Source: a virus. From it: a stretch of DNA of 64,000 bases. The notes beneath the pieces are model-generated. The model saw only the letters and a program-made list of their open reading frames with translations. It was not told where the DNA came from and made no database searches. Both the position numbers and the translations under genes were made by a program. Positions within the stretch are counted from its first letter, which is position 1, and each line of letters begins with the position of its first letter. The DNA lies in the IMG/VR virus record IMGVR_UViG_3300035684_000003, positions 1,878 through 65,877 of that record. One strand, written 5' to 3'. Positions 1 to 64,000 of the stretch are shown in pieces.

Positions 1-8
1 TTGGAAGA

Positions 9-554
9 ATGAACATCCTGGGCGTGGTTAAGGAGGCGATGGGCTTCGGCAAAGCCCATGAAAAATGGAAAGGAACCCGGATAGAAAACGCTGAAGCTGA
101 CTTGATGAAAAACTTAGCTGAGGCGCACGGAGTTGGTCGGTACTTAGACAATCAGCAGCAGGTGATTCGCCATCTTTGGGATAATGCTGATGGCGATGAA
201 TATATCAAGTCAATGGCTCGAAAACTGGGGGTGCAATACAGTTTGAACTTGCAGGCGGAAATTCGAGAAAATAACAAGGAACAGGGGTTAGGAAAAAACT
301 CTATCCCAAAACCCCAACCTTCATCCCCCAAGCCCCATTCTTCTTCCCCTGACACGCAAGCGCTTATTACTTCAGAGCAGCAGAAACAATTGTGGGCTAT
401 AGCTAGGGGTGCGGGGCATCAAGACTCGGGAGTTAAAGCGGTTTTAAAGGCTTACGGTTACACTTCAGTCGTTCAAGTTGAAGCCAGGAATTATGAGGGC
501 ATCTGTGCAAAATTGGGCGATAAAAATCTTGTTCCAATTTACAGCGGGGCGTGA
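9..554 (+). CDS. Hypothetical phage protein with Pro/Ser linker and small C-terminal helical domain
   Basis: 181-aa ORF followed by a terminator; no recognisable catalytic motif. Confidence 0.6.
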   Translation: MNILGVVKEAMGFGKAHEKWKGTRIENAEADLMKNLAEAHGVGRYLDNQQQVIRHLWDNADGDEYIKSMARKLGVQYSLNLQAEIRENNKEQGLGKNSIPKPQPSSPKPHSSSPDTQALITSEQQKQLWAIARGAGHQDSGVKAVLKAYGYTSVVQVEARNYEGICAKLGDKNLVPIYSGA

Positions 555-590
555 GTATCTTCTTGACCCGTGTTTATGAGCGGTAAGCGG

Positions 591-626
591 AAAAAGAGGA
601 GGGCGTTTAGTCCCCCTCTTTTTTTT
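591..626 (+). terminator. Rho-independent terminator
   Basis: AAAAAGAGGAGGG...CCCCCTCTTTTTTTT hairpin with T-run. Confidence 0.6.
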
Positions 627-669
627 AGTTGACACTACACTAAAGACAGATGTAGTAAGCGTACTCGCT

Positions 670-1464
670 GTGGATAAGACTTTCATAAGCTATTCGCGCA
701 AAGACTTAAACTTCGCACGCCGAATCTTGAACGCTCTCCACAACCGAGGCTTCAACCCCTGGTTCGACCTAGAAGACTTGCAGCCGGGTCGCCCCTGGAA
801 CAACGAAATGCTTTTAGGAGTGCAGCTCGCGGATAATTTGCTATTCATCATCAGTCCGGATTCGGTAGAGAGCCACGCCTGCAAAGAGGAGTTAGAGTGT
901 GCGTTGCGGCACGGGAAAAGACTAATTCCCTTGCTCTACAAGGAAACCTCCCCTCGTTTTCTCCACCCAGCCTTGCGGGAATTGCAGTGGGTTTTTCTTC
1001 GCGATGAGGATGATTTTGAGCGGGGACTGAGCCAGCTAATCAAGGTTATCGATTCACCTAGGGGAGTGAATCCGTTGAGCGATCGCACCAGCGCCGAAGT
1101 AGAAGTTATCGACCAAGAGGGAACCCGCAAAATCTCCTTGCAGCGCAGTTCCTATGTGATTGGACGTAAACCCGTAGGCGGTGCTGAGTCCGGGGTGATA
1201 GTCATCTATGATTCCACCAGGTCGGTTAGCCGCTGCCACGTCAAATTATTTTTTGATTCTGGTTTTTGGGTGGCCAGAGACCAGAGCCGCAATGGAATTA
1301 TATTTTCCCCTCCCTGTTCCAGTGGCAGACTAGAGAATGAAACAAAAATAATTTTGGGACCGGCTCATATAATCTTCAGGGAGATTTCTGTTAAAAATTT
1401 CCCCGACCCGGATGAATTTCCGACTTTTGTCGGCATAACTCAGAATGAAGAATCCCCCCCCTGA
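670..1464 (+). CDS. TIR-domain + FHA-domain protein
   Basis: TIR_2 signature FISYSRKD...WFD...LFIISPDSVESHACKEEL (catalytic Glu present); FHA motifs VIGRK, SVSRCH, DQSRNG. Confidence 0.88.
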   Translation: MDKTFISYSRKDLNFARRILNALHNRGFNPWFDLEDLQPGRPWNNEMLLGVQLADNLLFIISPDSVESHACKEELECALRHGKRLIPLLYKETSPRFLHPALRELQWVFLRDEDDFERGLSQLIKVIDSPRGVNPLSDRTSAEVEVIDQEGTRKISLQRSSYVIGRKPVGGAESGVIVIYDSTRSVSRCHVKLFFDSGFWVARDQSRNGIIFSPPCSSGRLENETKIILGPAHIIFREISVKNFPDPDEFPTFVGITQNEESPP

Positions 1465-2029
1465 CCATCAGTATTCCAATATCATTGACCGACTTGACTT
1501 GTCGGACTTGCGCAAAGATTTTCTCAAAAGCCGGTGGCTCGACCAGCTTCAGTGGTTGGAAGGTCGAGCGATTAAAGAGCGAAATAGATATAACCTGTTG
1601 CGGCTAACAACCATCGTCGGCGGGGCAATTATCCCGGCATTAGTCGGAATTAACAAAGGAGACGCCCACTGGCAAGAAGCGGTGAGTTGGTCTGCTTTAG
1701 GTGTGAGTCAAGCGGTCGCCATCTGCGCTGCTGCCGAGGAGTTTTTTGCTCCAGGCGAGAAATATAAAACCTATCGGAATACAGCGGAAAGCCTGAAAAC
1801 CGAGGCGTGGGAATTCTTTCAACTATGTGGGAAATATCATCAATTTGAGACTCACACTTCGGCTTATAGTGCCTTCGCCGAACAAGTCGAGCAATATATT
1901 CAGAAGGATGTCAAGGATTTCATGTTTCACTTGCAGCATTCGCAGCAGATGAAGAAATTACAGCATTCACAGTCAGGGCAAAACGGGATTGAGATTAGTA
2001 CTGCTGAGAAATTGAATCACAAAATTTGA
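1445..2029 (+). CDS. DUF4231 / SLATT-type two-TM effector protein
   Basis: RWLDQLQWLE...LRLTTIVGGAIIPALVG (TM1), ALGVSQAVAICAAAEEFF (TM2), YRNTAESLKTEAWEF; overlaps the TIR gene. Confidence 0.82.
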   Translation: MKNPPPDHQYSNIIDRLDLSDLRKDFLKSRWLDQLQWLEGRAIKERNRYNLLRLTTIVGGAIIPALVGINKGDAHWQEAVSWSALGVSQAVAICAAAEEFFAPGEKYKTYRNTAESLKTEAWEFFQLCGKYHQFETHTSAYSAFAEQVEQYIQKDVKDFMFHLQHSQQMKKLQHSQSGQNGIEISTAEKLNHKI

Positions 2030-2107
2030 GGGCATTGTTCCTTGTCGCGCTGTTCCTTTCATCTCTTTCAAAGGGAACACTAAGCATAGCGGAATCTATT
2101 CATTTCC

Positions 2108-2911
2108 ATGCTTAGCAACACTGAAGTACAAGAAATACTCATCAAATGGGGACTCCTGTCCCCGCCAGCGGATGGCAAATGGGGTCCGCAGAGCAAAGCA
2201 GCCCTAGAGGATTTTCAAGTCTCTAGGGGGTTAAAGCCAAATGGCGAAATATCACCCCAAACAATCATCAATCTCAAAGATGAAATTCCTGCGTTTGTCC
2301 TGACCAACGACCTAGCAAGCCGGTTAGTCCGGTTCATGAACAAGGAAGGATACTTCATCTCCCGTGGAGTCAGGCGGTATAACATCATCTATCTAGAAGG
2401 CGCGGACCAGGACGGCACCCCCAACAGCGACAAGTTTAATGAGTGGAACGATAGGAGAATCCTGCTTGAACTCCCCGACCTGGTGACGCCCAAGATAGTG
2501 GGCAACTGGCTGGCGACGACAGAACCAGGGAGTACGTATACGTTCAGCCCCATGAACCCAAATGGAGCTTTCCGCATTGCGTTTGGGCAGTATCGCGCCT
2601 GGACATTTGGCAGACACGGGCGCACTCAATACCCCGCTTTAGTACAGTGCGGCTCAGTTTCGGGATTCAGGGACAAGAACAAGGACGGGAAAAGAACTGG
2701 GGACGCTCTGGTGACTGGTGGCGGCTACGGAATTAACCAGCACCACGGATGGGATATGGAGTTCGTGAATGCCGCTTCAGCCGGGTGTTTGGTCGGTCAA
2801 TCAATCGAGGGACACCAAGACTTTATGCAAAAACTCAGGGGAGATAGGCGGTATATGGTAAACAACGCTTACGTCTGGCACACGACCATCATCCCCGCCG
2901 ACAAGCTATAA
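2108..2911 (+). CDS. Peptidoglycan-binding-domain protein, putative endolysin
   Basis: N-terminal PG_binding_1 (VQEIL...ADGKWGPQSKAALEDFQ...GL..GE); C-terminal GINQHHG...SAGCLV His/Cys motif. Confidence 0.72.
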   Translation: MLSNTEVQEILIKWGLLSPPADGKWGPQSKAALEDFQVSRGLKPNGEISPQTIINLKDEIPAFVLTNDLASRLVRFMNKEGYFISRGVRRYNIIYLEGADQDGTPNSDKFNEWNDRRILLELPDLVTPKIVGNWLATTEPGSTYTFSPMNPNGAFRIAFGQYRAWTFGRHGRTQYPALVQCGSVSGFRDKNKDGKRTGDALVTGGGYGINQHHGWDMEFVNAASAGCLVGQSIEGHQDFMQKLRGDRRYMVNNAYVWHTTIIPADKL

Positions 2912-2978
2912 CCCCTTATCCCTTGCGCCACCCTGAGACAGTACATTAGTACTGCCAGAGTCCCCTGGCATAAAACAG

Positions 2979-3010
2979 AAAAACCCCGGCATCTCCACCG
3001 GGGCTTTCTT
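2979..3010. terminator. Terminator between convergent genes
   Basis: AAACCCCGG-CATCTCCA-CCGGGGCTTT hairpin. Confidence 0.6.
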
Positions 3011-3029
3011 GACTTAAAGGAAATTTTCC

Positions 3030-3380
3030 TTAAAACTTGCGAGCTTTGATTGTGCGGGCGATCGCATCTATCCGTTCCGGCTCAATCATTTTGCAGGTCA
3101 GCGGAAAGACCAAGTAACCCAATTCCGCCAAGGCGAAGAATTTCTTACAGTCTCGCTCAATCCCGGCTCCTGATGAGTGCCCCATCCCTGCCACCCACGT
3201 TCCACCTTGGCACTCGATTGCAACTTTAGCTTGCGGATGACAGAAGTCGATGCGATAGCACCTGACTGGATACTGCGCCACTAAATCAAGTCCAGGATGG
3301 CGCTCTTCCCAGAGTTGAGCAAATTCTAGTTCCAAGGGGGAGAAGGCTTGAATTAGTTCGAGTGGGAGAGATTGAGTCAT
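3030..3380 (-). CDS. DUF559/Vsr-like PD-(D/E)XK endonuclease
   Basis: YRIDFCHPQAKVAIECQGGTW...H...RDCKK...LGYLVF pattern. Confidence 0.8.
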   Translation of the reverse strand: MTQSLPLELIQAFSPLELEFAQLWEERHPGLDLVAQYPVRCYRIDFCHPQAKVAIECQGGTWVAGMGHSSGAGIERDCKKFFALAELGYLVFPLTCKMIEPERIDAIARTIKARKF

Positions 3381-3439
3381 TGGTGCTGGCGATTTGTGTT
3401 CATGTATTCTCAGGGTGTTGTAATTGCTGTCTGGTCTTG

Positions 3440-3628
3440 TTATTCAAACTCAGCAATCTGCCTATAAGCATCTTGAATTAAAGCGGTTTCTTCCTCTGTC
3501 TGTTCTTCATCTCGAACCAGAATCTCAGCACATTTGTCAGCTAAATCCCAGTCAACACCCGCTAGCACCAGATGGGTGCGTTGCAAAGCTTGGGCGTGAG
3601 CGTCGTGGTCAAAATCTTTGTTTTTCAT
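3440..3628 (-). CDS. Small hypothetical protein
   Basis: 62-aa ORF in the leftward operon. Confidence 0.5.
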   Translation of the reverse strand: MKNKDFDHDAHAQALQRTHLVLAGVDWDLADKCAEILVRDEEQTEEETALIQDAYRQIAEFE

Positions 3629-3649
3629 TATTGATGCCTCTCTTATCTT

Positions 3650-4042
3650 TTACAGCAAACTCATAAGACAAACCCCAATTAAAGCCAGTTTTCCAATTAA
3701 TGGCGTGCAGCACCAAGCATGAACAATGTTTTGCAAAATATTAGGGTATCCACCCCATTGTTTGCCTGCGCTTTTAAATCCCGACAATACACCATGAATA
3801 ATAAAATCATGAGCAAATGGACATAACACTATTACATCCTCCCATAGCTTCTCGTCTAAGTTCTCCCACCCCTGCTCATTTCCGTTCTTGTAGCCTTGTG
3901 GTAAGTGGTGGATGCGATACGGCTTACCTTTGCCGCAAGGGACTAAAAACATTGAACAGCGATACCCTGACTCCTTTAATAGTCGCTTGTGTTTGCCGTA
4001 CCATTCTTGAGATTTAATGTAGTGACGGTAAGTAGATGACAT
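3650..4042 (-). CDS. HNH-like protein with C-terminal hydrophobic tail
   Basis: YIKSQEW...YRC...IHH...DVIVLCPFAHDFIIH resembles an HNH beta-beta-alpha-Me motif. Confidence 0.55.
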   Translation of the reverse strand: MSSTYRHYIKSQEWYGKHKRLLKESGYRCSMFLVPCGKGKPYRIHHLPQGYKNGNEQGWENLDEKLWEDVIVLCPFAHDFIIHGVLSGFKSAGKQWGGYPNILQNIVHAWCCTPLIGKLALIGVCLMSLL

Positions 4043-4222
4043 GGCTGTCGTGTTTGCCCTTTTTAAACTTTTTTAGGTTGGTGGATTTTTGTCATGTGTC
4101 ATGCGTTTGGACTGTCGAACTCCTCACTATTGCGTTGTTTCGACTGTTCGCGACAAGTCAAGCGAGCGTGCAACAAGGAAGCATGACAGCGTGCCGGGGT
4201 TGATTATTCTTGCTGGCTTTAG

Positions 4223-5725
4223 TCACAAACTCCTGAATTTTACGGCTGAATCAGACTTGTTTTCTTCGTCAATTTCTCCTAGTCCTATGTCGGCTAATAA
4301 GCCCAAGTATTCGTGTACTTGCTTTGCTGTCTTGCCCTGAAGTGCTGAGGTGTTGAGCCGTTGAATCTCCCTAACCGTTATCCAGTCACCATGCTCTTTA
4401 GCTTTTCGTAAAAGCGTTGGCAATGGCTCTTTCAGCCCAGAAGTTACCGGATTAGCTATAATGGGTTGTTCGATTGTCTTCGGTTCGGAGTGATTTACTA
4501 CTGGATTACCTAGTAAGTTTAAGAGGTAAGACTCGGTTAGCCAGTCTGGTATTTGTCCCGATTCTTTAGAGCCATCCAACCAAGTAATGTTAAACTTCCC
4601 TGTTGGGCGAACAGTTTCCAATCCGTCTTCATCCTCAACAAGTTCGCCAATGGTTTCCACTCTGACAGTCCCCTCCAGGAAAGGCGTTACTAGTCCCTTG
4701 CTACCTGGGAGAAAAGCAGCCGTTTCCCCATGAACGATGAATATTGGATATTCTCCGAATTTCATTGTTTCTCGCAAAGTGGAAGTCAAGACACTTTTAA
4801 TGTCTTCCTCGTCCATGACTTTATTAAGTAAGCCAAATTCATCCCAAACTGTAGTAATTGAGCTGATTTGCATTTCATGAACTCTTTGAGCCATTGCAGC
4901 CCATTCTTTACGAATAGAGGGATAGTCTCGCTTGTTATCAGCCGTTATGCCGACAGTTTTAAAAACTGCTGGATATGGATTTGCTGGTTCATAGTGAGGG
5001 GTGGAAGCAATTACCTGATGGTCTTTTAGGAGAATCATGCGAAGTAGTCCTAGCTTTTTAACAAGTGTTGATTTACCCGTTCGTTGTTTGCCTACAGCTC
5101 TAACTGGGTGAGACTTGACGAGCTTTAAAAGTCCGGGGCATTCCTCTTTAAGTCTGCGAATCACTTCTTTTTTTGACCTATCTGTCACCGCAGGCAGCAA
5201 TGGTGGGGAAGTAGCAACACTATCAGGAGGACGTGATGCTTTTTGCCTTGGCGAACGTTCGGGTTCCAATTCCTGCTCTAATTCGGCATCCTCCTCAAAT
5301 TCGTCTCCTATTTCAGCCCCAGGTGTCGCGTAGACAGGCTTCGACCCGTATGGAGACTTGGTAGCTTGTTTGGACGATTGGGAGTTTCTAGGGGCTTCTT
5401 GGTAGCCGCCTTCTTCGTCGTCTAGCTCATCCTCCTCGTATCTAATCTCCTCAGCCTCTGTATCCACCACAATCGGGGTTTCCCCTTGTTTCTTGCGCTT
5501 ACCTCCCCCTTCTATTGCCATAAAGTCATTAACCGCGATAAGCGCAACGACAGCAGCCAGGGGTAATTGGGCGATTGTCCACCCCACGAACATCAACGCA
5601 GCCGTGCCAACACCAATCACCGCTTTATCCGTAGTTAAGCGACCGAGAAGGATGGGAGCTTCCCCCCAGTCATTCTCGAATTCGATTTTGTCTATAAAAT
5701 CACTGATTTTTGACAGTTCCGACAT
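4223..5725 (-). CDS. Membrane-anchored P-loop ATPase
   Basis: Two N-terminal hydrophobic segments, acidic linker, Walker A GKQRTGKST, Walker B TTVWDE, C-terminal winged-helix-like region. Confidence 0.78.
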   Translation of the reverse strand: MSELSKISDFIDKIEFENDWGEAPILLGRLTTDKAVIGVGTAALMFVGWTIAQLPLAAVVALIAVNDFMAIEGGGKRKKQGETPIVVDTEAEEIRYEEDELDDEEGGYQEAPRNSQSSKQATKSPYGSKPVYATPGAEIGDEFEEDAELEQELEPERSPRQKASRPPDSVATSPPLLPAVTDRSKKEVIRRLKEECPGLLKLVKSHPVRAVGKQRTGKSTLVKKLGLLRMILLKDHQVIASTPHYEPANPYPAVFKTVGITADNKRDYPSIRKEWAAMAQRVHEMQISSITTVWDEFGLLNKVMDEEDIKSVLTSTLRETMKFGEYPIFIVHGETAAFLPGSKGLVTPFLEGTVRVETIGELVEDEDGLETVRPTGKFNITWLDGSKESGQIPDWLTESYLLNLLGNPVVNHSEPKTIEQPIIANPVTSGLKEPLPTLLRKAKEHGDWITVREIQRLNTSALQGKTAKQVHEYLGLLADIGLGEIDEENKSDSAVKFRSL

Positions 5726-5769
5726 AATAAAAAACCCCTTTCGGGGCGGGAGAAAGGATTGATGAAAAG

Positions 5770-6279
5770 CTACTGCTTTTTGAGGATGTGATAGATGAAC
5801 TCAAAGGCAAACGCTGTAATTGTTGCAAGGATTAAGTTCCACCACAAAACTAGGTCAAAACTGGGATAAGGAAAGTCTTCTGCTAGCGCCGCGTACCCGC
5901 CCTCGTAAGGAGGAAAATGAATAAAAATGATTACAAACTCCCAGACGTAAACCAGCCAGCGCCTCTTTCTAATCCACGAGATGTCGGTCATCTCGCAGTA
6001 TTGAGTTAATGCCCAAAGTCCTGTAGCCAGAATGGATAAAGCGTTTTCATTGTTTGACGCCCATACTAACCAGCCGCCAATAAAGGGCACTTGCGACAGT
6101 GATGTGAAGAACGGCACAAAGGTTATTGCGGCTTTGATTTGTCGCGCCACAGACAACCAGGGTTGAATGTTTAGTAGCCCGATAAAAGTGATTGTTCCCA
6201 GAAAAAGATAACGACCTAATCCTTTGATTCTTGCCGCAGAAGTGCCTTTATTTCTTCTTTCCCTTGTTGCTGTTGTCAC
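5770..6279 (-). CDS. Multi-pass membrane protein
   Basis: Several hydrophobic helices; co-oriented with the ATPase. Confidence 0.65.
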   Translation of the reverse strand: MTTATRERRNKGTSAARIKGLGRYLFLGTITFIGLLNIQPWLSVARQIKAAITFVPFFTSLSQVPFIGGWLVWASNNENALSILATGLWALTQYCEMTDISWIRKRRWLVYVWEFVIIFIHFPPYEGGYAALAEDFPYPSFDLVLWWNLILATITAFAFEFIYHILKKQ

Positions 6280-6724
6280 TATTTATACCTCCTTCTATTG
6301 ACTTAAAAAGCTTGTCGTATTCTGGTTTATCCTTCAAAGCAACCCTGGCAATTTCTGAGATTGACCCATCTACTGCGATGACCGCAGTTTCTCCTAAGCT
6401 GTTACAGACAAAAGCTCCGGGGCGCAATGGGCGTTTCAATTGGTTGTCTAATACAAGTGCGCCCTCAAAGTAGTAAGCTTCTTTCTCGGTTTCAACATCG
6501 ACTGTTCTAATGCAGTTTGCTTTTAATCTTTCAATTGCAACCTTAGAAAACCTTCGCGCATTTTTTGCTTCCTCTCTAAGCTGCCTGCTTGCTGCCGATG
6601 CTGTTAGTTCGCTCTTTTGGATTACTTCGCCTTGTTCAACAGTGCTTCTGACGGCTTCTCCTTTAGAAAGGAAAATTAAAATGAGCGGCAGAAAAATTAC
6701 ACAATGCGTCGTTTTAATTTTCAT
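6248..6724 (-). CDS. Single-TM or signal-peptide protein
   Basis: N-terminal hydrophobic stretch CVIFLPLILIFL followed by a soluble domain. Confidence 0.6.
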   Translation of the reverse strand: MKIKTTHCVIFLPLILIFLSKGEAVRSTVEQGEVIQKSELTASAASRQLREEAKNARRFSKVAIERLKANCIRTVDVETEKEAYYFEGALVLDNQLKRPLRPGAFVCNSLGETAVIAVDGSISEIARVALKDKPEYDKLFKSIEGGINSDNSNKGKKK

Positions 6725-6849
6725 CTTCCTCTTGATAAGAACCCTGCTCCCAGTGCTAAAACTCCAAGCGCTAATCCAATGGGTGGAACCGCGATAGATG
6801 TGGCTCCAACGAGCGCGGCAGCGGTGGTAGCAATTGCAATGTGTGTCAC
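6721..6849 (-). CDS. 42-aa hydrophobic hairpin protein, not in the ORF track (MTHIAIATTAAALVGATSIAVPPIGLALGVLALGAGFLSRGR)
   Basis: GTG start at 6849 with AGGAG about 9 nt upstream; its TGA overlaps the ATG of the 6724 gene (ATGA). Confidence 0.55.
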   Translation of the reverse strand: MTHIAIATTAAALVGATSIAVPPIGLALGVLALGAGFLSRGR

Positions 6850-6935
6850 TTCTTGTTTCTCCTGTGGTTCTACTGATTGACGTTTTTGAGTGATTTGCAG
6901 GGCGGACTGCTTGCGAGTAACCGCCCTGGACTCCC

Positions 6936-7598
6936 TTAGAGTTTCAGAAGGCTTTTGGCTGTTTCCAAAAAATCGGGCACCTCTTCCGTGTAACTGGTTT
7001 TGGCTATTTGTTTTACCGCTTCCGGCGTTTCAATGCCGAGCAATTTTTCTATTTCAGCGATGCTTGGGCGGTTTGCTTTAGGGGTGGACAGCGCAACAAC
7101 TAAGCGCTCTTGCAGGTCTTTCTGAGCTTTGGTCAGCCGTTCTAGGTCGAGACGCCGTTTAACTGATTCCTGGATAGACTTGGCTAGCTCCTCTTCTTCC
7201 TGGGTTGCCTTCTGGCGTTGATATTCCTCAGCCCACATAACGAGGGTTTCAAGCGTTTGGCATTGCTGTGCCGCTTTCTCGACTATCTCCAGGTCGATAT
7301 TCGTCTCTATGGCGATGTCGATAGCAGCGCTATCAGTTGGTGGGGCTGCTAGCTCGTTAGAGGTCAGCGAGAGTTTGTCGCTCAGCTTTGAAGAATTCTC
7401 TCGCAATAGCTTCACGGTGTCTGCGTCGATGTCGCCGTACTTGTCGGGGTTGACAAGTGTGTCCGGCACTTCCCGCCCCTGCTGTTTCATTCGCTCGCCT
7501 AACGCGGTTAGAGCTAAATTAAGCTCAGCGATAGAACTAAAATTAAGCCGCAAAAATGCGTCGGACTTTGTTACCTGTGGCATGACTTCTTGCTCCAT
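6936..7598 (-). CDS. Coiled-coil hypothetical protein
   Basis: 220-aa helical, E/K/Q-rich ORF. Confidence 0.6.
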   Translation of the reverse strand: MEQEVMPQVTKSDAFLRLNFSSIAELNLALTALGERMKQQGREVPDTLVNPDKYGDIDADTVKLLRENSSKLSDKLSLTSNELAAPPTDSAAIDIAIETNIDLEIVEKAAQQCQTLETLVMWAEEYQRQKATQEEEELAKSIQESVKRRLDLERLTKAQKDLQERLVVALSTPKANRPSIAEIEKLLGIETPEAVKQIAKTSYTEEVPDFLETAKSLLKL

Positions 7599-7959
7599 TC
7601 TTAATGTGTTGGAAATTTTGCTCAGAAATTAAATTCTGATTATCAATCGAGAGAAAAAACTTCGCGGCTTCTGTCCTATTGCTAAATACGACCAGAAAGC
7701 GGCAAAGCAGTAAAAGCCAAGCGCAGTAATGATTTAGGCGAGGTCTTCCACCCTTGGATAGGGGGAGCAACGGAGTAAGCTGCACTGCTTTTTGATAGGG
7801 TTCGCACCAAGCTAGTAACAACAATTCATCCTTGTGAATTGTGTTGTGATGCACTCCTAAGAACCGTGCAATGTCTGCCTTAGCAATGCTTTTCTTTGGC
7901 ATTAGGCTCGCTAAAACAATCTGCGCTCTATCCCAGGCGATTCGCTCCTGCTGATTCAT
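7543..7959 (-). CDS. HTH DNA-binding protein
   Basis: SIAKADIARFLGVHHNTI helix-turn-helix. Confidence 0.6.
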   Translation of the reverse strand: MNQQERIAWDRAQIVLASLMPKKSIAKADIARFLGVHHNTIHKDELLLLAWCEPYQKAVQLTPLLPLSKGGRPRLNHYCAWLLLLCRFLVVFSNRTEAAKFFLSIDNQNLISEQNFQHIKNGARSHATGNKVRRIFAA

Positions 7960-8100
7960 AAAAAAGAGTCAGAATGTGAACTGTTACCTTTTGCTCTTTA
8001 ATGCGGTAATTCATACCACCTTTTTGTAGAGCTATTGACTTGTCTAGGTGCTGGAAGGGAGGTGAATTAAAGTGAAACTCACATCCATGAATACATACTA

Positions 8101-8130
8101 AAAAGCCCGTAGACCAGGGTCTACGGGCAC
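8101..8130 (-). terminator. Rho-independent terminator
   Basis: GCCCGTAGACC/GGTCTACGGGC stem, T-run on the minus strand. Confidence 0.65.
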
Positions 8131-8157
8131 TATTTGAGTTTCATCAGTACTCTGTAC

Positions 8158-8439
8158 TTAGGCGGTAGCCAATTGTCTGTAAGAACCGGAGTAAGAGGGT
8201 TTTTGAAGTCGTCGCTGTTTCCTCTCTCGATTGCCAGCTAGCCACTTTTGGTGTAGCTCACCGGCTAATCCCATTACCTGGTAGGAAGGCGATCGCTTCT
8301 TGGCAATAATCGATGTTTCGTAGGAAAGGATAGCGGCGGCGGTCAGTCGTAGATAGTACGCGGTTTCTTCGTTGGTCAGTCCCCAGTAGTCGCGGAAGTC
8401 TAAGGGGTGCATTTCTGGTAGTTCTTCAAAGGTTTGCAT
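8158..8439 (-). CDS. HTH-like regulator
   Basis: WGLTNEETAYYLRLTAAAILSYE resembles an XRE-type HTH. Confidence 0.5.
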   Translation of the reverse strand: MQTFEELPEMHPLDFRDYWGLTNEETAYYLRLTAAAILSYETSIIAKKRSPSYQVMGLAGELHQKWLAGNRERKQRRLQKPSYSGSYRQLATA

Positions 8440-8535
8440 ATACTTAGTTAATCTCGCTGGTGGGCTGTTTGGAGTTGGTGAGCTAGCGTCGGGACGGGTT
8501 TGCTACTACCTGCTCCGACGCGCAAGAGTACGCTC

Positions 8536-8733
8536 TTATCGTTTCGGGGCTTTTTCCTCGTCCTCCCTCCTACCACTTCCTGGAGGTGGTGACTCCCTGT
8601 CAGCCTTTTGCATGGCTAGAAAAAATCGCCAATTTGAAAGATTAAGCTTTTCATCTGCCTGTTGTGCTGCGAGGTCTTTAGCCGTTATGTTTTCCTGATT
8701 TTTAGGGGTTTGCGGGGGTTGTTGAGAATGCAT
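8536..8733 (-). CDS. Small hypothetical protein (PPPGSGRR motif)
   Basis: ATG at 8733 in the ORF-track frame. Confidence 0.45.
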   Translation of the reverse strand: MHSQQPPQTPKNQENITAKDLAAQQADEKLNLSNWRFFLAMQKADRESPPPGSGRREDEEKAPKR

Positions 8734-8941
8734 AATTAAAGAGCCCCTCCAATGGGCGTTGTACATGGGAGTGGAAGCCGCCAAAAACAAGGTGTTTCGG
8801 ACTTTGTTTTTGACGCAAGGGTCGCATCCTAGATAAGGGTGCGATCGCTTTTATTTTTGACTAAACGAATACTAGCATAGGTGCGGGATATACGCGCAGA
8901 ATTCGCGTAAGATTGGATTAAAGCAATAAGGACTTACGCGA

Positions 8942-9523
8942 ATGGCGAATAAACCAGGAACGATAGAAGAGCTTGAGCAGTGGCTAGAGGCGCATGAAGA
9001 TGACGGAAAAATCAATGGTGAGCGGGTCATCAAGACTGGCACGATTGAGATTAGATCAGGCTTTGTCCCAGGCGACTTGTACGATGAGGCGCTATTGGTT
9101 GGGGCTGCATTCAGCTTTAACAAATCAGATATCGGGACTCACGCTCTGCTGAAATTTTTGAGTAGCCCCGTAACTGAACTGATAAAAAGTCAGCTCCTAC
9201 AGCTGTGTCAATACGAAGCCAAGACTGAATTTCGAGCGTATATCCCAACAAGCCTGCATAGTTTGTCTATGGCGGCTAGAGATAAGTTTGGATGGAATAA
9301 TTCGCAGCTGATGACGCTGGCTCTGTCACTATTCGTTAACGACTTGGGAGTCAAAGAGGTTTATGAGCAGTTTCTTGACCAAATAGCAGAGCAGTCTGGA
9401 CTAACGACGGCGGAGATTCAGCAAAAGATTTTTGATTGCCGACGATACGAGGCACGGGTAAAACGGCTGGAACTGTCTCGGCAGCGTGGGGAATTCGTGA
9501 GCGATCGCAAGATTGCGACGTGA
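8942..9523 (+). CDS. Hypothetical regulator, possibly with tandem ribbon-helix-helix units
   Basis: FRAYIPTSLH...WNNSQLMTLALSLF resembles RHH; stop codon is supplied by the adjacent IS end. Confidence 0.55.
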   Translation: MANKPGTIEELEQWLEAHEDDGKINGERVIKTGTIEIRSGFVPGDLYDEALLVGAAFSFNKSDIGTHALLKFLSSPVTELIKSQLLQLCQYEAKTEFRAYIPTSLHSLSMAARDKFGWNNSQLMTLALSLFVNDLGVKEVYEQFLDQIAEQSGLTTAEIQQKIFDCRRYEARVKRLELSRQRGEFVSDRKIAT

Positions 9524-10039
9524 CATCTCCTACACCAACCTGAGTACAGATATGGTGTAGGCTTCCAAGACAATCCGGCTATTGCTTAGGAGACTCTTGG
9601 CTTTATTAACGACACGGAATGCCCTACCGCGCCGGAACAATACAAAAGATATGTTCAACACCTTTGTACTGCTGGAATTTTACCCGCCCACAGGTGCGAC
9701 TACGAATAGTCTGTTTCTGGACGGAACCCCATATTCCAGGTTGTCAAGGTTCGATGTGCAGGCAGCGATTAGCTGTATTTGATTAACCTGTACATTAAAA
9801 TACTAGCATATCCATATGAAATTGCTAGCATGACTCAGATTAACATCCGATTATCCGAACGAGAGAAGCAGCACCTGTCCAAATATTGCGAGCATACAGA
9901 CCGTACCCAAAACGATGTAGTCAGAGAACTCGTTCGTCGTTTGTCAATCTCAGGGGTATTGAACCCCCTCGATTAACCGCCTATCCATCCCGACACCAAC
10001 CTGGGTACAGGTATGGTGTGGGGCTTCCGGCGAAGAAAG
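9520..10039 (-). mobile_element. 520-bp non-autonomous IS200/IS605 derivative (no tnpA or tnpB ORF)
   Basis: Two homologous subterminal hairpins (CTACACCAACCTGAGTACAGATATGGTGTAG at about 9530; GACACCAACCTGGGTACAGGTATGGTGT at about 9996); minus-strand right end ...GTCAC; inserted 3' of TTAG; removal restores ...GCG ACC TAA. Confidence 0.75.
9830..9976 (+). CDS. CopG/RHH protein of the IS605-associated type
   Basis: MTQINIRLSEREKQHLSKYCEHTDRTQNDVVRELVRRL. Confidence 0.75.
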   Translation: MTQINIRLSEREKQHLSKYCEHTDRTQNDVVRELVRRLSISGVLNPLD

Positions 10040-10154
10040 CTAACCAAGATAGAAAAAGGAAAATTTCCTCAAAAATTCCTCCCTTCCCCTAACCCATTGG
10101 GACTAAGACTTCAACAGGCAGGACGGATAAAATAGAAGAAAGTAGATGCACCCT

Positions 10155-10187
10155 AAAAAACCGCACCGGAGATGAAGCGGTTTTTTT
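10155..10187. terminator. Bidirectional terminator upstream of the packaging operon
   Basis: AAAAAACCGC...GCGGTTTTTTT. Confidence 0.6.
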
Positions 10188-10235
10188 CTTTGCAATAATG
10201 ACCGAAAATAAAAAAGGAAAATTTCCTCAAAAAAG

Positions 10236-10883
10236 ATGCCTTGGAACAAAGAACAGTGTCGCGATCGCTACGTTCGTGGCTCGTCAATCACACTGCGGGA
10301 ACTAGCCGCCGAGTCGGGGAACAGTCACAAAACTATAGAGGACTGGTCAAGGTTTGATACTCCCAAGTGGTCTGAGCAGAGAAAGCTGTTTCAGGGAGAG
10401 CTAAGGGTGAAATGTGATAATAAGATAGTCGAGAAAACAAGCGATCGCACCTCCGATTTAGCAATCGAACACCTGACAAGTTACCAATCTGCCCGTAAGG
10501 TTGTGGACGCCTACTTTCAATGGCAGAACCGACGAATAGAGGAGGTTAAAGACATCCCAGAGCGATTGGAAGCTGAACTCAAGTCAATCCGAGCTAGCAA
10601 CATAAATTTCTGGCTGTTGTCTCTGGAAAGGGCAATTAATGGGGAAAGGTTGGCGGCTGGTTTGGAGCGAGACAATGTTCCGAAAGCGATCGCATTCTTG
10701 GAAAGGCTTGGTTACGAAGTTATCGATCCAACTATTCCTCTGGGGCAATCTCCGGCTTCTGGGGAGCTTGGGTTATCGGATGAGGCTGTCGAGCTTATTA
10801 AGGCGAAGCTGTTGGGGTTGAGTGAATTACCCAAGGAACAAGTCGCCATAGTAGATATACGTGAAAAAGTAGGAGAGCCTTGA
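10236..10883 (+). CDS. Terminase small subunit (putative)
   Basis: N-terminal HTH (ITLRELAAESGNSHKTIEDW); overlaps TerL. Confidence 0.7.
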   Translation: MPWNKEQCRDRYVRGSSITLRELAAESGNSHKTIEDWSRFDTPKWSEQRKLFQGELRVKCDNKIVEKTSDRTSDLAIEHLTSYQSARKVVDAYFQWQNRRIEEVKDIPERLEAELKSIRASNINFWLLSLERAINGERLAAGLERDNVPKAIAFLERLGYEVIDPTIPLGQSPASGELGLSDEAVELIKAKLLGLSELPKEQVAIVDIREKVGEP

Positions 10884-12313
10884 CGCTTCCATCCTCAAGA
10901 GAGTTGCCACCAAAAATGAGGGCTAAACTGCTTGAACGCAGTAGCTCTAAAGGGGGGATGTCAAAAGCTTCTTCTGGGGAGATAGAGGAAGGAAATCGAT
11001 TATTTCGTCGCTTGCCTCCCTTGTTGATGCCGTACCAGGCTCGATGGTTTTCTGATACCAGCCAAGTGATGGTATGGGAGAAGAGTCGTCGAGTCGGGGC
11101 AACTTGGGCTGATGCCGCTAAATCAGCCTTGGAAGCTGCAAGGTCAAATGGCAGTGACACTTATTACCTCGGCACTTCAAAGGAAATGACTCTCGACTAT
11201 ATCGAGAGCGTCTCTTACTGGGCAAGGGCTTATCAGTTGGCAGCTACCCAGATTGAGCAAACTGTCATAAAGGATGAAGACGAAGATATTTTGGTTTTTC
11301 GGGTTCGTTTTGCCTCTGGGCATAAAGTAGTAGCTTTATCGTCTCGACCATCTAGTCTTAGAGGTAAGCAGGGAAACGTAGTCGTTGACGAGTGCGCGTT
11401 CCTTCAAGACTTTAACGAAGTGCGGAAAGCTGCTATGGCTTTGACCCTTTGGGGAGGGCAAATCAGGTATATCTCAACTCATAACGGTGTAAATAATCCT
11501 TTTAATAAACTGTGCGAAGAGATTCGAGCCGGAACGCTTTCTTACAGCTTGCATCGGATAACGTTATCTGATGCGATCGCAGACGGACTATTCAAGCGCA
11601 TCTGCCTGATTAATGGGGAACAGTGGACGCTTGAGAAAGAGTTCGCTTGGTACGCCCAACTCTATAAAGATTACGGAATTGGTGCTGATGAAGAATTAGG
11701 GTGTCAACCATTAGATGTCAAAGGTGGGGGCAAAGTTTTTGACCGCATTTGGTTTGAGGTTGTTGACACCCTGCCCCGTTTCACTGCCCAAGTCCGTTTC
11801 TGGGATATGGCTGCGACTGCTCGTGAGTTCAATGCTAATTGTTTCTACACAGCAGGCTTGCATCTGGGTCGCTTCGGCTCAGATTACTATGTTGTCCATC
11901 TCATTGCCGACCAAGTAGGTCCATCTGAGGGAGATGACCTGATTGTCACCACAGCTGCTCAAGATGGGCGAATTGTTCCGGTGCGATGGGAGTTGGAGGG
12001 GGGTAGTGCAGGGTTGAAGGTTGAGGCGAATTTGCGATCGCGCTTATCTGGCTTTGATGCCCGTGGGGTGAAACCATTAGGAGACAAACTAACCCGCGCC
12101 AAGCCGATTGCAGGGGAGGCTAAGAGAGGGAACGTTAAGTTACTGCGTGGTGCGTGGAATTCAATGTTTTTAGATGCGGTTCACGGATTTGATGGCACCA
12201 GCCAACCCCTGATTAATGATGTGGCTGACGCTTTGAGCGGGGCGTATAGCGAAATCTCCACCGTTCGGAATTATCATGTATCTGGGACGGTGAATCGAGC
12301 CAAGTTGAGCTAG
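10880..12313 (+). CDS. terL: Terminase large subunit (Mu gp28-like ATPase + Terminase_6C nuclease)
   Basis: PYQARW, EKSRRVGATW, LRGKQGNVVVDECAF, RFWDMAAT, DVADALSGAY. Confidence 0.93.
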   Translation: MTLPSSRELPPKMRAKLLERSSSKGGMSKASSGEIEEGNRLFRRLPPLLMPYQARWFSDTSQVMVWEKSRRVGATWADAAKSALEAARSNGSDTYYLGTSKEMTLDYIESVSYWARAYQLAATQIEQTVIKDEDEDILVFRVRFASGHKVVALSSRPSSLRGKQGNVVVDECAFLQDFNEVRKAAMALTLWGGQIRYISTHNGVNNPFNKLCEEIRAGTLSYSLHRITLSDAIADGLFKRICLINGEQWTLEKEFAWYAQLYKDYGIGADEELGCQPLDVKGGGKVFDRIWFEVVDTLPRFTAQVRFWDMAATAREFNANCFYTAGLHLGRFGSDYYVVHLIADQVGPSEGDDLIVTTAAQDGRIVPVRWELEGGSAGLKVEANLRSRLSGFDARGVKPLGDKLTRAKPIAGEAKRGNVKLLRGAWNSMFLDAVHGFDGTSQPLINDVADALSGAYSEISTVRNYHVSGTVNRAKLS

Positions 12314-12315
12314 TT

Positions 12316-12552
12316 ATGAGTAAATTACCCATAGAAGAATACTTTAAGTATCATCCACCTCAAACCGAAGAGCGCACAGCGAAACACAATGCTGTCAATG
12401 AGGCAGCGTTGCAGTTTGCCCGTATTGTTGATGATTCCGTGATGGATGACGATTGCAAGAAGATGGCTATGTTTGCCATTCAGCAGGCGCGGATGTTCGC
12501 CAATCAAGGCATAACAGTTGATGAACTATTGGCTAATACTGAAAATGCCTAA
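12316..12552 (+). CDS. Acb2/Tad1-hairpin-like protein (putative nucleotide-signal sponge)
   Basis: FKYHPP...HNAVNEAALQFARIV...KKMAMFAIQQARMFANQGI matches the FxYHxP...AxxxLEEAxMWANxxI pattern of this fold. Confidence 0.65.
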   Translation: MSKLPIEEYFKYHPPQTEERTAKHNAVNEAALQFARIVDDSVMDDDCKKMAMFAIQQARMFANQGITVDELLANTENA

Positions 12553-13162
12553 ACCAATTGAGGAAACAGAAGCAAGAGAGCTGTCCGCCATCAGTTTCAT
12601 GGGAATTGATGAAGCGGGGGAGATTTATCGCTGCGTTTTAGAAACCTATGGGTCGGTCAGGAATCAGCTTTCCCCTGATGATGCTCGCATTAAAGCAAGT
12701 GAGCTTTTTAGGGCAGCAGGCATTGCCGAAAGCGCTTGTGGTTTAGTGAAGTTGATGTTTTTTAAAGAGGATACTTCTCAAGGGTTTGGGAGAAAGTCTA
12801 AACAATTACACCCAGAAGACTTGGCTAAACGCGCTACTAAGGCAGTTAGCGTAATGATGCAAGAAGTCGAACCACTCCCAGAGGACATTCAAGTTAGCTA
12901 TGGGTTTAAGTTTTCCCAAAAAAAAGTATTTCCGATGGTTCATTTGACATGGGGAGAGGATAGCGTGACTCTAGAATTAGATGCCGCTAAAAATCATGCG
13001 AAGATTCTTTTTGTTTGCGCTGAAGCTGTGCAAACTGATGAGTTTTTGACAAGTTTTATCGGAAAACAACTGGGGATGGAATTAGGAGAAGTTCAAGCAA
13101 TACTTCGGGAATTTTCAGCGTTTAGACAGCAACAGTATCTTCAGTCGTTGTTTCAGAAATGA
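12518..13162 (+). CDS. Hypothetical phage protein
   Basis: 214-aa ORF between TerL and portal. Confidence 0.6.
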   Translation: MMNYWLILKMPKPIEETEARELSAISFMGIDEAGEIYRCVLETYGSVRNQLSPDDARIKASELFRAAGIAESACGLVKLMFFKEDTSQGFGRKSKQLHPEDLAKRATKAVSVMMQEVEPLPEDIQVSYGFKFSQKKVFPMVHLTWGEDSVTLELDAAKNHAKILFVCAEAVQTDEFLTSFIGKQLGMELGEVQAILREFSAFRQQQYLQSLFQK

Positions 13163-13177
13163 GCGTAGTGCGCCACA

Positions 13178-15067
13178 ATGCCCCTTGACCTCAAGACCAA
13201 ACTAGAACTCGTCAAGACCGACCCATCGCTAATCACCTGGGTCTTCAACTCCGGGCCTGAGCCGGAAGACCTCTATCTTCACCAGCAGCTAGGGGGTGAT
13301 TATTTCCGCTACGAGGAAATGCTTATTGACCCACAGGTAGGAGGCAAGTTAGACGAACGGGTTGGGGCGCTGCTGGGTCGGGCAGTTTTAGTCGATGCAG
13401 CGAGTGAGGATAAGGCGGACATTGAGGCGGCAAACACTGTAAAGAGAATCTTGGATATTCCTGACTCTGACCGGAAGCGAGAGAAGCAAGATAGGAAAAA
13501 ATCTTTAATTCCCTACGAACAGATTTGCGGTAACTGGCTCAATAGCGGACTGTTGACCGGCTTTGCTGTCCAGGCGCTGGAGTGGGTGGAGAGGGACAAA
13601 TTGATTCTCCCTAATGTGGAGTTTGTGCCCCAGCGTCGTTTCACCTTTCGGTATCGGGAGCCAGATAACAAGTTAATTAAGACCTGCACGGATGAGGACT
13701 TAGACCCAACTAAAGATATTGTTTTGGTCAATGGCTACGAACTTCGGCTGCTGACTCGACGGTCTCCAATCGAAGGTGAGCGCTGCCCTCGCAACCGCTT
13801 CATCTGTTACACCTACGGCAGTATGAAAGGACTGCCCCAAGGGTTGGGGTTAGGCTACCGCATCCGCAAGTTTTTTGAGATTAGGAAAGAGGTTATCAAG
13901 TCGGGGGTACTGACGGGCGATAGACTTGGCTCACCCCCTGTTCACGGCACCTATCCAGCAGAGCTTAACCCCCAGAATCCTCAAGACGCGATTGTTTTGG
14001 GCGCTTTCAACCGCCTACTCAAAGCCATCTCCCCCAACGCTCACGCCAGCACTACAGACGGATTCAAGATAAACTTCCTCGAACCCCGTGCAGGTGGACA
14101 TCAGATATTAAAGTGGCTCTACGACACAGCGGCAATGGAAATTAGTCGCGCCATCTGGGGAGAGGGAAGCTACTCCGAGAAGTCCACTGGTAGTTACGCG
14201 GCAGAGTCTCAGCAAGCGGAAAACCGCAACGAGAACGTAGTTGACGCTGACTGCAACAGTTTAGACGAAGGTCCATGCGCTCAGTTGTGGGAGTTAATCG
14301 GGGAGTACAACTGGCCCGATGCTGCCACCCCCATCGTTAGACGGGAGACGCGCTCGGAAATCAGGCGATTAGAGCAGGAGCGACTTGAAGGGGAACGGAA
14401 GGAGGCTTATCGCAACGGTCGGGTGGGGAGCGATCGCACCTTAATCTTGGATATTGGGTTGAATGTTACAGATGATTACATTCAGCAGACCTACGGCGAG
14501 GCTTTCTCCCTGCCCGAACCTGAACCCGCACCTTTTGCAGACATCCCAGTTGAAGACGCCCCAGTTGAAGACACCCCCATTGAAGACATCCCAGTTGAAG
14601 ACACCACAGAACTCTCTGAGTCTACCGACTTTGGCGCAATTATTGACCGCGTCTTTAAGTGGAACGGTTTAGACATCGGTGTTGAATTTCTCCCTGGTGC
14701 TGTTCGCTTCCCCGGTCGCAGGAACAGTAAGAAGCTTCGCTCAGGTTATGGTCACATTCGCGGTTACCTCGGTGCCGACGGTAACGCATTAGACTGTTAC
14801 CTCTACCCAGGACTTGTCCCCCTTAATAAGGGGGACGAACCCCAAGGGAGCGATAACCCTAACGGGATTCCTTCGGATCGCATCTTTGAAATCGAGCAAA
14901 TATCCCCAGAAGATGGAGACTTTGACGAGCATAAATATATGCTGGGTTATAACTCTTCTGAATCCGCAAAGGCGGCATATTTGGCTGAGATGCCATCTGA
15001 ATATTTTGGGCGGATTCGGGCAGTTACTGTTGCGGATTTGGAACAGTACAAGCGCTCTACACCTTAA
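13178..15067 (+). CDS. Portal protein (DUF935/Mu gp29-like) with C-terminal InPase-like domain
   Basis: YEEMLIDPQVGGKLDER, GLGLG, acidic PVED linker, then WNGLDIGVE...YGHIRGYLGADGNALDCYL...FDEHKYMLGY. Confidence 0.85.
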   Translation: MPLDLKTKLELVKTDPSLITWVFNSGPEPEDLYLHQQLGGDYFRYEEMLIDPQVGGKLDERVGALLGRAVLVDAASEDKADIEAANTVKRILDIPDSDRKREKQDRKKSLIPYEQICGNWLNSGLLTGFAVQALEWVERDKLILPNVEFVPQRRFTFRYREPDNKLIKTCTDEDLDPTKDIVLVNGYELRLLTRRSPIEGERCPRNRFICYTYGSMKGLPQGLGLGYRIRKFFEIRKEVIKSGVLTGDRLGSPPVHGTYPAELNPQNPQDAIVLGAFNRLLKAISPNAHASTTDGFKINFLEPRAGGHQILKWLYDTAAMEISRAIWGEGSYSEKSTGSYAAESQQAENRNENVVDADCNSLDEGPCAQLWELIGEYNWPDAATPIVRRETRSEIRRLEQERLEGERKEAYRNGRVGSDRTLILDIGLNVTDDYIQQTYGEAFSLPEPEPAPFADIPVEDAPVEDTPIEDIPVEDTTELSESTDFGAIIDRVFKWNGLDIGVEFLPGAVRFPGRRNSKKLRSGYGHIRGYLGADGNALDCYLYPGLVPLNKGDEPQGSDNPNGIPSDRIFEIEQISPEDGDFDEHKYMLGYNSSESAKAAYLAEMPSEYFGRIRAVTVADLEQYKRSTP

Positions 15068-15091
15068 AGGAAAATTTCCTTTTTCAACTAA

Positions 15092-16459
15092 ATGCTGACT
15101 TCGGAAGCCATTGCATACGCTGAACTAGGGCGAATATTCCGGTTACTCAATGCGAGTTTTACGGAGTTGGCATTGTGGGGCGTGTGGTTCAAAAATCGCA
15201 ACACTCCAGCCGTCGTAACTGCATCCGACAGGGGAGATGCCATTAAAAAAGCCCGTGCAACCAAGTGCGCTGGATGGGATGAAGCCGTTGTCAGCTGTCG
15301 CCAACTTAAAGGGAAATCCTTAGAGCAAGCGAAGAAAGGGAACTGGGTGAGGGAGCGTGCCAACGGAAGTGAGGAGGGTGGCTCCTTTAAGTATCGACCT
15401 CAGCTTAAGCCCAACCATGCAGAGGGGGACGATTTCCTAACGAGTGAGGATGCTTACGAAGAGCTAGTGACAAGCGCGTTCCATGTGGCATTAGACAAGA
15501 GCATCTTGTCTATAAAAGACTCTCTCTCTGCCAAGTTGGATTGGGAGGCGTTGTATCCAAATTTGGACACAACAGTTTTATCTTCTGCTCTTGCACAAGC
15601 GAATCTGCTCGGCTTGCTCGTGGGGATGTATTCCGAACGCCCCGACAGGGAGGAGACGGAATTTGCTGATGACCCCACCCGGCTGCCATTCAATGAGGCG
15701 ATCGCATATTTCCGACAGAAGCTCAACATCCCGACTCGCACATGGAAAGATATCCAAGGGGCAGAGAACGACTGGGCATTTGCAATTGCTGGCGTCACCG
15801 GTGCCGAGATGCTGCAAGACTTCCGGATGGCATTGGATAGGTACATCGCCGATGGCACGGGATTTGCTCAGTTTGCCAAGGAGTTTGATGCTATAGCTCA
15901 AAACTTTGGCTGGCAGCCCAAAGAGGGAATAGCGAGGAAAGCTGACCTAGTTGCCAAAACTAATTTTCGGATGGCTTACGCCGCAGGGCAGTGGCAGCAA
16001 CGCCAAGACCCCTTAGTAAAACAACTTCGACCTGGGTTGATGTGGCGACACCGCGACTCCCCTAACGAGCGCCCTCACCATAAGGCGATGGATGGGATGA
16101 TATTTGATGGCAATGACCCGCAGTACTCTGGTCTTGTTGGTTTTTCAGGGTTTGGCTGCCGCTGCCGACTCTTCTCCGTCCCCGCACCAGACAGAGGATT
16201 TGATGTGCTGAGCCAAACCCTGCCTTACCAGTTCCCCGATGGCAAAACGGGTGAGGTGCCAGCAGTGAAGGTTGGGGAGAAACTCTTTCCCGTTGCCGAC
16301 CCAGGATTCTTCTACACCCCTGGCGCTAGCCCAAAATCTGCTCGACCTCACCTATTCCAACAGATGCTTGGACGGCAGCCCCCCGCGTGGCAGAAACTGA
16401 TTAGGCGAGCAATTCCGCAGCGGATATTGAGGGCATTTACACCCAAAGGATTCAATTAA
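15092..16459 (+). CDS. MuF (gpF/SPP1 gp7) head morphogenesis protein with family leader peptide
   Basis: LPFNEAIAYFRQK...AFAIAGV...TNFRMAYAAGQW...RPHH...GFGCRC; N-terminus MLTSEAIAYAELG. Confidence 0.88.
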   Translation: MLTSEAIAYAELGRIFRLLNASFTELALWGVWFKNRNTPAVVTASDRGDAIKKARATKCAGWDEAVVSCRQLKGKSLEQAKKGNWVRERANGSEEGGSFKYRPQLKPNHAEGDDFLTSEDAYEELVTSAFHVALDKSILSIKDSLSAKLDWEALYPNLDTTVLSSALAQANLLGLLVGMYSERPDREETEFADDPTRLPFNEAIAYFRQKLNIPTRTWKDIQGAENDWAFAIAGVTGAEMLQDFRMALDRYIADGTGFAQFAKEFDAIAQNFGWQPKEGIARKADLVAKTNFRMAYAAGQWQQRQDPLVKQLRPGLMWRHRDSPNERPHHKAMDGMIFDGNDPQYSGLVGFSGFGCRCRLFSVPAPDRGFDVLSQTLPYQFPDGKTGEVPAVKVGEKLFPVADPGFFYTPGASPKSARPHLFQQMLGRQPPAWQKLIRRAIPQRILRAFTPKGFN

Positions 16460-16475
16460 AGGAAATTTTCCTTTT

Positions 16476-16901
16476 ATGGACGTTGAAATCGACCTATCTC
16501 AAGCCAGGACTTCATTCACTAACCTCGGAAGCGCCCTAGACGACGCGACCCCGTTGTTTAACCTAATTGGGCAGGAAATGGAGTTGAGCATTGACGACGG
16601 TTTCCGCACCGAAACCGACCCAGATAATAGTCCTTGGGCAGCGCTGACAGCCAGCTACGAAGCGAGTAAGCGACGCCGGGGTTTTATTGGCAAAATCAAC
16701 CAGCGTCGCGGTGATTTACGTGCCAGTATTACTTATAGAGTTTATCGGGATAGGCTGGAAATTGGGGCAAATGTCCCCTATTCCTTGAAGGTTCAGGAGA
16801 AGCGTCCTTTCCTTTATTCCAAGTCGGGCGGATTGGGAACAAGGGCGGAGCGCAGGATTGAACGGGTAGCAAATGATTATATTCAAAGTTTGGTTGATTA
16901 A
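16476..16901 (+). CDS. Virion morphogenesis protein (Mu gpG / P2 gpS-like)
   Basis: F.TETDPDNSPWAAL...GDLRASITY...LEIGANVPY...RPFL. Confidence 0.85.
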   Translation: MDVEIDLSQARTSFTNLGSALDDATPLFNLIGQEMELSIDDGFRTETDPDNSPWAALTASYEASKRRRGFIGKINQRRGDLRASITYRVYRDRLEIGANVPYSLKVQEKRPFLYSKSGGLGTRAERRIERVANDYIQSLVD

Positions 16902-18278
16902 ATGTTAACGAGAGAAGCTTTAGCATTTTCAGAGCTAGGACAGCTGTGGCGAGAAGTGAACGGTTCTGCGGACTTTGCTTCGCCCGTGACTGACCCGGAG
17001 GTTGTAGGTTATGTCACGACAGTTGTGCGCTCAATGATTAGAGAGCGCAATTTGGTTGTTGGGGAGATTACTGTAGATGGCGATACATTTACGGGTGTGG
17101 CACAAGCCAAGGTGTCACCTCGATTGACCAAGCGCTTTGAGTTTGAGATTTCCCCAGATAGTAAGACGTTTGGCGCTATCAACGCGGACGAAATAGAAGC
17201 CTTCAGCGAAGTTGTTGAATTTAAGGGAACAAGAAGCGGAAAAACCCTAAATTGCAAGGTTTCCCAATGCGGCGGACGTTGTTTGAAAGGGGGCGAGAAA
17301 TGTCGTCAGACGATGTCCTCTGACGAGCGCAAGGCTCACGATAAAGCGCTCAAGAAGGTGGGAACGGTCGAAACCTCTCTTGCTAAGAAACGGCGTGAGA
17401 TGAAGGAGAGCCGAGAGAAGGAAGCGGCAGCAGCTAAAGTTTCAACTAAAAAGCCAGACGAAACACCAGTAAAAAGTAAATCAAAAAAAACAACTAACAC
17501 CTCCTCCGAGACACAGGCTAAGCGCAAACCCTCTCCTAAAGACGAAGAAAAGCCTCCCAAGAAAACCTCAAATCCCAAGGAGTCTTCGCTTGATGCTTCA
17601 AAGAAAGCCAAGCCACCTTCAAAACAATTGCTGTTAGAAGAGACTGAAAAGTTCTTGAGTAATTACTCTCAAAAAGCAGCTGAATCTGAAAAGGATGGTA
17701 GCGTAGGGGGGCCTAGGCAAAGAATTGTTGAAGCTCATCGAATAATTAAAGAAGGGAGCTTTCCAAAAATGACTCCTTCAGAGCAATCAGACTTTTTTGA
17801 AACCATGAATAATGCTGGCGGCTCTAGATACAACGGAGGGAGTAACAATCCTGCTCTTATCAGTAATATCGCCGCTTTGCAACAAGAACACTTGTATGGG
17901 TCTCTTAACTCTTCTCAGAAAACAGCCCTTGTAAAAGAGGTACTTAAAAATAACTTTGGCGATATTCCTAGTGAATTTAGAGATGCCAAGAACCCTAGGA
18001 TTCAGGGGATAGCCAAAGACATGATGGAGCGGAAGGAGCAAATAGAGTCTCCTCCCGCAAAAAACTTAAATAAGGGTTCTAAAGAAAGGAATAGATTCAA
18101 ATGGATAGACAAACAGATAAACAATCCGGACATCCCAGAATCAGCTAAGAAGTTGTTAAGAACCATGCCCGTAGGTATGGCTAGACCTTTCCCCGTGGGA
18201 GGTAGTAGGACTAGCCAGAGAGCTTGGGACGAATGGGCAAAGTATGCATTAGTACAGGCGGGGTTAGATTACGATTAG
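16902..18278 (+). CDS. Leader-family cargo protein, unknown C-terminal domain
   Basis: MLTREALAFSELG leader, shared N-domain, VEF, CKVSQCGGRC...C motif, unrelated C-terminus. Confidence 0.75.
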   Translation: MLTREALAFSELGQLWREVNGSADFASPVTDPEVVGYVTTVVRSMIRERNLVVGEITVDGDTFTGVAQAKVSPRLTKRFEFEISPDSKTFGAINADEIEAFSEVVEFKGTRSGKTLNCKVSQCGGRCLKGGEKCRQTMSSDERKAHDKALKKVGTVETSLAKKRREMKESREKEAAAAKVSTKKPDETPVKSKSKKTTNTSSETQAKRKPSPKDEEKPPKKTSNPKESSLDASKKAKPPSKQLLLEETEKFLSNYSQKAAESEKDGSVGGPRQRIVEAHRIIKEGSFPKMTPSEQSDFFETMNNAGGSRYNGGSNNPALISNIAALQQEHLYGSLNSSQKTALVKEVLKNNFGDIPSEFRDAKNPRIQGIAKDMMERKEQIESPPAKNLNKGSKERNRFKWIDKQINNPDIPESAKKLLRTMPVGMARPFPVGGSRTSQRAWDEWAKYALVQAGLDYD

Positions 18279-18287
18279 GAACAACGC

Positions 18288-18740
18288 ATGGCTGCCAAGC
18301 AATTCGCAGGCAATGGCAAACGCTTCCCCGGTGCTGAGATTATCTACGTTGTCGATTACGATAGCGACGGGCGGGACGCGGGAGGAAGCTCAACTACTAC
18401 CTTTCAAGGTGCGATCGCACCCCCAATAATCCTTAAGATTGCCAATGAGGAATACCCCTTCACCGTGTCGAGAGCGAAGCAAATCGAGTTTTTCTGCCGC
18501 ACGGATGACGAGGTTAGGTATGCCTATGTAGAAGGGGGAACCTACCTCCCCAGCGTAGAATATAGAACCTTGCGACCAGGGAGTGAAAAGGAATTAAACT
18601 TTGGGGAGACTGGGTACTTCGACGGCACCATCTATTTTGCCTCAAGTACCGCTGGTGCCATTCTAGAAATAGAGGTGTGGAGTAGTGCCGACACGGTCGA
18701 TTTACAAGCAGACGGGGGAAGCGCCATCTTCAACCATTGA
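18288..18740 (+). CDS. Hypothetical, probable beta-rich structural protein
   Basis: 150-aa ORF within the head operon. Confidence 0.5.
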   Translation: MAAKQFAGNGKRFPGAEIIYVVDYDSDGRDAGGSSTTTFQGAIAPPIILKIANEEYPFTVSRAKQIEFFCRTDDEVRYAYVEGGTYLPSVEYRTLRPGSEKELNFGETGYFDGTIYFASSTAGAILEIEVWSSADTVDLQADGGSAIFNH

Positions 18741-19089
18741 ATTGCGAGCAGGTGCTGTGTTGAGCGGACATCGGCTTGTTGTGGTCGAGCCAGATGGACA
18801 ACTAAGATATGCTGACCACCGAGACGCGTCTCATCCCGGTCGGATTGTGGGGGTGACGTTGAGTGCAGCTTTTAAGGGAGAGTTGGTATCAGTCCAACGC
18901 GCAGGAAAGATAAAGGAACCCAGTTGGGCGTGGAATATTTCCGACCCGTTGTGGCTGGGGCGCAACGGCAACTTAGTTCAGACCCAACCCAAAACAGGTT
19001 TTGTGCTGGTTGTGGGAGTTGCTCTAGCACCCAACACTATATTGATGGCTAATATACAAGCAAGTCATATTACATTTTTAGATGGCTGA
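18685..19089 (+). CDS. Putative head decoration/fibre protein
   Basis: LSGHRLV...YAD...VGVTLSAA..GELV...W.W...LWLG.NG.L pattern seen in phage decoration proteins. Confidence 0.55.
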   Translation: MPTRSIYKQTGEAPSSTIELRAGAVLSGHRLVVVEPDGQLRYADHRDASHPGRIVGVTLSAAFKGELVSVQRAGKIKEPSWAWNISDPLWLGRNGNLVQTQPKTGFVLVVGVALAPNTILMANIQASHITFLDG

Positions 19090-19609
19090 TAAATACTTAA
19101 TCCTCGATAGTTCTGGCGTTGCCTACCGCGAAATTGAGGGCACCGTCCAAAGCCGAGGTGCTCAAGACAACGGCAAAATCCTCGCCCTCGGCACAGATGG
19201 CAAAATCGACCAGTCAATACTACCCACCGGGGTTGGTGCCGATACCTTGGTTGCTCCCGCATCAGAAACCCTGGCAGCGGGTGACTGGCTCAACGCCTGG
19301 AACGACAACGGAACCATTAAGTTTAGGAAAGCTGATGCCAGCTCAGGGGTTGGCAAGAGGGCCACTCACTTCACCCTTGCTGCAACGACGGCGGGGCAGA
19401 ACGCCACGGGTTACCCGGTGGGGTCAGGGACTAATTCAGCCCTATCGGGATTAGTTCCAGCTAGCGCCTACTTCCTCAGTAACACAACCCCAGGCGGGGT
19501 GACTCCGAACTTGATAACCACAAGCGGGCACCTTAACCAGTTCTTGGGCTTTGCTCGTAGCGCAACAGCCCTCGAATCTCGCCAAGGCTATGTAGTGGTC
19601 CGGGCTTAA
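19082..19609 (+). CDS. Putative head fibre/decoration protein
   Basis: GKILALGTDGKID...ASETLAAGDW...RKADAS...YFLS.TTPG. Confidence 0.55.
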   Translation: MADKYLILDSSGVAYREIEGTVQSRGAQDNGKILALGTDGKIDQSILPTGVGADTLVAPASETLAAGDWLNAWNDNGTIKFRKADASSGVGKRATHFTLAATTAGQNATGYPVGSGTNSALSGLVPASAYFLSNTTPGGVTPNLITTSGHLNQFLGFARSATALESRQGYVVVRA

Positions 19610-19659
19610 AAAGGGGAAAGGAAATTTTCCTCAAATCTTACCCCTTACCCTTTTGTCAG

Positions 19660-20085
19660 ATGGTAAAGCTCCTTGCCGATGGCGGCTCTTTCTTCCAAGA
19701 GTTTGAGAATGGTCAGGTGTTCTTGTCCTGCACGACGGTTCAAACCGCTACTCTTACCCCACTGTTGTCTCAGATCGCAATTCCGAATGGGGTTGCGATC
19801 GCATTCGACATCTTGATAGGTGGAAGGGGAATTTCAGGGGTCAACGTCGGCAAGGTTGGCTACTACCAGCTTGCAGGGATAGCCAAAAACATCGGTGGAG
19901 TTGCATCTGTTGTGGTCGGCGTCGGTGGTGTGGTTGGCGGCGTGATTCAGTTGGTGCAGATTGAAGAGGTGACTATCTGGAACGCTGTTGTTATCACGTC
20001 TGGAACAAACTTGAGCTTTCAGGTTAGCGGCGACACCGGGACAACCGTGCAGTGGAGAGCAGCCGGACAATTACTTTATATCTAG
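19660..20085 (+). CDS. Hypothetical beta-rich protein
   Basis: V/G/I-rich 141-aa ORF. Confidence 0.5.
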   Translation: MVKLLADGGSFFQEFENGQVFLSCTTVQTATLTPLLSQIAIPNGVAIAFDILIGGRGISGVNVGKVGYYQLAGIAKNIGGVASVVVGVGGVVGGVIQLVQIEEVTIWNAVVITSGTNLSFQVSGDTGTTVQWRAAGQLLYI

Positions 20086-20090
20086 AAAAT

Positions 20091-22175
20091 ATGCTGACAA
20101 AAGAAGCGATCGCATTTGCTGAGTTGGGGAGGCTAGCGAGAGAATCAAACCTCTCTGAATCCCTCACAGATTCAAGGCTGTTGTCCGAAATCAAAGAGTT
20201 TTTAGAAGAAGGATTTGACAGTGGTATTGACCGAATCGTTAGTGCGACTCGACAAGCAAATGGCGATATTAAAGGAGTCTTTGAGGACAGTGTAGGGTTT
20301 AAGAGTCGCCGCTTCTCGTTCGTGGTCGATGATAACGGATACGGGTACAAGCCGATAAATCCCAACCCTAAGTTTACTGAGGAAGAGATTGAATTTGCCG
20401 CCAGTGGAAAACAACACAAGTGTAATCCGTCTAAGTCTCACCCCTGCAAAGGTCGCTGCATTTCTCTAAACAAGGAGTGCCGCCCAGACTCGACACCGGA
20501 GACTAAAAAGAAGGCTAAAGACATCAAGGATAAGGCTGCGGCTAGCGTAGGAGTATCCTCTAGAGCGCCAGAAGCTAAAGTAGCGATGCCTGACCCAAAA
20601 CAAAAAAAAGAGAAGCTCACTCAATTTCCTCAATCCAAGGTTGGCTCAATCAAATCTTATGAAGACTTTGAACCAGTTGCGCTCTATACAATCGCTAAAC
20701 TTTATAAAAACAGAGAAGGAACTGACAACTTTATTCCTATCTACAAAATCAGGAGAGAACTCGGTGAACTGGTAGACAGAAAACAGTTCCAAGAATATAT
20801 GTTCGCCATCCAAAATAAAAGAGCTGTTACGGTTTCTCAAGGGTCGGTTGAAGATAGCGCTCCTGATAAAATCGCTGATTCGCTGGTCACCAAAACGGGA
20901 ACAATCCGAACTCATATTGAGATTAAGGATACAAAAGAGCTAGATAAATACTTGACCCCAAGTATTAGGAAAAAAGTTGAAGAAACCTTGAAAGAGCGCC
21001 CTCCCCTTGACCCCGCAGGAAGGGCAGGGAAACTAAAAAATGGATCTAAGGTTAAAGACCAAGACGAAGCAGAGCGGCTTATTGAGGAAGCGAGAAAGCG
21101 AATCGATGAAGACTTCAATTATCAGGGTTCCGTTCCTATCGCCAAAGTTCGTCAAGCATTGGGCGATAGGATTGATGATTTTGACAGGGTTCTGAAAGAT
21201 GCCCAGGCAAGAGACAGGGTTACTCTTGAAACTGGGGCAGACGCCTCAGAAGAAGACAAAAAGGCGGGGATTAAAAACTCATTTGGGGAAATACGCTCTT
21301 ATATGCGGGTAGGGGATTCGCCTGCGTCCGCTATGACTTCGGCTGACCTTGGTAAGATATCTGCGCCATCACCCTCAACCGCCAAGAAAGCGACCGAGAC
21401 TAAACAGGTAGAACCAAAGCCTAAAAAAGAGCCGAAACCCAAGGCAGAGCCTAAAGCAGAGCCACCTAGAACACTCGCCAATCCGACACAGTTATCTACC
21501 TCCAGAGATAAGGCTCAAATCGCCGCCTCATTAGATGCCTGGAAAAAAGAGACCGAAAAAATGGATATTGTTAACAATATCTATGTACTAGAAAGCAAGA
21601 TAAACCGGACAAAACAATGGCTCAAAGACTTAACCCCACAGCAAAGAGAAAGTAAAGCGACTGACGTAGCAACTCTTGAATCTAGGCTGCTAAAGAGCGA
21701 GGACGAATTAAGACGCGGAAAAGAGTATTACAAAGATAATGAATATCTAAAAGTAGACCCTGCACGTTTTTCCGCTTCTCATGACATAAGCGAGTCTGTT
21801 TTAAAAGGAAGCGCCGACCGAGGGGTTAAGCAGTTTGGGGTGTACGACAAAAACGGGAATCTTCAAGCCGCCGCTAATTACTCCGTTAAGAAAAATAGCG
21901 TTTATATTGATGAGCTTGCAACAGCGCCTTGGAATATCAAAGCCGGAGGTGCAGATAATCGCTCAACAAAAGGAGCAGGAACTCAAGCCGTTGTTGAAGC
22001 GGTGCGTCTTAGTAGTGAATTAGGTAAGGGGGGTAGAGTTACGCTGGAGGCACTAGAAGATGCCAAACCGTTTTACGAAAAATTAGGTTTTAAGTCTAAA
22101 AAGAGTGATGATACTCAAATGGAATTGTCGCCCAAGGCAGCCAAGGAATTGTTAGCAAAAATGGGAATCGAATAA
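20091..22175 (+). CDS. Leader-family cargo protein with C-terminal GNAT acetyltransferase
   Basis: True start ATG 20091 (MLTKEAIAFAELG); IEF; Cys4 motif; YIDELATAPWN...KGAGT...AKPFYEKLGF. Confidence 0.8.
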   Translation: MLTKEAIAFAELGRLARESNLSESLTDSRLLSEIKEFLEEGFDSGIDRIVSATRQANGDIKGVFEDSVGFKSRRFSFVVDDNGYGYKPINPNPKFTEEEIEFAASGKQHKCNPSKSHPCKGRCISLNKECRPDSTPETKKKAKDIKDKAAASVGVSSRAPEAKVAMPDPKQKKEKLTQFPQSKVGSIKSYEDFEPVALYTIAKLYKNREGTDNFIPIYKIRRELGELVDRKQFQEYMFAIQNKRAVTVSQGSVEDSAPDKIADSLVTKTGTIRTHIEIKDTKELDKYLTPSIRKKVEETLKERPPLDPAGRAGKLKNGSKVKDQDEAERLIEEARKRIDEDFNYQGSVPIAKVRQALGDRIDDFDRVLKDAQARDRVTLETGADASEEDKKAGIKNSFGEIRSYMRVGDSPASAMTSADLGKISAPSPSTAKKATETKQVEPKPKKEPKPKAEPKAEPPRTLANPTQLSTSRDKAQIAASLDAWKKETEKMDIVNNIYVLESKINRTKQWLKDLTPQQRESKATDVATLESRLLKSEDELRRGKEYYKDNEYLKVDPARFSASHDISESVLKGSADRGVKQFGVYDKNGNLQAAANYSVKKNSVYIDELATAPWNIKAGGADNRSTKGAGTQAVVEAVRLSSELGKGGRVTLEALEDAKPFYEKLGFKSKKSDDTQMELSPKAAKELLAKMGIE

Positions 22176-22327
22176 TGGTTGATAAAAAATTTATTAAAGA
22201 AGTTCAATATTTAGAGGATAAACAATTTCCTCTTGTTGGAACATATCGCAAGCCTGAACCGTTTAAAAGTATGGAGGAAGCTTTAAAAGCATTAAATGAA
22301 GGGGGGAGTGTTCTTCCCCGCCAGTGA
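22175..22327 (+). CDS. 50-aa ORF coupled to the GNAT gene (candidate immunity), not in the ORF track
   Basis: TAATG stop/start overlap; MVDKKFIKEVQYLEDKQFPLVGTYRKPEPFKSMEEALKALNEGGSVLPRQ. Confidence 0.55.
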   Translation: MVDKKFIKEVQYLEDKQFPLVGTYRKPEPFKSMEEALKALNEGGSVLPRQ

Positions 22328-22407
22328 TGACGGGGATTTCTATCTATAGTCTTTGATGCAAGCGGGGGAGGATGTCAACAAAGGAAATTTTCCTTATGTC
22401 CCACCAT

Positions 22408-22776
22408 TTAATCTTCGTCCTCATAACCCTGGTAAGTGGAAATTCCCATCGGAGAAGGGGGCGAGTGCTGACCGCTGGTGACGGTAGTCGAGCGAATAGG
22501 CGGTAACTCCCATAGAGTAACGGGTTCAGGCTTGTGATTTGTCCCAAACGCTGTTGCCACATCTTGCGTCACTGGAGTAATGCAGTAGACAGCGCTAGCT
22601 GAATAGAACTGAGTCGCAATAGCCACGCCTTCTGTGTTTACAACATCAATTCTGATAAACGCCTCTCCCGCTATTGTTTGTTCAGACAGGTAGCCGCCAA
22701 GCTTGCGGTGCCCCATTAACTCAATAATCGACCAGCCTTCATAAATTCCTTCTGTCTTGGTATTTTGTTCGCTCAT
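22408..22776 (-). CDS. Conserved hypothetical phage protein
   Basis: W.IIELMGHRKLGG...AFIRIDV...TQFYSASAVYCITP. Confidence 0.65.
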   Translation of the reverse strand: MSEQNTKTEGIYEGWSIIELMGHRKLGGYLSEQTIAGEAFIRIDVVNTEGVAIATQFYSASAVYCITPVTQDVATAFGTNHKPEPVTLWELPPIRSTTVTSGQHSPPSPMGISTYQGYEDED

Positions 22777-22818
22777 GTGGGTGCGTCCTGTGTAAAATTC
22801 ATCCTCAAAGATTGCATT

Positions 22819-23037
22819 TTACTTGCAAATCCATTTCCAAAAATCGAACAACGACAACCCATAAGCTCCTGCGATCGCCTCTGCATATTCCGCCGTTAGG
22901 GATGTCCGCCCCATCTCTAGGCGGCGAATCGTGTCATAGCTGACATTCAGTGCTACTGCCAGCTTTTCTCGGCTCCAGTATTTTTCTTGGCGCAGAGCGA
23001 TGAGCCGACTTCCATAATCAATTTGTAATATTTGCAC
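22819..23037 (-). CDS. XRE-family HTH regulator
   Basis: LIALRQEKYWSREKLAVALNVSYDTIRRLEMG. Confidence 0.85.
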   Translation of the reverse strand: MQILQIDYGSRLIALRQEKYWSREKLAVALNVSYDTIRRLEMGRTSLTAEYAEAIAGAYGLSLFDFWKWICK

Positions 23038-23114
23038 GGCAACTAAGTCTAATTCTTTCCAATTTTAAAGGATGGAGAAATTAATCTGAAGGCTGATGGA
23101 TTTTTTAAACCTTC

Positions 23115-24506
23115 ATGTCCGATGCGTTGAAGTGGCTAGAAATATTCAGGTCAGGCAAGCGAACCTCGTCTAATGGGGTGACTCGCGATTATTCCGCTTC
23201 AGATTTAGACCAAGCGGTTGAAACCTACAACCCCGACAATTTCAAAGCTCCGCTAATCGTCAGCTACCCAGCACACAACACTGGGAGCTATTCAGACAGT
23301 GACTTACACAAAAGCCAGTTGGCATTCGGCTACCCCGAAAAGCTCAAGCGAGTAGGCGACAAGCTCATGGGCGGGTTTGAGAAAATTTCCCCCAAAGTGG
23401 GCGAGTGGATTCGCAATGGGGAAATTTTAGGATTTAGCAGCAGCTTCTACCTACCTAACTCCCTTTATAATCCCTATCCCGGTAAGCTCTCCTTGCGCCA
23501 CGTCGCCGCCTGCGGAATCGACCCGCCAGCGGTCAAAGGAATGTCCCTCCCGGATAACTTCACCCATCCAATTGCAGAATTTGAAGATTACTCAGAAGAC
23601 CAAGACGACACAGTCGAGTTTGGACTGGGAGCCGAAGCGGACGAGGAAACCCTTGAAAATGCGCGGATTGGAATACAGGTTTGGAATGCCTTAAAAAATG
23701 TTGCGAGCTTCTCTGACGCCGCCTCCTTCATGGCAATGGGAGATGGACACAGCCCAATCGCCTCCCTGTTTAAAGACTTTTATCAACGCTCCCGCGACCG
23801 GTTTATTGAGGAGAAAGGGGTGGAAGAGGCGGACAAGATTTATCCCACCTATGTATTAGACCAGCTTGCCGTGGTGACCTCTCAGCCCTCTCCCGCCTTT
23901 GCTACTTGGGATGATATCTCGCGGCTGCAATCTCAAATCGACCGATTGAGGATGTCAGGTGGCGACGAAGAGACGGAGTCCAGCAACTTAAAGGATTTCT
24001 TGAACGACTACAGCGAGGAGGAGGAATTTATGCCAAGCGAAGCCGAATTTGAGGAGATGAAGGAGCGACTCGACGACTTAGAGACAAAAGCTAGGTTGTT
24101 GACGCGTGAAAACCAACGCCTGAACGCCGAACGCGAGACGGATAGAGTCACCGCTTTTTGCGAGCAGTTAGTTCGCGATCGCAAATTACTCCCCACCCAA
24201 AAAGACAAGGAAGTTCGCTTCATCCTTTCTTTGGATAACGCCAGCACTGCCGACTATGGGGAAGAGGGTGAGCTTACCCCTCGCGATGCCTACATGAATA
24301 AGCTCTCTGGTGGGCGGGAACTTTGGTCTAACAAGCAGATGCCTATTGGTCCAGAAGACGCGCCGATATTTTCGGAAAAAGCTCCCGATGGCTTCGACGC
24401 TAAAAGTGCTGCTCAAGGCAGACAAATTCAGTCTTACGCCAAAGAACATAATCTCAGTTTCACTGAAGCGATGGACGCCCTTATTGAATCCGGAGCGTTG
24501 AGATAA
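23115..24506 (+). CDS. Mu-like prohead protease/scaffold (gpI-like)
   Basis: WLEIFRSGK...APLIV...FG....L...SSSFY...LRHVAACGIDPPAVKGM followed by an acidic coiled-coil scaffold. Confidence 0.85.
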   Translation: MSDALKWLEIFRSGKRTSSNGVTRDYSASDLDQAVETYNPDNFKAPLIVSYPAHNTGSYSDSDLHKSQLAFGYPEKLKRVGDKLMGGFEKISPKVGEWIRNGEILGFSSSFYLPNSLYNPYPGKLSLRHVAACGIDPPAVKGMSLPDNFTHPIAEFEDYSEDQDDTVEFGLGAEADEETLENARIGIQVWNALKNVASFSDAASFMAMGDGHSPIASLFKDFYQRSRDRFIEEKGVEEADKIYPTYVLDQLAVVTSQPSPAFATWDDISRLQSQIDRLRMSGGDEETESSNLKDFLNDYSEEEEFMPSEAEFEEMKERLDDLETKARLLTRENQRLNAERETDRVTAFCEQLVRDRKLLPTQKDKEVRFILSLDNASTADYGEEGELTPRDAYMNKLSGGRELWSNKQMPIGPEDAPIFSEKAPDGFDAKSAAQGRQIQSYAKEHNLSFTEAMDALIESGALR

Positions 24507-24856
24507 TGGCAATCAAGCAAAGCGTTGTCAACTTAAATATTGTTGCTACAACCGCAATCACCAAAAAGCGTTTCATCAGTCGCACCGGGGCACAAGCTAC
24601 CGCCAATCAAAACACTATCGGCGTTTCTGACTATACGGTTAGTCCGGGGGAGACTGCCCTTTGCGACCACTTGGGCGTGACGATGGTGGAAGCTGGAGCC
24701 GCAATCCCCGCCAATGCCACCGAGCGGCAATTACAGACCGACGCGGAGGGGAGAGCCGTCCCGTTTACGACAGGTCCGGCTGTAGCTTTATTACTGCCTA
24801 GCGAGTCAGCCAACGCAGCAGGGCAACTCATCAGCGTTATTTTGATATCGAACTAG
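24506..24856 (+). CDS. Capsid cement/decoration protein (DUF2190-like)
   Basis: IGVSDY...GE...LGVTMVEAGAAI...DAEGRAV; lies between protease and major capsid. Confidence 0.75.
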   Translation: MAIKQSVVNLNIVATTAITKKRFISRTGAQATANQNTIGVSDYTVSPGETALCDHLGVTMVEAGAAIPANATERQLQTDAEGRAVPFTTGPAVALLLPSESANAAGQLISVILISN

Positions 24857-24863
24857 GGGAAAT

Positions 24864-25865
24864 ATGGTCGTAGAATTTGCCCATGAGGGGATGAACAGGC
24901 TGGAGGTTAAGGCGGGGTACAACATGGTACTCAGCACCTATGCCACTGGCTACACCAACGCCGAATTCAAAGGGCGCTACCTTTCCCCATTTGCAGAAGT
25001 TCCAGCGCGGACTGGAACTGTTATTGAGTTTGATGATTCAGCCTTTGACCCCGCCGAAGATGACCGCGCCGATGGTGGACCGTTCAACGAAATCCAAGAT
25101 GGATACGAGGGGCATCCCTTCAACCTGAGAAACAAAGGACTAGCTTACAAAGTCCCCGTCGAACATGAGGAAGAAGCGGCAACCGCCAACATTAATCTAG
25201 GGAAACGGGCCAGCAACTCCTTAATGCGTCGCTCTGCCCTCAATATCGAGCTGGAGCAAGCCCGAATCGCTCGAAATCCCGCCAACTACAACGGACTGGT
25301 TACCGCCCTTTCGGGAACGAGCCAATTCAGTGACCCAGGTTCTCGCCCCGACCAAGTCATCGAAACGGCAAAGCTTGCGATCGCATCCCGTACCGGACGC
25401 AAACCCAACGTAATCCTTGGTGGCGAGCAAGTGGTCAGCGCTCTCAGAACTCACCCCTTGGTTCGCGCCAACTTCCAGCCAACCTCATCAATGGCGATTG
25501 ACGAGAAGATGCTCGCCCAATACTTCAACGTTGCTCGTTTCGTCTCCGCTGAGGCGGTTTGGAGAAACAAAGCCACAGGAACGCTGGAATTTATCTGGGG
25601 TAAAGACTTGATTCTTGCTTATGTCAATCCCAAAGCATTTGAAGGCGATGCAGACGGACGAATCCCTTACGCGGTCAACAACGACGTTGACCGGATGGCA
25701 GAGCCATCAAAATTCTACACTTACGTCCTCAAAGGGGTTCCGAAAGTTTCCAATGCCTTTTGGTGGGAAATGAACGACTCTTGGTATTACAAAATTCGGT
25801 TTGAACGCCAGCACTATGTGACGGGAATGGATAGCGGATATTTAATCCAAAATGCCATCGCCTAA
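24864..25865 (+). CDS. Major capsid protein
   Basis: 333 aa; LSTYATGY.NAEF.G..L.P...E.EQARIA...GRKPNVILGGE..SALRTHP. Confidence 0.85.
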   Translation: MVVEFAHEGMNRLEVKAGYNMVLSTYATGYTNAEFKGRYLSPFAEVPARTGTVIEFDDSAFDPAEDDRADGGPFNEIQDGYEGHPFNLRNKGLAYKVPVEHEEEAATANINLGKRASNSLMRRSALNIELEQARIARNPANYNGLVTALSGTSQFSDPGSRPDQVIETAKLAIASRTGRKPNVILGGEQVVSALRTHPLVRANFQPTSSMAIDEKMLAQYFNVARFVSAEAVWRNKATGTLEFIWGKDLILAYVNPKAFEGDADGRIPYAVNNDVDRMAEPSKFYTYVLKGVPKVSNAFWWEMNDSWYYKIRFERQHYVTGMDSGYLIQNAIA

Positions 25866-25984
25866 AAAGGGCAAAGGGGAAAGGTTAAAGGGAAAAGGAA
25901 AATTTCCTTAAAATCTTCCCCCTGCCCCTAATCCCCAAAAGGGGCTCCAAGTTCCCCTTTAACCCTTAACCCTTCCCCATCCCT

Positions 25985-26386
25985 ATGCCAAAATACGAAG
26001 TCATTGAAGCGGTAAACCACAATCTCAAAGATTACAAACCCGGAGACACTTTGGAGCTTGAGGAGAGTCAAGCGGAGTCGCTCTTAGCCCTAGGGAAAAT
26101 CAAGGCACCATTTAGCACTCGCGAAAGTACGCTTCCCCCCACGCAACCATCGGGGGGAGTTGCAGCAACGCCTGAAGCTGATTTACTCCAAAACCCGATA
26201 TCCCGCGCCGAACGCGAAGCCCAGTTAAGGCAACTCTTCGCCACTCAAGGATGGAAGGGTATCCAACCCATTGCTCAAGAGCATGGTATCTCCAAGCCTG
26301 TCAAAGGGTGGGATGAGGCGATTCCTATGATTCTGGAGAAGGAATTCCCCCCCAACAACGAGCAGCCCTTAAGCGTCGGGGGATAG
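25985..26386 (+). CDS. Hypothetical head-associated protein
   Basis: YEVIEAVNHN...YKPGD.LEL N-terminal motif typical of post-capsid genes. Confidence 0.6.
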   Translation: MPKYEVIEAVNHNLKDYKPGDTLELEESQAESLLALGKIKAPFSTRESTLPPTQPSGGVAATPEADLLQNPISRAEREAQLRQLFATQGWKGIQPIAQEHGISKPVKGWDEAIPMILEKEFPPNNEQPLSVGG

Positions 26387-26516
26387 GAGGAGGTTAAAGG
26401 GAAAAGGGGAAAGGTTAAAGGGAAAAAGGAAATTTTCCTTCAACCTTTAACCCTTACCCCTTACCCCTCCCTCTTCCCCTTAACCCTTAACCCTTCCCCC
26501 TTAACCCTCCCCGAAA

Positions 26517-26960
26517 ATGCTCTACATCACTCCCACTGACATGGAAACGCTGTATGCTTACGACCCGCAGATTCTGATTCAAGCGACCAACTACAGCGAT
26601 CGCACCTCAAACACCATCAACGAGGAAGTGTTGGCGGGTGCCTGCCAAGTAGGCAGCGACATTGTTAGCAGCTATTTGCAATTAATTCCAGTCAGGGGAT
26701 TCAGGGATGAATTCCTTGGGGTGGTTCGGGTTCATGCGGCGAGGCTGGCGTTAGACCAGCTAGCGGCATCTGACCCACAGATTCGAGAACAAGCTAAGGA
26801 GTCTTTGGAGTGGCTTAAATCGCTCTCTAGGTTAAGCAATGAAGATTTGGAGAATATTAGCGGGCCATCAGAGGATGGGGACGCTGGTACAACTGTTGTT
26901 GGACCTGCCATGAGCGTCAGCTTTGTGGAAGAAGGCAGGCGTTGGGAGGTAAGTTTTTGA
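26517..26960 (+). CDS. Head-tail adaptor (Mu gp36/DUF1320-like)
   Basis: YITPTDM...L.Q.T...INEEVL..A...S..V.SYL...LEWLK. Confidence 0.75.
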   Translation: MLYITPTDMETLYAYDPQILIQATNYSDRTSNTINEEVLAGACQVGSDIVSSYLQLIPVRGFRDEFLGVVRVHAARLALDQLAASDPQIREQAKESLEWLKSLSRLSNEDLENISGPSEDGDAGTTVVGPAMSVSFVEEGRRWEVSF

Positions 26961-27652
26961 GATTCTCACATTTTGTCGAGCGATTGCGACAAATCAACCC
27001 CCGAATTACCCAGACTCAAGCAAGAAGAGTGTGGGAAGCCTTTTTGCCATTCCCCATAGAAGAAGCGATAAATGGCCGCATTGCTTCAGTTGGGGTGCGA
27101 TCGCTCAACTTAATGAGCGACCCTTACGGCAACGAGTCGAGGGGCAGAACTCAGGCGGCTCACTGGGTGGCATACCAAGGCAGTTCTTATCCAGATAGCG
27201 GCAGCGCATTACTTCCAGGGGAATCGCACCGACAGCCAAGAGAACTGGAATTCCACCACTATGTGGAGGTGGAAGATTTACGCCGCGACTATCAAGCGTG
27301 CTTACTGTTACACGAATGGCTGATGGCAATACTCGCGGGTTTTTGCCCTCCTGGCGTGCCGGGGGTAGCTAGTCCCTTAAAGCTTGTTGGGGATGGCTTA
27401 ATAAGTTCGCGCTCTGAAGGTGAAACTCTTTATCGCTACCGAGGGCAGTACAAGATTACCTGCAATTGGAGACCCGCCGACGTTCCGGGATTGCTCGACG
27501 TTTCGGGATTACTGGGTGAAACCGGCGACGGAGTAGATTTGTTCGTCCCAGAAGCTCTAGCCGTGGGAATATTCCGCTCCCCAGTGGAGCAAGTTGGAGA
27601 GTCGCCCGTCAGTCCGAAGTTTACTGACTTGGAGGTCGAAAATGAACCATAG
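26942..27652 (+). CDS. Putative neck/tail-terminator protein
   Basis: Position after the gp36-like gene; LAGFCPP, YRYRGQYKIT. Confidence 0.5.
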   Translation: MGGKFLRFSHFVERLRQINPRITQTQARRVWEAFLPFPIEEAINGRIASVGVRSLNLMSDPYGNESRGRTQAAHWVAYQGSSYPDSGSALLPGESHRQPRELEFHHYVEVEDLRRDYQACLLLHEWLMAILAGFCPPGVPGVASPLKLVGDGLISSRSEGETLYRYRGQYKITCNWRPADVPGLLDVSGLLGETGDGVDLFVPEALAVGIFRSPVEQVGESPVSPKFTDLEVENEP

Positions 27653-29204
27653 TCAAATCCTGGCATTTGCGGAACTAGGAAATACATTCAAGCGGCGTCG
27701 CTCGCATGGAATAGTGTCGCATTCAGAACCCGTCACTAATCCAGGGGTCATAAGCTACGTGTCGGCAGTGGTAGGTTCCATGATTAAAGAGCGCAATTTA
27801 AGTATTGGCAAAATCACCCTCAATGGCGACACGTTTACGGGTGTGGCACAAACCAAAGTGTCGCCACGCTTAACTAAGCGCTTCAAGTTTGAGATTTCCC
27901 CGGATAGTAAAACTTTTGGAGCTATCAATACAGAAGAAATAGAAGCATTTAGCGAGATTGTGGAATTCAGGGGGAAAGGTTCGAGGGCAGGGAAAACTCT
28001 CAACTGCAAAGTTGCACAGTGCGGTGGCAGATGTTTGAAGGCAGGGGAAGAGTGCCGACTGACACGAACAGATGCAGAAAAGCAGGCTCACTCTGCTGCC
28101 CTAAAAAAGACTAAATCTCCGAACGCTTCCAAATCGGAGCAAAAGGTGGAAGAGAAGAAACCCGATAAGGCAATCGATGCTCCTCCTCCAGTGGTAACAG
28201 GTGGGCTGGTTCGCGTATCGAATCAGCTCACTAAGTCTGGTGACTCTAAAAATAACAATCAACCTTCTGCTAGAAAAAGCGCAAAACAAGAAGATATCGA
28301 TAATAAGTATGCTTCTGCCTCACCCACGGGGAAAGACATTGAGGCATGGAAAAAAGATACCCTCATCTCTCATGCCAGTCCAGAAAGCTTGGCTCAAAAG
28401 GACATGATAGATAAATATCTTCTTGATGGGGGAAAGCGTTCTTGGGATGGCTTGCCCGATTATGTCAAAAAAACGGCTGTAGACAAAGACTCGCTGATAG
28501 ATTCAACCGTTCGCTTTCAAAGAGAACGCGATGAATCTTTTATCCCAAGATGGGAAAGTTACACAAAGTACTCTCCCGCTGAGAGAGAGAAAATAGAAAA
28601 AAAGATAGCCAATCCTCGCACAAAAGAGGCTGATAAAAAAAGGCTTTCTCAAGACCTCAAGGATGACCGCGTCGCCGCCGAGGCATCAGCAAAACGCCAC
28701 CTAGAAAGAGAGAAAAAATCAGACGAGCAGCTAAAAAAAGAGCTAAAAAAAGAATTTGACGAGGCAGCGGAAGCTAAGCAGGCTGAATCAAAAAGGATTC
28801 GGGATAAAATTGAGGCTGGAGACAAAGCGACAATTCAAGACCAAGCAAACCAAACTTTCAAACTCTTTAATTTTGAAGGCACAAAAGGGCAGCCCAGCAC
28901 CGTCAAAGCGCAGAATGAAGCTATTAAGAAGCATTTAAAAAATGCAGCCAATCAAGATACTCCCCGAAAACTTTTAAAAATAAGCTCTAACGCTTCCGTT
29001 GCCGACATTAAAAAAGCTTATAGAAGCGCCGCTGCCAAAGCTCATCCAGATGCAGGGGGAAGCGCGGAAGAATTCCGCAAAGTTAACGAGGCTTTCACTC
29101 AACTGCGACAAGAAATGGATTTTGCCGACTTCTGGGAATTAATGGAATTTCAAGAATCAATTACGTTTAACGAGTTCAATTCAGGCATCTGGGAGGACGC
29201 ATGA
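27642..29204 (+). CDS. Leader-family cargo protein with C-terminal DnaJ J-domain
   Basis: ATG 27642 after GGAGG; ILAFAELG; VEF; Cys4 motif; LLKISSNAS.ADIKKAYRSAAAKAHPDAGGSAEEFRKVNEAF. Confidence 0.8.
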   Translation: MNHSQILAFAELGNTFKRRRSHGIVSHSEPVTNPGVISYVSAVVGSMIKERNLSIGKITLNGDTFTGVAQTKVSPRLTKRFKFEISPDSKTFGAINTEEIEAFSEIVEFRGKGSRAGKTLNCKVAQCGGRCLKAGEECRLTRTDAEKQAHSAALKKTKSPNASKSEQKVEEKKPDKAIDAPPPVVTGGLVRVSNQLTKSGDSKNNNQPSARKSAKQEDIDNKYASASPTGKDIEAWKKDTLISHASPESLAQKDMIDKYLLDGGKRSWDGLPDYVKKTAVDKDSLIDSTVRFQRERDESFIPRWESYTKYSPAEREKIEKKIANPRTKEADKKRLSQDLKDDRVAAEASAKRHLEREKKSDEQLKKELKKEFDEAAEAKQAESKRIRDKIEAGDKATIQDQANQTFKLFNFEGTKGQPSTVKAQNEAIKKHLKNAANQDTPRKLLKISSNASVADIKKAYRSAAAKAHPDAGGSAEEFRKVNEAFTQLRQEMDFADFWELMEFQESITFNEFNSGIWEDA

Positions 29205-30718
29205 CAGCACCTTTACTCAATCGGGGGACTCCTGGCTATGAAATCTTTGTTGATAGCGCCGGTCCACAAATTCCCGTCGTTGCGGTTTACAGTCGGTGCT
29301 ATTTACTGATAACAGCCACCGCTTTCCTTATTGCTCCACTGGAATTTGTTGCCGTGGGGTCGATGGATGACTTTGTCAATTTATTTGGCTCCTCCGACGC
29401 CCTCGTCCTCAACAGCGTTGAGAATTATCTAGAAAACTTCGACCAAGGGCTGTATGTGGCGCGAATCGTTCCATCCGCCATCGCCACCGTTACCATCGGC
29501 ACCCTGACGGCGGGTGCCACCTACACGGTGACCATCAATGGAACAGCCATCTCTTTCACTCTCGACGTTACGCCGACGATGGCAGAGGCGGTTCTTGCTG
29601 CCATAACAGCTATCAACAACACGGAAGCGACTAACCTCGCAGTTGAGGCTGAACCCAACCTCAATATGGATGGCACGCCCAACTATTCAACTGGTGTATT
29701 CCGCCTACGCTCCAAAAATGGAAGAGCATTTACCGCGACTGGCAGTGCAAACGTGTCAGTGGGAACTGTTACCACTCCCGCCACTCCTCAATTCTGGGAT
29801 TGGATTGCGGCTTTCAAAGAAATTGCGCGGGCTTACGATGACGACGCGCTCGGCTTCCTGTGCGCCCCTCAAGCCTTCTACAACACGGCTAACCAGTTTG
29901 AACGAACTCAAATTGGTAACAGCATGGCGGAACACGCCAGGAGTTTGCGTTGGGTTGCGCTTTTAGATCCACATCAACCGAGTGTCATCGACCACCCACG
30001 CAAGGCTAAAGCCGATGCGGCGGGGTATATTGCGCCCCAAGGTCACGGGTATTATTCCTATCCCTACTTCATCGACCGGGATAGCGATTATGTCGCGCCA
30101 TCAACCGCTATAGCATCTGTAGGGCTCAAGCGCTATTACGAGCAGGGGATTCAGGAGCCTCCTTGTGGACCTCGCTGCGTTCTTAATGGAATATCAGGGG
30201 TCGCTTACAAGCTGGATAAAGCCCAAAAGGTAGATTTGGCTGAAAGCTCGGTCAATATCAATATCTTCGAGCGCGGTCGGGGTGCGATGCCCTACGACGA
30301 CTTGACCCGGAGCGAGAATCCGGCATTTCAGGCAATCAATGCAGTCGTGGTGCTCAACAGTTTCGTAGAGACGGCTGAGCGCACGTTCCGAGCCTCTGAC
30401 CTAATCCACACTTCGGTAGACAGTCGCGGCAAGTACTACCTGCAAGTCCAATTGCTACTAACTGGCGTGGCTCAACTGTTCTATGCGGCTGGTTGCCTGT
30501 ACGGCATCCGACCGGGCGATGCTTACCGAGTGGAATGCAACGCCGAGATGCAGGATGCCACCAATCTCGAACAGCGAATAGTGGTGGCTCGCACATTCTT
30601 GGTGCCAGCTCCCACCGCACGCCGATTGAGAATCTATATTTATCGGGTAGCAATTGACCAGATGAACCAAGCGGTTGCCATCGTTGGCGGCAGTACACGC
30701 GTTCTTGCTGCGGGTTAA
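29201..30718 (+). CDS. Tail sheath protein
   Basis: TPGYEIFV...SMDDFVNLFG...GFLCAP...VAPS...PP.G...INA. Confidence 0.85.
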   Translation: MTAPLLNRGTPGYEIFVDSAGPQIPVVAVYSRCYLLITATAFLIAPLEFVAVGSMDDFVNLFGSSDALVLNSVENYLENFDQGLYVARIVPSAIATVTIGTLTAGATYTVTINGTAISFTLDVTPTMAEAVLAAITAINNTEATNLAVEAEPNLNMDGTPNYSTGVFRLRSKNGRAFTATGSANVSVGTVTTPATPQFWDWIAAFKEIARAYDDDALGFLCAPQAFYNTANQFERTQIGNSMAEHARSLRWVALLDPHQPSVIDHPRKAKADAAGYIAPQGHGYYSYPYFIDRDSDYVAPSTAIASVGLKRYYEQGIQEPPCGPRCVLNGISGVAYKLDKAQKVDLAESSVNINIFERGRGAMPYDDLTRSENPAFQAINAVVVLNSFVETAERTFRASDLIHTSVDSRGKYYLQVQLLLTGVAQLFYAAGCLYGIRPGDAYRVECNAEMQDATNLEQRIVVARTFLVPAPTARRLRIYIYRVAIDQMNQAVAIVGGSTRVLAAG

Positions 30719-30744
30719 GACAAGGGAAAAAGGAGTAACTGACT

Positions 30745-31182
30745 ATGCCAACCAATTACGACCCGGCTTCTGAGTCCGAGTTTTCAATAGTTCTAGGGGG
30801 AGACTTTGGGCAGTATTTTTTCACAAAGTTTTCGGGTGGAGACCGTTCCCGCGACTCCACTAAGTATCCACTGGCTGACAGGAATCAGATGGGCAGCATT
30901 GTTGGGATGCGCTCCTACGGTGACATCAGCTTAGAGGTGGAATACATCCCAGAGGTTCACGACGAACTCGACGCCAAACTGTCTCGATGGTGTGGTGAAA
31001 ATCTGCTCGTGCAAATCACTCCTTTGAAGCGTTGTTCCATCACTTTAGAGCAACGGGGGCGGATTCGCACCTATACGGGATGTAAGCCGAAATCCGAGCG
31101 ATTGCCAGAAGCCGACAGAAGTGGTAATCGTCCCTCTACTTATAGGATAGAATTTACTGTTCAAGACATGGAAACAGCCTAG
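30745..31182 (+). CDS. Tail tube protein
   Basis: FTKFSGG...YGDISLE...YTGCKP; follows the sheath gene. Confidence 0.75.
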   Translation: MPTNYDPASESEFSIVLGGDFGQYFFTKFSGGDRSRDSTKYPLADRNQMGSIVGMRSYGDISLEVEYIPEVHDELDAKLSRWCGENLLVQITPLKRCSITLEQRGRIRTYTGCKPKSERLPEADRSGNRPSTYRIEFTVQDMETA

Positions 31183-31186
31183 TTTT

Positions 31187-31780
31187 ATGGTGAAAGTTGA
31201 AATTTTAAATGACAACAATGACGGGCAACAACCTGTGGCTGACATTGCCAGCAAGCCTCCCGATAAAATGTTTTTACGGTTAAATGATTCGAGGGAGGCT
31301 GTATTCCAAGTTCCCACTATTGAATTACTTATAGGATTAGAGCGAAATTATCCCAAGATTGAAGGCAGTGAAATCTATCGAAAATTAGCAGAAATTTGCC
31401 TTATCGATTGGGCGGGACAGCCCAAGATGCCGCCTGATGAAGAGATAGATATTGCAGATGATTTTGCCGTTATTGACCTGTTTTCCCTAAATGCAGGCGA
31501 TTCTTATGAGGTTTTACCTGACAAGTCTCATAAAGTTGTGACAGAAAAGGGTAGCATCATTTTTCGCCGTCCGACTCGCCCGGACGTAAGGAAAGCCGAA
31601 CAACTATCAAAAAGAACTAGCGAAAAGGTATTGACAGATATTATGTGGGCTTGCGAGTTATGCACGTCTTGGTGGAATTCAAGCCGCAAAATAATGCCTG
31701 CCGATTTTTATGAACTAAACTTCCACAATTACGCCAGCATCTCTACTGCCTTGCAAGCCTTTTTTCCGAAGCGTTCCTAA
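31187..31780 (+). CDS. Tail assembly chaperone
   Basis: Between tube and tape measure; FRRPTRPD motif; ends at a T6 run. Confidence 0.7.
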   Translation: MVKVEILNDNNDGQQPVADIASKPPDKMFLRLNDSREAVFQVPTIELLIGLERNYPKIEGSEIYRKLAEICLIDWAGQPKMPPDEEIDIADDFAVIDLFSLNAGDSYEVLPDKSHKVVTEKGSIIFRRPTRPDVRKAEQLSKRTSEKVLTDIMWACELCTSWWNSSRKIMPADFYELNFHNYASISTALQAFFPKRS

Positions 31781-31931
31781 TTTAACAGAGCAGGAGTATC
31801 TTGAAGCCACCTACTTAATGAACGGTGGAAGCTTCAATAACTTTGAAAGTTACGAGCGCCTCCCGATGGAGCAATGGTACGAAATGCTCCTCGTCCACAA
31901 TCGGGTAGTGGAGCGGCAAAGCAGAGAGTAG
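31761..31931 (+). CDS. Frameshift extension of the tail assembly chaperone (GT-like)
   Basis: Open +1 frame from the T6 run: FFRSVPNLTEQEYLEATYLMNGGSFNNFESYERLPMEQWYEMLLVHNRVVERQSRE. Confidence 0.55.
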   Translation, partial: FFRSVPNLTEQEYLEATYLMNGGSFNNFESYERLPMEQWYEMLLVHNRVVERQSRE

Positions 31932-31978
31932 GAAAAAAGGAAATTTTCCTCAAATCTTACCCCTAACCCCTTCCCTTC

Positions 31979-34642
31979 ATGGCAGTTGTCGATTTAGTAG
32001 TTCGCCTCAGAGATAACGCCACAGCCGGGATTAGGGGTATTAGTGGCGCTCTGTCGGGTTTGGGCACTTCTGCGGCGGGAGCGACTGGGCAGACTCAGGG
32101 GTTGAGTGGTGCGATCGCAGCTGGCGTGCTCCAAGCCAATGCCATCCAGTTTGCTATTGGCAAGGCGACTGAGGCGATAGGTTTCCTCAACAGTAAGTTT
32201 GAGGAAGCAAAGTCTTTGCAACTGGCTAACGTCACGGCTGCCACGACGTTTTCCTCGCTAACCGGGCAAAGCTACGAAGACGCGGCAAAATTCATCGATA
32301 ACATGAATGCTCGCCTCGCCAAGTCTGCGGCGGCGCTCCCAGGTGCGACGCAAGATTACAAAAACCTGGCAATCGCGATTCAAGATAACGTCCTCGAAGC
32401 TTTCAAAGACCCAGCGGGAAAGCTTAATCAAAAGGGGTTTGAGGACTCACTTTCAAGCATTGCCGAATCTTACGGCGCGTTGTCCGCCGCCTCTGGTGTC
32501 GCAGTGGGAAACACCACGCTTGGACTCTCGAAGATGTTGGCGGGTTCGAGTACGGCAGAACTAAGGCAAATTCAATTTTTCGAGCAGAATGCAGTCATCT
32601 TGAACGAGGTTGATAAGCGCTTGAAGGGGATGAACAAGTCAGCCCTCAAAGACCTCGATATCAAAGAGCGCGTCAAGTTGATTCAAGAGGTGGGACAGAA
32701 GTTCATCACGGAGGATTTCAAGAAACAGGCAGGTGCGACGGCAGACGCCCTGCTACAAAGTTTTCAATCCACCATGTTCGACCCCACCACTGGAGTGTTC
32801 GGCATCATGCGCGACCTCGACCTCAACACGTCGGGCGTGCAGTCGGCATTCACGTCGATGAACGAAATCCTCAATCAGCTGATTGGTCCTGCTGGGGCAT
32901 TTACTCTTGTGGGTGAGGTTCTGCAAGCAGCAGGCATCAACCTCCCCGACCCGATGCTAGCGCTTAAAAATAGCCTCGATTTTGTCTTAGGTGGCATCAA
33001 AAGAGTAAATCAAAGTTTAGCAGGGCTTAGAGACGCCTTTAATGGACCGGGCATAGATTTTACTTGGATAAGTTACATAATTGCTAACCGAATAGCAAAG
33101 CTGGGAGATGGCTTAGCTTCTGCCTTTGACACGCTTTCAGCAAGGGCAGCTCCCCTATTCAACCAAGGCGTTGCCATTATTTCGGAGCGACTCAAAGACC
33201 CAGAGCAGTTTTATGTCCTTGGTCGCGCCCTGGGGTATGTAGTTGGCCGCGCAGTTGGGTCGGCGGCAATATTCCTTGCCCAAATTGACACGGGTGCGGT
33301 GTTGGTCGCCATAGGTCGAGCAGCTCTTGGAATTAATGCGGCTATTGTGGGCGCGATTGAAGGGGCTGTTCTCGGAGTAATTCCGGGACTTGTGTCCATT
33401 TTTAAAATCCGCGTCAACGAGATGGCGGAAACCTACTATTACTTGTTCGAGAGTTTTGCCGCACCGGCGCGAGAAGCGGTTCAAGCTGGCATCGGTCGAT
33501 TTGTGTCCCTAGCTGGGGGGATAACGGCAAAAATACAAGAAATAGCAGGCTCTATTGGCTCAGTATTAAATGACATAGGAAGCGTGATTGGAAGAGGAGC
33601 CGCGTTCCTTGTAGCTGGTATTGGGCAAGGGATAGCCCAATACTTAAACTTCCTTTCTTCCACAATCCCGGTCCGAATTGCCTCGGGCACTTTGGCAGTA
33701 GCAGGGACTTTGGTTTCTACTACATTTCGAGTCGTTTCGGTTCTAGCAGGTCACATCAACGCGGCTATAACAGGAGCGGTAGTCGGGGCAGCGCTTGCAA
33801 TCCAAGGCGCTTTCTCTGCCCTAGCTACCATAGTCGGCGGGGCAATTAATAGCACAATAGCTCAAGCCACGAATTTAGCTGTTAGCGCTTTCGTTCCTTT
33901 GGTCAATACCATCAATGGAACCCTTAATACGGCAACTGCAACGGCAACCGCCACGGCTGGAGGAATAAACAGCGCCCTTAATTCGGGGATGGCTGCCTTG
34001 CAAGCTGGATTTGACATTGTATCGACTGCGGTGTCGGATGCCGGAAACCGCGCCATTTCCTTAATCAAGCCCCCTATCGACCTTGTCGCCTCCTTCCTCG
34101 GACAAGTTGCCAACACCATATCCAGCCTTGTTAACGGGGTCATAGCGATTGTCAACAAAGCCACCTCTGTGGTCAATAGTGTCAATTCTGCTATCAACAG
34201 TTTCAACCCAGTTCCTGCCATCCAGTCGGGTATCCAAGGCGCGGGACAATCTGCGATTAACTCAATTAATTCCCTTTTTGGCGGCGCTCGTTACTCCGGA
34301 CACATTGGAAATGCGGCGGGGGGATTTCTGGGGAAACTTTTAGGAGCCGCCAAGCAAGAAACGGCTAATATGCCAGCAGGCGCTCAACTCCTGATAGCCA
34401 ATAGCTCAGAAACTATTCTGCCCTCTGGGGGATTAGGGGGACTAGTTCGGGGAATTGGTTCAATGCTCACACCCACAGCTGTTGCGCCTTCAATCGGTTC
34501 GCCTATTAAGGGAGGAAACACCATCAACCTAACGCTTACAATCAATGCACCATCAGGAGATGCCGGTGCGATCGCCTCTGCCACTATCGACGCAATCCAG
34601 CGATTGTTTGAGGCGGAACTAGGCGCTCAACTGGGGAGTTAA
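31979..34642 (+). CDS. Tape measure protein
   Basis: 887 aa, Ala/Gly-rich with helical repeats; canonical position. Confidence 0.88.
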   Translation: MAVVDLVVRLRDNATAGIRGISGALSGLGTSAAGATGQTQGLSGAIAAGVLQANAIQFAIGKATEAIGFLNSKFEEAKSLQLANVTAATTFSSLTGQSYEDAAKFIDNMNARLAKSAAALPGATQDYKNLAIAIQDNVLEAFKDPAGKLNQKGFEDSLSSIAESYGALSAASGVAVGNTTLGLSKMLAGSSTAELRQIQFFEQNAVILNEVDKRLKGMNKSALKDLDIKERVKLIQEVGQKFITEDFKKQAGATADALLQSFQSTMFDPTTGVFGIMRDLDLNTSGVQSAFTSMNEILNQLIGPAGAFTLVGEVLQAAGINLPDPMLALKNSLDFVLGGIKRVNQSLAGLRDAFNGPGIDFTWISYIIANRIAKLGDGLASAFDTLSARAAPLFNQGVAIISERLKDPEQFYVLGRALGYVVGRAVGSAAIFLAQIDTGAVLVAIGRAALGINAAIVGAIEGAVLGVIPGLVSIFKIRVNEMAETYYYLFESFAAPAREAVQAGIGRFVSLAGGITAKIQEIAGSIGSVLNDIGSVIGRGAAFLVAGIGQGIAQYLNFLSSTIPVRIASGTLAVAGTLVSTTFRVVSVLAGHINAAITGAVVGAALAIQGAFSALATIVGGAINSTIAQATNLAVSAFVPLVNTINGTLNTATATATATAGGINSALNSGMAALQAGFDIVSTAVSDAGNRAISLIKPPIDLVASFLGQVANTISSLVNGVIAIVNKATSVVNSVNSAINSFNPVPAIQSGIQGAGQSAINSINSLFGGARYSGHIGNAAGGFLGKLLGAAKQETANMPAGAQLLIANSSETILPSGGLGGLVRGIGSMLTPTAVAPSIGSPIKGGNTINLTLTINAPSGDAGAIASATIDAIQRLFEAELGAQLGS

Positions 34643-34678
34643 AAAAAGGAAAATTTCCTCTCACTGTGATATTAAGGG

Positions 34679-35971
34679 ATGCTAACCAAAGAAGCTAGGG
34701 CATTTGCCAAAGTTGGGCAGTTATTCAAAGAGTTGAATTTTGCGGACTCAGGGGAACAAGCTGTCACCGACCCAGAAGTAGTAGGCTACGTCACGACAGT
34801 TGTGCGCTCAATGATTAAGGAGCGCAATCTAGTCATTGGCAAAATCACCCTGAACGGTGACACGTTTACTGGCGTTGCCCAAACCAAAGTCAACCCTCGA
34901 CTGACTAAGCGTTTCAAGTTCGAGATTTCCCCAGACAGCAAAACGTTTGGCGCTATTAACTTAGAAGAAATAGAAGCGTTCAGCGAGGTTGTCGAGTTCA
35001 AGGGGACAAGAGACGGAAAAACCCTAAACTGTAGCAAGACTCCTCCCTTTACTCAATGCGGCGGACGTTGCTTGAAGGGGAAGGAGAAGTGCCGCCAGGA
35101 TATGTCGCCAGAAGAGCGCAAGGCTCACGACAAGGCGCTCAAGAAAGTTGGCACGGTTGACACCTCTCTTGCTAAGAAACGGCGGGAGATGAAGGAGAAC
35201 CGCAAGGGAGAGAAAGCCCCCGAACGGCGGAAGCCCTCCCAAGGGCGGACAAGCAACGTCCAACAAAACGACCTGGCTTCCACACTTAAGCATCCTAGGG
35301 AATATACGCACTTGGGGTCTGGGATTGAAGCCGAAGTTTATTTGGACAAGGGTCCACCCAAGAGAGCCTTAAAATACTATTCTTCTGCTCAATCTGTAGA
35401 TAAATCAGTTTTTGAGGGGATTCGTATTGGAGGAGAATTAGGAATTGGTCCGAAATTGTTAGGCGAAGCTCAGGTAGAAGCAGAGGGGCTTAAAGGAAGG
35501 AAGCAACAGGTAATCGCAATGGAGTTCTTAGACGGATTTACAGTTGGTGTCCGTCCAGCTCAAGAGTCAGCAAAATACGACCCGAAAAAGGAAAAACAAG
35601 AGCAGCAGACCTACAACAAAAGTTTCTTAGAAACCTTGAAGAAAGGACACTCCAATCAATATATTTTTGATGACCTTCACGAAGAGAATGCGATGGTCAA
35701 CGCAAAAACAAAGGAGATAAAATTTGTTGACTTGGGGGGACTACGAAAAGGAACCTATGAAGAAATGACCCTACAGCTGCTTGACAAGTATTCACCGCGC
35801 CCGTTGTCGGCGGAGATTTTAGACACACACATTAAAGACAAGGGAGACAAAAAAGCGGCGAAGGAAATACAATCACTACAAAGAAAAATCCTTAACCGAA
35901 AAGACAAGCCAATTACGGAAGAGGAATACAAACGTATGTTTGACCGAGTCTATGAATTAGCTGAGGTTTAA
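34679..35971 (+). CDS. Leader-family cargo protein with C-terminal protein-kinase-like domain
   Basis: MLTKEARAFAKVG; VEF; Cys4 motif; LGSGIEAEVY, ALKY, MEFLDG, DDLHEEN, FVDLG. Confidence 0.8.
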   Translation: MLTKEARAFAKVGQLFKELNFADSGEQAVTDPEVVGYVTTVVRSMIKERNLVIGKITLNGDTFTGVAQTKVNPRLTKRFKFEISPDSKTFGAINLEEIEAFSEVVEFKGTRDGKTLNCSKTPPFTQCGGRCLKGKEKCRQDMSPEERKAHDKALKKVGTVDTSLAKKRREMKENRKGEKAPERRKPSQGRTSNVQQNDLASTLKHPREYTHLGSGIEAEVYLDKGPPKRALKYYSSAQSVDKSVFEGIRIGGELGIGPKLLGEAQVEAEGLKGRKQQVIAMEFLDGFTVGVRPAQESAKYDPKKEKQEQQTYNKSFLETLKKGHSNQYIFDDLHEENAMVNAKTKEIKFVDLGGLRKGTYEEMTLQLLDKYSPRPLSAEILDTHIKDKGDKKAAKEIQSLQRKILNRKDKPITEEEYKRMFDRVYELAEV

Positions 35972-35977
35972 TCAATA

Positions 35978-36139
35978 ATGAAGACAGAAGATTGGCTAAA
36001 ACTTAAAAAACGCAGGCTAGAAATAGAGTCTCAACTTTTTAAGGAAGAATCTCCTAAGTTAAGAGAAGAACTTAAGTCTATCAACAGTCAAATAAAAGCA
36101 GACCCTCCAACATTAGAGCAGGTATACACCTCAATTTAG
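35978..36139 (+). CDS. 53-aa ORF after the kinase gene (candidate immunity), not in the ORF track
   Basis: MKTEDWLKLKKRRLEIESQLFKEESPKLREELKSINSQIKADPPTLEQVYTSI; fills the gap, AT-rich. Confidence 0.55.
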   Translation: MKTEDWLKLKKRRLEIESQLFKEESPKLREELKSINSQIKADPPTLEQVYTSI

Positions 36140-36159
36140 CAAGAGGCAGGAACTCATAA

Positions 36160-37632
36160 GTGTTGACCAGAGAAGCTAGAGCCTTTGCTAAAGTTGGGCA
36201 GTTATTCAAAGAATTGAGTTTTGCCGATTCAGGGAAACAAGCCGTCACCGACTCCAAAACCTTGTCCCTGGTTCAATCTGGGTTACAAAAAAGCTTGGGA
36301 CGGCGAATCACCCTTCTAGCTGGGGTAACCAAAACAGACGCTGGCACCTTTAGCGGGGAGTTTCAACAGTACGTTAATCCCCGACTCACCAAACGCTTTA
36401 GCTTTACCTTTGGCGAAAATGAGATAAGTTTTAAGCCGTTAAACCCTGACGACATTGAGCGATTTAGCGAGAGAGACGATGAGGCGGATTTTGCCCGAAC
36501 CTCTAAAAGCGGTAGAGCGGGTAAGTCACTCAACTGCAAAGTAGAACAGTGTGGTGGACGTTGTCTCAGAGGCGGGGAAAGCTGCCGCCTTACACCTACA
36601 GAAGAACAGAAAAAACTATGGGCAGCGGCTAGCGGGAAAAATCTAGCGACTAAGCCAGATACCTCTCTTGCCAAGAAGCGACGGGAGATGAAGGAAAACC
36701 GCGTGCGCATAGCAGAAGCTGAGAGAGCAGAAGCCGAGAAAGCGTCTCTGAGAAAGAAATCTAAGCAATCTGCTCGCTCTATCAATTACAAAGTAGACCG
36801 CTCTGACCCCGACGCTTTAATTAAGTTAGGCGCTGATTTTTCGGCTAAACACCTTAAGCTTCGAGATATTCCCCCATCAGCCAGAGAAAACAAACTATTT
36901 GAAGAAAAAACAGCACTGGGGAAAGAAATAATGCAAGCGCGAGAGGCAGGAGATATGCGGAGAGTATCAGACATTGCCCCTAAATTCTTTGCCAAAGAAA
37001 CCGCGTATTACAAGGTTCAAAATGAGCGAATCGACAAGATGGATGCTCAGTATGACAAATTCAGAGAAGAAATTATCAAGAAACACGGGGTAACACAGCA
37101 ACAAGCGGAAAAAGCTATAGAAAGAATCACCCTTGATGATTCTTTGGGGAACAGCAAGAACCAAGTTAAACAGGATTTCACCGACTTCTATCTATTGACC
37201 GGGGGAAAGGGGTTTGGCAGGTTAGACGAAATTGCTCAAACAAGTGAAAGAGCTTACGCCAGCAGAAGTGGAATGATAAACGTAGGATTTAGAGTTAATA
37301 GAACCACAAATCTGCACGAACTGGGGCATCACGTAGAATATGGGTCGAATGAAGTTATAGAGGCTTCAATCAAATGGCGAAATAGTCGCGCAACGGGTGC
37401 CCCAGAACAGTTGAGCAAGTTATCGCCAGGGGGTAGATACGATGAAAACGAAATCGCCTTTCCTGGAAAATACGTTACCCCTTACGTAGGCAAAGACTAC
37501 GGAAGCGGAGCCACGGAAGTTGTATCAGTGGGGATTGAAAACTTCACTGATGGTCGCTCCATGAAAAACTTTAAAGAAAAAGACGAGGGACATTTAAATT
37601 ACATATTGGGAGTAATATTGAGTGAAGATTAG
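36160..37632 (+). CDS. Leader-family cargo protein with C-terminal zincin (HExxH) metallopeptidase-like domain
   Basis: TTG start, MLTREARAFAKVG; ADF; Cys4 motif; NLHELGHHVE plus downstream TEVVS. Confidence 0.78.
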   Translation: MLTREARAFAKVGQLFKELSFADSGKQAVTDSKTLSLVQSGLQKSLGRRITLLAGVTKTDAGTFSGEFQQYVNPRLTKRFSFTFGENEISFKPLNPDDIERFSERDDEADFARTSKSGRAGKSLNCKVEQCGGRCLRGGESCRLTPTEEQKKLWAAASGKNLATKPDTSLAKKRREMKENRVRIAEAERAEAEKASLRKKSKQSARSINYKVDRSDPDALIKLGADFSAKHLKLRDIPPSARENKLFEEKTALGKEIMQAREAGDMRRVSDIAPKFFAKETAYYKVQNERIDKMDAQYDKFREEIIKKHGVTQQQAEKAIERITLDDSLGNSKNQVKQDFTDFYLLTGGKGFGRLDEIAQTSERAYASRSGMINVGFRVNRTTNLHELGHHVEYGSNEVIEASIKWRNSRATGAPEQLSKLSPGGRYDENEIAFPGKYVTPYVGKDYGSGATEVVSVGIENFTDGRSMKNFKEKDEGHLNYILGVILSED

Positions 37633-37939
37633 CCTTCGATATAAGCCAACACGCACGGAATTTACCATAGAAGCTCAACATAATGACCCGGATAAATTAA
37701 TTGAACTTAATTTCAAAGCAAAAAACCTAGAAGAACAACCAATTGTTGACGCCTTAAAAGACAACAGCTTGAAATATGAACTTGAGAATCAATACGGTCA
37801 TTACGGGCACCGAATTGTTTTAGCTTCAACAACCAACTTAGATTTAGCGAGCGCCGTGCGTTATCTCTCCTCTTTTGAATTAATCAACATAGAGCCTCGA
37901 ATCGCGCCAATTCCGCTCCCCAAAGACGTGCAAAGTTAA
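37622..37939 (+). CDS. 105-aa protein overlapping the peptidase gene (candidate immunity)
   Basis: GTG start overlaps the 3' end of 36160..37632; AT-rich. Confidence 0.6.
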   Translation: MKISLRYKPTRTEFTIEAQHNDPDKLIELNFKAKNLEEQPIVDALKDNSLKYELENQYGHYGHRIVLASTTNLDLASAVRYLSSFELINIEPRIAPIPLPKDVQS

Positions 37940-37941
37940 GA

Positions 37942-38850
37942 ATGCCTTACCCTTATAACGAGAAAGTATTTCAATCCCTCACAGACCTCACAGCGTCAGG
38001 GCAGCCTGTGGAAGCGATTTTGCTGGAGTACGAACCGGAGGGGAAAGAAGAGAAACTGGCTTGGGGGTTCCTCATAAACCCACAATCCCTAGACATTGAG
38101 AATTCGGGGAATTATGGGGAAGTGGCTCCCCACGCGACCACCGTCACCAGCAGCCAGTACTCGCACACATCCGGGCAAACCCTGACTACGCCGGGGATGC
38201 AATTTGCGCTGTGGTGTTACAAGAAGTCAGCCAAAAAACTTCTCGACGGACTCAAGAAATTATTAGAGGCTGACCCCGACAACAAGCGGTTTAGCCCCCC
38301 ACTCCTGCGCTTCTCCTGGGGGTCTTACAATCTCGGTCCACTGGTGCTGGTGAAGTACAGCTATAAAATCGTTGCCTTGAGCGGTGGCGAACCGACCGAC
38401 GTTCGCGACCTATCCCTCACCTTCAAGGAACAACCTCGCCCTTTGACCAAAGCAGAGCAAGAAGCCAAAGCTATTGAGCGACTCAAGGAACAGCAGAAAA
38501 TCTTTGGTGCTCAAGACGCGCCCAAACTGGAGCTCACTCAACGCCAACAGGAACTAGCCATCGCCGAAGCCGAGAAGTACCTTAAAGCCAACGCAAGTCA
38601 GTGGTCAGCTGACGTGCAATCTCTGATTAAGTCTCCCGACTTCAAGAAATACTTGAGCGTAGATTCAAAAACGGGAATCGTGACTCTATCGGGGAAAGAT
38701 TCCAAGAAATTAGGGGTGGTACTCCAGTACGATGGGACTAAAGCGATCGCAGGGACTAAATGCACCGTTCCGGTTAAGCAGGGAGGAAAAGCTCCCGATA
38801 TTCCCGCACCCAAAACGACCAACAACGCTAGCGAGATGGACGTGATGTGA
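37942..38850 (+). CDS. Tail tube initiator / baseplate hub-associated protein (CIS-tube-like)
   Basis: FLINPQSL...PPLLRFSWG...L...SY...LSLTFKE. Confidence 0.7.
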   Translation: MPYPYNEKVFQSLTDLTASGQPVEAILLEYEPEGKEEKLAWGFLINPQSLDIENSGNYGEVAPHATTVTSSQYSHTSGQTLTTPGMQFALWCYKKSAKKLLDGLKKLLEADPDNKRFSPPLLRFSWGSYNLGPLVLVKYSYKIVALSGGEPTDVRDLSLTFKEQPRPLTKAEQEAKAIERLKEQQKIFGAQDAPKLELTQRQQELAIAEAEKYLKANASQWSADVQSLIKSPDFKKYLSVDSKTGIVTLSGKDSKKLGVVLQYDGTKAIAGTKCTVPVKQGGKAPDIPAPKTTNNASEMDVM

Positions 38851-39500
38851 TGGTTGAAACCAAGCAATATCGCCAAGATTTACCAGTAATACCCAAGCGC
38901 CTGCTCCCCCTTCCAGTCGAGCGCGGTTACCCCGTGCCGTGGTTTGTGGCTCAAGTTGATGGACACTATGATTTTCGCTGCATTGACTATCGCAAGATGG
39001 AACCTGCCATCAAGAAAAAGCTGTGCTGGATTTGCGGACAGAAGCTAGGAGCATACTTGGCTTTTGGCATTGGGCCAATGTGCTGCATTAATCGCACGAT
39101 TGCCGAACCTCCCTCCCACAAGGAGTGTATGCGATGGGCGATGACAGTTTGCCCGTTTCTGATACAAAGACAAGAGGAGCGGCGAGAGACTCATTTACCA
39201 GAAGGCATCAAAGAGGCGGCAGGACTTGGTAACAAGCGACAACCAGGAGTAATTGTCCTGTGGATAACTACAGCCTATCAACCTTTCAAGGCTCCCGGTG
39301 GCATTCTATTTAAGATTGGAGAACCCCTTGAAGTTCAATGGTTTCGCCAAGGCAGACTTGCATCTAGAGCAGAATGCTTGGAGTCGATAGATTCAGGCTA
39401 TCCATTCTTGTTGGAACTAGCCCAAAAGGATGGAGCGGAAGGAGTTCAGCAATTAGAGAAGCGTAAAATAGAGGCGATGAAGCTATTGCCGAACGCGTGA
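38847..39500 (+). CDS. Conserved Cys/His-rich phage hypothetical protein (moron)
   Basis: GYPVPWFV...LCWICG...GPMC...EPPSHKEC..WA..VCPFL. Confidence 0.65.
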   Translation: MMVETKQYRQDLPVIPKRLLPLPVERGYPVPWFVAQVDGHYDFRCIDYRKMEPAIKKKLCWICGQKLGAYLAFGIGPMCCINRTIAEPPSHKECMRWAMTVCPFLIQRQEERRETHLPEGIKEAAGLGNKRQPGVIVLWITTAYQPFKAPGGILFKIGEPLEVQWFRQGRLASRAECLESIDSGYPFLLELAQKDGAEGVQQLEKRKIEAMKLLPNA

Positions 39501-39560
39501 AAATGAAGAAAAGAGCGGTGTAGTTCCGCTCTTAAAGTTCCTGAGACTGAAGATAACTAC

Positions 39561-39836
39561 TCAGTCAAGTAGCTCTGATAAAAGGCGAGGATTGTTTATC
39601 TGCCGACAATAGTAGTCGATTAAATCTGATTCACTAGAATCAGCGATTTTATTCCAATGCTGTTCATGAGCGTTGCTGATAAACATAAGGTTATTGCCAA
39701 CCTGGCGAGGGGGTTCAGAAAAACAAATTATTCTCGCATCTGGTACAGAAATACTGTAATCATTTCGATGAACAACAGCCGCATTAATTGCAGACTCTTG
39801 CTTGTTTTTTAACTCATCTAATTGGTTTAAATCCAT
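39561..39836 (-). CDS. Hypothetical protein (reverse-strand moron)
   Basis: 91-aa ORF in the gap between plus-strand genes. Confidence 0.45.
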   Translation of the reverse strand: MDLNQLDELKNKQESAINAAVVHRNDYSISVPDARIICFSEPPRQVGNNLMFISNAHEQHWNKIADSSESDLIDYYCRQINNPRLLSELLD

Positions 39837-39969
39837 TTTGCCAATCCTCTAGTACAACACTGGCGACTGCCAGCCCTGATAGGGATTACTTGAGCCAGAG
39901 CGCGTTTAACGGTCGCCACCAACCTGAAAGGCATTGCTTTAACGGCTCAATTCCAATATACATTAAACA

Positions 39970-40431
39970 ATGGACATTGTCACCCTAAACCCCGCCGACA
40001 CCCTCTCAACCCTTGCCGCAAGAATTTTCCCCGGTGAGGATGTGTCGCGGTTCACAGAACTTCTAGACGCCAACCCAGGACTAGACCCAATTGCAGCTAT
40101 CTTTGATAATTTGCCCGAAAACCTACAACTAAACCTCCCCAGCACGGAACAGATTGAAAGCTTTGCCGCGCCCGTCTTGACTGCCGTATCCTCTAGCCTA
40201 GGGGGAGCAAAAGGGTTCCTAGAGCAAGCGGAACAGACCCTCACTTCAATATCAGGGAAACTGCCTCCTCAGTTGCAAGGGTATGCCAAAGAAGCTCTGG
40301 ATCTGGTGGGTGAAGCGAATGGAGTATTGGGCGAAGTTGAAGGTGCGATCGCGTCAACCAGCGACAAACTTAGAGAGTATGCTGGTCAAGGAACGCAGTT
40401 AATTCCTTGGCTGCTTTCCGGTAAAGCTTGA
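39970..40431 (+). CDS. Tail protein X / LysM-like baseplate protein
   Basis: DTLSTLAARIF...ELLDANPGL...LNLP. Confidence 0.7.
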   Translation: MDIVTLNPADTLSTLAARIFPGEDVSRFTELLDANPGLDPIAAIFDNLPENLQLNLPSTEQIESFAAPVLTAVSSSLGGAKGFLEQAEQTLTSISGKLPPQLQGYAKEALDLVGEANGVLGEVEGAIASTSDKLREYAGQGTQLIPWLLSGKA

Positions 40432-40461
40432 TAAAAAGGAAAATTTCCTTTTTCAGAGACA

Positions 40462-43314
40462 TTGCAACTAACCGCCAAACTTGCACGAGTCCGAATCGCT
40501 GATGATGTTTTTCAGTCCGGCGATCGCATCCTACTCCCCAACATAAGCATTACGCTGGGCGAGGATATGCGATCAAGTACGTGTAGTTTCACCCTCAATG
40601 ACCCAGGCTTGCTGATTGGTGCCAAGTACCGGGAAATTAGCGTCAAAGGAGGTGGCATCCTCGTCCCTTCAGAGTTGCTTTCTAGCCCCCAACCTCCCAC
40701 GCAGCAAGCAACAGGTGCTGCGCCAAGTACGGAAGGAGCAACACCCAATACCCCTCTCACCAACTATCCAGCAGGTTCTAAGGATGAAGTGGTACTCGGC
40801 ATCGTCAGAGAGTGCCTGAAAAAAGGCATCACTGACCCCGTGAAAGTGGCGTTTACTCTCGCCGTAGCAGAGGGTGAGTCGGGAATAAACCACAAAGCGT
40901 ACAACCCCGAAACCAACAACTCAGCGGTAACCGATAAGCGCTTTGGTGGCCGTGGACTAGTTCAAATCACCCACAAGAGCAACTACCAACTCGCCTCCTC
41001 AGTGGTGGGAGTGGATTTAGTCGCCAACCCCGATTTAGCCTTTCGCCCAGATATCAGCACCACCCTATTAATTTGGGGCTTGAAGCGCGGCTGGTGCAGT
41101 CGCGGCGGAATTGACAAATGGATAACGGGCGCTAACCAAAATATTGGCGCGGCATATCGCGCCATCCAAGGCGGCGTGTGGGGGAGTCGCTATCAGGGAT
41201 TTTTCAATAAGTGGCTCAAAGCAGCACCGGGACTGATTCAACAAGCTGGAGGGGCTTCAACTCCCGCGCCTCCCCCACCTCCTCCTCCCGCAGACCTTCG
41301 GAGTGCAGACCCGATGGGTGGCACTCCTACTCCATCGGCTCCAGTTCAAGTAGCTCCCACTCAGGAGTCTAGTTTCAAGGGCACAGAAATCATCATTGAG
41401 CTGGCTGTGGGGTGGGGCGCGACTTGGACAGATGCAATAGCTTTCCACTTCATCCACACTGGCACCTCAACCGGGTGGGATGCGTCGGGCGCTCAAACCA
41501 CGACGTTTGAGGGGAGGTCAATTCGCTGGCTTCTCACGCGGGTTACCCAAACTCAATCATTTGAAAATATCAACTTGCGGCAATTTGCCGAACTGCAACT
41601 ATCGGGCTTCAATCTCAAGCTGGAAATGGAGGGGTCGGGACTAGACTTCCAGCACTTGTCCCAAGATGGTGCAACCACTTTGAGTACTTTGTTCAGGGAA
41701 AGCAAGCGCTTAGGCTTCCGCATTGGTGAAGGGTCGGGGAAGAAATCAAACACAATTGTTCTCGAACCGGCAGCTCGACCCAAGTTTACGAATTTCATCA
41801 TTGACGAAGAGGTGCTCATTAAACCTGCGCGGTTCACCGACAAAGCCCGTGCGGCAACTTCTCCCGCCCCATCCGCTACGGTATCGGCACCGGAAACGGG
41901 CACGGGAGAAACCAAGACAAGCGTGGATAGGGAAACCGGAAGCATAAAGCAAACCCTCCCAGAATCCAAAGCCGGAACGGGTCAAGCGCCAGCTAGCAGT
42001 AAATCCGCGACTGGTGCCACAGCTCCCCCAGTTGGAGGAACGGTGAAACCAAGTGCAACGGCGACGGCGACGCCAGCCACACCCCCAAAGCCACCTGTTC
42101 CAAGCCAACCTTCCACCCCAGCTAACGCCCCAAACACAACCTCAAAAACAGACGGGCCAGTCAAAATCACGAAGCCCGATGGCACGGTCATCGAAACCAC
42201 CGTCACCACTGAAGAGAAACTCGAACCAGGGAAAATAACCCGAACCAAAACCACAAAAGTGGTTACCACCAAAGGTTCTACTTCCACCACTTCCACCACA
42301 GTGGTCAAACAGGAAGTGACCGAAAGTAAGACCAAAACCATCACCACCGTCACCCAATCGGGGAAACAGCCAGAAACCACCACGAAGGAGGAGCCAAAGG
42401 TTTCGGTTGAGGATAAGAAAAAATTACAAAGAAGCCTGACGCCGTCTTCCCCAACTGCCGCGCCCGGTGCTGGAGCAGCTGCGACGGCTGACCCCACAAC
42501 TGGGCTGCCCAACCAGCAGCCGGGGTTCATCGACCTTGCAGACGGTAGAGCCGAGGCGCAGACTATTGCAGACGAGTCGCGCCGGGTAAAAGGGTATGAG
42601 GACGAGGTTCTACTGGTGATGAACCCTGACACCTTAAAGCTCGTGCCAGGGGAAATCGTCGCACTCTCAAAGCGCCTATTCCCAGACGCCTTTGCCACTG
42701 AGAAACGTATCGGCGGGGTGGCTCATGACTTTGCGGCGGGAACGACCGTTTTGCAACTTTACACCCCTCAGGCGGCTTTACCAGCAGGTGCGGCGGTAGC
42801 TCCCGCGCCCGGTGAAGTGGCAACTCCTACTCAATTCGCTACGCCAGCCACCGCCCCAGGAAAGTTTATTTTCCCCGTACCCAAGGGAGCAACTACGATT
42901 GGCGATGGGTATGGCACGCGCAGAAACAGACCACCAGGGTATATGCACACAATCTTGGATATTACCGCCCCCGTCAATACTCCTGCTGTAGCAATGGCGG
43001 ATGGGGTAGTTACAGCAGTTCGCGCCAACGCTGGAGGCGCAGGAAATCTGCTCACTATTAAATATGGCGGTGGGTACGAATCAACTTTTATGCATGGAGT
43101 GGCGGGTAAGTTTGCCCTCGTTGCGGTAGGGGCGCAGGTGAAGCAGGGACAGCCAGTATTTTTAATTGACAGCACAGGCGGCAGTAGCGGTCACCACTTG
43201 CACCTAAAATTTACTCTTAACGGCTCTTATTGCCTGCTTTCCAAGGTTGGGATTGACGTGCTTAAAATGGGGTTGCCATTGAGGCAGTACAACAAAACTT
43301 GCAATCAGTATTAA
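40462..43314 (+). CDS. Baseplate hub with GH19-like lysozyme and M23 peptidase domains
   Basis: FGGRGLVQITHKSNY...DLVANPDLA (GH19-like); DITAPVNTP..AMADG.V...FMH...STGGSSGHHLH (M23); split hub segments. Confidence 0.8.
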   Translation: MQLTAKLARVRIADDVFQSGDRILLPNISITLGEDMRSSTCSFTLNDPGLLIGAKYREISVKGGGILVPSELLSSPQPPTQQATGAAPSTEGATPNTPLTNYPAGSKDEVVLGIVRECLKKGITDPVKVAFTLAVAEGESGINHKAYNPETNNSAVTDKRFGGRGLVQITHKSNYQLASSVVGVDLVANPDLAFRPDISTTLLIWGLKRGWCSRGGIDKWITGANQNIGAAYRAIQGGVWGSRYQGFFNKWLKAAPGLIQQAGGASTPAPPPPPPPADLRSADPMGGTPTPSAPVQVAPTQESSFKGTEIIIELAVGWGATWTDAIAFHFIHTGTSTGWDASGAQTTTFEGRSIRWLLTRVTQTQSFENINLRQFAELQLSGFNLKLEMEGSGLDFQHLSQDGATTLSTLFRESKRLGFRIGEGSGKKSNTIVLEPAARPKFTNFIIDEEVLIKPARFTDKARAATSPAPSATVSAPETGTGETKTSVDRETGSIKQTLPESKAGTGQAPASSKSATGATAPPVGGTVKPSATATATPATPPKPPVPSQPSTPANAPNTTSKTDGPVKITKPDGTVIETTVTTEEKLEPGKITRTKTTKVVTTKGSTSTTSTTVVKQEVTESKTKTITTVTQSGKQPETTTKEEPKVSVEDKKKLQRSLTPSSPTAAPGAGAAATADPTTGLPNQQPGFIDLADGRAEAQTIADESRRVKGYEDEVLLVMNPDTLKLVPGEIVALSKRLFPDAFATEKRIGGVAHDFAAGTTVLQLYTPQAALPAGAAVAPAPGEVATPTQFATPATAPGKFIFPVPKGATTIGDGYGTRRNRPPGYMHTILDITAPVNTPAVAMADGVVTAVRANAGGAGNLLTIKYGGGYESTFMHGVAGKFALVAVGAQVKQGQPVFLIDSTGGSSGHHLHLKFTLNGSYCLLSKVGIDVLKMGLPLRQYNKTCNQY

Positions 43315-44099
43315 TGAACTTCGCCACAGCATTAGCCGAACTGGTTTCCCTACTCCCCCAAATCCGGGAACTTTGCACGCGGGGCCATTCCATCCAAGAA
43401 GCCGTAGTAACGCGCACCGATGACCCAACAGGTTTCCGTCGCATAAAAGCAACACGAGCGTCTCAAGGGGGACAATCAGAGACGGACTGGTTTCCGTGCG
43501 GTCGCAGCAGTTCGACATCAGACGAACCCATTCCACCCCCTGGCACTCACATCCTGCTGGCACTAGTGGAAGGCGACCCGCACAAACCCTTCTTCTTGAG
43601 GACGCTGAGCAACCAAACCAACCCCCCAGACATCGACCAGCTCGACCCGATTAAAGACAATACGGTGGCGATTCCGGGAGATGAGCGGAAGTTTGTGAAA
43701 GGCGATCGCTTAAACCAAATCCAAGGGGCGCTCACGGAAGAGGTGGGGGGAGACTATCTCCTGACCGTCAAGGGGGAGACGTACCACCTCAATAGTGAAT
43801 TTGGCGAGCTACTATTTACAGCGCTCGCCCAAGGAGTGGGGACAGTAAAGGTTGAGGCGGCAGACACCATCCGCTTCCAGCAAGGAGGCGCTTACGCCCA
43901 GATGAAGAACGGGCAATGGACATTTGGGAGCGCTGACGGCATGACTTGGACCTTCGGCGGCGGAACGTGGAACTGGAACGCGGCTGGAGCAAGTATTCAA
44001 ATTGTCAACGCTTCAGATGTGACCATAGCCGGAAAAAGCGTCGCCACGATTGGCGCAGTGGACAACCGTGGCGACGCTATTGTGAGCCGAGGGTGGTAG
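43299..44099 (+). CDS. Baseplate spike (gpV-like)
   Basis: AVVTRTDDP....RIKA...TDW...PP.G..IL.A.VEGDP followed by beta-helix repeats. Confidence 0.8.
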   Translation: MQSVLMNFATALAELVSLLPQIRELCTRGHSIQEAVVTRTDDPTGFRRIKATRASQGGQSETDWFPCGRSSSTSDEPIPPPGTHILLALVEGDPHKPFFLRTLSNQTNPPDIDQLDPIKDNTVAIPGDERKFVKGDRLNQIQGALTEEVGGDYLLTVKGETYHLNSEFGELLFTALAQGVGTVKVEAADTIRFQQGGAYAQMKNGQWTFGSADGMTWTFGGGTWNWNAAGASIQIVNASDVTIAGKSVATIGAVDNRGDAIVSRGW

Positions 44100-44105
44100 T
44101 AAAAA

Positions 44106-44981
44106 TCAAAATAAACAGAGTTGTTTAGCGGGTAGTCGCTTTGGTTGCCTGAAAGAAGCGTATATTTCAGCCTCATACTCCAGCGCCCTTTTCGGGTCGT
44201 TTGAACGAACGTACTTATTCGTTCCGTTGCCATGCTGAAGCCCCGCTGCCGCACTATCGGCTGAATAGAGCAAGTTTTGAATCTCCAGATACTCCAGAGA
44301 CTCTTTCTTCAACCCAAACCCATGCAGTCGCAAGTCGGGACGCACAGATTTAATTGCCGTAAGCACGTCGTAAATCGCCTCTGGGTTGGAGTTGCGCTTA
44401 CAAACGCTACCAACACCTACCCATGCACCAGGTTTTAATCGTTCTCCATACTGGTAGATGTGGCTAACGTATTCTTCCGGGGCATAGCCCTGAAGTACTG
44501 GGATGACATGAATTTTGGTATCTTGCAGCAGCCTACAAAGATTGTCGTAACGCAGAATAGTGATTCGTTGATGGTCTGCTACAGTTAATCCTGTATTATT
44601 GAGTACCAGCAACTCGCACATATAATCTTGAGCAACGACAGCAATCAAACGCTCGCCTAAAATGGCTTTCCACTTGCGAACTAAACTGGCATACTTGCGA
44701 GTAGATAAGTGTCCCTTGAATCCTTTGTACAATCCAGAGATGCGGGTAAAAGCAGAGGAATCAATCAAGACTTTCTGGCACCAAAAATCAGATTCGCGAT
44801 TGATTAATCGATTGATTCCAATCAGGGTGTAGCGAAATTCACCACACCCCGACCTCCCCCTAACTGGTTGATGCCATCCGCTAAAGAAAATGGGCTTTCC
44901 GACAACAGGAGGGATTAACATCGTTTTAAAAGAAAATTTCCTTTTTTTACTTTTGACGAAAGTAGGGTGAGACGCGCCCAC
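44106..44981 (-). CDS. dpdA: DpdA-like (TGT-fold) 7-deazaguanine DNA transglycosylase
   Basis: LIDSSAFT, AQDYMCE, IPVLQG, VGVGSVC, LHGFG, YSADS. Confidence 0.72.
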   Translation of the reverse strand: MGASHPTFVKSKKRKFSFKTMLIPPVVGKPIFFSGWHQPVRGRSGCGEFRYTLIGINRLINRESDFWCQKVLIDSSAFTRISGLYKGFKGHLSTRKYASLVRKWKAILGERLIAVVAQDYMCELLVLNNTGLTVADHQRITILRYDNLCRLLQDTKIHVIPVLQGYAPEEYVSHIYQYGERLKPGAWVGVGSVCKRNSNPEAIYDVLTAIKSVRPDLRLHGFGLKKESLEYLEIQNLLYSADSAAAGLQHGNGTNKYVRSNDPKRALEYEAEIYASFRQPKRLPAKQLCLF

Positions 44982-44996
44982 CCTACCCAGAAAGCC

Positions 44997-45572
44997 TTAC
45001 CCGACATTTGCAACCTGCTCTATAGCCTCCCGTAGTTCCGCTTCACTCACCATTCCGACAAGTGCTGAAGCGATTTGATGGCGCTTCATCCCATCCGTGT
45101 CGATGTTCCGCTTGGTAGCCAACCACCTTAAAGGCTTAATCTGCTGCTTGTGCAAAATTCCAGCGGGGGCTTGAGGCTCATCCACCTGCTCAGGTACAGT
45201 GACTGCCTCAACGTCTACAGCTTCATCAACCTCTACTGCTGTTTCCTCATCACTTTGAGGCGGTACTGTATTTTCTGGGGTTTGGGCGTCGTCGGGGACA
45301 CTCTCTCCAGCTTCAATTTGAGCGACCGGGGCGTTGCGAAACAAGCTGCTCACCACCTCTTGGTATGCGCTCAACTCTTCTGGGCACACTTCCCGAATCT
45401 CTGCGATCGCCTCCGCAACCAACTGTGCAGCAGACTCCATCTTGGACTCCACAGACCCCACGCGCTGGAGCTGTGCTTGGATGAGCCGTTGCTGTTCTTG
45501 CAGCGCTTCGATTTGCGCCTGCATTGTGGCGTACTGGTTCTGGAGGTTAGCGGTCAGTTGTGAAAGTAACAT
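44997..45572 (-). CDS. Hypothetical coiled-coil protein
   Basis: 191-aa ORF. Confidence 0.6.
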   Translation of the reverse strand: MLLSQLTANLQNQYATMQAQIEALQEQQRLIQAQLQRVGSVESKMESAAQLVAEAIAEIREVCPEELSAYQEVVSSLFRNAPVAQIEAGESVPDDAQTPENTVPPQSDEETAVEVDEAVDVEAVTVPEQVDEPQAPAGILHKQQIKPLRWLATKRNIDTDGMKRHQIASALVGMVSEAELREAIEQVANVG

Positions 45573-45663
45573 TTGAAAAATTCCTTATGTGTCGAAGTGT
45601 ATGGCGGTAGCGAGTGAGGGGAAAGGAAATTTTCCTTTTACCTTTCCCTTTTTACCTTTGCCC

Positions 45664-45951
45664 TTAGATGAGCTGATACAGGTATGCCCACGGCTCTACA
45701 GGGCAGGAAAACTCGCTCCAATCAATCTCGTCTTCATCGCACTCACCCGATGCGATCTGCGCTTCGCAGCAGCGCTTCGCTATCGCCTCATGGCTATCTT
45801 CCCAATCAGATTGAACTGAAGCGTTGCGATGTGCGATTATCTCCTCTGCTGTGTCGTGCCAGCCTTGGGGGTAGGGCTTTACCTCTCCTGAGTAGAGTGC
45901 GAGTAATTCTTCTGTAGTCCAGTCTTCTTTGCGAGTGTCGATGTAAGTCAT
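45664..45951 (-). CDS. Hypothetical acidic protein
   Basis: 95-aa ORF. Confidence 0.55.
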   Translation of the reverse strand: MTYIDTRKEDWTTEELLALYSGEVKPYPQGWHDTAEEIIAHRNASVQSDWEDSHEAIAKRCCEAQIASGECDEDEIDWSEFSCPVEPWAYLYQLI

Positions 45952-45983
45952 TTTTTTAGGGGCTGTGGCGAAGGGGTGATATT

Positions 45984-46150
45984 GTCCCGTTTTTAGAGGT
46001 GGGACTGACCTCCTGCCGGTTCTCTCGGTCGGCTCCCGGTCCCGTTTTTAGAGGTGGGACTGACCTCCTGCCGGTTCTCTCGGTCGGCTCCCGGTCCCGT
46101 TTTTAGAGGTGGGACTGACCTCCTGCCGGTTCTCTCGGTCGGCTCCCGGT
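45984..46150. repeat. Three perfect 55-bp tandem repeats
   Basis: Unit GTCCCGTTTTTAGAGGTGGGACTGACCTCCTGCCGGTTCTCTCGGTCGGCTCCCG at 45984, 46039 and 46094. Confidence 0.95.
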
Positions 46151-46223
46151 GAGTCATCTCTCTCACATTCATTAATTTAACGCAGCGCGTTATAATTCGT
46201 CAAGTGGTTTGGAAAAGTTTTTT

Positions 46224-46493
46224 ATGAAAGTGCAGATAACCCTTGATATACCTGGATTAGAGGTGATTTTAAGAGAAGCGAGAGGGGATAAATCCCTTTA
46301 CGAGGTAGCGCGGCTGAGTGGGCTGTCCCACGAAAGCATTAAGAGGATAGAGGGCACGGACAAGTCGCGACCAGATTCCAAAATCCCCATTGAGACTCTC
46401 CTGCGAGTGGGGGCTGCTCTAGGTGTTGATGTATGGGCGAGAATTAAGATAGCAATTTTCCAATGGATAAAATCCAAGGAGGAAATTCTATGA
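46224..46493 (+). CDS. XRE-family HTH regulator
   Basis: LREARGDKSLYEVARLSGLSHESIKRIE. Confidence 0.8.
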   Translation: MKVQITLDIPGLEVILREARGDKSLYEVARLSGLSHESIKRIEGTDKSRPDSKIPIETLLRVGAALGVDVWARIKIAIFQWIKSKEEIL

Positions 46494-47134
46494 TGAGCGC
46501 AAACGAACCGAGCAAGGGCGATGTAGTTTTAGGGGGCAACAACGAACTGGCTTATGCCGCTATCTTGGGAGGAATAGAAGGAGCAAAAAAGAGATTAGGG
46601 CAAGCACAAACTTTTAGCGACAAAACCGCAGCAATTCGAGAGATAGAAAAGTACGATCCGTTTTTAGCTCAAGAAGCTACGCAACAATTAATTAAGCTCT
46701 CTTTAAATATTTCTCCAGAATCTATTGAATCAATCAACAAAGCTTTTACTGAGGTGATTCAGTCAGCCACTATACCTGGTGACCCGGCACTATTGGAACC
46801 ATTGAAACAATTAAGCCTTAACCTAGTCGCAGGTTTTAATGAGTTAGGGAGAAGATGGGCAAAAATTCTTATTGATATTGATTTTGAGATAAGTCAGTTT
46901 AAGCAACCAGAAGAACCCTGTTTCCCTTGGCTTAATCCATCAATCGATCCAGTGAAGCTGCAAGAAACACTTGCAGACCTCAATCGCGAAAAAGATATGG
47001 AGGTGGAAAAATGTGCAAAAACCTTCCCACGGAAAAATACAGTAGCGAAGACCACACAACCACAAAATAGAACTGGAAAAAAATCTATTTATCTCCAAGG
47101 CGTAGAAAAAATACTCAAACATAGAAATGGCTAG
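46463..47134 (+). CDS. Hypothetical protein
   Basis: 223-aa ORF, AT-rich. Confidence 0.55.
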   Translation: MDKIQGGNSMMSANEPSKGDVVLGGNNELAYAAILGGIEGAKKRLGQAQTFSDKTAAIREIEKYDPFLAQEATQQLIKLSLNISPESIESINKAFTEVIQSATIPGDPALLEPLKQLSLNLVAGFNELGRRWAKILIDIDFEISQFKQPEEPCFPWLNPSIDPVKLQETLADLNREKDMEVEKCAKTFPRKNTVAKTTQPQNRTGKKSIYLQGVEKILKHRNG

Positions 47135-47477
47135 AACTTGCACCAGCTTTCCCTGGACCTTGGAGAACGGCACGCTTGCCCTATCCGATGACCTAGACCG
47201 AGACGAGCAGGACATCATTGCTACTGTGTTGACCCGCATCCCAGAGCGGATAATGCGCCCCTACACAGCGGGGACGCCAGACTATACTTTTACCACGCTC
47301 ACCACCCCCGACTTGATTGCCAAAAAGCTAGCGATCGCAATCGAGGAACAGTGCCCCACCATCGCCAGTTGTGCGGGAACGGGCAGCATCCGGGATAATG
47401 GACTGGCTGCCGTACAGCTCGACTGGGTAGCGAAATCATCACCAGCAAAGCGAAGCATTAGGCTAGGCATTACTTGA
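47127..47477 (+). CDS. Baseplate wedge gp25/gpW-like
   Basis: I...LTRIPERIMRP..G; precedes the J-like gene. Confidence 0.78.
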   Translation: MARTCTSFPWTLENGTLALSDDLDRDEQDIIATVLTRIPERIMRPYTAGTPDYTFTTLTTPDLIAKKLAIAIEEQCPTIASCAGTGSIRDNGLAAVQLDWVAKSSPAKRSIRLGIT

Positions 47478-48712
47478 ACCCCATTCAATTCACTCCACTC
47501 GAAGCCCCTCGGATATTTGGCGATAGAGACCTGCGCCAATATATGCTCGACATTATTGAACGCAACTCTGGCGGCAAAATTAACGACCGGGCACCCCATG
47601 CACCCACGGTAGTAATTACGGATGCGGTGGAATTTCGGGCAAGGGAACTGGAGTACGTGGCAGACCGCATCGCCGAAAAAGCTGCCATCCGACACCTGCA
47701 AACCTGCGGCATCCAGCGAATGATGGGACGCAAGGCGCAAGTAACCCTAGTTTTTACCCTCTCTGCCACCCTGACCCAGTTCGTACTGAGTAGGGGGTAC
47801 ATGGTGACGGGGGGAGGTTTGGAATTTTTCACAGACGAGGATGTGTTGGTAACCAACACGTTTCAATTCACCGTGACGGCTACGGCAAAGGAGCCAGGAA
47901 CGCGCTACAACGTCCCGCCTTACACTCTAAACAACCTAACTCAGACGCGAGCATTCCTGGCTTCAGTCACGAACTTGGAACGCGCAGCAGGCGGATTGGA
48001 CGCTGAAACGGAACAAGAGGCGATAGCGCGTGGATTTCAGGCAATCCGCCGGAAAAAAGGAGTATTAATCAGCGCCGACGACTTCGAGCAGTACGCGACG
48101 GAAGTACTGGGGGCTGGAAGTATCGCAAAAGCCATCGGGCTGCTGACCCCAGACAAACTTTCCAAAAAGCCGGGATACGTCCACCTGTTCTGCCTGAATA
48201 GCGACGGCTCCCAACTCACTCAGACCCAGGTTCAAACTTTAAAGTCCGAACTCCTGTTACAATTCCCCGTTTTCCTCAATGGGGAGTTTGAGGAAAAGGG
48301 TGTGACTATCGCTTCTGGAGTATCTGTGAGCTCCATTGACTTATATCCCCTGGAAATCTACTGCGTGGCAACATTAATCCCTGGCGACAATCCGGACATT
48401 AGAGCTAGGGCGATAGAATCAGCACTTTTAGAATTCCTGGAGCCGGGGCGTTTGCCACTAGGTCAGACAGTCATCCTCTACAGCTTGATAACCGTCGTTC
48501 AAAATGCGGGGGTGGCAGACGTACAGACTCTCAGCGCGAATGTTTCAAGCTTCGACGGGAACCAGATAAACGTTGAGACTTTTTACTCAAACATTCCGCT
48601 GCCAACCGAGTGGACGGCCTCGCACTTACTAGGGTGTTCGTTCACCCTGGTTGACCCCCTATCAAACCAAAGCTTTGAGTATGTTTTTGGCGAAGGAGGT
48701 GATTTAGATTGA
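47474..48712 (+). CDS. Baseplate J-like protein
   Basis: VTATAKEPGTRYN...GG.DAETEQE...SADDFE..A. Confidence 0.88.
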   Translation: MNPIQFTPLEAPRIFGDRDLRQYMLDIIERNSGGKINDRAPHAPTVVITDAVEFRARELEYVADRIAEKAAIRHLQTCGIQRMMGRKAQVTLVFTLSATLTQFVLSRGYMVTGGGLEFFTDEDVLVTNTFQFTVTATAKEPGTRYNVPPYTLNNLTQTRAFLASVTNLERAAGGLDAETEQEAIARGFQAIRRKKGVLISADDFEQYATEVLGAGSIAKAIGLLTPDKLSKKPGYVHLFCLNSDGSQLTQTQVQTLKSELLLQFPVFLNGEFEEKGVTIASGVSVSSIDLYPLEIYCVATLIPGDNPDIRARAIESALLEFLEPGRLPLGQTVILYSLITVVQNAGVADVQTLSANVSSFDGNQINVETFYSNIPLPTEWTASHLLGCSFTLVDPLSNQSFEYVFGEGGDLD

Positions 48713-49113
48713 TGGGTAACGAAACCTGGGGATTCCTCAAACACAATACTCCTTTTGCCAAAATCTTTCCGGATGGCAAGGTTCCTTTAATATCAATTTT
48801 CCCCATTATTCCTAGAGAAGATGGATATCCGGAATGCTATCTACTTGATGCCAAAAACTTATCCAATCTAGACGTAGCGATGCTTGCACAAATGGTAATG
48901 CAGTCGTGGTCAGATGAATGTCGCGACATAGGGGTTGCGATCGCTTACGTCCGAAATGGGTTGCCAATCAGGGTTGACCACTTTGAAACCGTTGGATCGT
49001 CAAGTCCAGCACTGCTGTTCGGGCTAATGGATGACTTAACAGAAGATTTTGGTAACAAAGTGGATTTCCCAGAAGACTACGAAGAGGAAGAGGGCGAGGA
49101 TTTCTTTTGGTGA
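48709..49113 (+). CDS. Hypothetical protein inserted between baseplate J and I
   Basis: 134-aa ORF overlapping both neighbours. Confidence 0.55.
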   Translation: MMGNETWGFLKHNTPFAKIFPDGKVPLISIFPIIPREDGYPECYLLDAKNLSNLDVAMLAQMVMQSWSDECRDIGVAIAYVRNGLPIRVDHFETVGSSSPALLFGLMDDLTEDFGNKVDFPEDYEEEEGEDFFW

Positions 49114-49718
49114 ATAACCCTTGGGCTGAAAAAAGACCAATATTTAAGAGCCTGCCAGAATACGGTTGGCAGGATAACGAGGTAGCCGACTGGATAACAT
49201 CCGCCTACGATGTGGTGCTCATCGAGTTCAAAGGAAAAATTTTAGACTTTGAGAAAGATTTCATCGACCCCGACACGGCAAGAGAAGACGCTCTAGATTG
49301 GCTGGCACAACTATGTGGCTATCAGCCCACTTATTGGGACGCTGGCTGGAAACCCCACATCAAGCGCGAACTCATCAAAAATCATCAACTGGTTTGGGGA
49401 TACAAGGGGACTCCAGAACTACTGAAATATTTGTTTGAACTGTTTGGGCTGGAAGCTGATATCCGCACCGTTGGCGCGTGGCAGGTGGGCGTGACGGCGA
49501 TAGGAAGTGCCATCGGGGGCGATTTATTAAGTTACTCCATCGTGATAAATTCACCGGGGCGAGCTTTTTACCTAAGAACCTCTGACGAGTGGCGGCTTAT
49601 TGAAAAGCTCAACCGCCTCTTCATGCCCTGCTGGTGCACAAGTGCAACCCTGAATGGCTCTTTTTTGCACTACAATCGTTGGCGCGTTGGACTCTCACAG
49701 GTGGGAGACCTGATTTAA
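49107..49718 (+). CDS. Baseplate I-like / phage tail protein
   Basis: DPDTA...LDWLAQ...R.LI...YKGT...L. Confidence 0.8.
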   Translation: MVNNPWAEKRPIFKSLPEYGWQDNEVADWITSAYDVVLIEFKGKILDFEKDFIDPDTAREDALDWLAQLCGYQPTYWDAGWKPHIKRELIKNHQLVWGYKGTPELLKYLFELFGLEADIRTVGAWQVGVTAIGSAIGGDLLSYSIVINSPGRAFYLRTSDEWRLIEKLNRLFMPCWCTSATLNGSFLHYNRWRVGLSQVGDLI

Positions 49719-49729
49719 AAAGAAATTTC

Positions 49730-49957
49730 ATGATTGACAAGAGTAAATTATGCCTTGGTGGCACCTACCGCCATTTCAAGGGCGGATTGTATGAGGTTGT
49801 TGGGGTAGCACGCCACAGCGAAACAGAAGAGTTGCTAGTGCTATATAAAAATTCACAGGGTGACCTTTGGGTTAGACCTTACGATATGTTCTTCGAGGTT
49901 GTCATTCACAATGGGAGAGAAGTACAACGGTTTAGTAGTGTTGGTGACCCAATATAG
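49730..49957 (+). CDS. DUF1653-family protein
   Basis: YRHFKGGLYEVVGVARHSETEELLVLYK...WVRPYDMF. Confidence 0.88.
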   Translation: MIDKSKLCLGGTYRHFKGGLYEVVGVARHSETEELLVLYKNSQGDLWVRPYDMFFEVVIHNGREVQRFSSVGDPI

Positions 49958-50005
49958 TGGGGGACTTCTCGGCAAATTAATTAAAGGAAATTTTCCTTAT
50001 TTTTC

Positions 50006-51196
50006 GTGACTCTAATCCAAGGAATCTTCAAAAACTCTGGGGGAGTAGCTCTGACATCGGGCGTCGTTCGCGTCAGGCTCGATGCGCCCCTCTCCGACGG
50101 ATTGACAGACCCAGATAGTTACCTACTGCCGATTGCCCACGAATTTGCAATCGTTAATGGTAGCGCCTCCTTCGACTTAAAAGAAAGCCAAACCAGGCAG
50201 GTGAGCTATGAGTTCACCGTCCTGCAAAGCTTCACCGACCACGACTACTACAAGCTAAACGGCGACTTTTACGCCACCAATCAAGACCTCCCTTCTCACC
50301 TCCACACAGATGGGAAATACTATTCGGGCGTATCTCGCAGCGCTGAATCTATCCCCTTGGAGCGGGTAGCGAGAACTCGATTAGAAACCGTGGGGGAAAG
50401 CTTTCGCGCCATCGTCCCCAACCAAGGACAGGTGGATTTTGGTCAATTGCAGCGAACGGGATTCGCCACCGACAGGCTCCCCCAAACTATTCAACAAGTC
50501 GCAGACTTACTGCTGGCCCAGCCAACGTTTCTGCTGTCTCTGATTAATGTCTTGGTGAGCCAGGGCACCTGGAACGCAGACATCCTCTATCGCCGAGGTA
50601 ATACGGTACTGGTGGGGGGAAGTTCCTATCAGTGCGTTGCGCCAACATCCATCAACCAACCACCCCTCACCAATACGCCCTCTGTTTGGCAAGCCTTAGC
50701 CCTCAAAGGGGACCCTGGAGGAACGGGCGGGAACAATGCGCCATTTAGCGCGGCGTGGAGTGGAGACTTGAACGCTCCCAGCAAAAACGCCATCCACGCC
50801 GAGCTCACGGAGAATCGGGCAACTAAACAAGAAGTTGCTGCCTTAGCTCCCCGCATTTCACCCGCACTTAGCGGACTCCCCACCGCCCCAACTCAACCAG
50901 TCGGAACGGGGACGGGAACCAACAGAACAGCGCTTGCCAATTGCGAATATGCAGAGAGAGCAGACGCCGCGCTGATTCAGCTGCCAATAAGCACAATCCT
51001 AATCGCCTCCTCCCCAAATCCACCGACAAGAACGGTGCGTGCAAACGGGCAGGCAATATCGCGAACAACCTTTAGTGGACTGTTCGCGATAATCGGGACT
51101 ACTTTCGGCACCGGAGATAATACCAGTACGTTCAACGTGCCAAACATAGCAAGTCCGGGGACTAACCTGTATTACGTGATTGTCACGGGTGTCTGA
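50006..51196 (+). CDS. Tail fibre protein with collar domain
   Basis: C-terminal ANGQAISRTTFSGLFAIIGTTFGTGD..STFNVPN. Confidence 0.8.
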   Translation: MTLIQGIFKNSGGVALTSGVVRVRLDAPLSDGLTDPDSYLLPIAHEFAIVNGSASFDLKESQTRQVSYEFTVLQSFTDHDYYKLNGDFYATNQDLPSHLHTDGKYYSGVSRSAESIPLERVARTRLETVGESFRAIVPNQGQVDFGQLQRTGFATDRLPQTIQQVADLLLAQPTFLLSLINVLVSQGTWNADILYRRGNTVLVGGSSYQCVAPTSINQPPLTNTPSVWQALALKGDPGGTGGNNAPFSAAWSGDLNAPSKNAIHAELTENRATKQEVAALAPRISPALSGLPTAPTQPVGTGTGTNRTALANCEYAERADAALIQLPISTILIASSPNPPTRTVRANGQAISRTTFSGLFAIIGTTFGTGDNTSTFNVPNIASPGTNLYYVIVTGV

Positions 51197-51404
51197 CGCG
51201 TGTGACGAGTCGGCTCATGAGGGTTAACGATAGCGAAGCGCTGCTGCTTACAGCAGATCGCGTCCTTCCCATGAGTTGATGCGATGCCAAGCCATGTCCC
51301 GTTGCAGTTCGTCAACTATATATTTCTGCCGGTCGTGGGAATGCTCCAGCAGAGCGTGTTCGCATTCCAAGTCGTAGAGCTTTTCCTCAGACTTAGACAA
51401 GGGT

Positions 51405-52112
51405 GTGCTACAGGCAGATGTGGAAGTTCAACGCCAATTTCGAGCTATTATCTATGAGTCTCGTCAGGGAGAACGGACAGATCTGAGTGATGAAACTTCT
51501 TATAGTGACTATAAGAAGTCAGATAACTCGATCGGCGAAATCCAGCAAGCGCGAATCCGAGCTGCAAACCGAGCAGCAGAAGCCATTCCAGTTATAAGTG
51601 AGTTACTGGATCGCAGACTCATAGCTATAGATGTGGCAGCACTGCTAGGTCGTGACATAAAAGACCCCGAAAACCTGACGGCAGAAGAGCGAGAGTATGT
51701 CGATAAGCGAGATTTGATTGGATACCGAATAAACGGTCATTCAAGAATGTCTGAGGCTACCGAGCGTGATGTTATTAAGGCTGTCTGCTGCGATATTCCT
51801 CTTGGAGAGGCTGTCCTAGATGCATATATGCTGCCTAGCGGCGAAAAGCGCATTGGTGTTGAGAATACAGGAGTTGCTCTGGGCTACTCAACACGCTTCT
51901 TTTACCAGCGAACAAAACGACAGTCAAAAGCGCTCAAAGCCTTACAGGGCATGGGATTTTCCGGCGAACAAATTTGGGTCAACATCCTTCGACAAGGAAA
52001 CCATCGGACAAATGCGTTCAACTTGTCCAGAGTGGACGGCTTGACCTTTCTAGGCTTTTCTAGAACGTCACAAGCCAAATTCACCCAGTCACACCCCTCA
52101 ATTACTAGTTGA
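51405..52112 (+). pseudogene. Mosaic/degenerate ORF containing an antirepressor-like fragment
   Basis: Internal segment IPLGEAVLDAYMLPSGEKRIG...LGYS resembles the N-terminus of cyanobacterial phage antirepressor-like proteins; joined to unrelated-looking sequence. Confidence 0.35.
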
Positions 52113-52324
52113 GTATTGCCCGACTCGTCCAAAATCCGCAACACCCTGTAAATCCTGCCAGATGGTGATTTCAGCACCCTAAATCGATTATTTGCAACAC
52201 TAGGTGCATCGTGAAATTTATTGGGGTTCGGAGAACTGTGCTACAGAGCGATGGTAATTTGCCACTGCGATCGCGTTGAGACTCCGGCTACTTAACGCAA
52301 CAGCGATCGCTCTCCAAGAAGATT

Positions 52325-52361
52325 AAACCCCGCCAAGTACAAGAAACTTGGCGGGGTTTTT
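52325..52361 (+). terminator. Rho-independent terminator
   Basis: AAACCCCGCCAAGT-ACAAGAA-ACTTGGCGGGGTTTTT. Confidence 0.75.
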
Positions 52362-52495
52362 GTTCGGAGGTACATTTGAGTAGTAGGTCATAAGTAACAG
52401 GTAACGGGTGGTAAAAAAAGGAAATTTTCCTTTAAATGCTCTCCACGCACCCCCAACCCCTAGACCCAATCTCCAACCCCTAACCCTTTTCCCTC

Positions 52496-52801
52496 ATGAG
52501 CAACAATTGGGCAGCTTTCAAGTTCAAACCAAACGAAGCACCCCCAAAGGTAACCGAAGGTACCGACCCGTTCAACGACCAAGCAGAGGCAGCATCCTAC
52601 CTGCAACCAGGCTCAGTAGAAGAGCCACCCAAAAAGAAGGCGATTCGCGACCTGAAGCGCGGCGATAAAGTGAAACTCGCCACTGGCGAAATTTTTGAGA
52701 TGACCAGCGTCGAAGCGATGGGCGGACGGTTCTTCGCTTTCAACGTAGAGGACGAGAATGACAGGCGAATGCTCAAAACATCAGAGGTTGAACTGCTGTG
52801 A
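52496..52801 (+). CDS. Hypothetical protein
   Basis: 101-aa ORF, first of a coupled three-gene block. Confidence 0.55.
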   Translation: MSNNWAAFKFKPNEAPPKVTEGTDPFNDQAEAASYLQPGSVEEPPKKKAIRDLKRGDKVKLATGEIFEMTSVEAMGGRFFAFNVEDENDRRMLKTSEVELL

Positions 52802-53217
52802 ACAAACAAAAGTGGAGATGGATTGACGCGGTAACTTGGCACTGCCAACCCACAGAGGATGCAGCGTTCCGATGTTGGATTGAGTGTCATCCGGGGAAAA
52901 GCAAAGTGGACTACCCTCGCAGCGAGTCTATTAAGGCGTTCAACGCCAGTTTGACGGGGCGAGTGTTCAATGCGATCGCTTCCTTCAACTACCGATGGCG
53001 CTGCCTGCTACTGCACCCGTGGCAATCTTTGAGACTGCTTGGCTGGTATTGGGACTATTACTATCGGTGCTACCAAGTTCAAAGGAAAGCTAGAATCACC
53101 ACCATAGAACCGCCTAAGAACGGCGAATGGTGGAACCCTGCCCTTTTACCACAAAGAGAGAATCTTGAAGGGTCGGGGGCAGGAGTCCTTGCAGAAAACT
53201 TGGAGGTTGCGCAATGA
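52798..53217 (+). CDS. Hypothetical protein
   Basis: GTGA overlap with the previous ORF. Confidence 0.5.
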   Translation: MNKQKWRWIDAVTWHCQPTEDAAFRCWIECHPGKSKVDYPRSESIKAFNASLTGRVFNAIASFNYRWRCLLLHPWQSLRLLGWYWDYYYRCYQVQRKARITTIEPPKNGEWWNPALLPQRENLEGSGAGVLAENLEVAQ

Positions 53218-53516
53218 AAATAGAAGAATTTTACAAGGAGGCGCAATTGTTCAAGGGGGCGATCGCTGCGTTCCTTCCCGTTGAATTTCAGTTAAGCGTC
53301 CCCACAGCGCAGACTTTGCCGATGGAAGAAGGCGACGCCCTTCCTACCTTTTGGTGGATGGGCGTCGCCTACAAAAGCTTGTGCTACAAGATGCGGATAA
53401 ATGCTTTTTATCTCTCAAAAGCAATTAAGGAAAAATCGCTTTCGACCTTTGCTCACCCGATTGCACAAGTGATTCTCAGACACGCCGCGTCTAGCTCGCA
53501 ACGCACTAACTACTGA
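53214..53516 (+). CDS. Hypothetical protein
   Basis: ATGA overlap with the previous ORF. Confidence 0.5.
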   Translation: MKIEEFYKEAQLFKGAIAAFLPVEFQLSVPTAQTLPMEEGDALPTFWWMGVAYKSLCYKMRINAFYLSKAIKEKSLSTFAHPIAQVILRHAASSSQRTNY

Positions 53517-53574
53517 AAAAGGAAAATTTCCTTTTTCCTTTAACCCTTCCCCCTTAACCCTTTACCTTTCCCTT

Positions 53575-54924
53575 ATGGCCTTGCCAATCTACCAACTCAA
53601 CAGCATCCCGAGCCCAGAAGAATTCAACTCCTTTCTCAGACCGCAATTCAACAAAAACGAAACCGAAGAGGAGTTCCCCGGACAATTACGCAGACTTAGA
53701 GACGTTTCCTTAAGCAACGACCCCACACAAATCAAAGGACGCTACACCGCTTTCGAGCAAGAATTGCAGGTAACAGCTGGGAGCGGGTTAGAAATCCGCT
53801 TCAACGGCGGCATTGTTGAGAGAGCTGATAGAACCTACTCGGTCATAGCACCCGGTCGATTACAGGTGTCCGACAACGCCCTAAACTATGTGTTCAGCCT
53901 TCAGGGCGTGGTCACCGCCTCAACGAGATTGCCAGAATTCTGCCGCCTTCTTGCTGAAGTCAGAGCCGCTGCTGGGGCAATTACGAGCGTCGTAAACCGC
54001 TCCGCCCGATTTGCCGAAACCTATCAGCCCAACATCCTCGAAGCCTTCATCGGGTCTGGCGAACAAGGAGACCTGGTTGTTTCGGGCACGACGCGACTGA
54101 GTGACGGTGAGTACAATTTCCGCAACGTAACGGTCGCCAATACCGGCAACCTGATTATTGATGGCAGCGCCATCATTCGCTGCTCGATATTCAGAAATGA
54201 CGGGCTAATTACCGTTGCTCCTCTAGCGGCGATAACCTCAACCGGAGCTTATCCCGGCGACAACGCGATTTATGGTGGGTTTACCGGGTCTGGGTTAGGA
54301 GCTGGTATAGGGGACTCTTCGACAAACACCTACAACTACACCTCCAGTCCCATCGGGTCTAGTGGGGCATTTGGGTATGGGAGGGGCACGGGAGGAGTCC
54401 TCTACACTTTATCCACACCTGGAAATGGAGGCGGATTTTTAATTGTTAAATGTTTCGAGTTTATAAATAATGGCACTATCACGGCTAACGCCAGTCCCGG
54501 CACACCTGGGACAGCTCCAAACACCGCCAACACGACAGCGATTATGTCTGGTGCGGGGGGGAGCAGCGGGGGATTAATTTTAATCAAGGCATTGAGCCTG
54601 ATTACTAACTCGGCTACTGCAATCTACAATGCTAGGGGCGGAGACGGCGCTAATGGAGCTCGCTCCAACAACACTGGAAACGCAGATGGAGGTTATCCAG
54701 GCGCGGGAGGGCGCATCGTATTTAATGCGCCAATTGTCAACAATAATCCCCTTTGCCAAATTAACCTGCAAGGAGGAATTACGGGAAGACCTGCTGGCGT
54801 TGCGGGTGGCAACTTAGGCGGCGCGGCGGGCGGGTCTTTTGGCGGCAGAGGAGGAGGCGTTAACAAGGGCGTTGCCGCCGATTCAGGGGTTCTGACAGTG
54901 CGGCTTTTCAGACCTGGAAGTTAG
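53575..54924 (+). CDS. Glycine-rich tail fibre / receptor-binding protein
   Basis: GGG-rich beta-helix-type C-terminal half (GNGGGFLIV, GGSSGGLILI, GAGGRIV). Confidence 0.65.
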   Translation: MALPIYQLNSIPSPEEFNSFLRPQFNKNETEEEFPGQLRRLRDVSLSNDPTQIKGRYTAFEQELQVTAGSGLEIRFNGGIVERADRTYSVIAPGRLQVSDNALNYVFSLQGVVTASTRLPEFCRLLAEVRAAAGAITSVVNRSARFAETYQPNILEAFIGSGEQGDLVVSGTTRLSDGEYNFRNVTVANTGNLIIDGSAIIRCSIFRNDGLITVAPLAAITSTGAYPGDNAIYGGFTGSGLGAGIGDSSTNTYNYTSSPIGSSGAFGYGRGTGGVLYTLSTPGNGGGFLIVKCFEFINNGTITANASPGTPGTAPNTANTTAIMSGAGGSSGGLILIKALSLITNSATAIYNARGGDGANGARSNNTGNADGGYPGAGGRIVFNAPIVNNNPLCQINLQGGITGRPAGVAGGNLGGAAGGSFGGRGGGVNKGVAADSGVLTVRLFRPGS

Positions 54925-55038
54925 TTAAAGGGGAAAAGGTTAAGGGAAAAAAGGGAAAAGGGAAAGAAGATTTTCCTTTTCCCCTTACCCCTTAACCCTT
55001 CCCCATCTTTCAACCCCTTACCCCTTAACCCTTCCCTT

Positions 55039-55686
55039 ATGCGATACCTTGTTTCAGAAGACCAAATAATATCCCAAGACTTCCCAGAGGGCGTAAACCC
55101 TCCCGCCAACGCAACAATAGTCGATGGGCCAGAAAGTGACAACTTGGCTCTTGTTTACCTCGATATTTCTGGCAGTATCAAACTAGTCCCCCCGAAACCA
55201 TCCCCCAGTCACATCTGGGATAGCGGTCTTAAAAAATGGGTCGAGAGCATTTCCCCATCCTCCTTGCCTCAAAGTTTAGAAGAGGCAAAAACACTTAAAA
55301 TTCAGCAGCTTTATCAAGAATGCGATCGCACTCTCGGACAATTCACCGTAGGGCGCAGCAACGAGGCGCTTTCGTGGTATGCCAAGGAAGTAGAAGCCAA
55401 AAGATTTTTGAGTGCAATTAATGATTCTGGCTCAGAAGAATTAGCCAGCTCTCAAGCCAACCTATTGGAGATAGCCCCTGCCCTCAAGGAAGAAGCGACC
55501 AGAGAGGGGATGAGTACAACAGAAATATTACAAGCCACAACAGTTCTGGCTCAAACTGTTGTGGCAAAGGCTGAGATGCTCAAAATAGAAGTGGCGCGTA
55601 TTGTCCGGGCTAGAACAATACAGAAAGAGGAAATTGATAAAATGACTGATGTTGAGTCGGTGATAAGTTTTTCAATTTCGTTCTAG
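55039..55686 (+). CDS. Tail fibre assembly/chaperone-like protein
   Basis: PPKPSPSH.WD....WV...LEEAK..KI motif; follows the fibre gene. Confidence 0.65.
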   Translation: MRYLVSEDQIISQDFPEGVNPPANATIVDGPESDNLALVYLDISGSIKLVPPKPSPSHIWDSGLKKWVESISPSSLPQSLEEAKTLKIQQLYQECDRTLGQFTVGRSNEALSWYAKEVEAKRFLSAINDSGSEELASSQANLLEIAPALKEEATREGMSTTEILQATTVLAQTVVAKAEMLKIEVARIVRARTIQKEEIDKMTDVESVISFSISF

Positions 55687-55992
55687 ATGAGTGAGCCACT
55701 TTGGGTAAAAGAGCTTGGTAAATTTACTCTACTTGAGTATCCCGATGAGCCAAATACTTTGCATTGCACAGTAACTTATCAGTTTGATTCGGATGAAATT
55801 GAAGAAGGCGACGAAGAAACTCTTACCTTTGCCTTTGGTAGTTGGGGATGTGACCGTGAAAGGATAACAGAGGCAGATTGTTTGCTTTGCTGCAAAGGTA
55901 TGCAAGCTTATAATGCAAATGTTTCGATATCATCCTTTCACAAAAATCTTGAGTTCATCTGGATGGAAGTTGAAGGGGTAGAGGAAGAGTAG
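55687..55992 (+). CDS. Hypothetical acidic protein
   Basis: 101-aa ORF abutting the previous gene. Confidence 0.55.
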   Translation: MSEPLWVKELGKFTLLEYPDEPNTLHCTVTYQFDSDEIEEGDEETLTFAFGSWGCDRERITEADCLLCCKGMQAYNANVSISSFHKNLEFIWMEVEGVEEE

Positions 55993-56014
55993 CGATTTGT
56001 GGCTCTTATCAAGT

Positions 56015-56043
56015 AAAAGCCCCTCATGAAGAAGGGGCTTTTT
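56015..56043. terminator. Bidirectional terminator between convergent operons
   Basis: AAAAGCCCCT...AGGGGCTTTT. Confidence 0.7.
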
Positions 56044-56083
56044 AGTCGGGAACATTCAGTCCTAACCTCATGTTAGAGGCTGA

Positions 56084-57883
56084 TTAAATCTGCATTAAAT
56101 ACTTAGCTTGTCCTGAAGGTATCCCCAAATTTAGTAATTGTCGGTAAGCGACACTTTTTGATATATCTTCCTCTGCCTTGACTCCTTCTTGATTTGAAGG
56201 CAAACTTTCCGTCGCCAAGTCCCGACGCGGTAAAACTTGTTTTACTTCGTTTGCTATAGCCCGTGCCATCTCAGACGGCAACCCATTTCCAAGCAGAGGT
56301 CCGAAAACAGACGGCGCGTCAGGCAGTTGATACCAGTCGTAAAGTCCCATCAGTCTCGCTACGCCGCGATTCGTTACCCGTCGCCACTCTCCATTGCCGT
56401 CCCAAGTGTTCAACCCGTCATGGCGAGAGCTGTTGTTCTGGTCAGTGAATATGGCGCTTTTGACCGTCCAGGCAGGGCATGAGCTTCCTCTGACTTGGGG
56501 GGTGGTGTTCCTGGCACCGGAGCGTTCAACGAGATAAAAAGGAAATTTTCCTTTTTCCAACTTGTTCAAATTTTTCAGCTGCCACGGTGCTGGCTGAGTC
56601 AGAGGAAAAGTATGAATTAAATCCCCCATCGCCCACCCCCATCCAAAAGGTGTAGCTTGCATTGCATCGGGCAAAAACACGGGGAAACGGGCTTGTGCGA
56701 CGGCAATTAAAATGAATCGCTTTCTGTCTTGAGCCACCCCGTAAGATGAAGCATTCAACACGCCATAGCGGTAGCGATATCCATTACGCCTGAGAGTTCG
56801 CCCAATAATTTTGAAACACTCAGAGTCTTTGTACTCACAAACGTTTTCAAGCACAAAAACAGACGGAAGTAACTCCTCTAATCCCTGTGCCGCAGCTTGA
56901 GCTACTTCAATATCCGTGCTGTTTTCCTTACCTTTTTGATTGGCTCGACTTAGATTCTTGCACGACTGAGTGAAAACCACGACAGCGGGACGGGACTGGG
57001 ACTTAAACCCTCCCCTTGCCGCATACTCTTGCAGAGTTTCCCGGATGACGGGCTTGCCAAAGTTGAGTTCGTAGCAGTCGGCGATGCGATCGCTCAGTTT
57101 CGGGTTCTTGGGGTCGCGGTCGATGTTGACCCCAATCTGGAAGCCTGCCTGAAAAAATCCAGCCGTCCCCACTCCTCCACCCCCACACCAAAAGTCAACA
57201 ACGGGAGCGTCTTCTTTAGGTTGAGGCTTGGGTTCACTTGCAAAAGGGGGTGGGGTCAAAGGAAAATTTCCTTTTTCTTCCTGTAGGGGGGAGTCCGCTT
57301 TTTCCTTGCAAGGCGAATAAGAACGCCGGTGAACTCCCTCGATTAGCCCATATCGAGCGATCGCAGCTTTGTGAAACACTGTGGCGTATCCGGAGTTCAT
57401 AGAAAAGCCATACTCCGGATAGTGCGCAGAAACTATGAGCCAGTACAGGTCGAGAGCGTGCTTAGCGACGATACTGGCGGCGGAAACCTCTAAGTGCGTA
57501 GCGTCAGCCGCTTTTTCGCGCCGAGACGCAATGCATAGCTTTGGCATCGCAAGGTCGCCTATCACGTCGCGGACTTCGTACCCTGAGGACTGGAGGTGAG
57601 CAACTGCTCTGCTAACCGCTAGCCCCTCGGCGGGATTGATTCCCAGTCTGTCTATTTCTTCTGGTGTCGCCGCCCCAAGCCCGACAACACAGCTAACCTG
57701 GATAAGTTTGACCAGCTTCGCCCTTTGGTCGGAGTTTGTTAACTTGGAGTCTTTGACGCCAGGAAGTGTCAGCCCTTCTGGAACTCCCACTACTGCCCAA
57801 ATGTTCAGTCCAGCACAGTTGCCCCGACCAACGCCATCGGCTCCCCATCGGTAATACTCAGCTTTGTCAATCATTGCTCGCAC
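56084..57883 (-). CDS. RNase HII-like domain fused to a C5-cytosine DNA methyltransferase
   Basis: GADGVGRG, VKDSK, AASIVAK, YGF..N.GYAT..H, HRRSY (RNase HII); FWCGGGG, QSCK, FVLENV, QDRKR, GNG (Dcm motifs I, IV, VI, VIII, X). Confidence 0.82.
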   Translation of the reverse strand: MRAMIDKAEYYRWGADGVGRGNCAGLNIWAVVGVPEGLTLPGVKDSKLTNSDQRAKLVKLIQVSCVVGLGAATPEEIDRLGINPAEGLAVSRAVAHLQSSGYEVRDVIGDLAMPKLCIASRREKAADATHLEVSAASIVAKHALDLYWLIVSAHYPEYGFSMNSGYATVFHKAAIARYGLIEGVHRRSYSPCKEKADSPLQEEKGNFPLTPPPFASEPKPQPKEDAPVVDFWCGGGGVGTAGFFQAGFQIGVNIDRDPKNPKLSDRIADCYELNFGKPVIRETLQEYAARGGFKSQSRPAVVVFTQSCKNLSRANQKGKENSTDIEVAQAAAQGLEELLPSVFVLENVCEYKDSECFKIIGRTLRRNGYRYRYGVLNASSYGVAQDRKRFILIAVAQARFPVFLPDAMQATPFGWGWAMGDLIHTFPLTQPAPWQLKNLNKLEKGKFPFYLVERSGARNTTPQVRGSSCPAWTVKSAIFTDQNNSSRHDGLNTWDGNGEWRRVTNRGVARLMGLYDWYQLPDAPSVFGPLLGNGLPSEMARAIANEVKQVLPRRDLATESLPSNQEGVKAEEDISKSVAYRQLLNLGIPSGQAKYLMQI

Positions 57884-58100
57884 CTGTTGGATGCCAGTCC
57901 ATCAAGGGGTATCCATTGATAGATACAGCGGGAGAAAAGCCAAGCGCTAAAGCCCGCTGTTCGACCTTTGCCGTAAAATTCTCCAAAATGACTTCAGCGC
58001 ATCTGCATTCATAAAGACAATTTTTCCCGTTGACTACCTCAAGAATCTCTAGAGTACTGTGGCGGAAAATTCGACAACTCATTGACTTCCTCCAAAGCAA
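57867..58100 (-). CDS. Small hypothetical protein
   Basis: ORF overlapping the start of the MTase fusion. Confidence 0.4.
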   Translation of the reverse strand: MLWRKSMSCRIFRHSTLEILEVVNGKNCLYECRCAEVILENFTAKVEQRALALGFSPAVSINGYPLMDWHPTGASND

Positions 58101-58353
58101 GTATTTCTATTCCAAAATCAACATGGATTAAGGGGTTAGGGAACGGAACAGGGGTTAGGGAGCAGGGGTTAGGGGTTGGGGCAAACTCTCTCCCCATCCC
58201 CCGTCCCCCATCCCCCACCCCCTATCCTCCAACCTCTATTCCTGGGTTTAGGCGCATAGCTCATTCACCTCCAGCAAAGTCAAGTCAGTTGAAAAAAGCC
58301 CTTTCTCGTTCCAAGGATTTGTCTCTATCCGCTCTATCAGGTTGAAGCGATTG

Positions 58354-59735
58354 ATAAACTACTCAGGCTTACTTCGATAAACTACTCCCGCGTTCCCGTT
58401 GAAGCCTGAGTTTTCAGTAGCCCTGTATCCCAGATGGTCAACTGAACAGGTTGTCCCGTCCACAAAACACAACTGAGATACGAACCTCCAGGCTGGTTTA
58501 TAGACAGCCCCAAACTAGAAATATTTTTTGCACCATTTTCGTCAGCATCGCCAACCCAACCGCAATGTCCACACTTAAACTTCTTGCCACTTCTGTACGA
58601 CTCACCCCGAACCGGGTGAATGTGCAGGCATTTGTGGCAGGTTTGGCTGGTATATCTTGGGTCAACAAACACCAAATTCACACCAAACTTTATCGCTTTG
58701 TAAGTCAGGAATTGGCGGAGTTGGTAGAACGCCCAACTATTACTTCTACGTCGCTCTGTTTTAGAACGAGGTTGCTGGTTGGTGCGCTCACGAATCCCCG
58801 TCAAATCCTCCAACGCAATAGTTTGGTTAGTATTTTTGGCGTGTTGGATGAGTCGATAGCTGACAGTATGGTTCACCTGTGTTTGAAATCTCCGTTCTCG
58901 CCCACTCAACCGTTGCAAGACCTGTCTCGCCCTACGACGAGTAGACCTTGTGCCTTTGGACGCTTTTTGCTGCAACGAAGCTCTTACACGGGCATATTTG
59001 TCCCGAACCTGAGTTATTTGTTTTCCACTAAACTTCTCCCCTTCCGAGGTAACGCAAATGTCTGTGCGACCCAAATCGATACCCAAAACCTTATCTGTTT
59101 GTCCGGGTTGTGGTGGCTCAGATTCAAGCTGAATTTGCAGGTAGTAAGTACCATCTTTGCGCTTTACCAGGACTGCCGATTTAGGGTTTCTTCCTGTCAG
59201 CAAATGACGCTGATAGTTGCCGATATGCAATGGGAATTTTTCTCTTCCCTTGAGCATGGTCAAACTAACTGTCCAGTCTTTCTCCTTAAAAGTGAAAGTT
59301 CTGGCGTCATACGTCGCACTGGTAGGGGCAAACCCTTTAACAGGTCGGTCTTGCTGTTTAGCCGTTTTGCGGTTAGCACAAACCCTGCGAATGGCATGAA
59401 TGGTCATCTGAGCCGACAAGCCAGAATAGTCCCGTGCTTCCTTATAAATCAAGGATTGTACGGCTATTTGGTTAGTCAGTTTTGGGTCTGTGTTTTTGTT
59501 CACGTACTCACAGCAACTTGCAAAGGCACGAAGTACCGCATCAAGTTTTTCAACCTGACTGGGGGTAACTTCGAGTTTGCAGCTAACCGTGAGGACTTGA
59601 GACATTTTCAATTAGTGAAGAATATGGAACAATCATACCATGTGATTGCTAACTTCGGGGGTGTTGAACCCCGCTCAGTTAGCCGCTATCCCTCCCCAGG
59701 TTGCTTCGCTGAACCTGGGGACTCCCGCGTTCCCG
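58354..59735 (-). mobile_element. IS200/IS605-family element carrying tnpB only
   Basis: Left-end hairpin CCCCAGGTTCAGCGAAGCAACCTGGGG after target TCAA; right-end stem ACTCAGGCTT/AAGCCTGAGT ending TTAT; no tnpA. Confidence 0.85.
58382..59611 (-). CDS. tnpB: TnpB RNA-guided endonuclease
   Basis: GIDLG (RuvC-I), IALEDL (RuvC-II), CHKC...CGHC zinc finger, ADENGAKNI (RuvC-III). Confidence 0.93.
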   Translation of the reverse strand: MKMSQVLTVSCKLEVTPSQVEKLDAVLRAFASCCEYVNKNTDPKLTNQIAVQSLIYKEARDYSGLSAQMTIHAIRRVCANRKTAKQQDRPVKGFAPTSATYDARTFTFKEKDWTVSLTMLKGREKFPLHIGNYQRHLLTGRNPKSAVLVKRKDGTYYLQIQLESEPPQPGQTDKVLGIDLGRTDICVTSEGEKFSGKQITQVRDKYARVRASLQQKASKGTRSTRRRARQVLQRLSGRERRFQTQVNHTVSYRLIQHAKNTNQTIALEDLTGIRERTNQQPRSKTERRRSNSWAFYQLRQFLTYKAIKFGVNLVFVDPRYTSQTCHKCLHIHPVRGESYRSGKKFKCGHCGWVGDADENGAKNISSLGLSINQPGGSYLSCVLWTGQPVQLTIWDTGLLKTQASTGTRE

Positions 59736-60011
59736 TTGAAAAGGAAAATCTGATTTACTCCCTTCTCCTCACCCGCCTTGCTATTAATCAAGCAGTAGCA
59801 ACACGCCTGAGCAAAAGCGTCCCAGACCTCGCGCTTGGTCATCGCCTGCCCCGTGGGGTCGTGCAAATCTTTTGGGACTCTTATGGTGGCTGTTCCGAGT
59901 AACAGTTCTGAATCGTCGCTTAACATACGGCGCTTTAATTCGACGTTGTAGAGCTGGTAAGCGATTGTGGGCGGCTGAGTCTTGTTAAATCCTTTCATGG
60001 CGAATAAAACT

Positions 60012-60728
60012 CTAAAACTCCAGTTCCTGTGATAGCTGGCCACTTGTCCGCCATGAGTTAACTAGTTCCTTGGCTATGGCTTGATATTCTTCCGCTGTAC
60101 CAACTGCCTTAACAGGCTCAGGCATTGTCATTTTTTGACTCATCTTCCCAATTAGCGACTGCATTTCTATCGCCACCTCCTCCGGTATGGGTTCAGCACT
60201 AGACGGTGGCAAAGCTGGTTTTTCTGCTGTGGCAGCCAATGCCCTGATTGCCTCGGCTTCTAGTTCGAGTTGGTCGCGCTGTGAATCGAAAAGCTGGTAG
60301 TACTCGATGAACTGTTGTCGCGACCATTTGATGTCTTGGTCGCTCAGTCGCGATAGCGCCGATAATCCCCCTAGCGTTTTAAGCGCCTTTAAAGCCACCG
60401 CATCTAATTTGAGGGAGGATATGAGCTGACCATACTCTTTCGTGGCGTCAGGAGCCGTGGGGAAGGCTTTCCTCCCCTGTTCTATGCGCTGCCACTGGTC
60501 GAGAATGTGAATCTTCTGCCCAGTGCCAGCAAGCTCGGCTATCTCTTCAGGAGTTGGCATGGACTTGCACTTGATAAAAGCCATCTCAATCGCTTGCTCA
60601 AATTGGGCTGTATTTAGCGATTGGCTGAGGTGCTTGTAAAAGACCCGTTGAACAAAAGGGCTGATATCTTTCTTGTGGTAAGCCGCTAACTCATCTAACA
60701 ATGTGGCAAAAACTTCTTTGTCTAGCAT
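60012..60728 (-). CDS. Putative replication helper / helicase loader-like protein
   Basis: Directly downstream of the initiator; F..AI..A......MPTPEEIAEL...W motif. Confidence 0.55.
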   Translation of the reverse strand: MLDKEVFATLLDELAAYHKKDISPFVQRVFYKHLSQSLNTAQFEQAIEMAFIKCKSMPTPEEIAELAGTGQKIHILDQWQRIEQGRKAFPTAPDATKEYGQLISSLKLDAVALKALKTLGGLSALSRLSDQDIKWSRQQFIEYYQLFDSQRDQLELEAEAIRALAATAEKPALPPSSAEPIPEEVAIEMQSLIGKMSQKMTMPEPVKAVGTAEEYQAIAKELVNSWRTSGQLSQELEF

Positions 60729-60737
60729 GATTCACTC

Positions 60738-61769
60738 CTACAGGTCTGCAATGTTTGAAAGGATGCTATGGACGGAAGCTGCGCGCTCTCTGCTACAGCC
60801 AAGAACTTGAGTGGTCTTCCAGGACTTGACCATCTCAGTTAGCTCTGTCCAGCGTTCTGGTGTTCGTTCACAAGCCAAGATGAGTCGCGATGCGTACTCG
60901 CTATCCTTGCGATCGCGCTTAGCAATAAACGCCACAAAACCTCGGTCGATGTCGTTTGGCTTAGAGTTCAGAATCATCCCGCTGCCACGGTAAGCCTTGA
61001 CAACTTCAGCTAACTGTTGCTTTGCAAGCTTGAGCAATTCGTGCCTCGGTAGTTTTTCTATCTCACCGTTTTCATACCGCCTTAGCACTTCTGACTCTTG
61101 AGCGTTGTTATCACACCCCGGAGTGGGAAATTTAGTCTCACAGTCAACTTGATTTACTTGTGAGAGACTGACGTTTTTTTCTTCAGCGAAGCGAGGTGAG
61201 TCTTGGTGGCTATCCGTGACAATTTCAGCTTCAACAGGAACAGCTTCGCCCTCGCTTTCCTTCTGAGAGAGATCTGAATTTAGATCTGAATTTAGATCTG
61301 AAATAGATCTGTCGTGCGCGCGTTCTATATATATGCCGCTGTTAGATTCCTCTAACTCGGTGCGATCGCAATCTAACAGGGTGTTATTTTCTTCTAACAC
61401 CCTGTTAGATTTTTCTAACACCCTGAGAGATTTATCTAACACCGTGTTAGATTTTGGCGCTACGAGATTTCGAGCCTTCCAGCCATCAACCTGAAAATCA
61501 AATAACCCTAGCCTTTGGAGTTTAGATTGGGCAATATTGATTGTTTCTCTCCTGACCCCAAGATGTTCGGCTATTTGTTTTTGCGACGGAAGCTTGACGA
61601 ATCTATTGCCAAATCGGTCTAGCTTGAACAAGTACCAGAACAAACGCCGCTCTGTTTTGGTTAGGACATCCTGCTCTAGAAGATCTAAAACTCTATTCTC
61701 GATTTGAGCAAAGCCCGGCTCTGACCGCCTCTCCTCCTTACTCTGCTTGCTCATGTCCAACCTCCTCAA
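60738..61769 (-). CDS. Phage replication initiator (wHTH)
   Basis: LTKTERRLFWYL...PSQKQIAEHLGVRRETINIAQSKL...GL; internal iterons. Confidence 0.75.
   Translation of the reverse strand: MRRLDMSKQSKEERRSEPGFAQIENRVLDLLEQDVLTKTERRLFWYLFKLDRFGNRFVKLPSQKQIAEHLGVRRETINIAQSKLQRLGLFDFQVDGWKARNLVAPKSNTVLDKSLRVLEKSNRVLEENNTLLDCDRTELEESNSGIYIERAHDRSISDLNSDLNSDLSQKESEGEAVPVEAEIVTDSHQDSPRFAEEKNVSLSQVNQVDCETKFPTPGCDNNAQESEVLRRYENGEIEKLPRHELLKLAKQQLAEVVKAYRGSGMILNSKPNDIDRGFVAFIAKRDRKDSEYASRLILACERTPERWTELTEMVKSWKTTQVLGCSRERAASVHSILSNIADL
61351..61451. repeat. Iteron array (putative replication origin)
   Basis: TCTAAC-N5-GTTAGA-like units at 61351, 61372, 61393, 61414 and 61435 (21-bp period); 12-bp AGATCTGAATTT repeats at about 61269-61309. 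Confidence 0.7.
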
Positions 61770-61980
61770 GCGTGTACGCGGTTTGCTGTGGTAAAGTCAT
61801 AGAAATAGCCGCCCAACACTCATGGCGGAATATGTTTGCAACTAGAGGCTCATCTGTGACTAGCAGGTGGGCTTCGCCATTTCTGGGCTAACCCTTGCGC
61901 CTCCTTTAGACTATAGCGAATGTTGCACATTTGTGCAAAGCCAGCTAAGATGCTTTGTAGAGAGTTACAAGGAAACCCAA

Positions 61981-62205
61981 GTGAAAAAACGGGCAAAATG
62001 GAACCTCCGTCAGTTAATGGCTGACAGGAGGGTAAAGAATAAGGATTTAGCTGAGGCTTTAGGGATTCATTGGACTGCCATATCAAGGATGAAATCCAAA
62101 GATGAAATGCCTCGCATAGATGGCGCTTCATTGATGACCATTTGCGACGTACTAAACTGCCGACTGACTGAATTAGTTGAGGAGGAAGGGGTAAGGGGTA
62201 ATTAA
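61981..62205 (+). CDS. Cro/C1-type HTH regulator
   Basis: WNLRQLMADRRVKNKDLAEALGIHWTAISRM...ICDVLNC; divergent from the initiator. Confidence 0.85.
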   Translation: MKKRAKWNLRQLMADRRVKNKDLAEALGIHWTAISRMKSKDEMPRIDGASLMTICDVLNCRLTELVEEEGVRGN

Positions 62206-62390
62206 AGGAAAATTTCCTTTTCCCCCTTACTCTTTAACCTTCCTAGGGAAATGACATAAAATAGACTCCAAGTGATGAATTGCCCCTGGCTGCCCATGTC
62301 TTACACAGCTAGGGGCTTTTGCTGTCTGTGCGGATAGGTTAAAGGGGAAGGGGCAAGGGGTAAGGGAAAAGATTAAAGGAAAATTTCCTT

Positions 62391-62708
62391 TTACCTTTCC
62401 CCCTTAACCTTTTCCCTCCTGTGCGGGTCGTGCGCCGCACAATAAGGAATCCGGTTAAACACTACTTTTACCGGGTCATCGCACAGGCAACATTTGTCAA
62501 TTTTTTGCCATATCCGGCTCGAACGGTATATCTCCCCAAGGGTTTCGAGTCGTTCCAGGACTGAGAGAGTTTGCTGCTTTGTCAGCCCCAACTCGGTTTG
62601 AATCTGTTCTAGTTCCTGTCCTTTTGGGCTTGAGTCGAGTAGTTCCCGCACTCGGTTCATGTGGTGCGTAATTTTCTCGACTCGCGTGTTTAGCGTAGAT
62701 TCTGGCAT
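62391..62708 (-). CDS. Small wHTH protein with Cys motif
   Basis: LEQIQTELGLTKQQTLSVLERLETLGEI; CCLCD...YCAAH. Confidence 0.55.
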   Translation of the reverse strand: MPESTLNTRVEKITHHMNRVRELLDSSPKGQELEQIQTELGLTKQQTLSVLERLETLGEIYRSSRIWQKIDKCCLCDDPVKVVFNRIPYCAAHDPHRREKVKGER

Positions 62709-62963
62709 GGTTGGTATACCTGTTTTTTAGTGAGCGTGCGGTTGTTGGGGTTGGGGGATGGAGTTTGGAGGATAGGGGACGGGAAAGGAAAATTTCCTTT
62801 TTTATTCCCGACCCCTGAACATTAGGCAATGTGAGATTGCAATTTCTTTCTTCGATTCCACAGCCTAGGTTTTCGGGGGTGCTGGATTTTCGGTTTATCC
62901 GGAAATTTGGAGGGAAGATGCTTCCAGCGTCTACGGGTGCGGCTCACTGCCTTTACTCCTTTG

Positions 62964-63965
62964 TCAGTTCAAGGTTCGTTCCTCAAGAATGCGTCTAAGC
63001 GCAGTAGACGCTTCACTCGTGGCTTTAATCGCCGCTTCAATTTGCCCCTCGTCCCAATTTTTAGCCGCTTGTTCAAAGCCGGTTACTAAAGAATCTGGCT
63101 CTAGATAAGTCAGGACTAAAGGTGCGATGGAGGAAGAGGGTTGGGGGATGGAGGATGGGGGATGGGGGATGGGGGATGGGGGATGGGGGATGGGGGATGG
63201 GGGATGGGGGATGGGGGATGGGGGATGGGGGATGGGGGATGGGGAAGAGTTTTCCCTAACCCCTGTTCCGTTCCCTACCCCCTGCTCTTCTTCCTCTTCA
63301 TTTCCCTCTTTAGCTGGGGCTGGCATTGCTTTGTAAGCCACAACCGGGGCGTCTGACTTCTGGAAATAATCGGGATGTCCCCAAGCTGATGGGTTATCGC
63401 CGGGAATCACACCTGGGTCCGGCAGAAACAGTACGCCTTTGTCCCTGTGCCCTTGAAGTGCGACTACCTTCCCCAACGTGCCCTCTGGGATAACGTAGCC
63501 GAACATGACTATTGGCTCCTTGCCTTGGGGGGTGCGATACTCGATGCGATCGCTCACCCCAAAAAAGGAAATTTTCCTTTCAACTTCTCGGTCTAGCAGC
63601 AGGTAACGGATGTTTCGCGCTTGGTTCTCCGTCAGGTTGAGGAAAGCGGCTATGGCAGGGCTACCCCAGCCCTTGGAAGGCTTGCCATTTTTAGCTGGGA
63701 CAGTATCCAAGACCCGCTTCTTCTCTTCCTCGCTTGCCGTATCGAGCCAATCCAGCACCTGTTTGATGCGGCGGGAGTGGTCGCGAGGTTGGTAAGGAAT
63801 CCCGTGCCCGGTATTTTCGCTCGCTGCCCAAGCACGAGCCAGAGCCAAAGACTCTTCTTGGAATACCTGGAACTTGAGGTTTACCCCGGCAATACGCGCT
63901 GCTAGTATCCGATGGTGACAATCTCTGGGAAGGTAATCTGCCCCCACCTGAGTGATTTTGGGCAA
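62964..63965 (-). CDS. Hypothetical protein containing a translated heptamer repeat
   Basis: 333-aa ORF; PIPHPPS repeats encoded by the CCCCCAT array. Confidence 0.6.
   Translation of the reverse strand: MPKITQVGADYLPRDCHHRILAARIAGVNLKFQVFQEESLALARAWAASENTGHGIPYQPRDHSRRIKQVLDWLDTASEEEKKRVLDTVPAKNGKPSKGWGSPAIAAFLNLTENQARNIRYLLLDREVERKISFFGVSDRIEYRTPQGKEPIVMFGYVIPEGTLGKVVALQGHRDKGVLFLPDPGVIPGDNPSAWGHPDYFQKSDAPVVAYKAMPAPAKEGNEEEEEQGVGNGTGVRENSSPSPIPHPPSPIPHPPSPIPHPPSPIPHPPSSIPQPSSSIAPLVLTYLEPDSLVTGFEQAAKNWDEGQIEAAIKATSEASTALRRILEERTLN
63143..63244. repeat. GGGGGAT heptamer tandem array (STRR-like), about 14 units
   Basis: Directly visible; one unit is a GGAGGAT variant. Confidence 0.9.
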
Positions 63966-64000
63966 GGGGTGATATTTCCCTTCAAAATCCCAATCTCCTG

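Follow-up and report, generated by a model that had tools for sequence, protein, structure and literature searches.

The stretch of DNA analysed here (the window) comprises 64,000 nucleotides of the virus record IMGVR_UViG_3300035684_000003 and contains six open reading frames on the + strand, starting at positions 15092, 16902, 20091, 27642, 34679 and 36160, whose products have a common amphipathic N-terminal leader. When the 64-kb window was translated in all six frames, the pattern [EQ][AI][ILR]A[FY][AS][EK][LV]G was matched six times and not more, and each match corresponds to residues 5-13 of one of the six ORFs. The common leader had been claimed in an earlier note on this DNA, together with the location of the genes at four separate points of a head/tail operon, and both claims were borne out: the coordinates, the strand and the leader motif hold for all six ORFs, and the annotation of the operon as Mu-like is in agreement. 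When codons 2-16 of the leader were compared at the conserved residues, 62 codon pairs were synonymous but different and 64 were identical. Since synonymous codons differ, the leader is conserved at the protein level and does not represent a DNA or RNA element.

The six genes occupy four separate points within a collinear Mu-like head/tail operon, and all genes described below lie on the + strand. The portal gene (13178..15067) encodes a Portal_Mu domain (aa 45-440; PF06074, 1.7e-37) and a C-terminal InPase domain (aa 486-624; PF18823, 1.4e-25), and the linker between the two contains a P-F-A-D motif and 15-nt tandem repeats. The first leader gene (15092..16459) encodes a MuF minor head protein (PF04233 at residues 243-360, 2.8e-12; phrog_220, 3.6e-52), in which the PF04233 match is over the cutoff whereas the match to TIGR01641 phageSPP1_gp7 (2.2e-9) is under it. 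This protein consists of the leader (aa 1-19), an N-A-S-F-T-E junction, an N-extension of about 170 aa, an E-F-A-D-D segment (aa 190-194) and the MuF domain. [quoted passage not shown]

The remaining five leader genes, referred to here as cargo genes 2-6, all encode the leader followed by a shared carrier module. In cargo gene 2 (16902..18278) a basic linker (net +16) leads to an unnamed C-terminal domain that has no match in Pfam, PDB or NCBIfam and recurs only in protein P0034 of the sister phage G002. Cargo gene 3 (20091..22175) continues with a two-unit winged-helix-like helical module, a Lys/Pro-rich linker and a GNAT domain, the Pfam match of which is weak in the window protein (E 0.007) and reaches 2e-11 in homologues with the same module; the helical module and GNAT occur separately or together in homologues. 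Its stop codon is overlapped (TAATG) by a 50-codon ORF (22175..22327), a candidate partner gene for which no family match was found and which is absent beside the GNAT module in G002. Further downstream, the Mu gpI-like prohead maturation protease/scaffold (23115..24506; phrog_976, 5.8e-53) has x-F-[AS]-E motifs of its own at aa 199 and 419, and it is a candidate enzyme for x-F-[AS]-E sites. Cargo gene 4 (27642..29204), which directly precedes the sheath gene, encodes a degenerate leader, the carrier module, a helical middle part and a C-terminal J-domain with the HPD motif (PF00226, 1.6e-9). Cargo gene 5 (34679..35971), the exemplar of the family, can be divided into the leader (34679-34738), an F-A-D motif (34739-34747), an alpha/beta roll (approximately 34766-34978), a Cys4 knuckle (35030-35092), a basic helix/linker (35108-35293, net +11) and a kinase-like domain (35294-35968) with weak matches to Pkinase (3.5e-4) and PrkT (6e-7) and with visible G-loop, Lys, DxHxxN and DLG motifs. 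Behind this gene lies a 53-codon helical ORF (35978..36139), another candidate partner gene, also with no family match. Finally, cargo gene 6 (36160..37632) starts with GTG and encodes the leader, the carrier module, a basic linker and a putative zincin-like HExxH metallopeptidase, and it is overlapped by a gene for a 105-aa partner protein (37622..37939). Repeated palindromes are present beside many genes of the window.

The carrier module comprises approximately 145 aa and is 27-79% identical among the five ORFs. An alpha/beta roll is followed by a flexible part with F-[AS]-E and [ED]-F motifs, by four cysteines and by a basic helix before the proteins diverge into unrelated C-termini. The pattern C-x4-8-C-x-G-R-C-x6-C occurs five times in the window and nowhere else in it. 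Three of the cysteines (C118, C131 and C138) never vary and the fourth, C127, was found in 140 of 141 sequences, and a four-Cys motif with such conserved spacing is probably a zinc knuckle. At the junction motif that precedes the roll, F is found in 124, [AS] in 101 and [ED] in 105 of 133 sequences, and the internal copies of the module have the motif, too; cargo genes 3 and 4 have no clean first motif, which reads L-S-E in the former and is missing in the latter. All five cargo proteins are basic (pI 9.1-9.5), and their linkers carry net charges between +8 and +16. In the AF2 model of the 34679 protein (pLDDT 85, pTM 0.74) the conserved motifs fall in lower-confidence flexible segments. The fold of the carrier domain gave VIA-align Z scores of 5-6.5 against cystatins, VirB8 and NTF2-like proteins, which is in the range of common arrangements, and Foldseek found no match in the PDB. 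As only common alpha/beta rolls were matched, the fold gives no clue to the function; neither does the module have a name in Pfam, NCBIfam or PHROG.

A profile of the carrier module identified 165 representative proteins, 95 of them at E<1e-10. The position of the module could be mapped in 154 proteins and was N-terminal in 133 and internal in 21. The C-termini of 142 homologues match 20 Pfam families, including DnaJ (11), GNAT (10), ART (9-12), DUF3626 (8), ParB (3) and PI3/4K (3) as well as HipA, Pkinase, M90 and PARP. The same cargo modules were found behind different classes of leaders and in portal-fused forms, and the leader class and the cargo class assort independently. Moreover, in four otherwise collinear phages the cargo genes are located at different sites, and their number, position and enzyme type vary among near-identical structural modules. 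Sequence comparison thus supports a single family whose members have the address and the carrier in common and whose effector domains are exchangeable, the swapping of effectors being well supported. The earlier note had described an N-domain, an [ED]F site and a Cys4 motif in five ORFs, all of which were recovered by the alignment, and it had missed that the shared part extends into the basic helix after the cysteines. Its claim of unrelated C-termini also stands: the J-domain and the MuF domain of the 15092 protein are confirmed by Pfam, the HExxH motif is invariant, and GNAT and the kinase are weak matches. It had further suggested a profile search for C-terminal swaps and regarded a C-terminus that is always the same as evidence against its proposal, and the 165 proteins with DnaJ, GNAT, ART, DUF3626, ParB and other families are the outcome of this search.

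The internal copies of the module connect the family to the capsid. They were found in proteins of the types Portal_Mu-InPase-module-X, Portal_Mu-module-ART, MuF-module-ART and InPase-module-GNAT. In the sister phage G001, residues 21-454 of the window MuF protein (82% identity) are in frame with portal-InPase, and V-N-F-A-E-S at the fusion point takes the place of the stop codon, leader and N-A-S-F-T-E of the window. Thus, the portal fusion stands in place of the MuF leader and the N-F-A-E junction motif is retained. In addition, the profile matched four proteins of the cultured cyanophage vB_AphaS-CL131: ORF048, which contains the full module (E 1.6e-16) and four Cys4 knuckles, and ORF044, ORF045 and ORF047. 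These are distant relatives, three of the four matching the Cys4 part of the profile only, and their pI values are 9.1-9.7. All four were detected by LC-MS/MS in CsCl-purified virions, ORF048 with 105 peptides and the highest score and ORF045 with 123 PSMs, and so was the CL131 portal (PMC6293099 SI Table 5), which is a portal-InPase-MuF fusion. Because relatives are fused to the portal or present in purified virions, the proteins are most likely cargo that is packed in the capsid and delivered with the DNA. For this phage, which is known from a metagenomic contig, capsid loading is therefore well supported by indirect but strong evidence.

The same data bear on the idea that the genes are morons unrelated to the virion, i.e., that they encode late cytoplasmic proteins for host takeover, defence or anti-defence, in which the shared N-terminus regulates, oligomerises or senses. 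The insertion sites are variable and moron-like, many genes are bordered by the repeated palindromes, and the homologue gp119 of a Nodularia phage lies among replication and hypothetical genes and not in a head operon. However, the fusion of the module to the portal C-terminus and to MuF, the replacement of the leader by the portal in G001 and the presence of homologues in virions make this explanation highly improbable.

It could also be argued that the proteins belong to the virion and are not injected, being accessory head-assembly or internal DNA-condensing proteins of a scaffold- or histone-like kind, the enzymes of which act in the producer cell or in the capsid (e.g., the J-domain recruiting host DnaK and the zincin processing head proteins). 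This would agree with the strongly basic linkers (pI 9.1-9.5 for the proteins), with the location of the genes inside a morphogenesis operon and with the very high PSM counts in CL131 virions, which suggest abundant components at a structural level; moreover, the zincin of polyvalent proteins has been proposed to process these proteins (PMC5512222). On the other hand, freely varying gene number, position and enzyme type would be atypical of assembly factors, and ART/PARP, GNAT, kinases, ParB and HipA form a repertoire of host-directed effectors, so that we consider this explanation unlikely.

Among the effectors, the HExxH domain of cargo gene 6 was the one with a conserved companion. Its H-E-x-x-H-H-x-E motif is invariant in 15 of 15 homologues, and the domain was modelled by AF2 with a pLDDT of 95, while the protein has no match in Pfam. 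A fold search with the model returned as the top 50 PDB entries mostly M34 zincins (PPEP-1 and the catalytic domain of lethal factor) and one putative zinc metallopeptidase, with TM scores of 0.5-0.55 and E-values of 0.3-1, which are not significant. The model thus suggests a zincin-like domain resembling lethal factor and PPEP, the "MPTase" of polyvalent proteins. Homologues of the partner gene (about 100 aa, 24-46% identity, with conserved G-x-Y-G-H) follow the HExxH cargo gene in all four contexts examined, at different genomic positions, and the product of 37622..37939 is a candidate inhibitor, immunity protein or chaperone.

Such an arrangement recalls the polymorphic toxins of the MuF type (Jamet et al. 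2017, PMC5576092), which have a constant head-associated N-terminus, a variable toxin-like C-terminus and portal-adjacent genes. If the cargo proteins were toxins in this sense, they would travel on, or be set free together with, particles from lysogens and would serve to kill or inhibit competitors lacking immunity, not to aid infection. The combination of an N-terminal trafficking part with a variable toxin-like C-terminal domain, the MuF-module-ART fusion of the relative P0019, the partner gene always linked to the HExxH cargo and the small ORFs after the GNAT and kinase genes would all be in line with this. However, MuF toxins require an N-terminal MuF domain (PF04233/PF06152 or MuF3/4) together with the variable domain, as in P0019, whereas the Pfam scan detected no MuF in the five cargo proteins and the window MuF has no toxin domain. 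Furthermore, a conserved downstream partner is consistent for the HExxH type only: most effectors lack it (GNAT in G002; the J-domain gene, after which the sheath gene comes at once with no small ORF in between), the J-domain and the kinase are not classical toxins, and no integrase was found in the scanned parts of the window. A toxin role is therefore very unlikely in our view. The proposal of the earlier note, capsid-loaded polymorphic effectors, is supported as regards loading (portal and MuF fusions, CL131 virions) and modularity, but polymorphic toxins fit less well than phage polyvalent proteins as a comparison. Its phrase "targeted by a non-MuF module" did not hold, as the module is also found downstream of MuF and the portal: the carrier module does not substitute for MuF and is an adaptor placed after the portal, MuF, InPase or the leader.

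Polyvalent proteins (Iyer, Burroughs, Anand, de Souza and Aravind 2017, PMC5512222) are likewise encoded in a portal-terminase packaging context, are predicted to be packaged and delivered with DNA, comprise zincin MPTase, ART, ParB, GNAT and InPase domains, and form fusions with portal and MuF. The window has the late/packaging context and the characteristic domain repertoire. Two or more effector domains per polypeptide are present in portal-InPase and arguably in the 20091 protein, while the other four cargo proteins have one recognisable effector region each. The portal-InPase of the window and relatives such as P0040 (Portal_Mu-InPase-module-HExxH) and CL131 ORF048 are true polyvalent proteins, and P0037 is a further polyvalent relative. 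In contrast to the concatenation in polyvalent proteins, here there is mostly one effector per protein, in five genes at four sites with a shared leader, and the carrier module (alpha/beta roll and Cys4 knuckle) has no Pfam model; no cysteine or zinc-ribbon domain term was found in PMC5512222, according to which polyvalent proteins are scarce in cyanobacteria.

The leader itself resembles that of T4 internal proteins and Alt, unrelated basic proteins inside the head with a common short leader (PMC3012670, PMC9026906). A short leader is common to all six window proteins, and in G002 the MuF and cargo genes share one leader, L-I-E-A-F-A-E-L-G. The processing rule of T4 gp21 is L/I-x-E, to which the candidate hydrophobic-x-Glu motif can be compared. 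The systems differ in that there is no sequence similarity, the leader here is helical, has about twice the length and stands before a large conserved carrier domain, the protease resembles Mu gpI, and targeting and cleavage are predicted from sequence. The MuF domain of the 15092 protein relates it to SPP1 gp7 and Mu gpF, from which it differs by the leader and the 170-aa N-extension and by being joined to the portal in G001. Of SPP1 gp7, which attaches to the portal, each capsid contains a few copies (cited in PMC5576092). The MuF protein of G003 is without the leader, which implies that the leader is not required everywhere for MuF incorporation.

Taken together, we consider it probable that the Mu-like cyanophage carries a three-part cargo inside its capsid, which is ejected with the DNA into the newly infected host. 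The first part would be the address helix of approximately 19 aa, amphipathic and common to the cargo genes and the MuF of one phage, which may draw the proteins into the prohead by non-covalent contacts, close to the portal or the scaffold core, a job that covalent fusion to the portal C-terminus would do in related phages. The second part would comprise the x-F-[AS]-E junction, the cystatin/NTF2-like roll, the flexible segment with F-[SA]-E and [ED]-F, the four-cysteine knuckle and the strongly basic helix and linker, which probably lie on the packaged DNA. The third part would be the variable effector: here an acetyltransferase, a J-domain, a kinase, a zincin peptidase or an unassigned domain, elsewhere ART/PARP, ParB, DUF3626, lipase-like and other domains. 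The proteins would be made late with the structural proteins, packed in the head and most likely exported with the DNA, and the effectors would act on the newly infected cyanobacterium. The cargo proteins could thus be seen as monovalent, unlinked versions of polyvalent proteins. For the leader partner, proteolysis at F-x-E, ejection and the effector targets, this is what we infer. A hint that the prohead protease may cut off the leader comes from the conserved x-F-[AS]-E junction motif; the F-A-E of the MCP lies inside a generally conserved structural stretch, degenerates in distant homologues and gives no support for leader cleavage, and the want of a clean first motif in cargo genes 3 and 4 counts against it.

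More tentatively, and with the odds somewhat against it, the leader may be a portable tag that acts in trans in place of portal fusion, and the F-x-E/[ED]-F motifs a code cut by the Mu-type prohead protease or a packaged zincin. Such an enzyme would remove the address, perhaps along with the alpha/beta roll, so that the Cys4-basic-linker-effector part stays on the DNA and is ejected. In that case, a packaging system of the T4 CTS type would have evolved a second time independently, arbitrary proteins could be loaded into cyanophage heads, and the break-up of polyvalent proteins into separate genes would be explained.

The carrier domain, unnamed so far, is now defined by 165 representative members, and the family accounts for "hypothetical structural proteins" that are abundant in the virion proteomes published for cyanophages. 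The same cargo occurs in leader-bearing, portal-fused and MuF-fused forms, which represents a natural experiment on capsid addressing, and the leader, should it be sufficient for packaging, could be used to load phage heads with proteins. As virion-delivered effectors act before phage gene expression, they would shape both the range of hosts and the opening minutes of the contest between phage and defence. The cyanophages of filamentous and bloom-forming cyanobacteria (the phages of Nodularia, Aphanizomenon and Planktothrix and the metagenomic clade described here) would thereby gain a large exchangeable arsenal.

The earlier note had proposed that six ORFs of the virion operon, named here by their start positions (15092, 16902, 20091, 27642, 34679 and 36160), share an N-terminal leader, and that five of them carry a Cys4 motif. 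Both features were found: in the six-frame translation of the window, the regular expression for the leader core gave exactly six matches, one per ORF and each spanning residues 5-13, and the Cys4 pattern matched the window exactly five times. Codon choice for the conserved leader residues varies among synonyms (CTG, TTA, CTA and TTG for Leu2; ACT, ACG, ACA and ACC for Thr3; 62 synonymous-different codon pairs in total), which indicates conservation of the leader at the peptide level. The last five proteins, referred to as cargo proteins, have a module of about 145-175 aa in common (27-79% identity), and the DNA identity among three of the five genes was only 72-78%. Judged from these sequences, the five module genes are diverged paralogues and not recent copies. 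All five cargo proteins are basic (pI 9.1-9.5), with a linker after the Cys4 knuckle that has a net charge of +8 to +16.

The window spans bases 1878-65877 of a 70.9-kb viral contig from IMG/VR. Domain and PHROG annotation revealed that the region 10.2-43.3 kb is a single plus-strand morphogenesis operon of the Mu-like myovirus type. It encodes, all on the plus strand, TerL (10880-12313), Portal_Mu fused to an InPase domain (13178-15067), MuF (15092-16459), a gpG-like protein (16476-16901), the prohead protease (23115-24506; phrog_976), a cement/scaffold-like protein (24506-24856), the major head protein (24864-25865; phrog_1005) followed by an adaptor, the sheath (29201-30718), the tube, the tape measure (31979-34642) and, downstream of the latter, baseplate and lysin proteins. 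The 950-aa product of 40462-43314, with PHROG endolysin and metallo-endopeptidase matches, combines lysozyme-like with M23 peptidase regions and is likely a lysin associated with the tail. A minus-strand insert (22344-23037) separates the GNAT cargo gene from the protease gene; it contains one ORF of 122 aa and another, of the XRE-type HTH kind, of 72 aa, and looks like a moron or a regulatory cassette within the head operon. A P-[VI]-E-D repeat, encoded by four 15-nt tandem units (14521-14609), lies in the Portal_Mu/InPase linker and adjoins a P-F-A-D motif. The palindrome GGAAA[A/T]TTTCC, which could be a terminator or a site of processing or regulation, occurs 22 times in the window against 0.21 expected, mostly at late-operon gene junctions and often followed by CCCTTA/ACCCCTT-rich spacers (the sites include 15069, 16461, 19620, 22383, 25897, 26428, 31939, 34648 and 40438). 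The window also encodes a TIR-FHA protein (670-1464), a DpdA-like protein of DNA modification (44106-44981) and TnpB/IS605 OrfB (58382-59611).

Abundant HIP1 sequences are characteristic of the genomes of cyanobacteria and of the phages that infect them. The window contains 39 copies of HIP1 (GCGATCGC), compared with 0.76 expected, and this enrichment, together with the presence of homologues in cultured cyanophages, led us to assign a cyanobacterial host. A Cys4-pattern scan of genome contigs yielded no confirmed relative and thus no prophage in a named genome.

When the profile of the five modules was searched against 1.84 billion representative proteins, 165 members were found, 95 of them at E < 1e-10, and no model in Pfam, NCBIfam or PHROGs covered the leader or this carrier module. 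In the alignment of 141 members, three Cys residues of the Cys4 motif are invariant, and all but one of the sequences (140) also have the fourth. Directly after the leader comes the motif [LV]-[NSED]-F-[AS]-[ED] (F in 124, [AS] in 101 and [ED] in 105 of 133 sequences); a second motif, F-[SA]-E, follows the sheet and a third, [ED]-F, precedes the knuckle. The AlphaFold2 model built from the same alignment (pLDDT 85, pTM 0.74) predicts a leader helix (residues 4-18) and an antiparallel sheet of four strands (51-92) against which a helix (32-45) packs, then a lower-confidence stretch with the second and third motifs (pLDDT 60-64), the Cys4 knuckle and two basic helices. The similarity of the roll to cystatin, NTF2 and VirB8-like folds (Z 5-6.5) falls in the range typical of common arrangements. 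Foldseek found no PDB match for the carrier model at E ≤ 0.001, and an ESM Atlas feature search with the module gave no usable match.

The divergent C-termini that had been claimed for the six proteins were also seen: MuF (PF04233) in 15092, no domain match in 16902, GNAT in 20091 (weak in the window protein, solid in homologues), DnaJ with its HPD in 27642, a kinase-like domain in 34679 and HExxH in 36160. PDB sequence searches with the C-termini of 36160 and 16902 found no match, and the profile search with the HExxH domain gave only marginal FtsH matches. The sequence H-E-x-x-H-H-x-E is invariant across 15 homologues of this domain, and its AlphaFold2 model has a pLDDT of 95. The 50 best PDB fold matches of the model were M34 zincins, PPEP-1/Zmp1 and the lethal-factor catalytic domain, the sole exception being a putative zinc metallopeptidase; these matches had TM-scores of about 0.5 and non-significant E-values. 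An identical lethal-factor/zincin relationship was reported by Iyer et al. for MPTase, the zincin peptidase of polyvalent proteins (PMC5512222).

A gene of about 100 aa overlaps and follows the HExxH cargo gene in the window (37622-37939), in the sister phage contig G003 and in two further contigs, one of 74 kb (Logan) and one of 4.9 kb, and the four small proteins are homologous to one another. In G003 the pair is located after TerL, and in the 74-kb contig it lies on the opposite strand among baseplate genes. The two genes move as one unit, in the manner of enzyme-inhibitor or toxin-immunity pairs. Small ORFs are also present after the GNAT gene (22175-22327) and the kinase gene (35978-36139), the former not being conserved beside the GNAT module in the sister contig G002.

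Further C-terminal swaps of the kind that the earlier note had proposed to look for were found by profile search and Pfam tally, and the note's refuting case, homologues that all bear one and the same C-terminus, does not apply. Among 142 homologue C-termini we counted DnaJ in 11, GNAT in about 10, ADP-ribosyltransferases (ART) in 9-12 and PARP in 2 in addition, DUF3626 in 8, ParB_N and PI3/4-kinase in 3 each, HipA-like domains in 2-3, Pkinase and M90 in 2 each and ATLF in 1. Single-linkage BLAST clustering of the C-termini chained 72 proteins via shared modules and linkers, so the Pfam tally and classes based on reference modules were used instead. Each of the window modules recurs in new combinations: the helical-repeat module of 20091 and its GNAT are found apart or together, and 14 further proteins contain the HExxH domain, in one case fused to the portal. 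The homologues have at least five leader classes, and the HExxH, GNAT, helical-repeat, J and ART modules each occur behind several of these and in fused forms, which implies that address and cargo assort independently.

In 21 of the 154 representatives with a mapped domain the module is internal, with an x-F-A-E-[SG] motif also at the junction. The architectures include Portal_Mu-InPase-module-X (P0037, P0040), Portal_Mu-module-ART (P0054), MuF-module-ART (P0019) and InPase-module-GNAT (P0085). Three sister contigs have structural genes collinear with those of the window (mostly 50-93% aa identity) and carry 2, 3 and 5 cargo genes at differing sites: after TerL, portal, MuF, gpG, the 19660 homologue or the tube, or immediately ahead of the tape measure. 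In one of them, G001, the portal-InPase frame runs stop-free via V-N-F-A-E-S into a homologue of residues 21-454 of the window MuF, giving one 1043-codon frame (locus L015, G001:34435-38745), whereas in the window the frame is closed at this point by a stop codon and followed by the 19-aa leader and N-A-S-F-T-E. The leader therefore takes the place of a covalent portal link, which is Rosetta-stone evidence that it brings its protein to the portal region or the prohead core. ORF012 of the cultured Aphanizomenon phage vB_AphaS-CL131 is a fusion independent of that in G001 (Phage_portal_3-InPase-MuF, 1393 aa). The MuF of G002 has a leader variant identical to that of the G002 cargo genes, and the MuF of G003, without a leader, starts just past the equivalent of the window E-F-A-D-D (aa 190-194). 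The complex predicted for the 34679 leader (residues 1-45) and its putative partners, portal aa 400-629 and protease/scaffold, scored 0.00 with a partner pLDDT of about 33, which speaks neither for nor against binding.

The leader could be removed by the prohead protease, with the conserved x-F-[AS]-E motifs as candidate sites. The three motifs might instead have a structural role. However, they form conserved islands within flexible segments of variable length, and the junction motif also precedes a different domain in G001 (portal to MuF extension), which favours a recognition or cleavage site. The hydrophobic-x-Glu arrangement is similar to the rule for T4 gp21. Against cleavage, a clean first motif is lacking in two of the five cargo proteins, and the count of motifs that lie in head proteins (16 of 18) is inflated by paralogy. 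The major capsid protein was rejected as an independent F-[AS]-[ED] substrate, its P-F-A-E lying in a conserved structural stretch and drifting to P-L-V-E, P-F-V-K and others; it is uninformative, and no independent substrate supports an F-[AS]-[ED] processing code.

In BFVD, the carrier model matched uncharacterised proteins of Nodularia phages and of PaV-LD, which are cultured cyanophages. Profile searches detected five copies in the whole record of Nodularia phage vB_NspS-kac65v151 and at least four in Planktothrix phage PaV-LD, including ORF061R and ORF065R, which adjoin the portal and minor head genes. The family member gp119 of a Nodularia phage (locus L020:5815-6885) has a glycine-zipper-rich, membrane-like C-terminus, and its gene lies outside the structural genes, near transposase and replication genes. 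In CL131, four ORFs matched the profile: ORF048 (1811 aa; locus L022:42705-48140) contains one full module (E 1.6e-16) and four Cys4 knuckles, which mostly precede lipase/alpha-beta-hydrolase-like regions, and ORF044, ORF045 and ORF047 matched the Cys4 part of the profile (about 1e-7 to 6e-6). The recurrence of the knuckle in ORF048, like punctuation, suggests that it generally serves to separate effector units. LC-MS/MS of CsCl-purified CL131 virions detected 23 proteins, including all four (PMC6293099, SI Table 5): ORF048 with 105 peptides and the highest score, ORF045 with 123 PSMs, ORF047 with 14 peptides and ORF044 with 9, each with a pI of 9.1-9.7; the 1393-aa portal-InPase-MuF protein was likewise detected (PMC6293099). 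Thus, family members are physically present in virions, these being distant siphovirus relatives of which three of four match by the knuckle only.

The functionally closest systems are phage polyvalent proteins, alike in context, effector repertoire and portal/MuF fusions; MuF toxins, alike in joining a constant head part to a variable toxin; and T4 internal proteins, alike in their shared leader. However, the MuF domain that defines MuF toxins was not found in the five cargo proteins of the window, and the family differs from all three systems in its unnamed carrier module, in having its cargo divided among several genes that are addressed by a leader and lie at scattered places in the operon, and in its concentration in cyanophages. 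The cargo would be ejected into the host, where the effectors would have their targets.

What the first reader, a model, noticed from the sequence alone, without database searches (positions are those of the whole stretch)
56084..57883. RNase HII-like domain fused to a C5 DNA methyltransferase
One continuous ORF joins an RNase HII fold to a complete Dcm-type MTase. In the RNase HII part the usual DEAGRG reads DGVGRG, so the second acidic residue is lost while other Asp positions appear kept; MTase motif IV reads SC rather than PC. I do not know this fusion. Inference: the RNase H fold may direct methylation to RNA:DNA hybrids or nascent DNA, or act as a binding module.
Basis: partly seen in the sequence, partly recalled or inferred. 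Interest (0 to 1): 0.65.

Follow-up and report, generated by a model that had tools for sequence, protein, structure and literature searches.

The report
Phage methylase fused to altered RNase HII
A phage gene joins a DNA cytosine methylase to a remodelled copy of the repair enzyme RNase HII, and this rare RNase HII variant turns up next to or fused with several unrelated phage DNA methylases, so it is probably a so far undescribed helper module for phage DNA methylation.

Summary
One uninterrupted ORF (56084-57883, minus strand; likely ATG start at 57874) in a 70.9-kb, probably cyanophage, viral contig encodes three parts. These are an RNase HII-fold domain (res 11-196), a Pro-rich linker, and a complete C5 DNA methyltransferase (res 228-548).

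The RNase HII part reads D-G-D-D instead of DEDD, so only the Glu is lost. It keeps the GRG, DSK and Tyr junction-sensing residues. It belongs to a rare phage subfamily (about 10 loci) that forms one clade on a long stem, with its own conserved replacements.

The MTase keeps the Cys, ENV, QxRxR and GN motifs. The 'SC' motif IV is a trait of a five-member clade that includes stand-alone enzymes.

The exact fusion is unique. However, the same RNase HII variant is fused or adjacent to other MTases: a split C5 enzyme, Dam, and an MTS/Eco57I-like N6A enzyme. A lost stop codon does not explain this fusion.

Best reading (about 45%): a catalytically attenuated RNA-DNA-junction reader that acts as an accessory module of phage protective MTases. 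The main rival is an independently active RNase HII. Function is untested. I found no description of this pairing in the searchable papers. New variant of a known kind; moderate interest.

The parts
56084..57883 (-). Whole ORF: 599 codons from GTG 57883. The more likely start is ATG 57874, giving 596 aa (= P0002). Stop codon at 56084-56086.
57296..57853 (-). RNase HII-like domain (res 11-196) of the 'DG' subfamily
   Evidence: Pfam PF01351 at 5e-17. E. coli RNase HII 7uwh at 7e-22. AF2 model pLDDT 93.6; Foldseek to 7uwe_C gives TM 0.83/0.89 and rmsd 1.7 A. 59-61% identity to P0005, P0006 and P0036.
57833..57838 (-). Codons D16-G17. This is the canonical D-E pair at the end of strand 1; the Glu is replaced by Gly.
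   Evidence: role of the Glu from PMC3025331
57554..57556 (-). D110, the third catalytic Asp. The local motif is GDL instead of DG, directly after strand 107-109.
   Evidence: hhalign; invariant column in the 48-sequence alignment; DSSP of the model
57503..57505 (-). D127, the fourth carboxylate, invariant
57386..57388 (-). Y166, the junction-sensing Tyr (Tm Y163 equivalent), invariant. GRG lies at 57821-57829 and DSK at 57743-57751.
57203..57295 (-). Pro-rich linker (res 197-227). Homology to the RNase HII subfamily ends at about res 196. Homology to the MTase clade starts at about res 211.
56240..57202 (-). C5 cytosine DNA methyltransferase domain (res 228-548). Motif I is FWCGGGG, IV is TQSC, VI is ENV, VIII is QDRKR and X is GNGLP.
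   Evidence: Pfam PF00145 at 2e-25; phrog_116; alignment A3; residue check
56960..56965 (-). S307-C308: motif IV with Ser in place of the usual Pro. The catalytic Cys is kept and aligns with HhaI C81.
56087..56239 (-). C-terminal tail (res 549-599) with no family match. Its end weakly resembles a short 'SLG...QxLP' stretch in the long relatives.
56020..56036 (-). Terminator-like hairpin plus T-run, 48 nt after the stop codon
   Evidence: consensus scan only; the count is no higher than in shuffled sequence

Best explanation
The gene sits in the early/replication arm of a Mu-like-headed, probably cyanobacterial, phage. It encodes a two-module protein.

Module 2 (C-terminal) is most likely an active SAM-dependent C5 cytosine DNA methyltransferase. 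It would be an orphan, self-protective phage MTase, with a clade-specific Ser-Cys motif IV.

Module 1 (N-terminal) derives from bacterial RNase HII. It belongs to a small phage subfamily whose active site is remodelled from DEDD to DGDD, and in which one of the two Arg that prop the GRG loop is replaced by Leu. The residues that read a (5')RNA-DNA(3') junction (GRG, DSK, Tyr) are kept.

I infer that module 1 is a cleavage-attenuated reader of ribonucleotide/RNA-DNA junctions. It would work as an accessory module of phage DNA MTases. One possibility is that it holds them on RNA-primed nascent DNA behind the fork. Another is that it deals with RNA-DNA hybrid stretches that MTases bind poorly. 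Either would get new phage DNA methylated before host restriction enzymes reach it.

Shown here: the domains, the motif states, the subfamily and the recurrent MTase linkage. Inferred: MTase activity, loss or reduction of cleavage, and the targeting role.
For: Domain identity:
- Pfam, PDB sequence search and the structure model agree on both domains.

RNase HII active site:
- E to G in 7/7 subfamily members, against E in 40/40 canonical enzymes. D16, D110, D127, GRG, DSK and Y166 are kept.
- In T. maritima RNase H2 the Glu side chain ligates metal B. Mutating its equivalents abolished activity in archaeal enzymes (PMC3025331).

Signs of a new function rather than decay:
- The subfamily is a single group (SH-aLRT 100) on a 2.16 substitutions/site stem.
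- It has its own invariant residues: W13, N22, N27, W29, E86, L144, W148.

Linkage to MTases:
- Window: variant-C5 MTase.
- L002 and L009: C5alpha gene, then C5beta-variant-linker-Dam.
- L005-L007: C5beta gene overlapping the start of a stand-alone variant gene. The C5beta is 44% identical to the N-terminus of the L009 fusion.
- L008: variant-MTS/Eco57I-like N6A MTase.
- L003: variant polyprotein followed by a weak MTS-like gene.
- Among the 150 best representatives out of 1.84 billion proteins, every protein over 400 aa belongs to this subfamily.

MTase:
- The catalytic set is intact, and the SC clade includes stand-alone 350-aa enzymes.

Context and precedent:
- The neighbours are a replication-initiator-like gene and, in relatives, DnaB and SNF2 helicase genes.
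- RNA-DNA hybrids exclude a bacterial MTase from DNA, and that MTase concentrates at the replisome (PMC9973331).
Against: - There is no biochemical or expression evidence.
- Three carboxylates, including the two 'key' ones (D16, D110), remain. A subfamily-specific invariant Glu (E86) could compensate for the lost Glu, so the domain may still cut.
- Three loci carry the variant as a stand-alone gene with no recognisable MTase neighbour (P0038, P0039, L010).
- Variable order and variable partners are also what mere co-deployment ('polyvalent' fusion) would give.
- The census is small, about 10 loci, several of them from related phages.
Confidence: 0.45

Rival explanations
1. Independent bifunctional enzyme. 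The N-domain is a working RNase HII that removes Okazaki primers or embedded rNMPs for phage replication, using three carboxylates or E86 in place of the lost Glu. It is fused to MTases only because both are early, replication-linked functions.
For: - D16, D110 and D127 and all junction-sensing residues are kept, and there is a new invariant E86.
- The gene lies in replication modules next to DnaB or replication-initiator-like genes.
- The record has no RNase H1.
- Related phages (L004, L015) carry a separate, different RNase HII gene (EE-D-D) in the same MTase-Dam block.
Against: - Mutating the equivalent Glu abolished activity in studied enzymes (PMC3025331).
- The Arg that stabilises the GRG loop is also lost, R to L.
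- No canonical RNase HII among the best 150 representatives is fused to an MTase.
- The host would supply RNase HII anyway (established knowledge; the control hits all 14 reference genomes).
Confidence: 0.27
2. Polyvalent counter-defence protein. The RNase HII-like domain acts on a host defence nucleic acid, for example by binding or cutting RNA-DNA hybrid parts of retron msDNA or of defence reverse-transcriptase products. The MTase separately blocks restriction, and the fusion only ensures joint delivery.
For: - The long relatives look like phage polyvalent proteins: 800-1135 aa, several enzymatic modules, and matches to giant PHROG families.
- This phage carries many other conflict genes: DpdA, TIR-FHA, portal-InPase and a MuF protein.
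Against: - All identified partner domains are DNA MTases. None is one of the peptidase, ART or ParB domains typical of polyvalent proteins.
- The polyvalent-protein survey does not mention any RNase H domain (PMC5512222).
- No defence target is indicated by any result.
Confidence: 0.13
3. Nuclease-methylase (restriction-like, type IIG-style) enzyme. The altered RNase H-fold domain cuts unmethylated DNA, and the fused MTase protects phage DNA.
For: - The N-terminal nuclease plus MTase order recalls type IIG enzymes, and one relative carries an Eco57I-type MTase domain.
- Loss of the Glu removes a proposed 2'-OH check at position -1 (PMC3025331).
Against: - The ribose-2'-OH reading elements (GRG, Tyr) are conserved, which points to ribonucleotide-containing substrates.
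- The domain follows or precedes MTases in varying order and also stands alone.
- I know of no DNase precedent in the RNase HII family (my own knowledge).
Confidence: 0.05
4. Artefact or decaying gene: an assembly chimera or a read-through of two genes, with one or both domains inactive.
For: - The exact fusion is a single cluster seen on 2 contigs, possibly the same assembly.
- A TnpB element lies 500 nt upstream.
- One relative (L013) is frameshifted.
Against: - The frame is uninterrupted for 599 codons, with a Pro-rich linker and no Met at the junction.
- Both halves keep family-invariant residues.
- No relative has the two genes adjacent in this order.
- The variant positions are conserved across sequences that are 44-60% identical.
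Confidence: 0.04

Closest known systems
Bacterial RNase HII (RnhB; E. coli PDB 7UWE/7UWH, T. maritima RNase H2 PDB 3O3F)
   Same: Same fold (TM 0.83-0.89, rmsd 1.5-1.7 A) at 31-35% identity. It has the GRG loop, the DSK loop, the junction Tyr, and the first, third and fourth carboxylates.
   Different: - The Glu of DEDD is Gly in the whole subfamily.
- The Arg equivalent to Tm R141 is Leu, and the DG after strand 4 reads GDL.
- There are new invariant residues: W13, N22, N27, W29, E86, W148.
- It scores below every NCBIfam RNase HII equivalog cut-off (122.7 against 167).
- It is phage-borne and MTase-linked.
Prokaryotic and phage C5 cytosine DNA methyltransferases (Dcm/M.HhaI type; PHROG 116)
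   Same: Motifs I, IV (Cys), VI (ENV), VIII (QxRxR), IX and X (GN..P) occur in the canonical order. Stand-alone 350-aa relatives are 52% identical.
   Different: Motif IV reads T-Q-S-C-K instead of P-P-C-Q; this is a trait of a five-member clade. The N-terminus carries the RNase HII-like domain. The target sequence is unknown.
Phage MTases fused to accessory DNA-binding domains (ParB-MTase fusions; 'polyvalent proteins', Iyer et al. 2017, PMC5512222)
   Same: A phage-encoded DNA-modifying enzyme is joined to a nucleic-acid-handling module. The modules shuffle, and the long relatives carry two MTases in one chain.
   Different: The partner here is an RNase HII derivative. That survey does not mention it. 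I found no paper listing PF01351 together with PF00145.
Naturally split C5 MTases (M.AquI alpha/beta; my own knowledge, not checked here)
   Same: In the relatives L002, L005 and L009 the C5 MTase is split after motif VIII into an alpha ORF and a beta part.
   Different: In those relatives the beta half continues into, or overlaps the start of, the RNase HII-like module. The window's own MTase is unsplit.
CmoX, the phage C5 carboxymethyltransferase (PDB 8YF3; PMC12783734)
   Same: A C5-MTase fold in a cyanophage with a deviating motif IV context.
   Different: CmoX is defined by SPPC plus an Arg replacing HhaI N304. The window protein has TQSC and keeps the Asn (N533). The sequence match to 8yf3 is only E 0.84. 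It is not a CmoX.

Membership tests
RNase HII / type 2 RNase H (PF01351) | RNase HII fold (RNase H core plus C-terminal helical domain) | tested here: met
   Pfam 62.8 bits against 25.8. AF2 model pLDDT 93.6. Foldseek to 7uwe_C and 3o3f_A gives TM 0.83.
RNase HII / type 2 RNase H (PF01351) | Four catalytic carboxylates, DEDD | tested here: not met
   The motif is D16-G17-D110-D127. Glu is present in 40/40 canonical relatives and Gly in 7/7 subfamily members.
RNase HII / type 2 RNase H (PF01351) | Junction-sensing module: GRG loop, conserved Tyr, DSK loop | tested here: met
   G19-R20-G21, Y166 and D45-S46-K47 are present. However, the Arg that props the GRG loop (Tm R141) is Leu (PMC3025331).
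RNase HII / type 2 RNase H (PF01351) | Equivalog-level similarity to RnhB (NCBIfam cut-offs) | tested here: not met
   Best score is NF000595 at 122.7 bits against a cut-off of 167. All other models are further below their cut-offs.
RNase HII / type 2 RNase H (PF01351) | Cleavage 5' of a ribonucleotide in duplex DNA | not testable with these tools
   This needs an enzyme assay.
C5 cytosine DNA methyltransferase (PF00145) | Motif I, the FxGxG AdoMet loop | tested here: met
   F231-W-C-G234-G-G236-G
C5 cytosine DNA methyltransferase (PF00145) | Motif IV, the Pro-Cys catalytic dipeptide | tested here: inconclusive
   C308 is kept and aligns to HhaI C81. The preceding residue is Ser, not Pro, in all 5 clade members. 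From memory only: Pro-to-Ser mutants of M.EcoRII retain reduced activity.
C5 cytosine DNA methyltransferase (PF00145) | Motifs VI (ENV), VIII (QxRxR) and X (GN..P) | tested here: met
   E346-N-V348, Q385-x-R387-x-R389 and G532-N533-x-x-P536 are invariant columns in A3.
C5 cytosine DNA methyltransferase (PF00145) | m5C formation on DNA; target sequence | not testable with these tools
   This needs expression plus a methylome readout.
CmoX carboxymethyltransferase | SPPC motif and an Arg at the position of HhaI N304 | tested here: not met
   The window protein has TQSC and keeps N533 in GNGLP.
Phage/plasmid polyvalent proteins (Iyer et al. 2017) | Several unrelated conflict-related enzymatic domains in one polypeptide of a phage or plasmid | tested here: inconclusive
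   The window protein has only two domains. The relatives P0006 and P0185 carry C5beta + variant + Dam, and P0037 matches giant PHROG families. An RNase H domain is not among the domains in that survey.

The most novel reading that the evidence does not exclude
The Glu-less RNase HII derivative is a dedicated, non-cleaving reader of RNA-DNA junctions that phages have attached repeatedly to unrelated DNA methyltransferases. This would couple methylation to RNA-primed nascent DNA at the replication fork, a viral functional analogue of replication-coupled maintenance methylation (DNMT1 with PCNA), built from a repair nuclease.
Probability: 0.3. Interest if true: 0.75.

Novelty: new variant of a known kind. 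Interest (0 to 1): 0.55.

Why it matters
Phage orphan MTases are a main route of escape from restriction, yet little is known about how they reach newly made DNA in time. Their common accessory fusions, such as ParB-MTase, are still unexplained (PMC12783734).

This finding defines a rare, conserved derivative of a universal repair nuclease that keeps its ribonucleotide-reading parts, has lost a catalytic Glu, and travels with four kinds of DNA MTase. If it is a junction reader, it gives a concrete, testable link between RNA-primed replication intermediates or RNA-DNA hybrids and DNA methylation in a virus. It could also be a natural non-cutting probe for rNMPs and RNA-DNA junctions. If it is still active, it shows that RNase HII can work without the canonical Glu.

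Tried and rejected
- Complex prediction on the two halves (A3 against A4) gave a score of 0.27, below the mark of 0.32. That is no verdict either way.
- Single-sequence scans of viral contigs for either half found nothing.
- The subfamily profile found nothing in genome contigs. It found only L009 and L010 in viral contigs and one L010-like locus in metagenome contigs.
- The small ORFs upstream of the window gene and of the L004 MTase are unrelated, so there is no shared synteny. The window shares no other gene with L002, L003 or L004.
- The CmoX (carboxymethyl) reading of the odd motif IV was rejected, because the Asn of GN is kept.
- The lost-stop artefact was rejected, because the gene order in relatives differs.
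- My first pairwise alignments suggested the third Asp was replaced or shifted. The profile and larger alignments showed it is kept, as D110.
- Pfam and PHROG scans of the linker and C-terminal regions of the long relatives and of the window tail gave nothing above noise.
- Rfam found no RNA family in 55000-61000.
Full report
**1. What is at the coordinates**

The minus-strand frame 56084..57883 is open for 599 codons from a GTG. The copy in the protein database (P0002, 596 aa) starts at the ATG three codons in, at 57874. An AGGTG lies 6 nt upstream of that ATG, so I take it as the likelier start.

Pfam finds RNase_HII at res 14-191 (E 5e-17) and C5 DNA_methylase at res 228-548 (E 2e-25). Both scores are well over the curated cut-offs. 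The window is part of a 70.9-kb IMG/VR virus record that is about 68% complete.

The record has a Mu-type terminase, portal and MuF, and baseplate and tail-collar genes, on the plus strand. The gene of interest lies on the opposite strand. Upstream of it are a TnpB, then a DUF6475/phrog_10105 gene, then an HTH protein resembling a replication initiator or DnaD-like loader.

The best phage matches of the MTase half are Planktothrix and Aphanizomenon phages. The TnpB is closest to one on a Gloeobacter plasmid. The nearest structural cluster in the ESM Atlas is a cyanobacterial MTase cluster. A cyanobacterial host is therefore likely but not shown.

**2. The RNase HII half**

The best solved relatives by sequence are E. 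coli RNase HII (7uwh/7uwe, E about 1e-21) and T. maritima RNase H2. An AlphaFold2 model built on a 48-sequence alignment is confident (pLDDT 93.6, pTM 0.90). It superposes on 7uwe_C and 3o3f_A with TM 0.83 and rmsd 1.5-1.7 A.

The first pairwise alignments were ambiguous about the third catalytic Asp. Three results place D110 on it:
- the profile-profile alignment;
- the larger alignment, where D110 is an invariant column;
- the model, where D110 directly follows strand 107-109, just as Tm D107 ends strand 4.

In T. maritima RNase H2 this Glu ligates metal ion B and is proposed to check the 2'-OH at position -1. Mutating its equivalents abolished activity in archaeal enzymes (PMC3025331). [quoted passage not shown] One of the two Arg reported to stabilise the GRG loop (Tm R141) is Leu.

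**3. A small, conserved phage subfamily**

An exhaustive search of 1.84 billion representative proteins found only a handful of close relatives before the score drops to ordinary RNase HII. They are:
- P0036 (212 aa), P0038 (191 aa) and P0039 (205 aa), which stand alone;
- P0005 (1042 aa), P0006 (844 aa) and P0037 (816 aa), which are long multi-domain proteins;
- the fragments P0045 and P0082.

Pattern scans added P0185 (1135 aa, L009) and L010/L011.

All members that cover the site read D-G. Compared with 40 canonical sequences, they share invariant replacements: W13, N22, N27, W29, T49, E86, G109/L111, L144 and W148. In a quick ML tree they form one group (SH-aLRT 100) on a stem of 2.16 substitutions per site.

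This is the signature of a change of function followed by purifying selection, not of decay.

**4. The MTase half**

The half carries these motifs in canonical order:

| Motif | Residues |
|---|---|
| I | FWCGGGG |
| IV | TQSC (C308 aligns to HhaI C81) |
| VI | ENV |
| VIII | QDRKR |
| IX | present |
| X | GNGLP |

The Ser-Cys variant is shared by a five-member clade. Its other members are:
- P0003 and P0004, 65% identical, with long C-terminal extensions;
- P0183 and P0184, 52% identical, stand-alone at 350 aa.

So the variant is a conserved trait of apparently functional enzymes.

It is not a CmoX-type carboxymethyltransferase. CmoX has SPPC and an Arg in place of HhaI N304, whereas this protein keeps the Asn. 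In the record this is the only match among the three DNA MTase families searched (C5, Dam, N6_N4), and RNase H1 gave no match.

**5. Fusion and linkage**

The exact fusion is unique (one cluster). Homology to the RNase HII subfamily ends at about res 196 and homology to the MTase clade starts at about res 211, on either side of a Pro-rich linker. The window phage shares no other gene with the phages carrying the relatives. The protein is therefore a mosaic of two mobile modules.

The same RNase HII variant is tied to MTases again and again:

| Locus | Arrangement |
|---|---|
| Window | variant - C5 MTase (unsplit) |
| L002, L009 | C5 alpha ORF (motifs I-VIII), then C5 beta - variant - about 400-aa linker - Dam |
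| L005-L007 | same kind of C5 beta as its own gene (44% identical to the P0185 N-terminus), overlapping the start of the stand-alone variant gene |
| L008 | variant - MTS/Eco57I-like N6A MTase |
| L003 | variant polyprotein, followed by a weak MTS-like gene |
| L013 | frameshifted C5 beta - variant copy |

Three loci show no recognisable MTase next to the variant: P0038, P0039 and L010.

No canonical RNase HII among the 150 best representatives is fused to an MTase. Phages related through the MTase half (L004, L015) encode a separate, different and also deviant RNase HII (EE-D-D, with KRG). It lies 2-3 kb downstream in the same MTase-Dam block.

The gene orders differ, so the window's fusion is not a lost stop.

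**6. Mechanism**

I consider three points well supported: the domain identities, the DGDD state, the intact MTase motif set, and a real evolutionary association between the variant and DNA MTases.

The most economical functional reading is that the variant is an accessory module for phage DNA methylation. It would be a junction or ribonucleotide reader whose cleavage is lost or strongly reduced. It could tether MTases to RNA-primed nascent DNA. It could instead handle RNA-DNA hybrid stretches, which at least one bacterial MTase binds poorly and which exclude that MTase from the nucleoid; that MTase also concentrates at the replisome (PMC9973331). I put this reading at about 0.45.

The rivals are:
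- an independently active RNase HII for phage replication (0.27);
- a polyvalent counter-defence domain aimed at RNA-DNA-based host defences (0.13);
- a restriction-like nuclease-MTase (0.05);
- an artefact (0.04).

An interface prediction between the two halves gave no verdict.

**7. Comparison and novelty**

The halves are, respectively, a non-canonical offshoot of RNase HII and a member of the C5 MTase family with a variant motif IV. The offshoot fails the DEDD test and the equivalog cut-offs. As a system it resembles phage MTases fused to accessory DNA-binding domains (ParB-MTase) and the polyvalent proteins of phages.

The survey of polyvalent proteins does not mention RNase H. A recent RNase HII review has no mention of phage or methyltransferase. 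No paper in the library lists both Pfam families.

I rate it a new variant of a known kind, of moderate interest. It is rare, computational only, but coherent and directly testable.

Noticed in passing
window 58382-59611 (-), and 58131-58219: A TnpB-type gene (Cas12f1-like TNB + OrfB_IS605; best plasmid match Gloeobacter, 55%) lies directly upstream of the fusion gene. No TnpA was recognised. Between the two genes are three AGGGGTTAGGG repeats and two CCCCATCCCCC repeats, and there is no Rfam match. The 483-aa plus-strand ORF 58451-59902 antisense to the TnpB has no family match and is probably spurious.
   Followed up: partly
window 44106-44981 (-): A DpdA-family gene (PF23859, E 4.8e-26) suggests that this phage may also put 7-deazaguanine into its DNA. 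It may therefore carry at least two DNA-modification routes.
   Followed up: partly
window 670-1464 (+): A phage-encoded TIR_2 domain (E 4e-28) with a C-terminal FHA domain.
   Followed up: no
window 13178-15067 (+): A Mu-type portal protein with a C-terminal inorganic-pyrophosphatase-like (InPase) domain. The next gene is a MuF-domain protein (15092-16459).
   Followed up: no
L010 5001-5573 (IMGVR_UViG_3300021364_003460, 190 kb) and L011 (219.6-kb metagenome contig): The stand-alone RNase HII-variant gene has one in-frame TGA exactly where all relatives have Gly (GVP/GIP). Reading TGA as Gly (table 25) gives a 211-codon ORF. Most neighbouring ORFs need no recoding, so the cause could be a nonsense mutation or recoding.
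   Followed up: partly
L002 2139-2737; L005 5003-5560; L009 3707-4387: The C5 MTase upstream of the RNase HII variant is split after motif VIII, at the same place in three loci that are 65-84% identical. In L005 and L009 the open frame that leads into the beta half overlaps the alpha ORF by about 400 nt in another frame. This could be a natural alpha/beta split (as in M.AquI, from memory) or programmed frameshifting.
   Followed up: partly
L004 12591-13211; L015 8376-8978: This is a second deviant phage RNase HII lineage. It has E-E instead of D-E and KRG instead of GRG, and keeps the other two Asp. It is 28% identical to the window domain. It is encoded 2-3 kb downstream of the SC-type C5 MTase and a Dam gene.
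   Followed up: partly
L013 680-1330: A C5beta-RNase HII-variant polyprotein copy is interrupted by a short out-of-frame stretch inside the RNase HII domain. It comes from the same metagenome as L003. It is either a pseudogene or an assembly error.
   Followed up: partly
P0005, P0006 and P0185 linker regions (for example P0185 res 530-965): A conserved linker of about 400 aa lies between the RNase HII variant and Dam. It contains motifs such as SFPS(D/N)E and LTREQLNWVREN and has only weak DUF3102/DUF1667 hints. Its function is unknown.
   Followed up: partly
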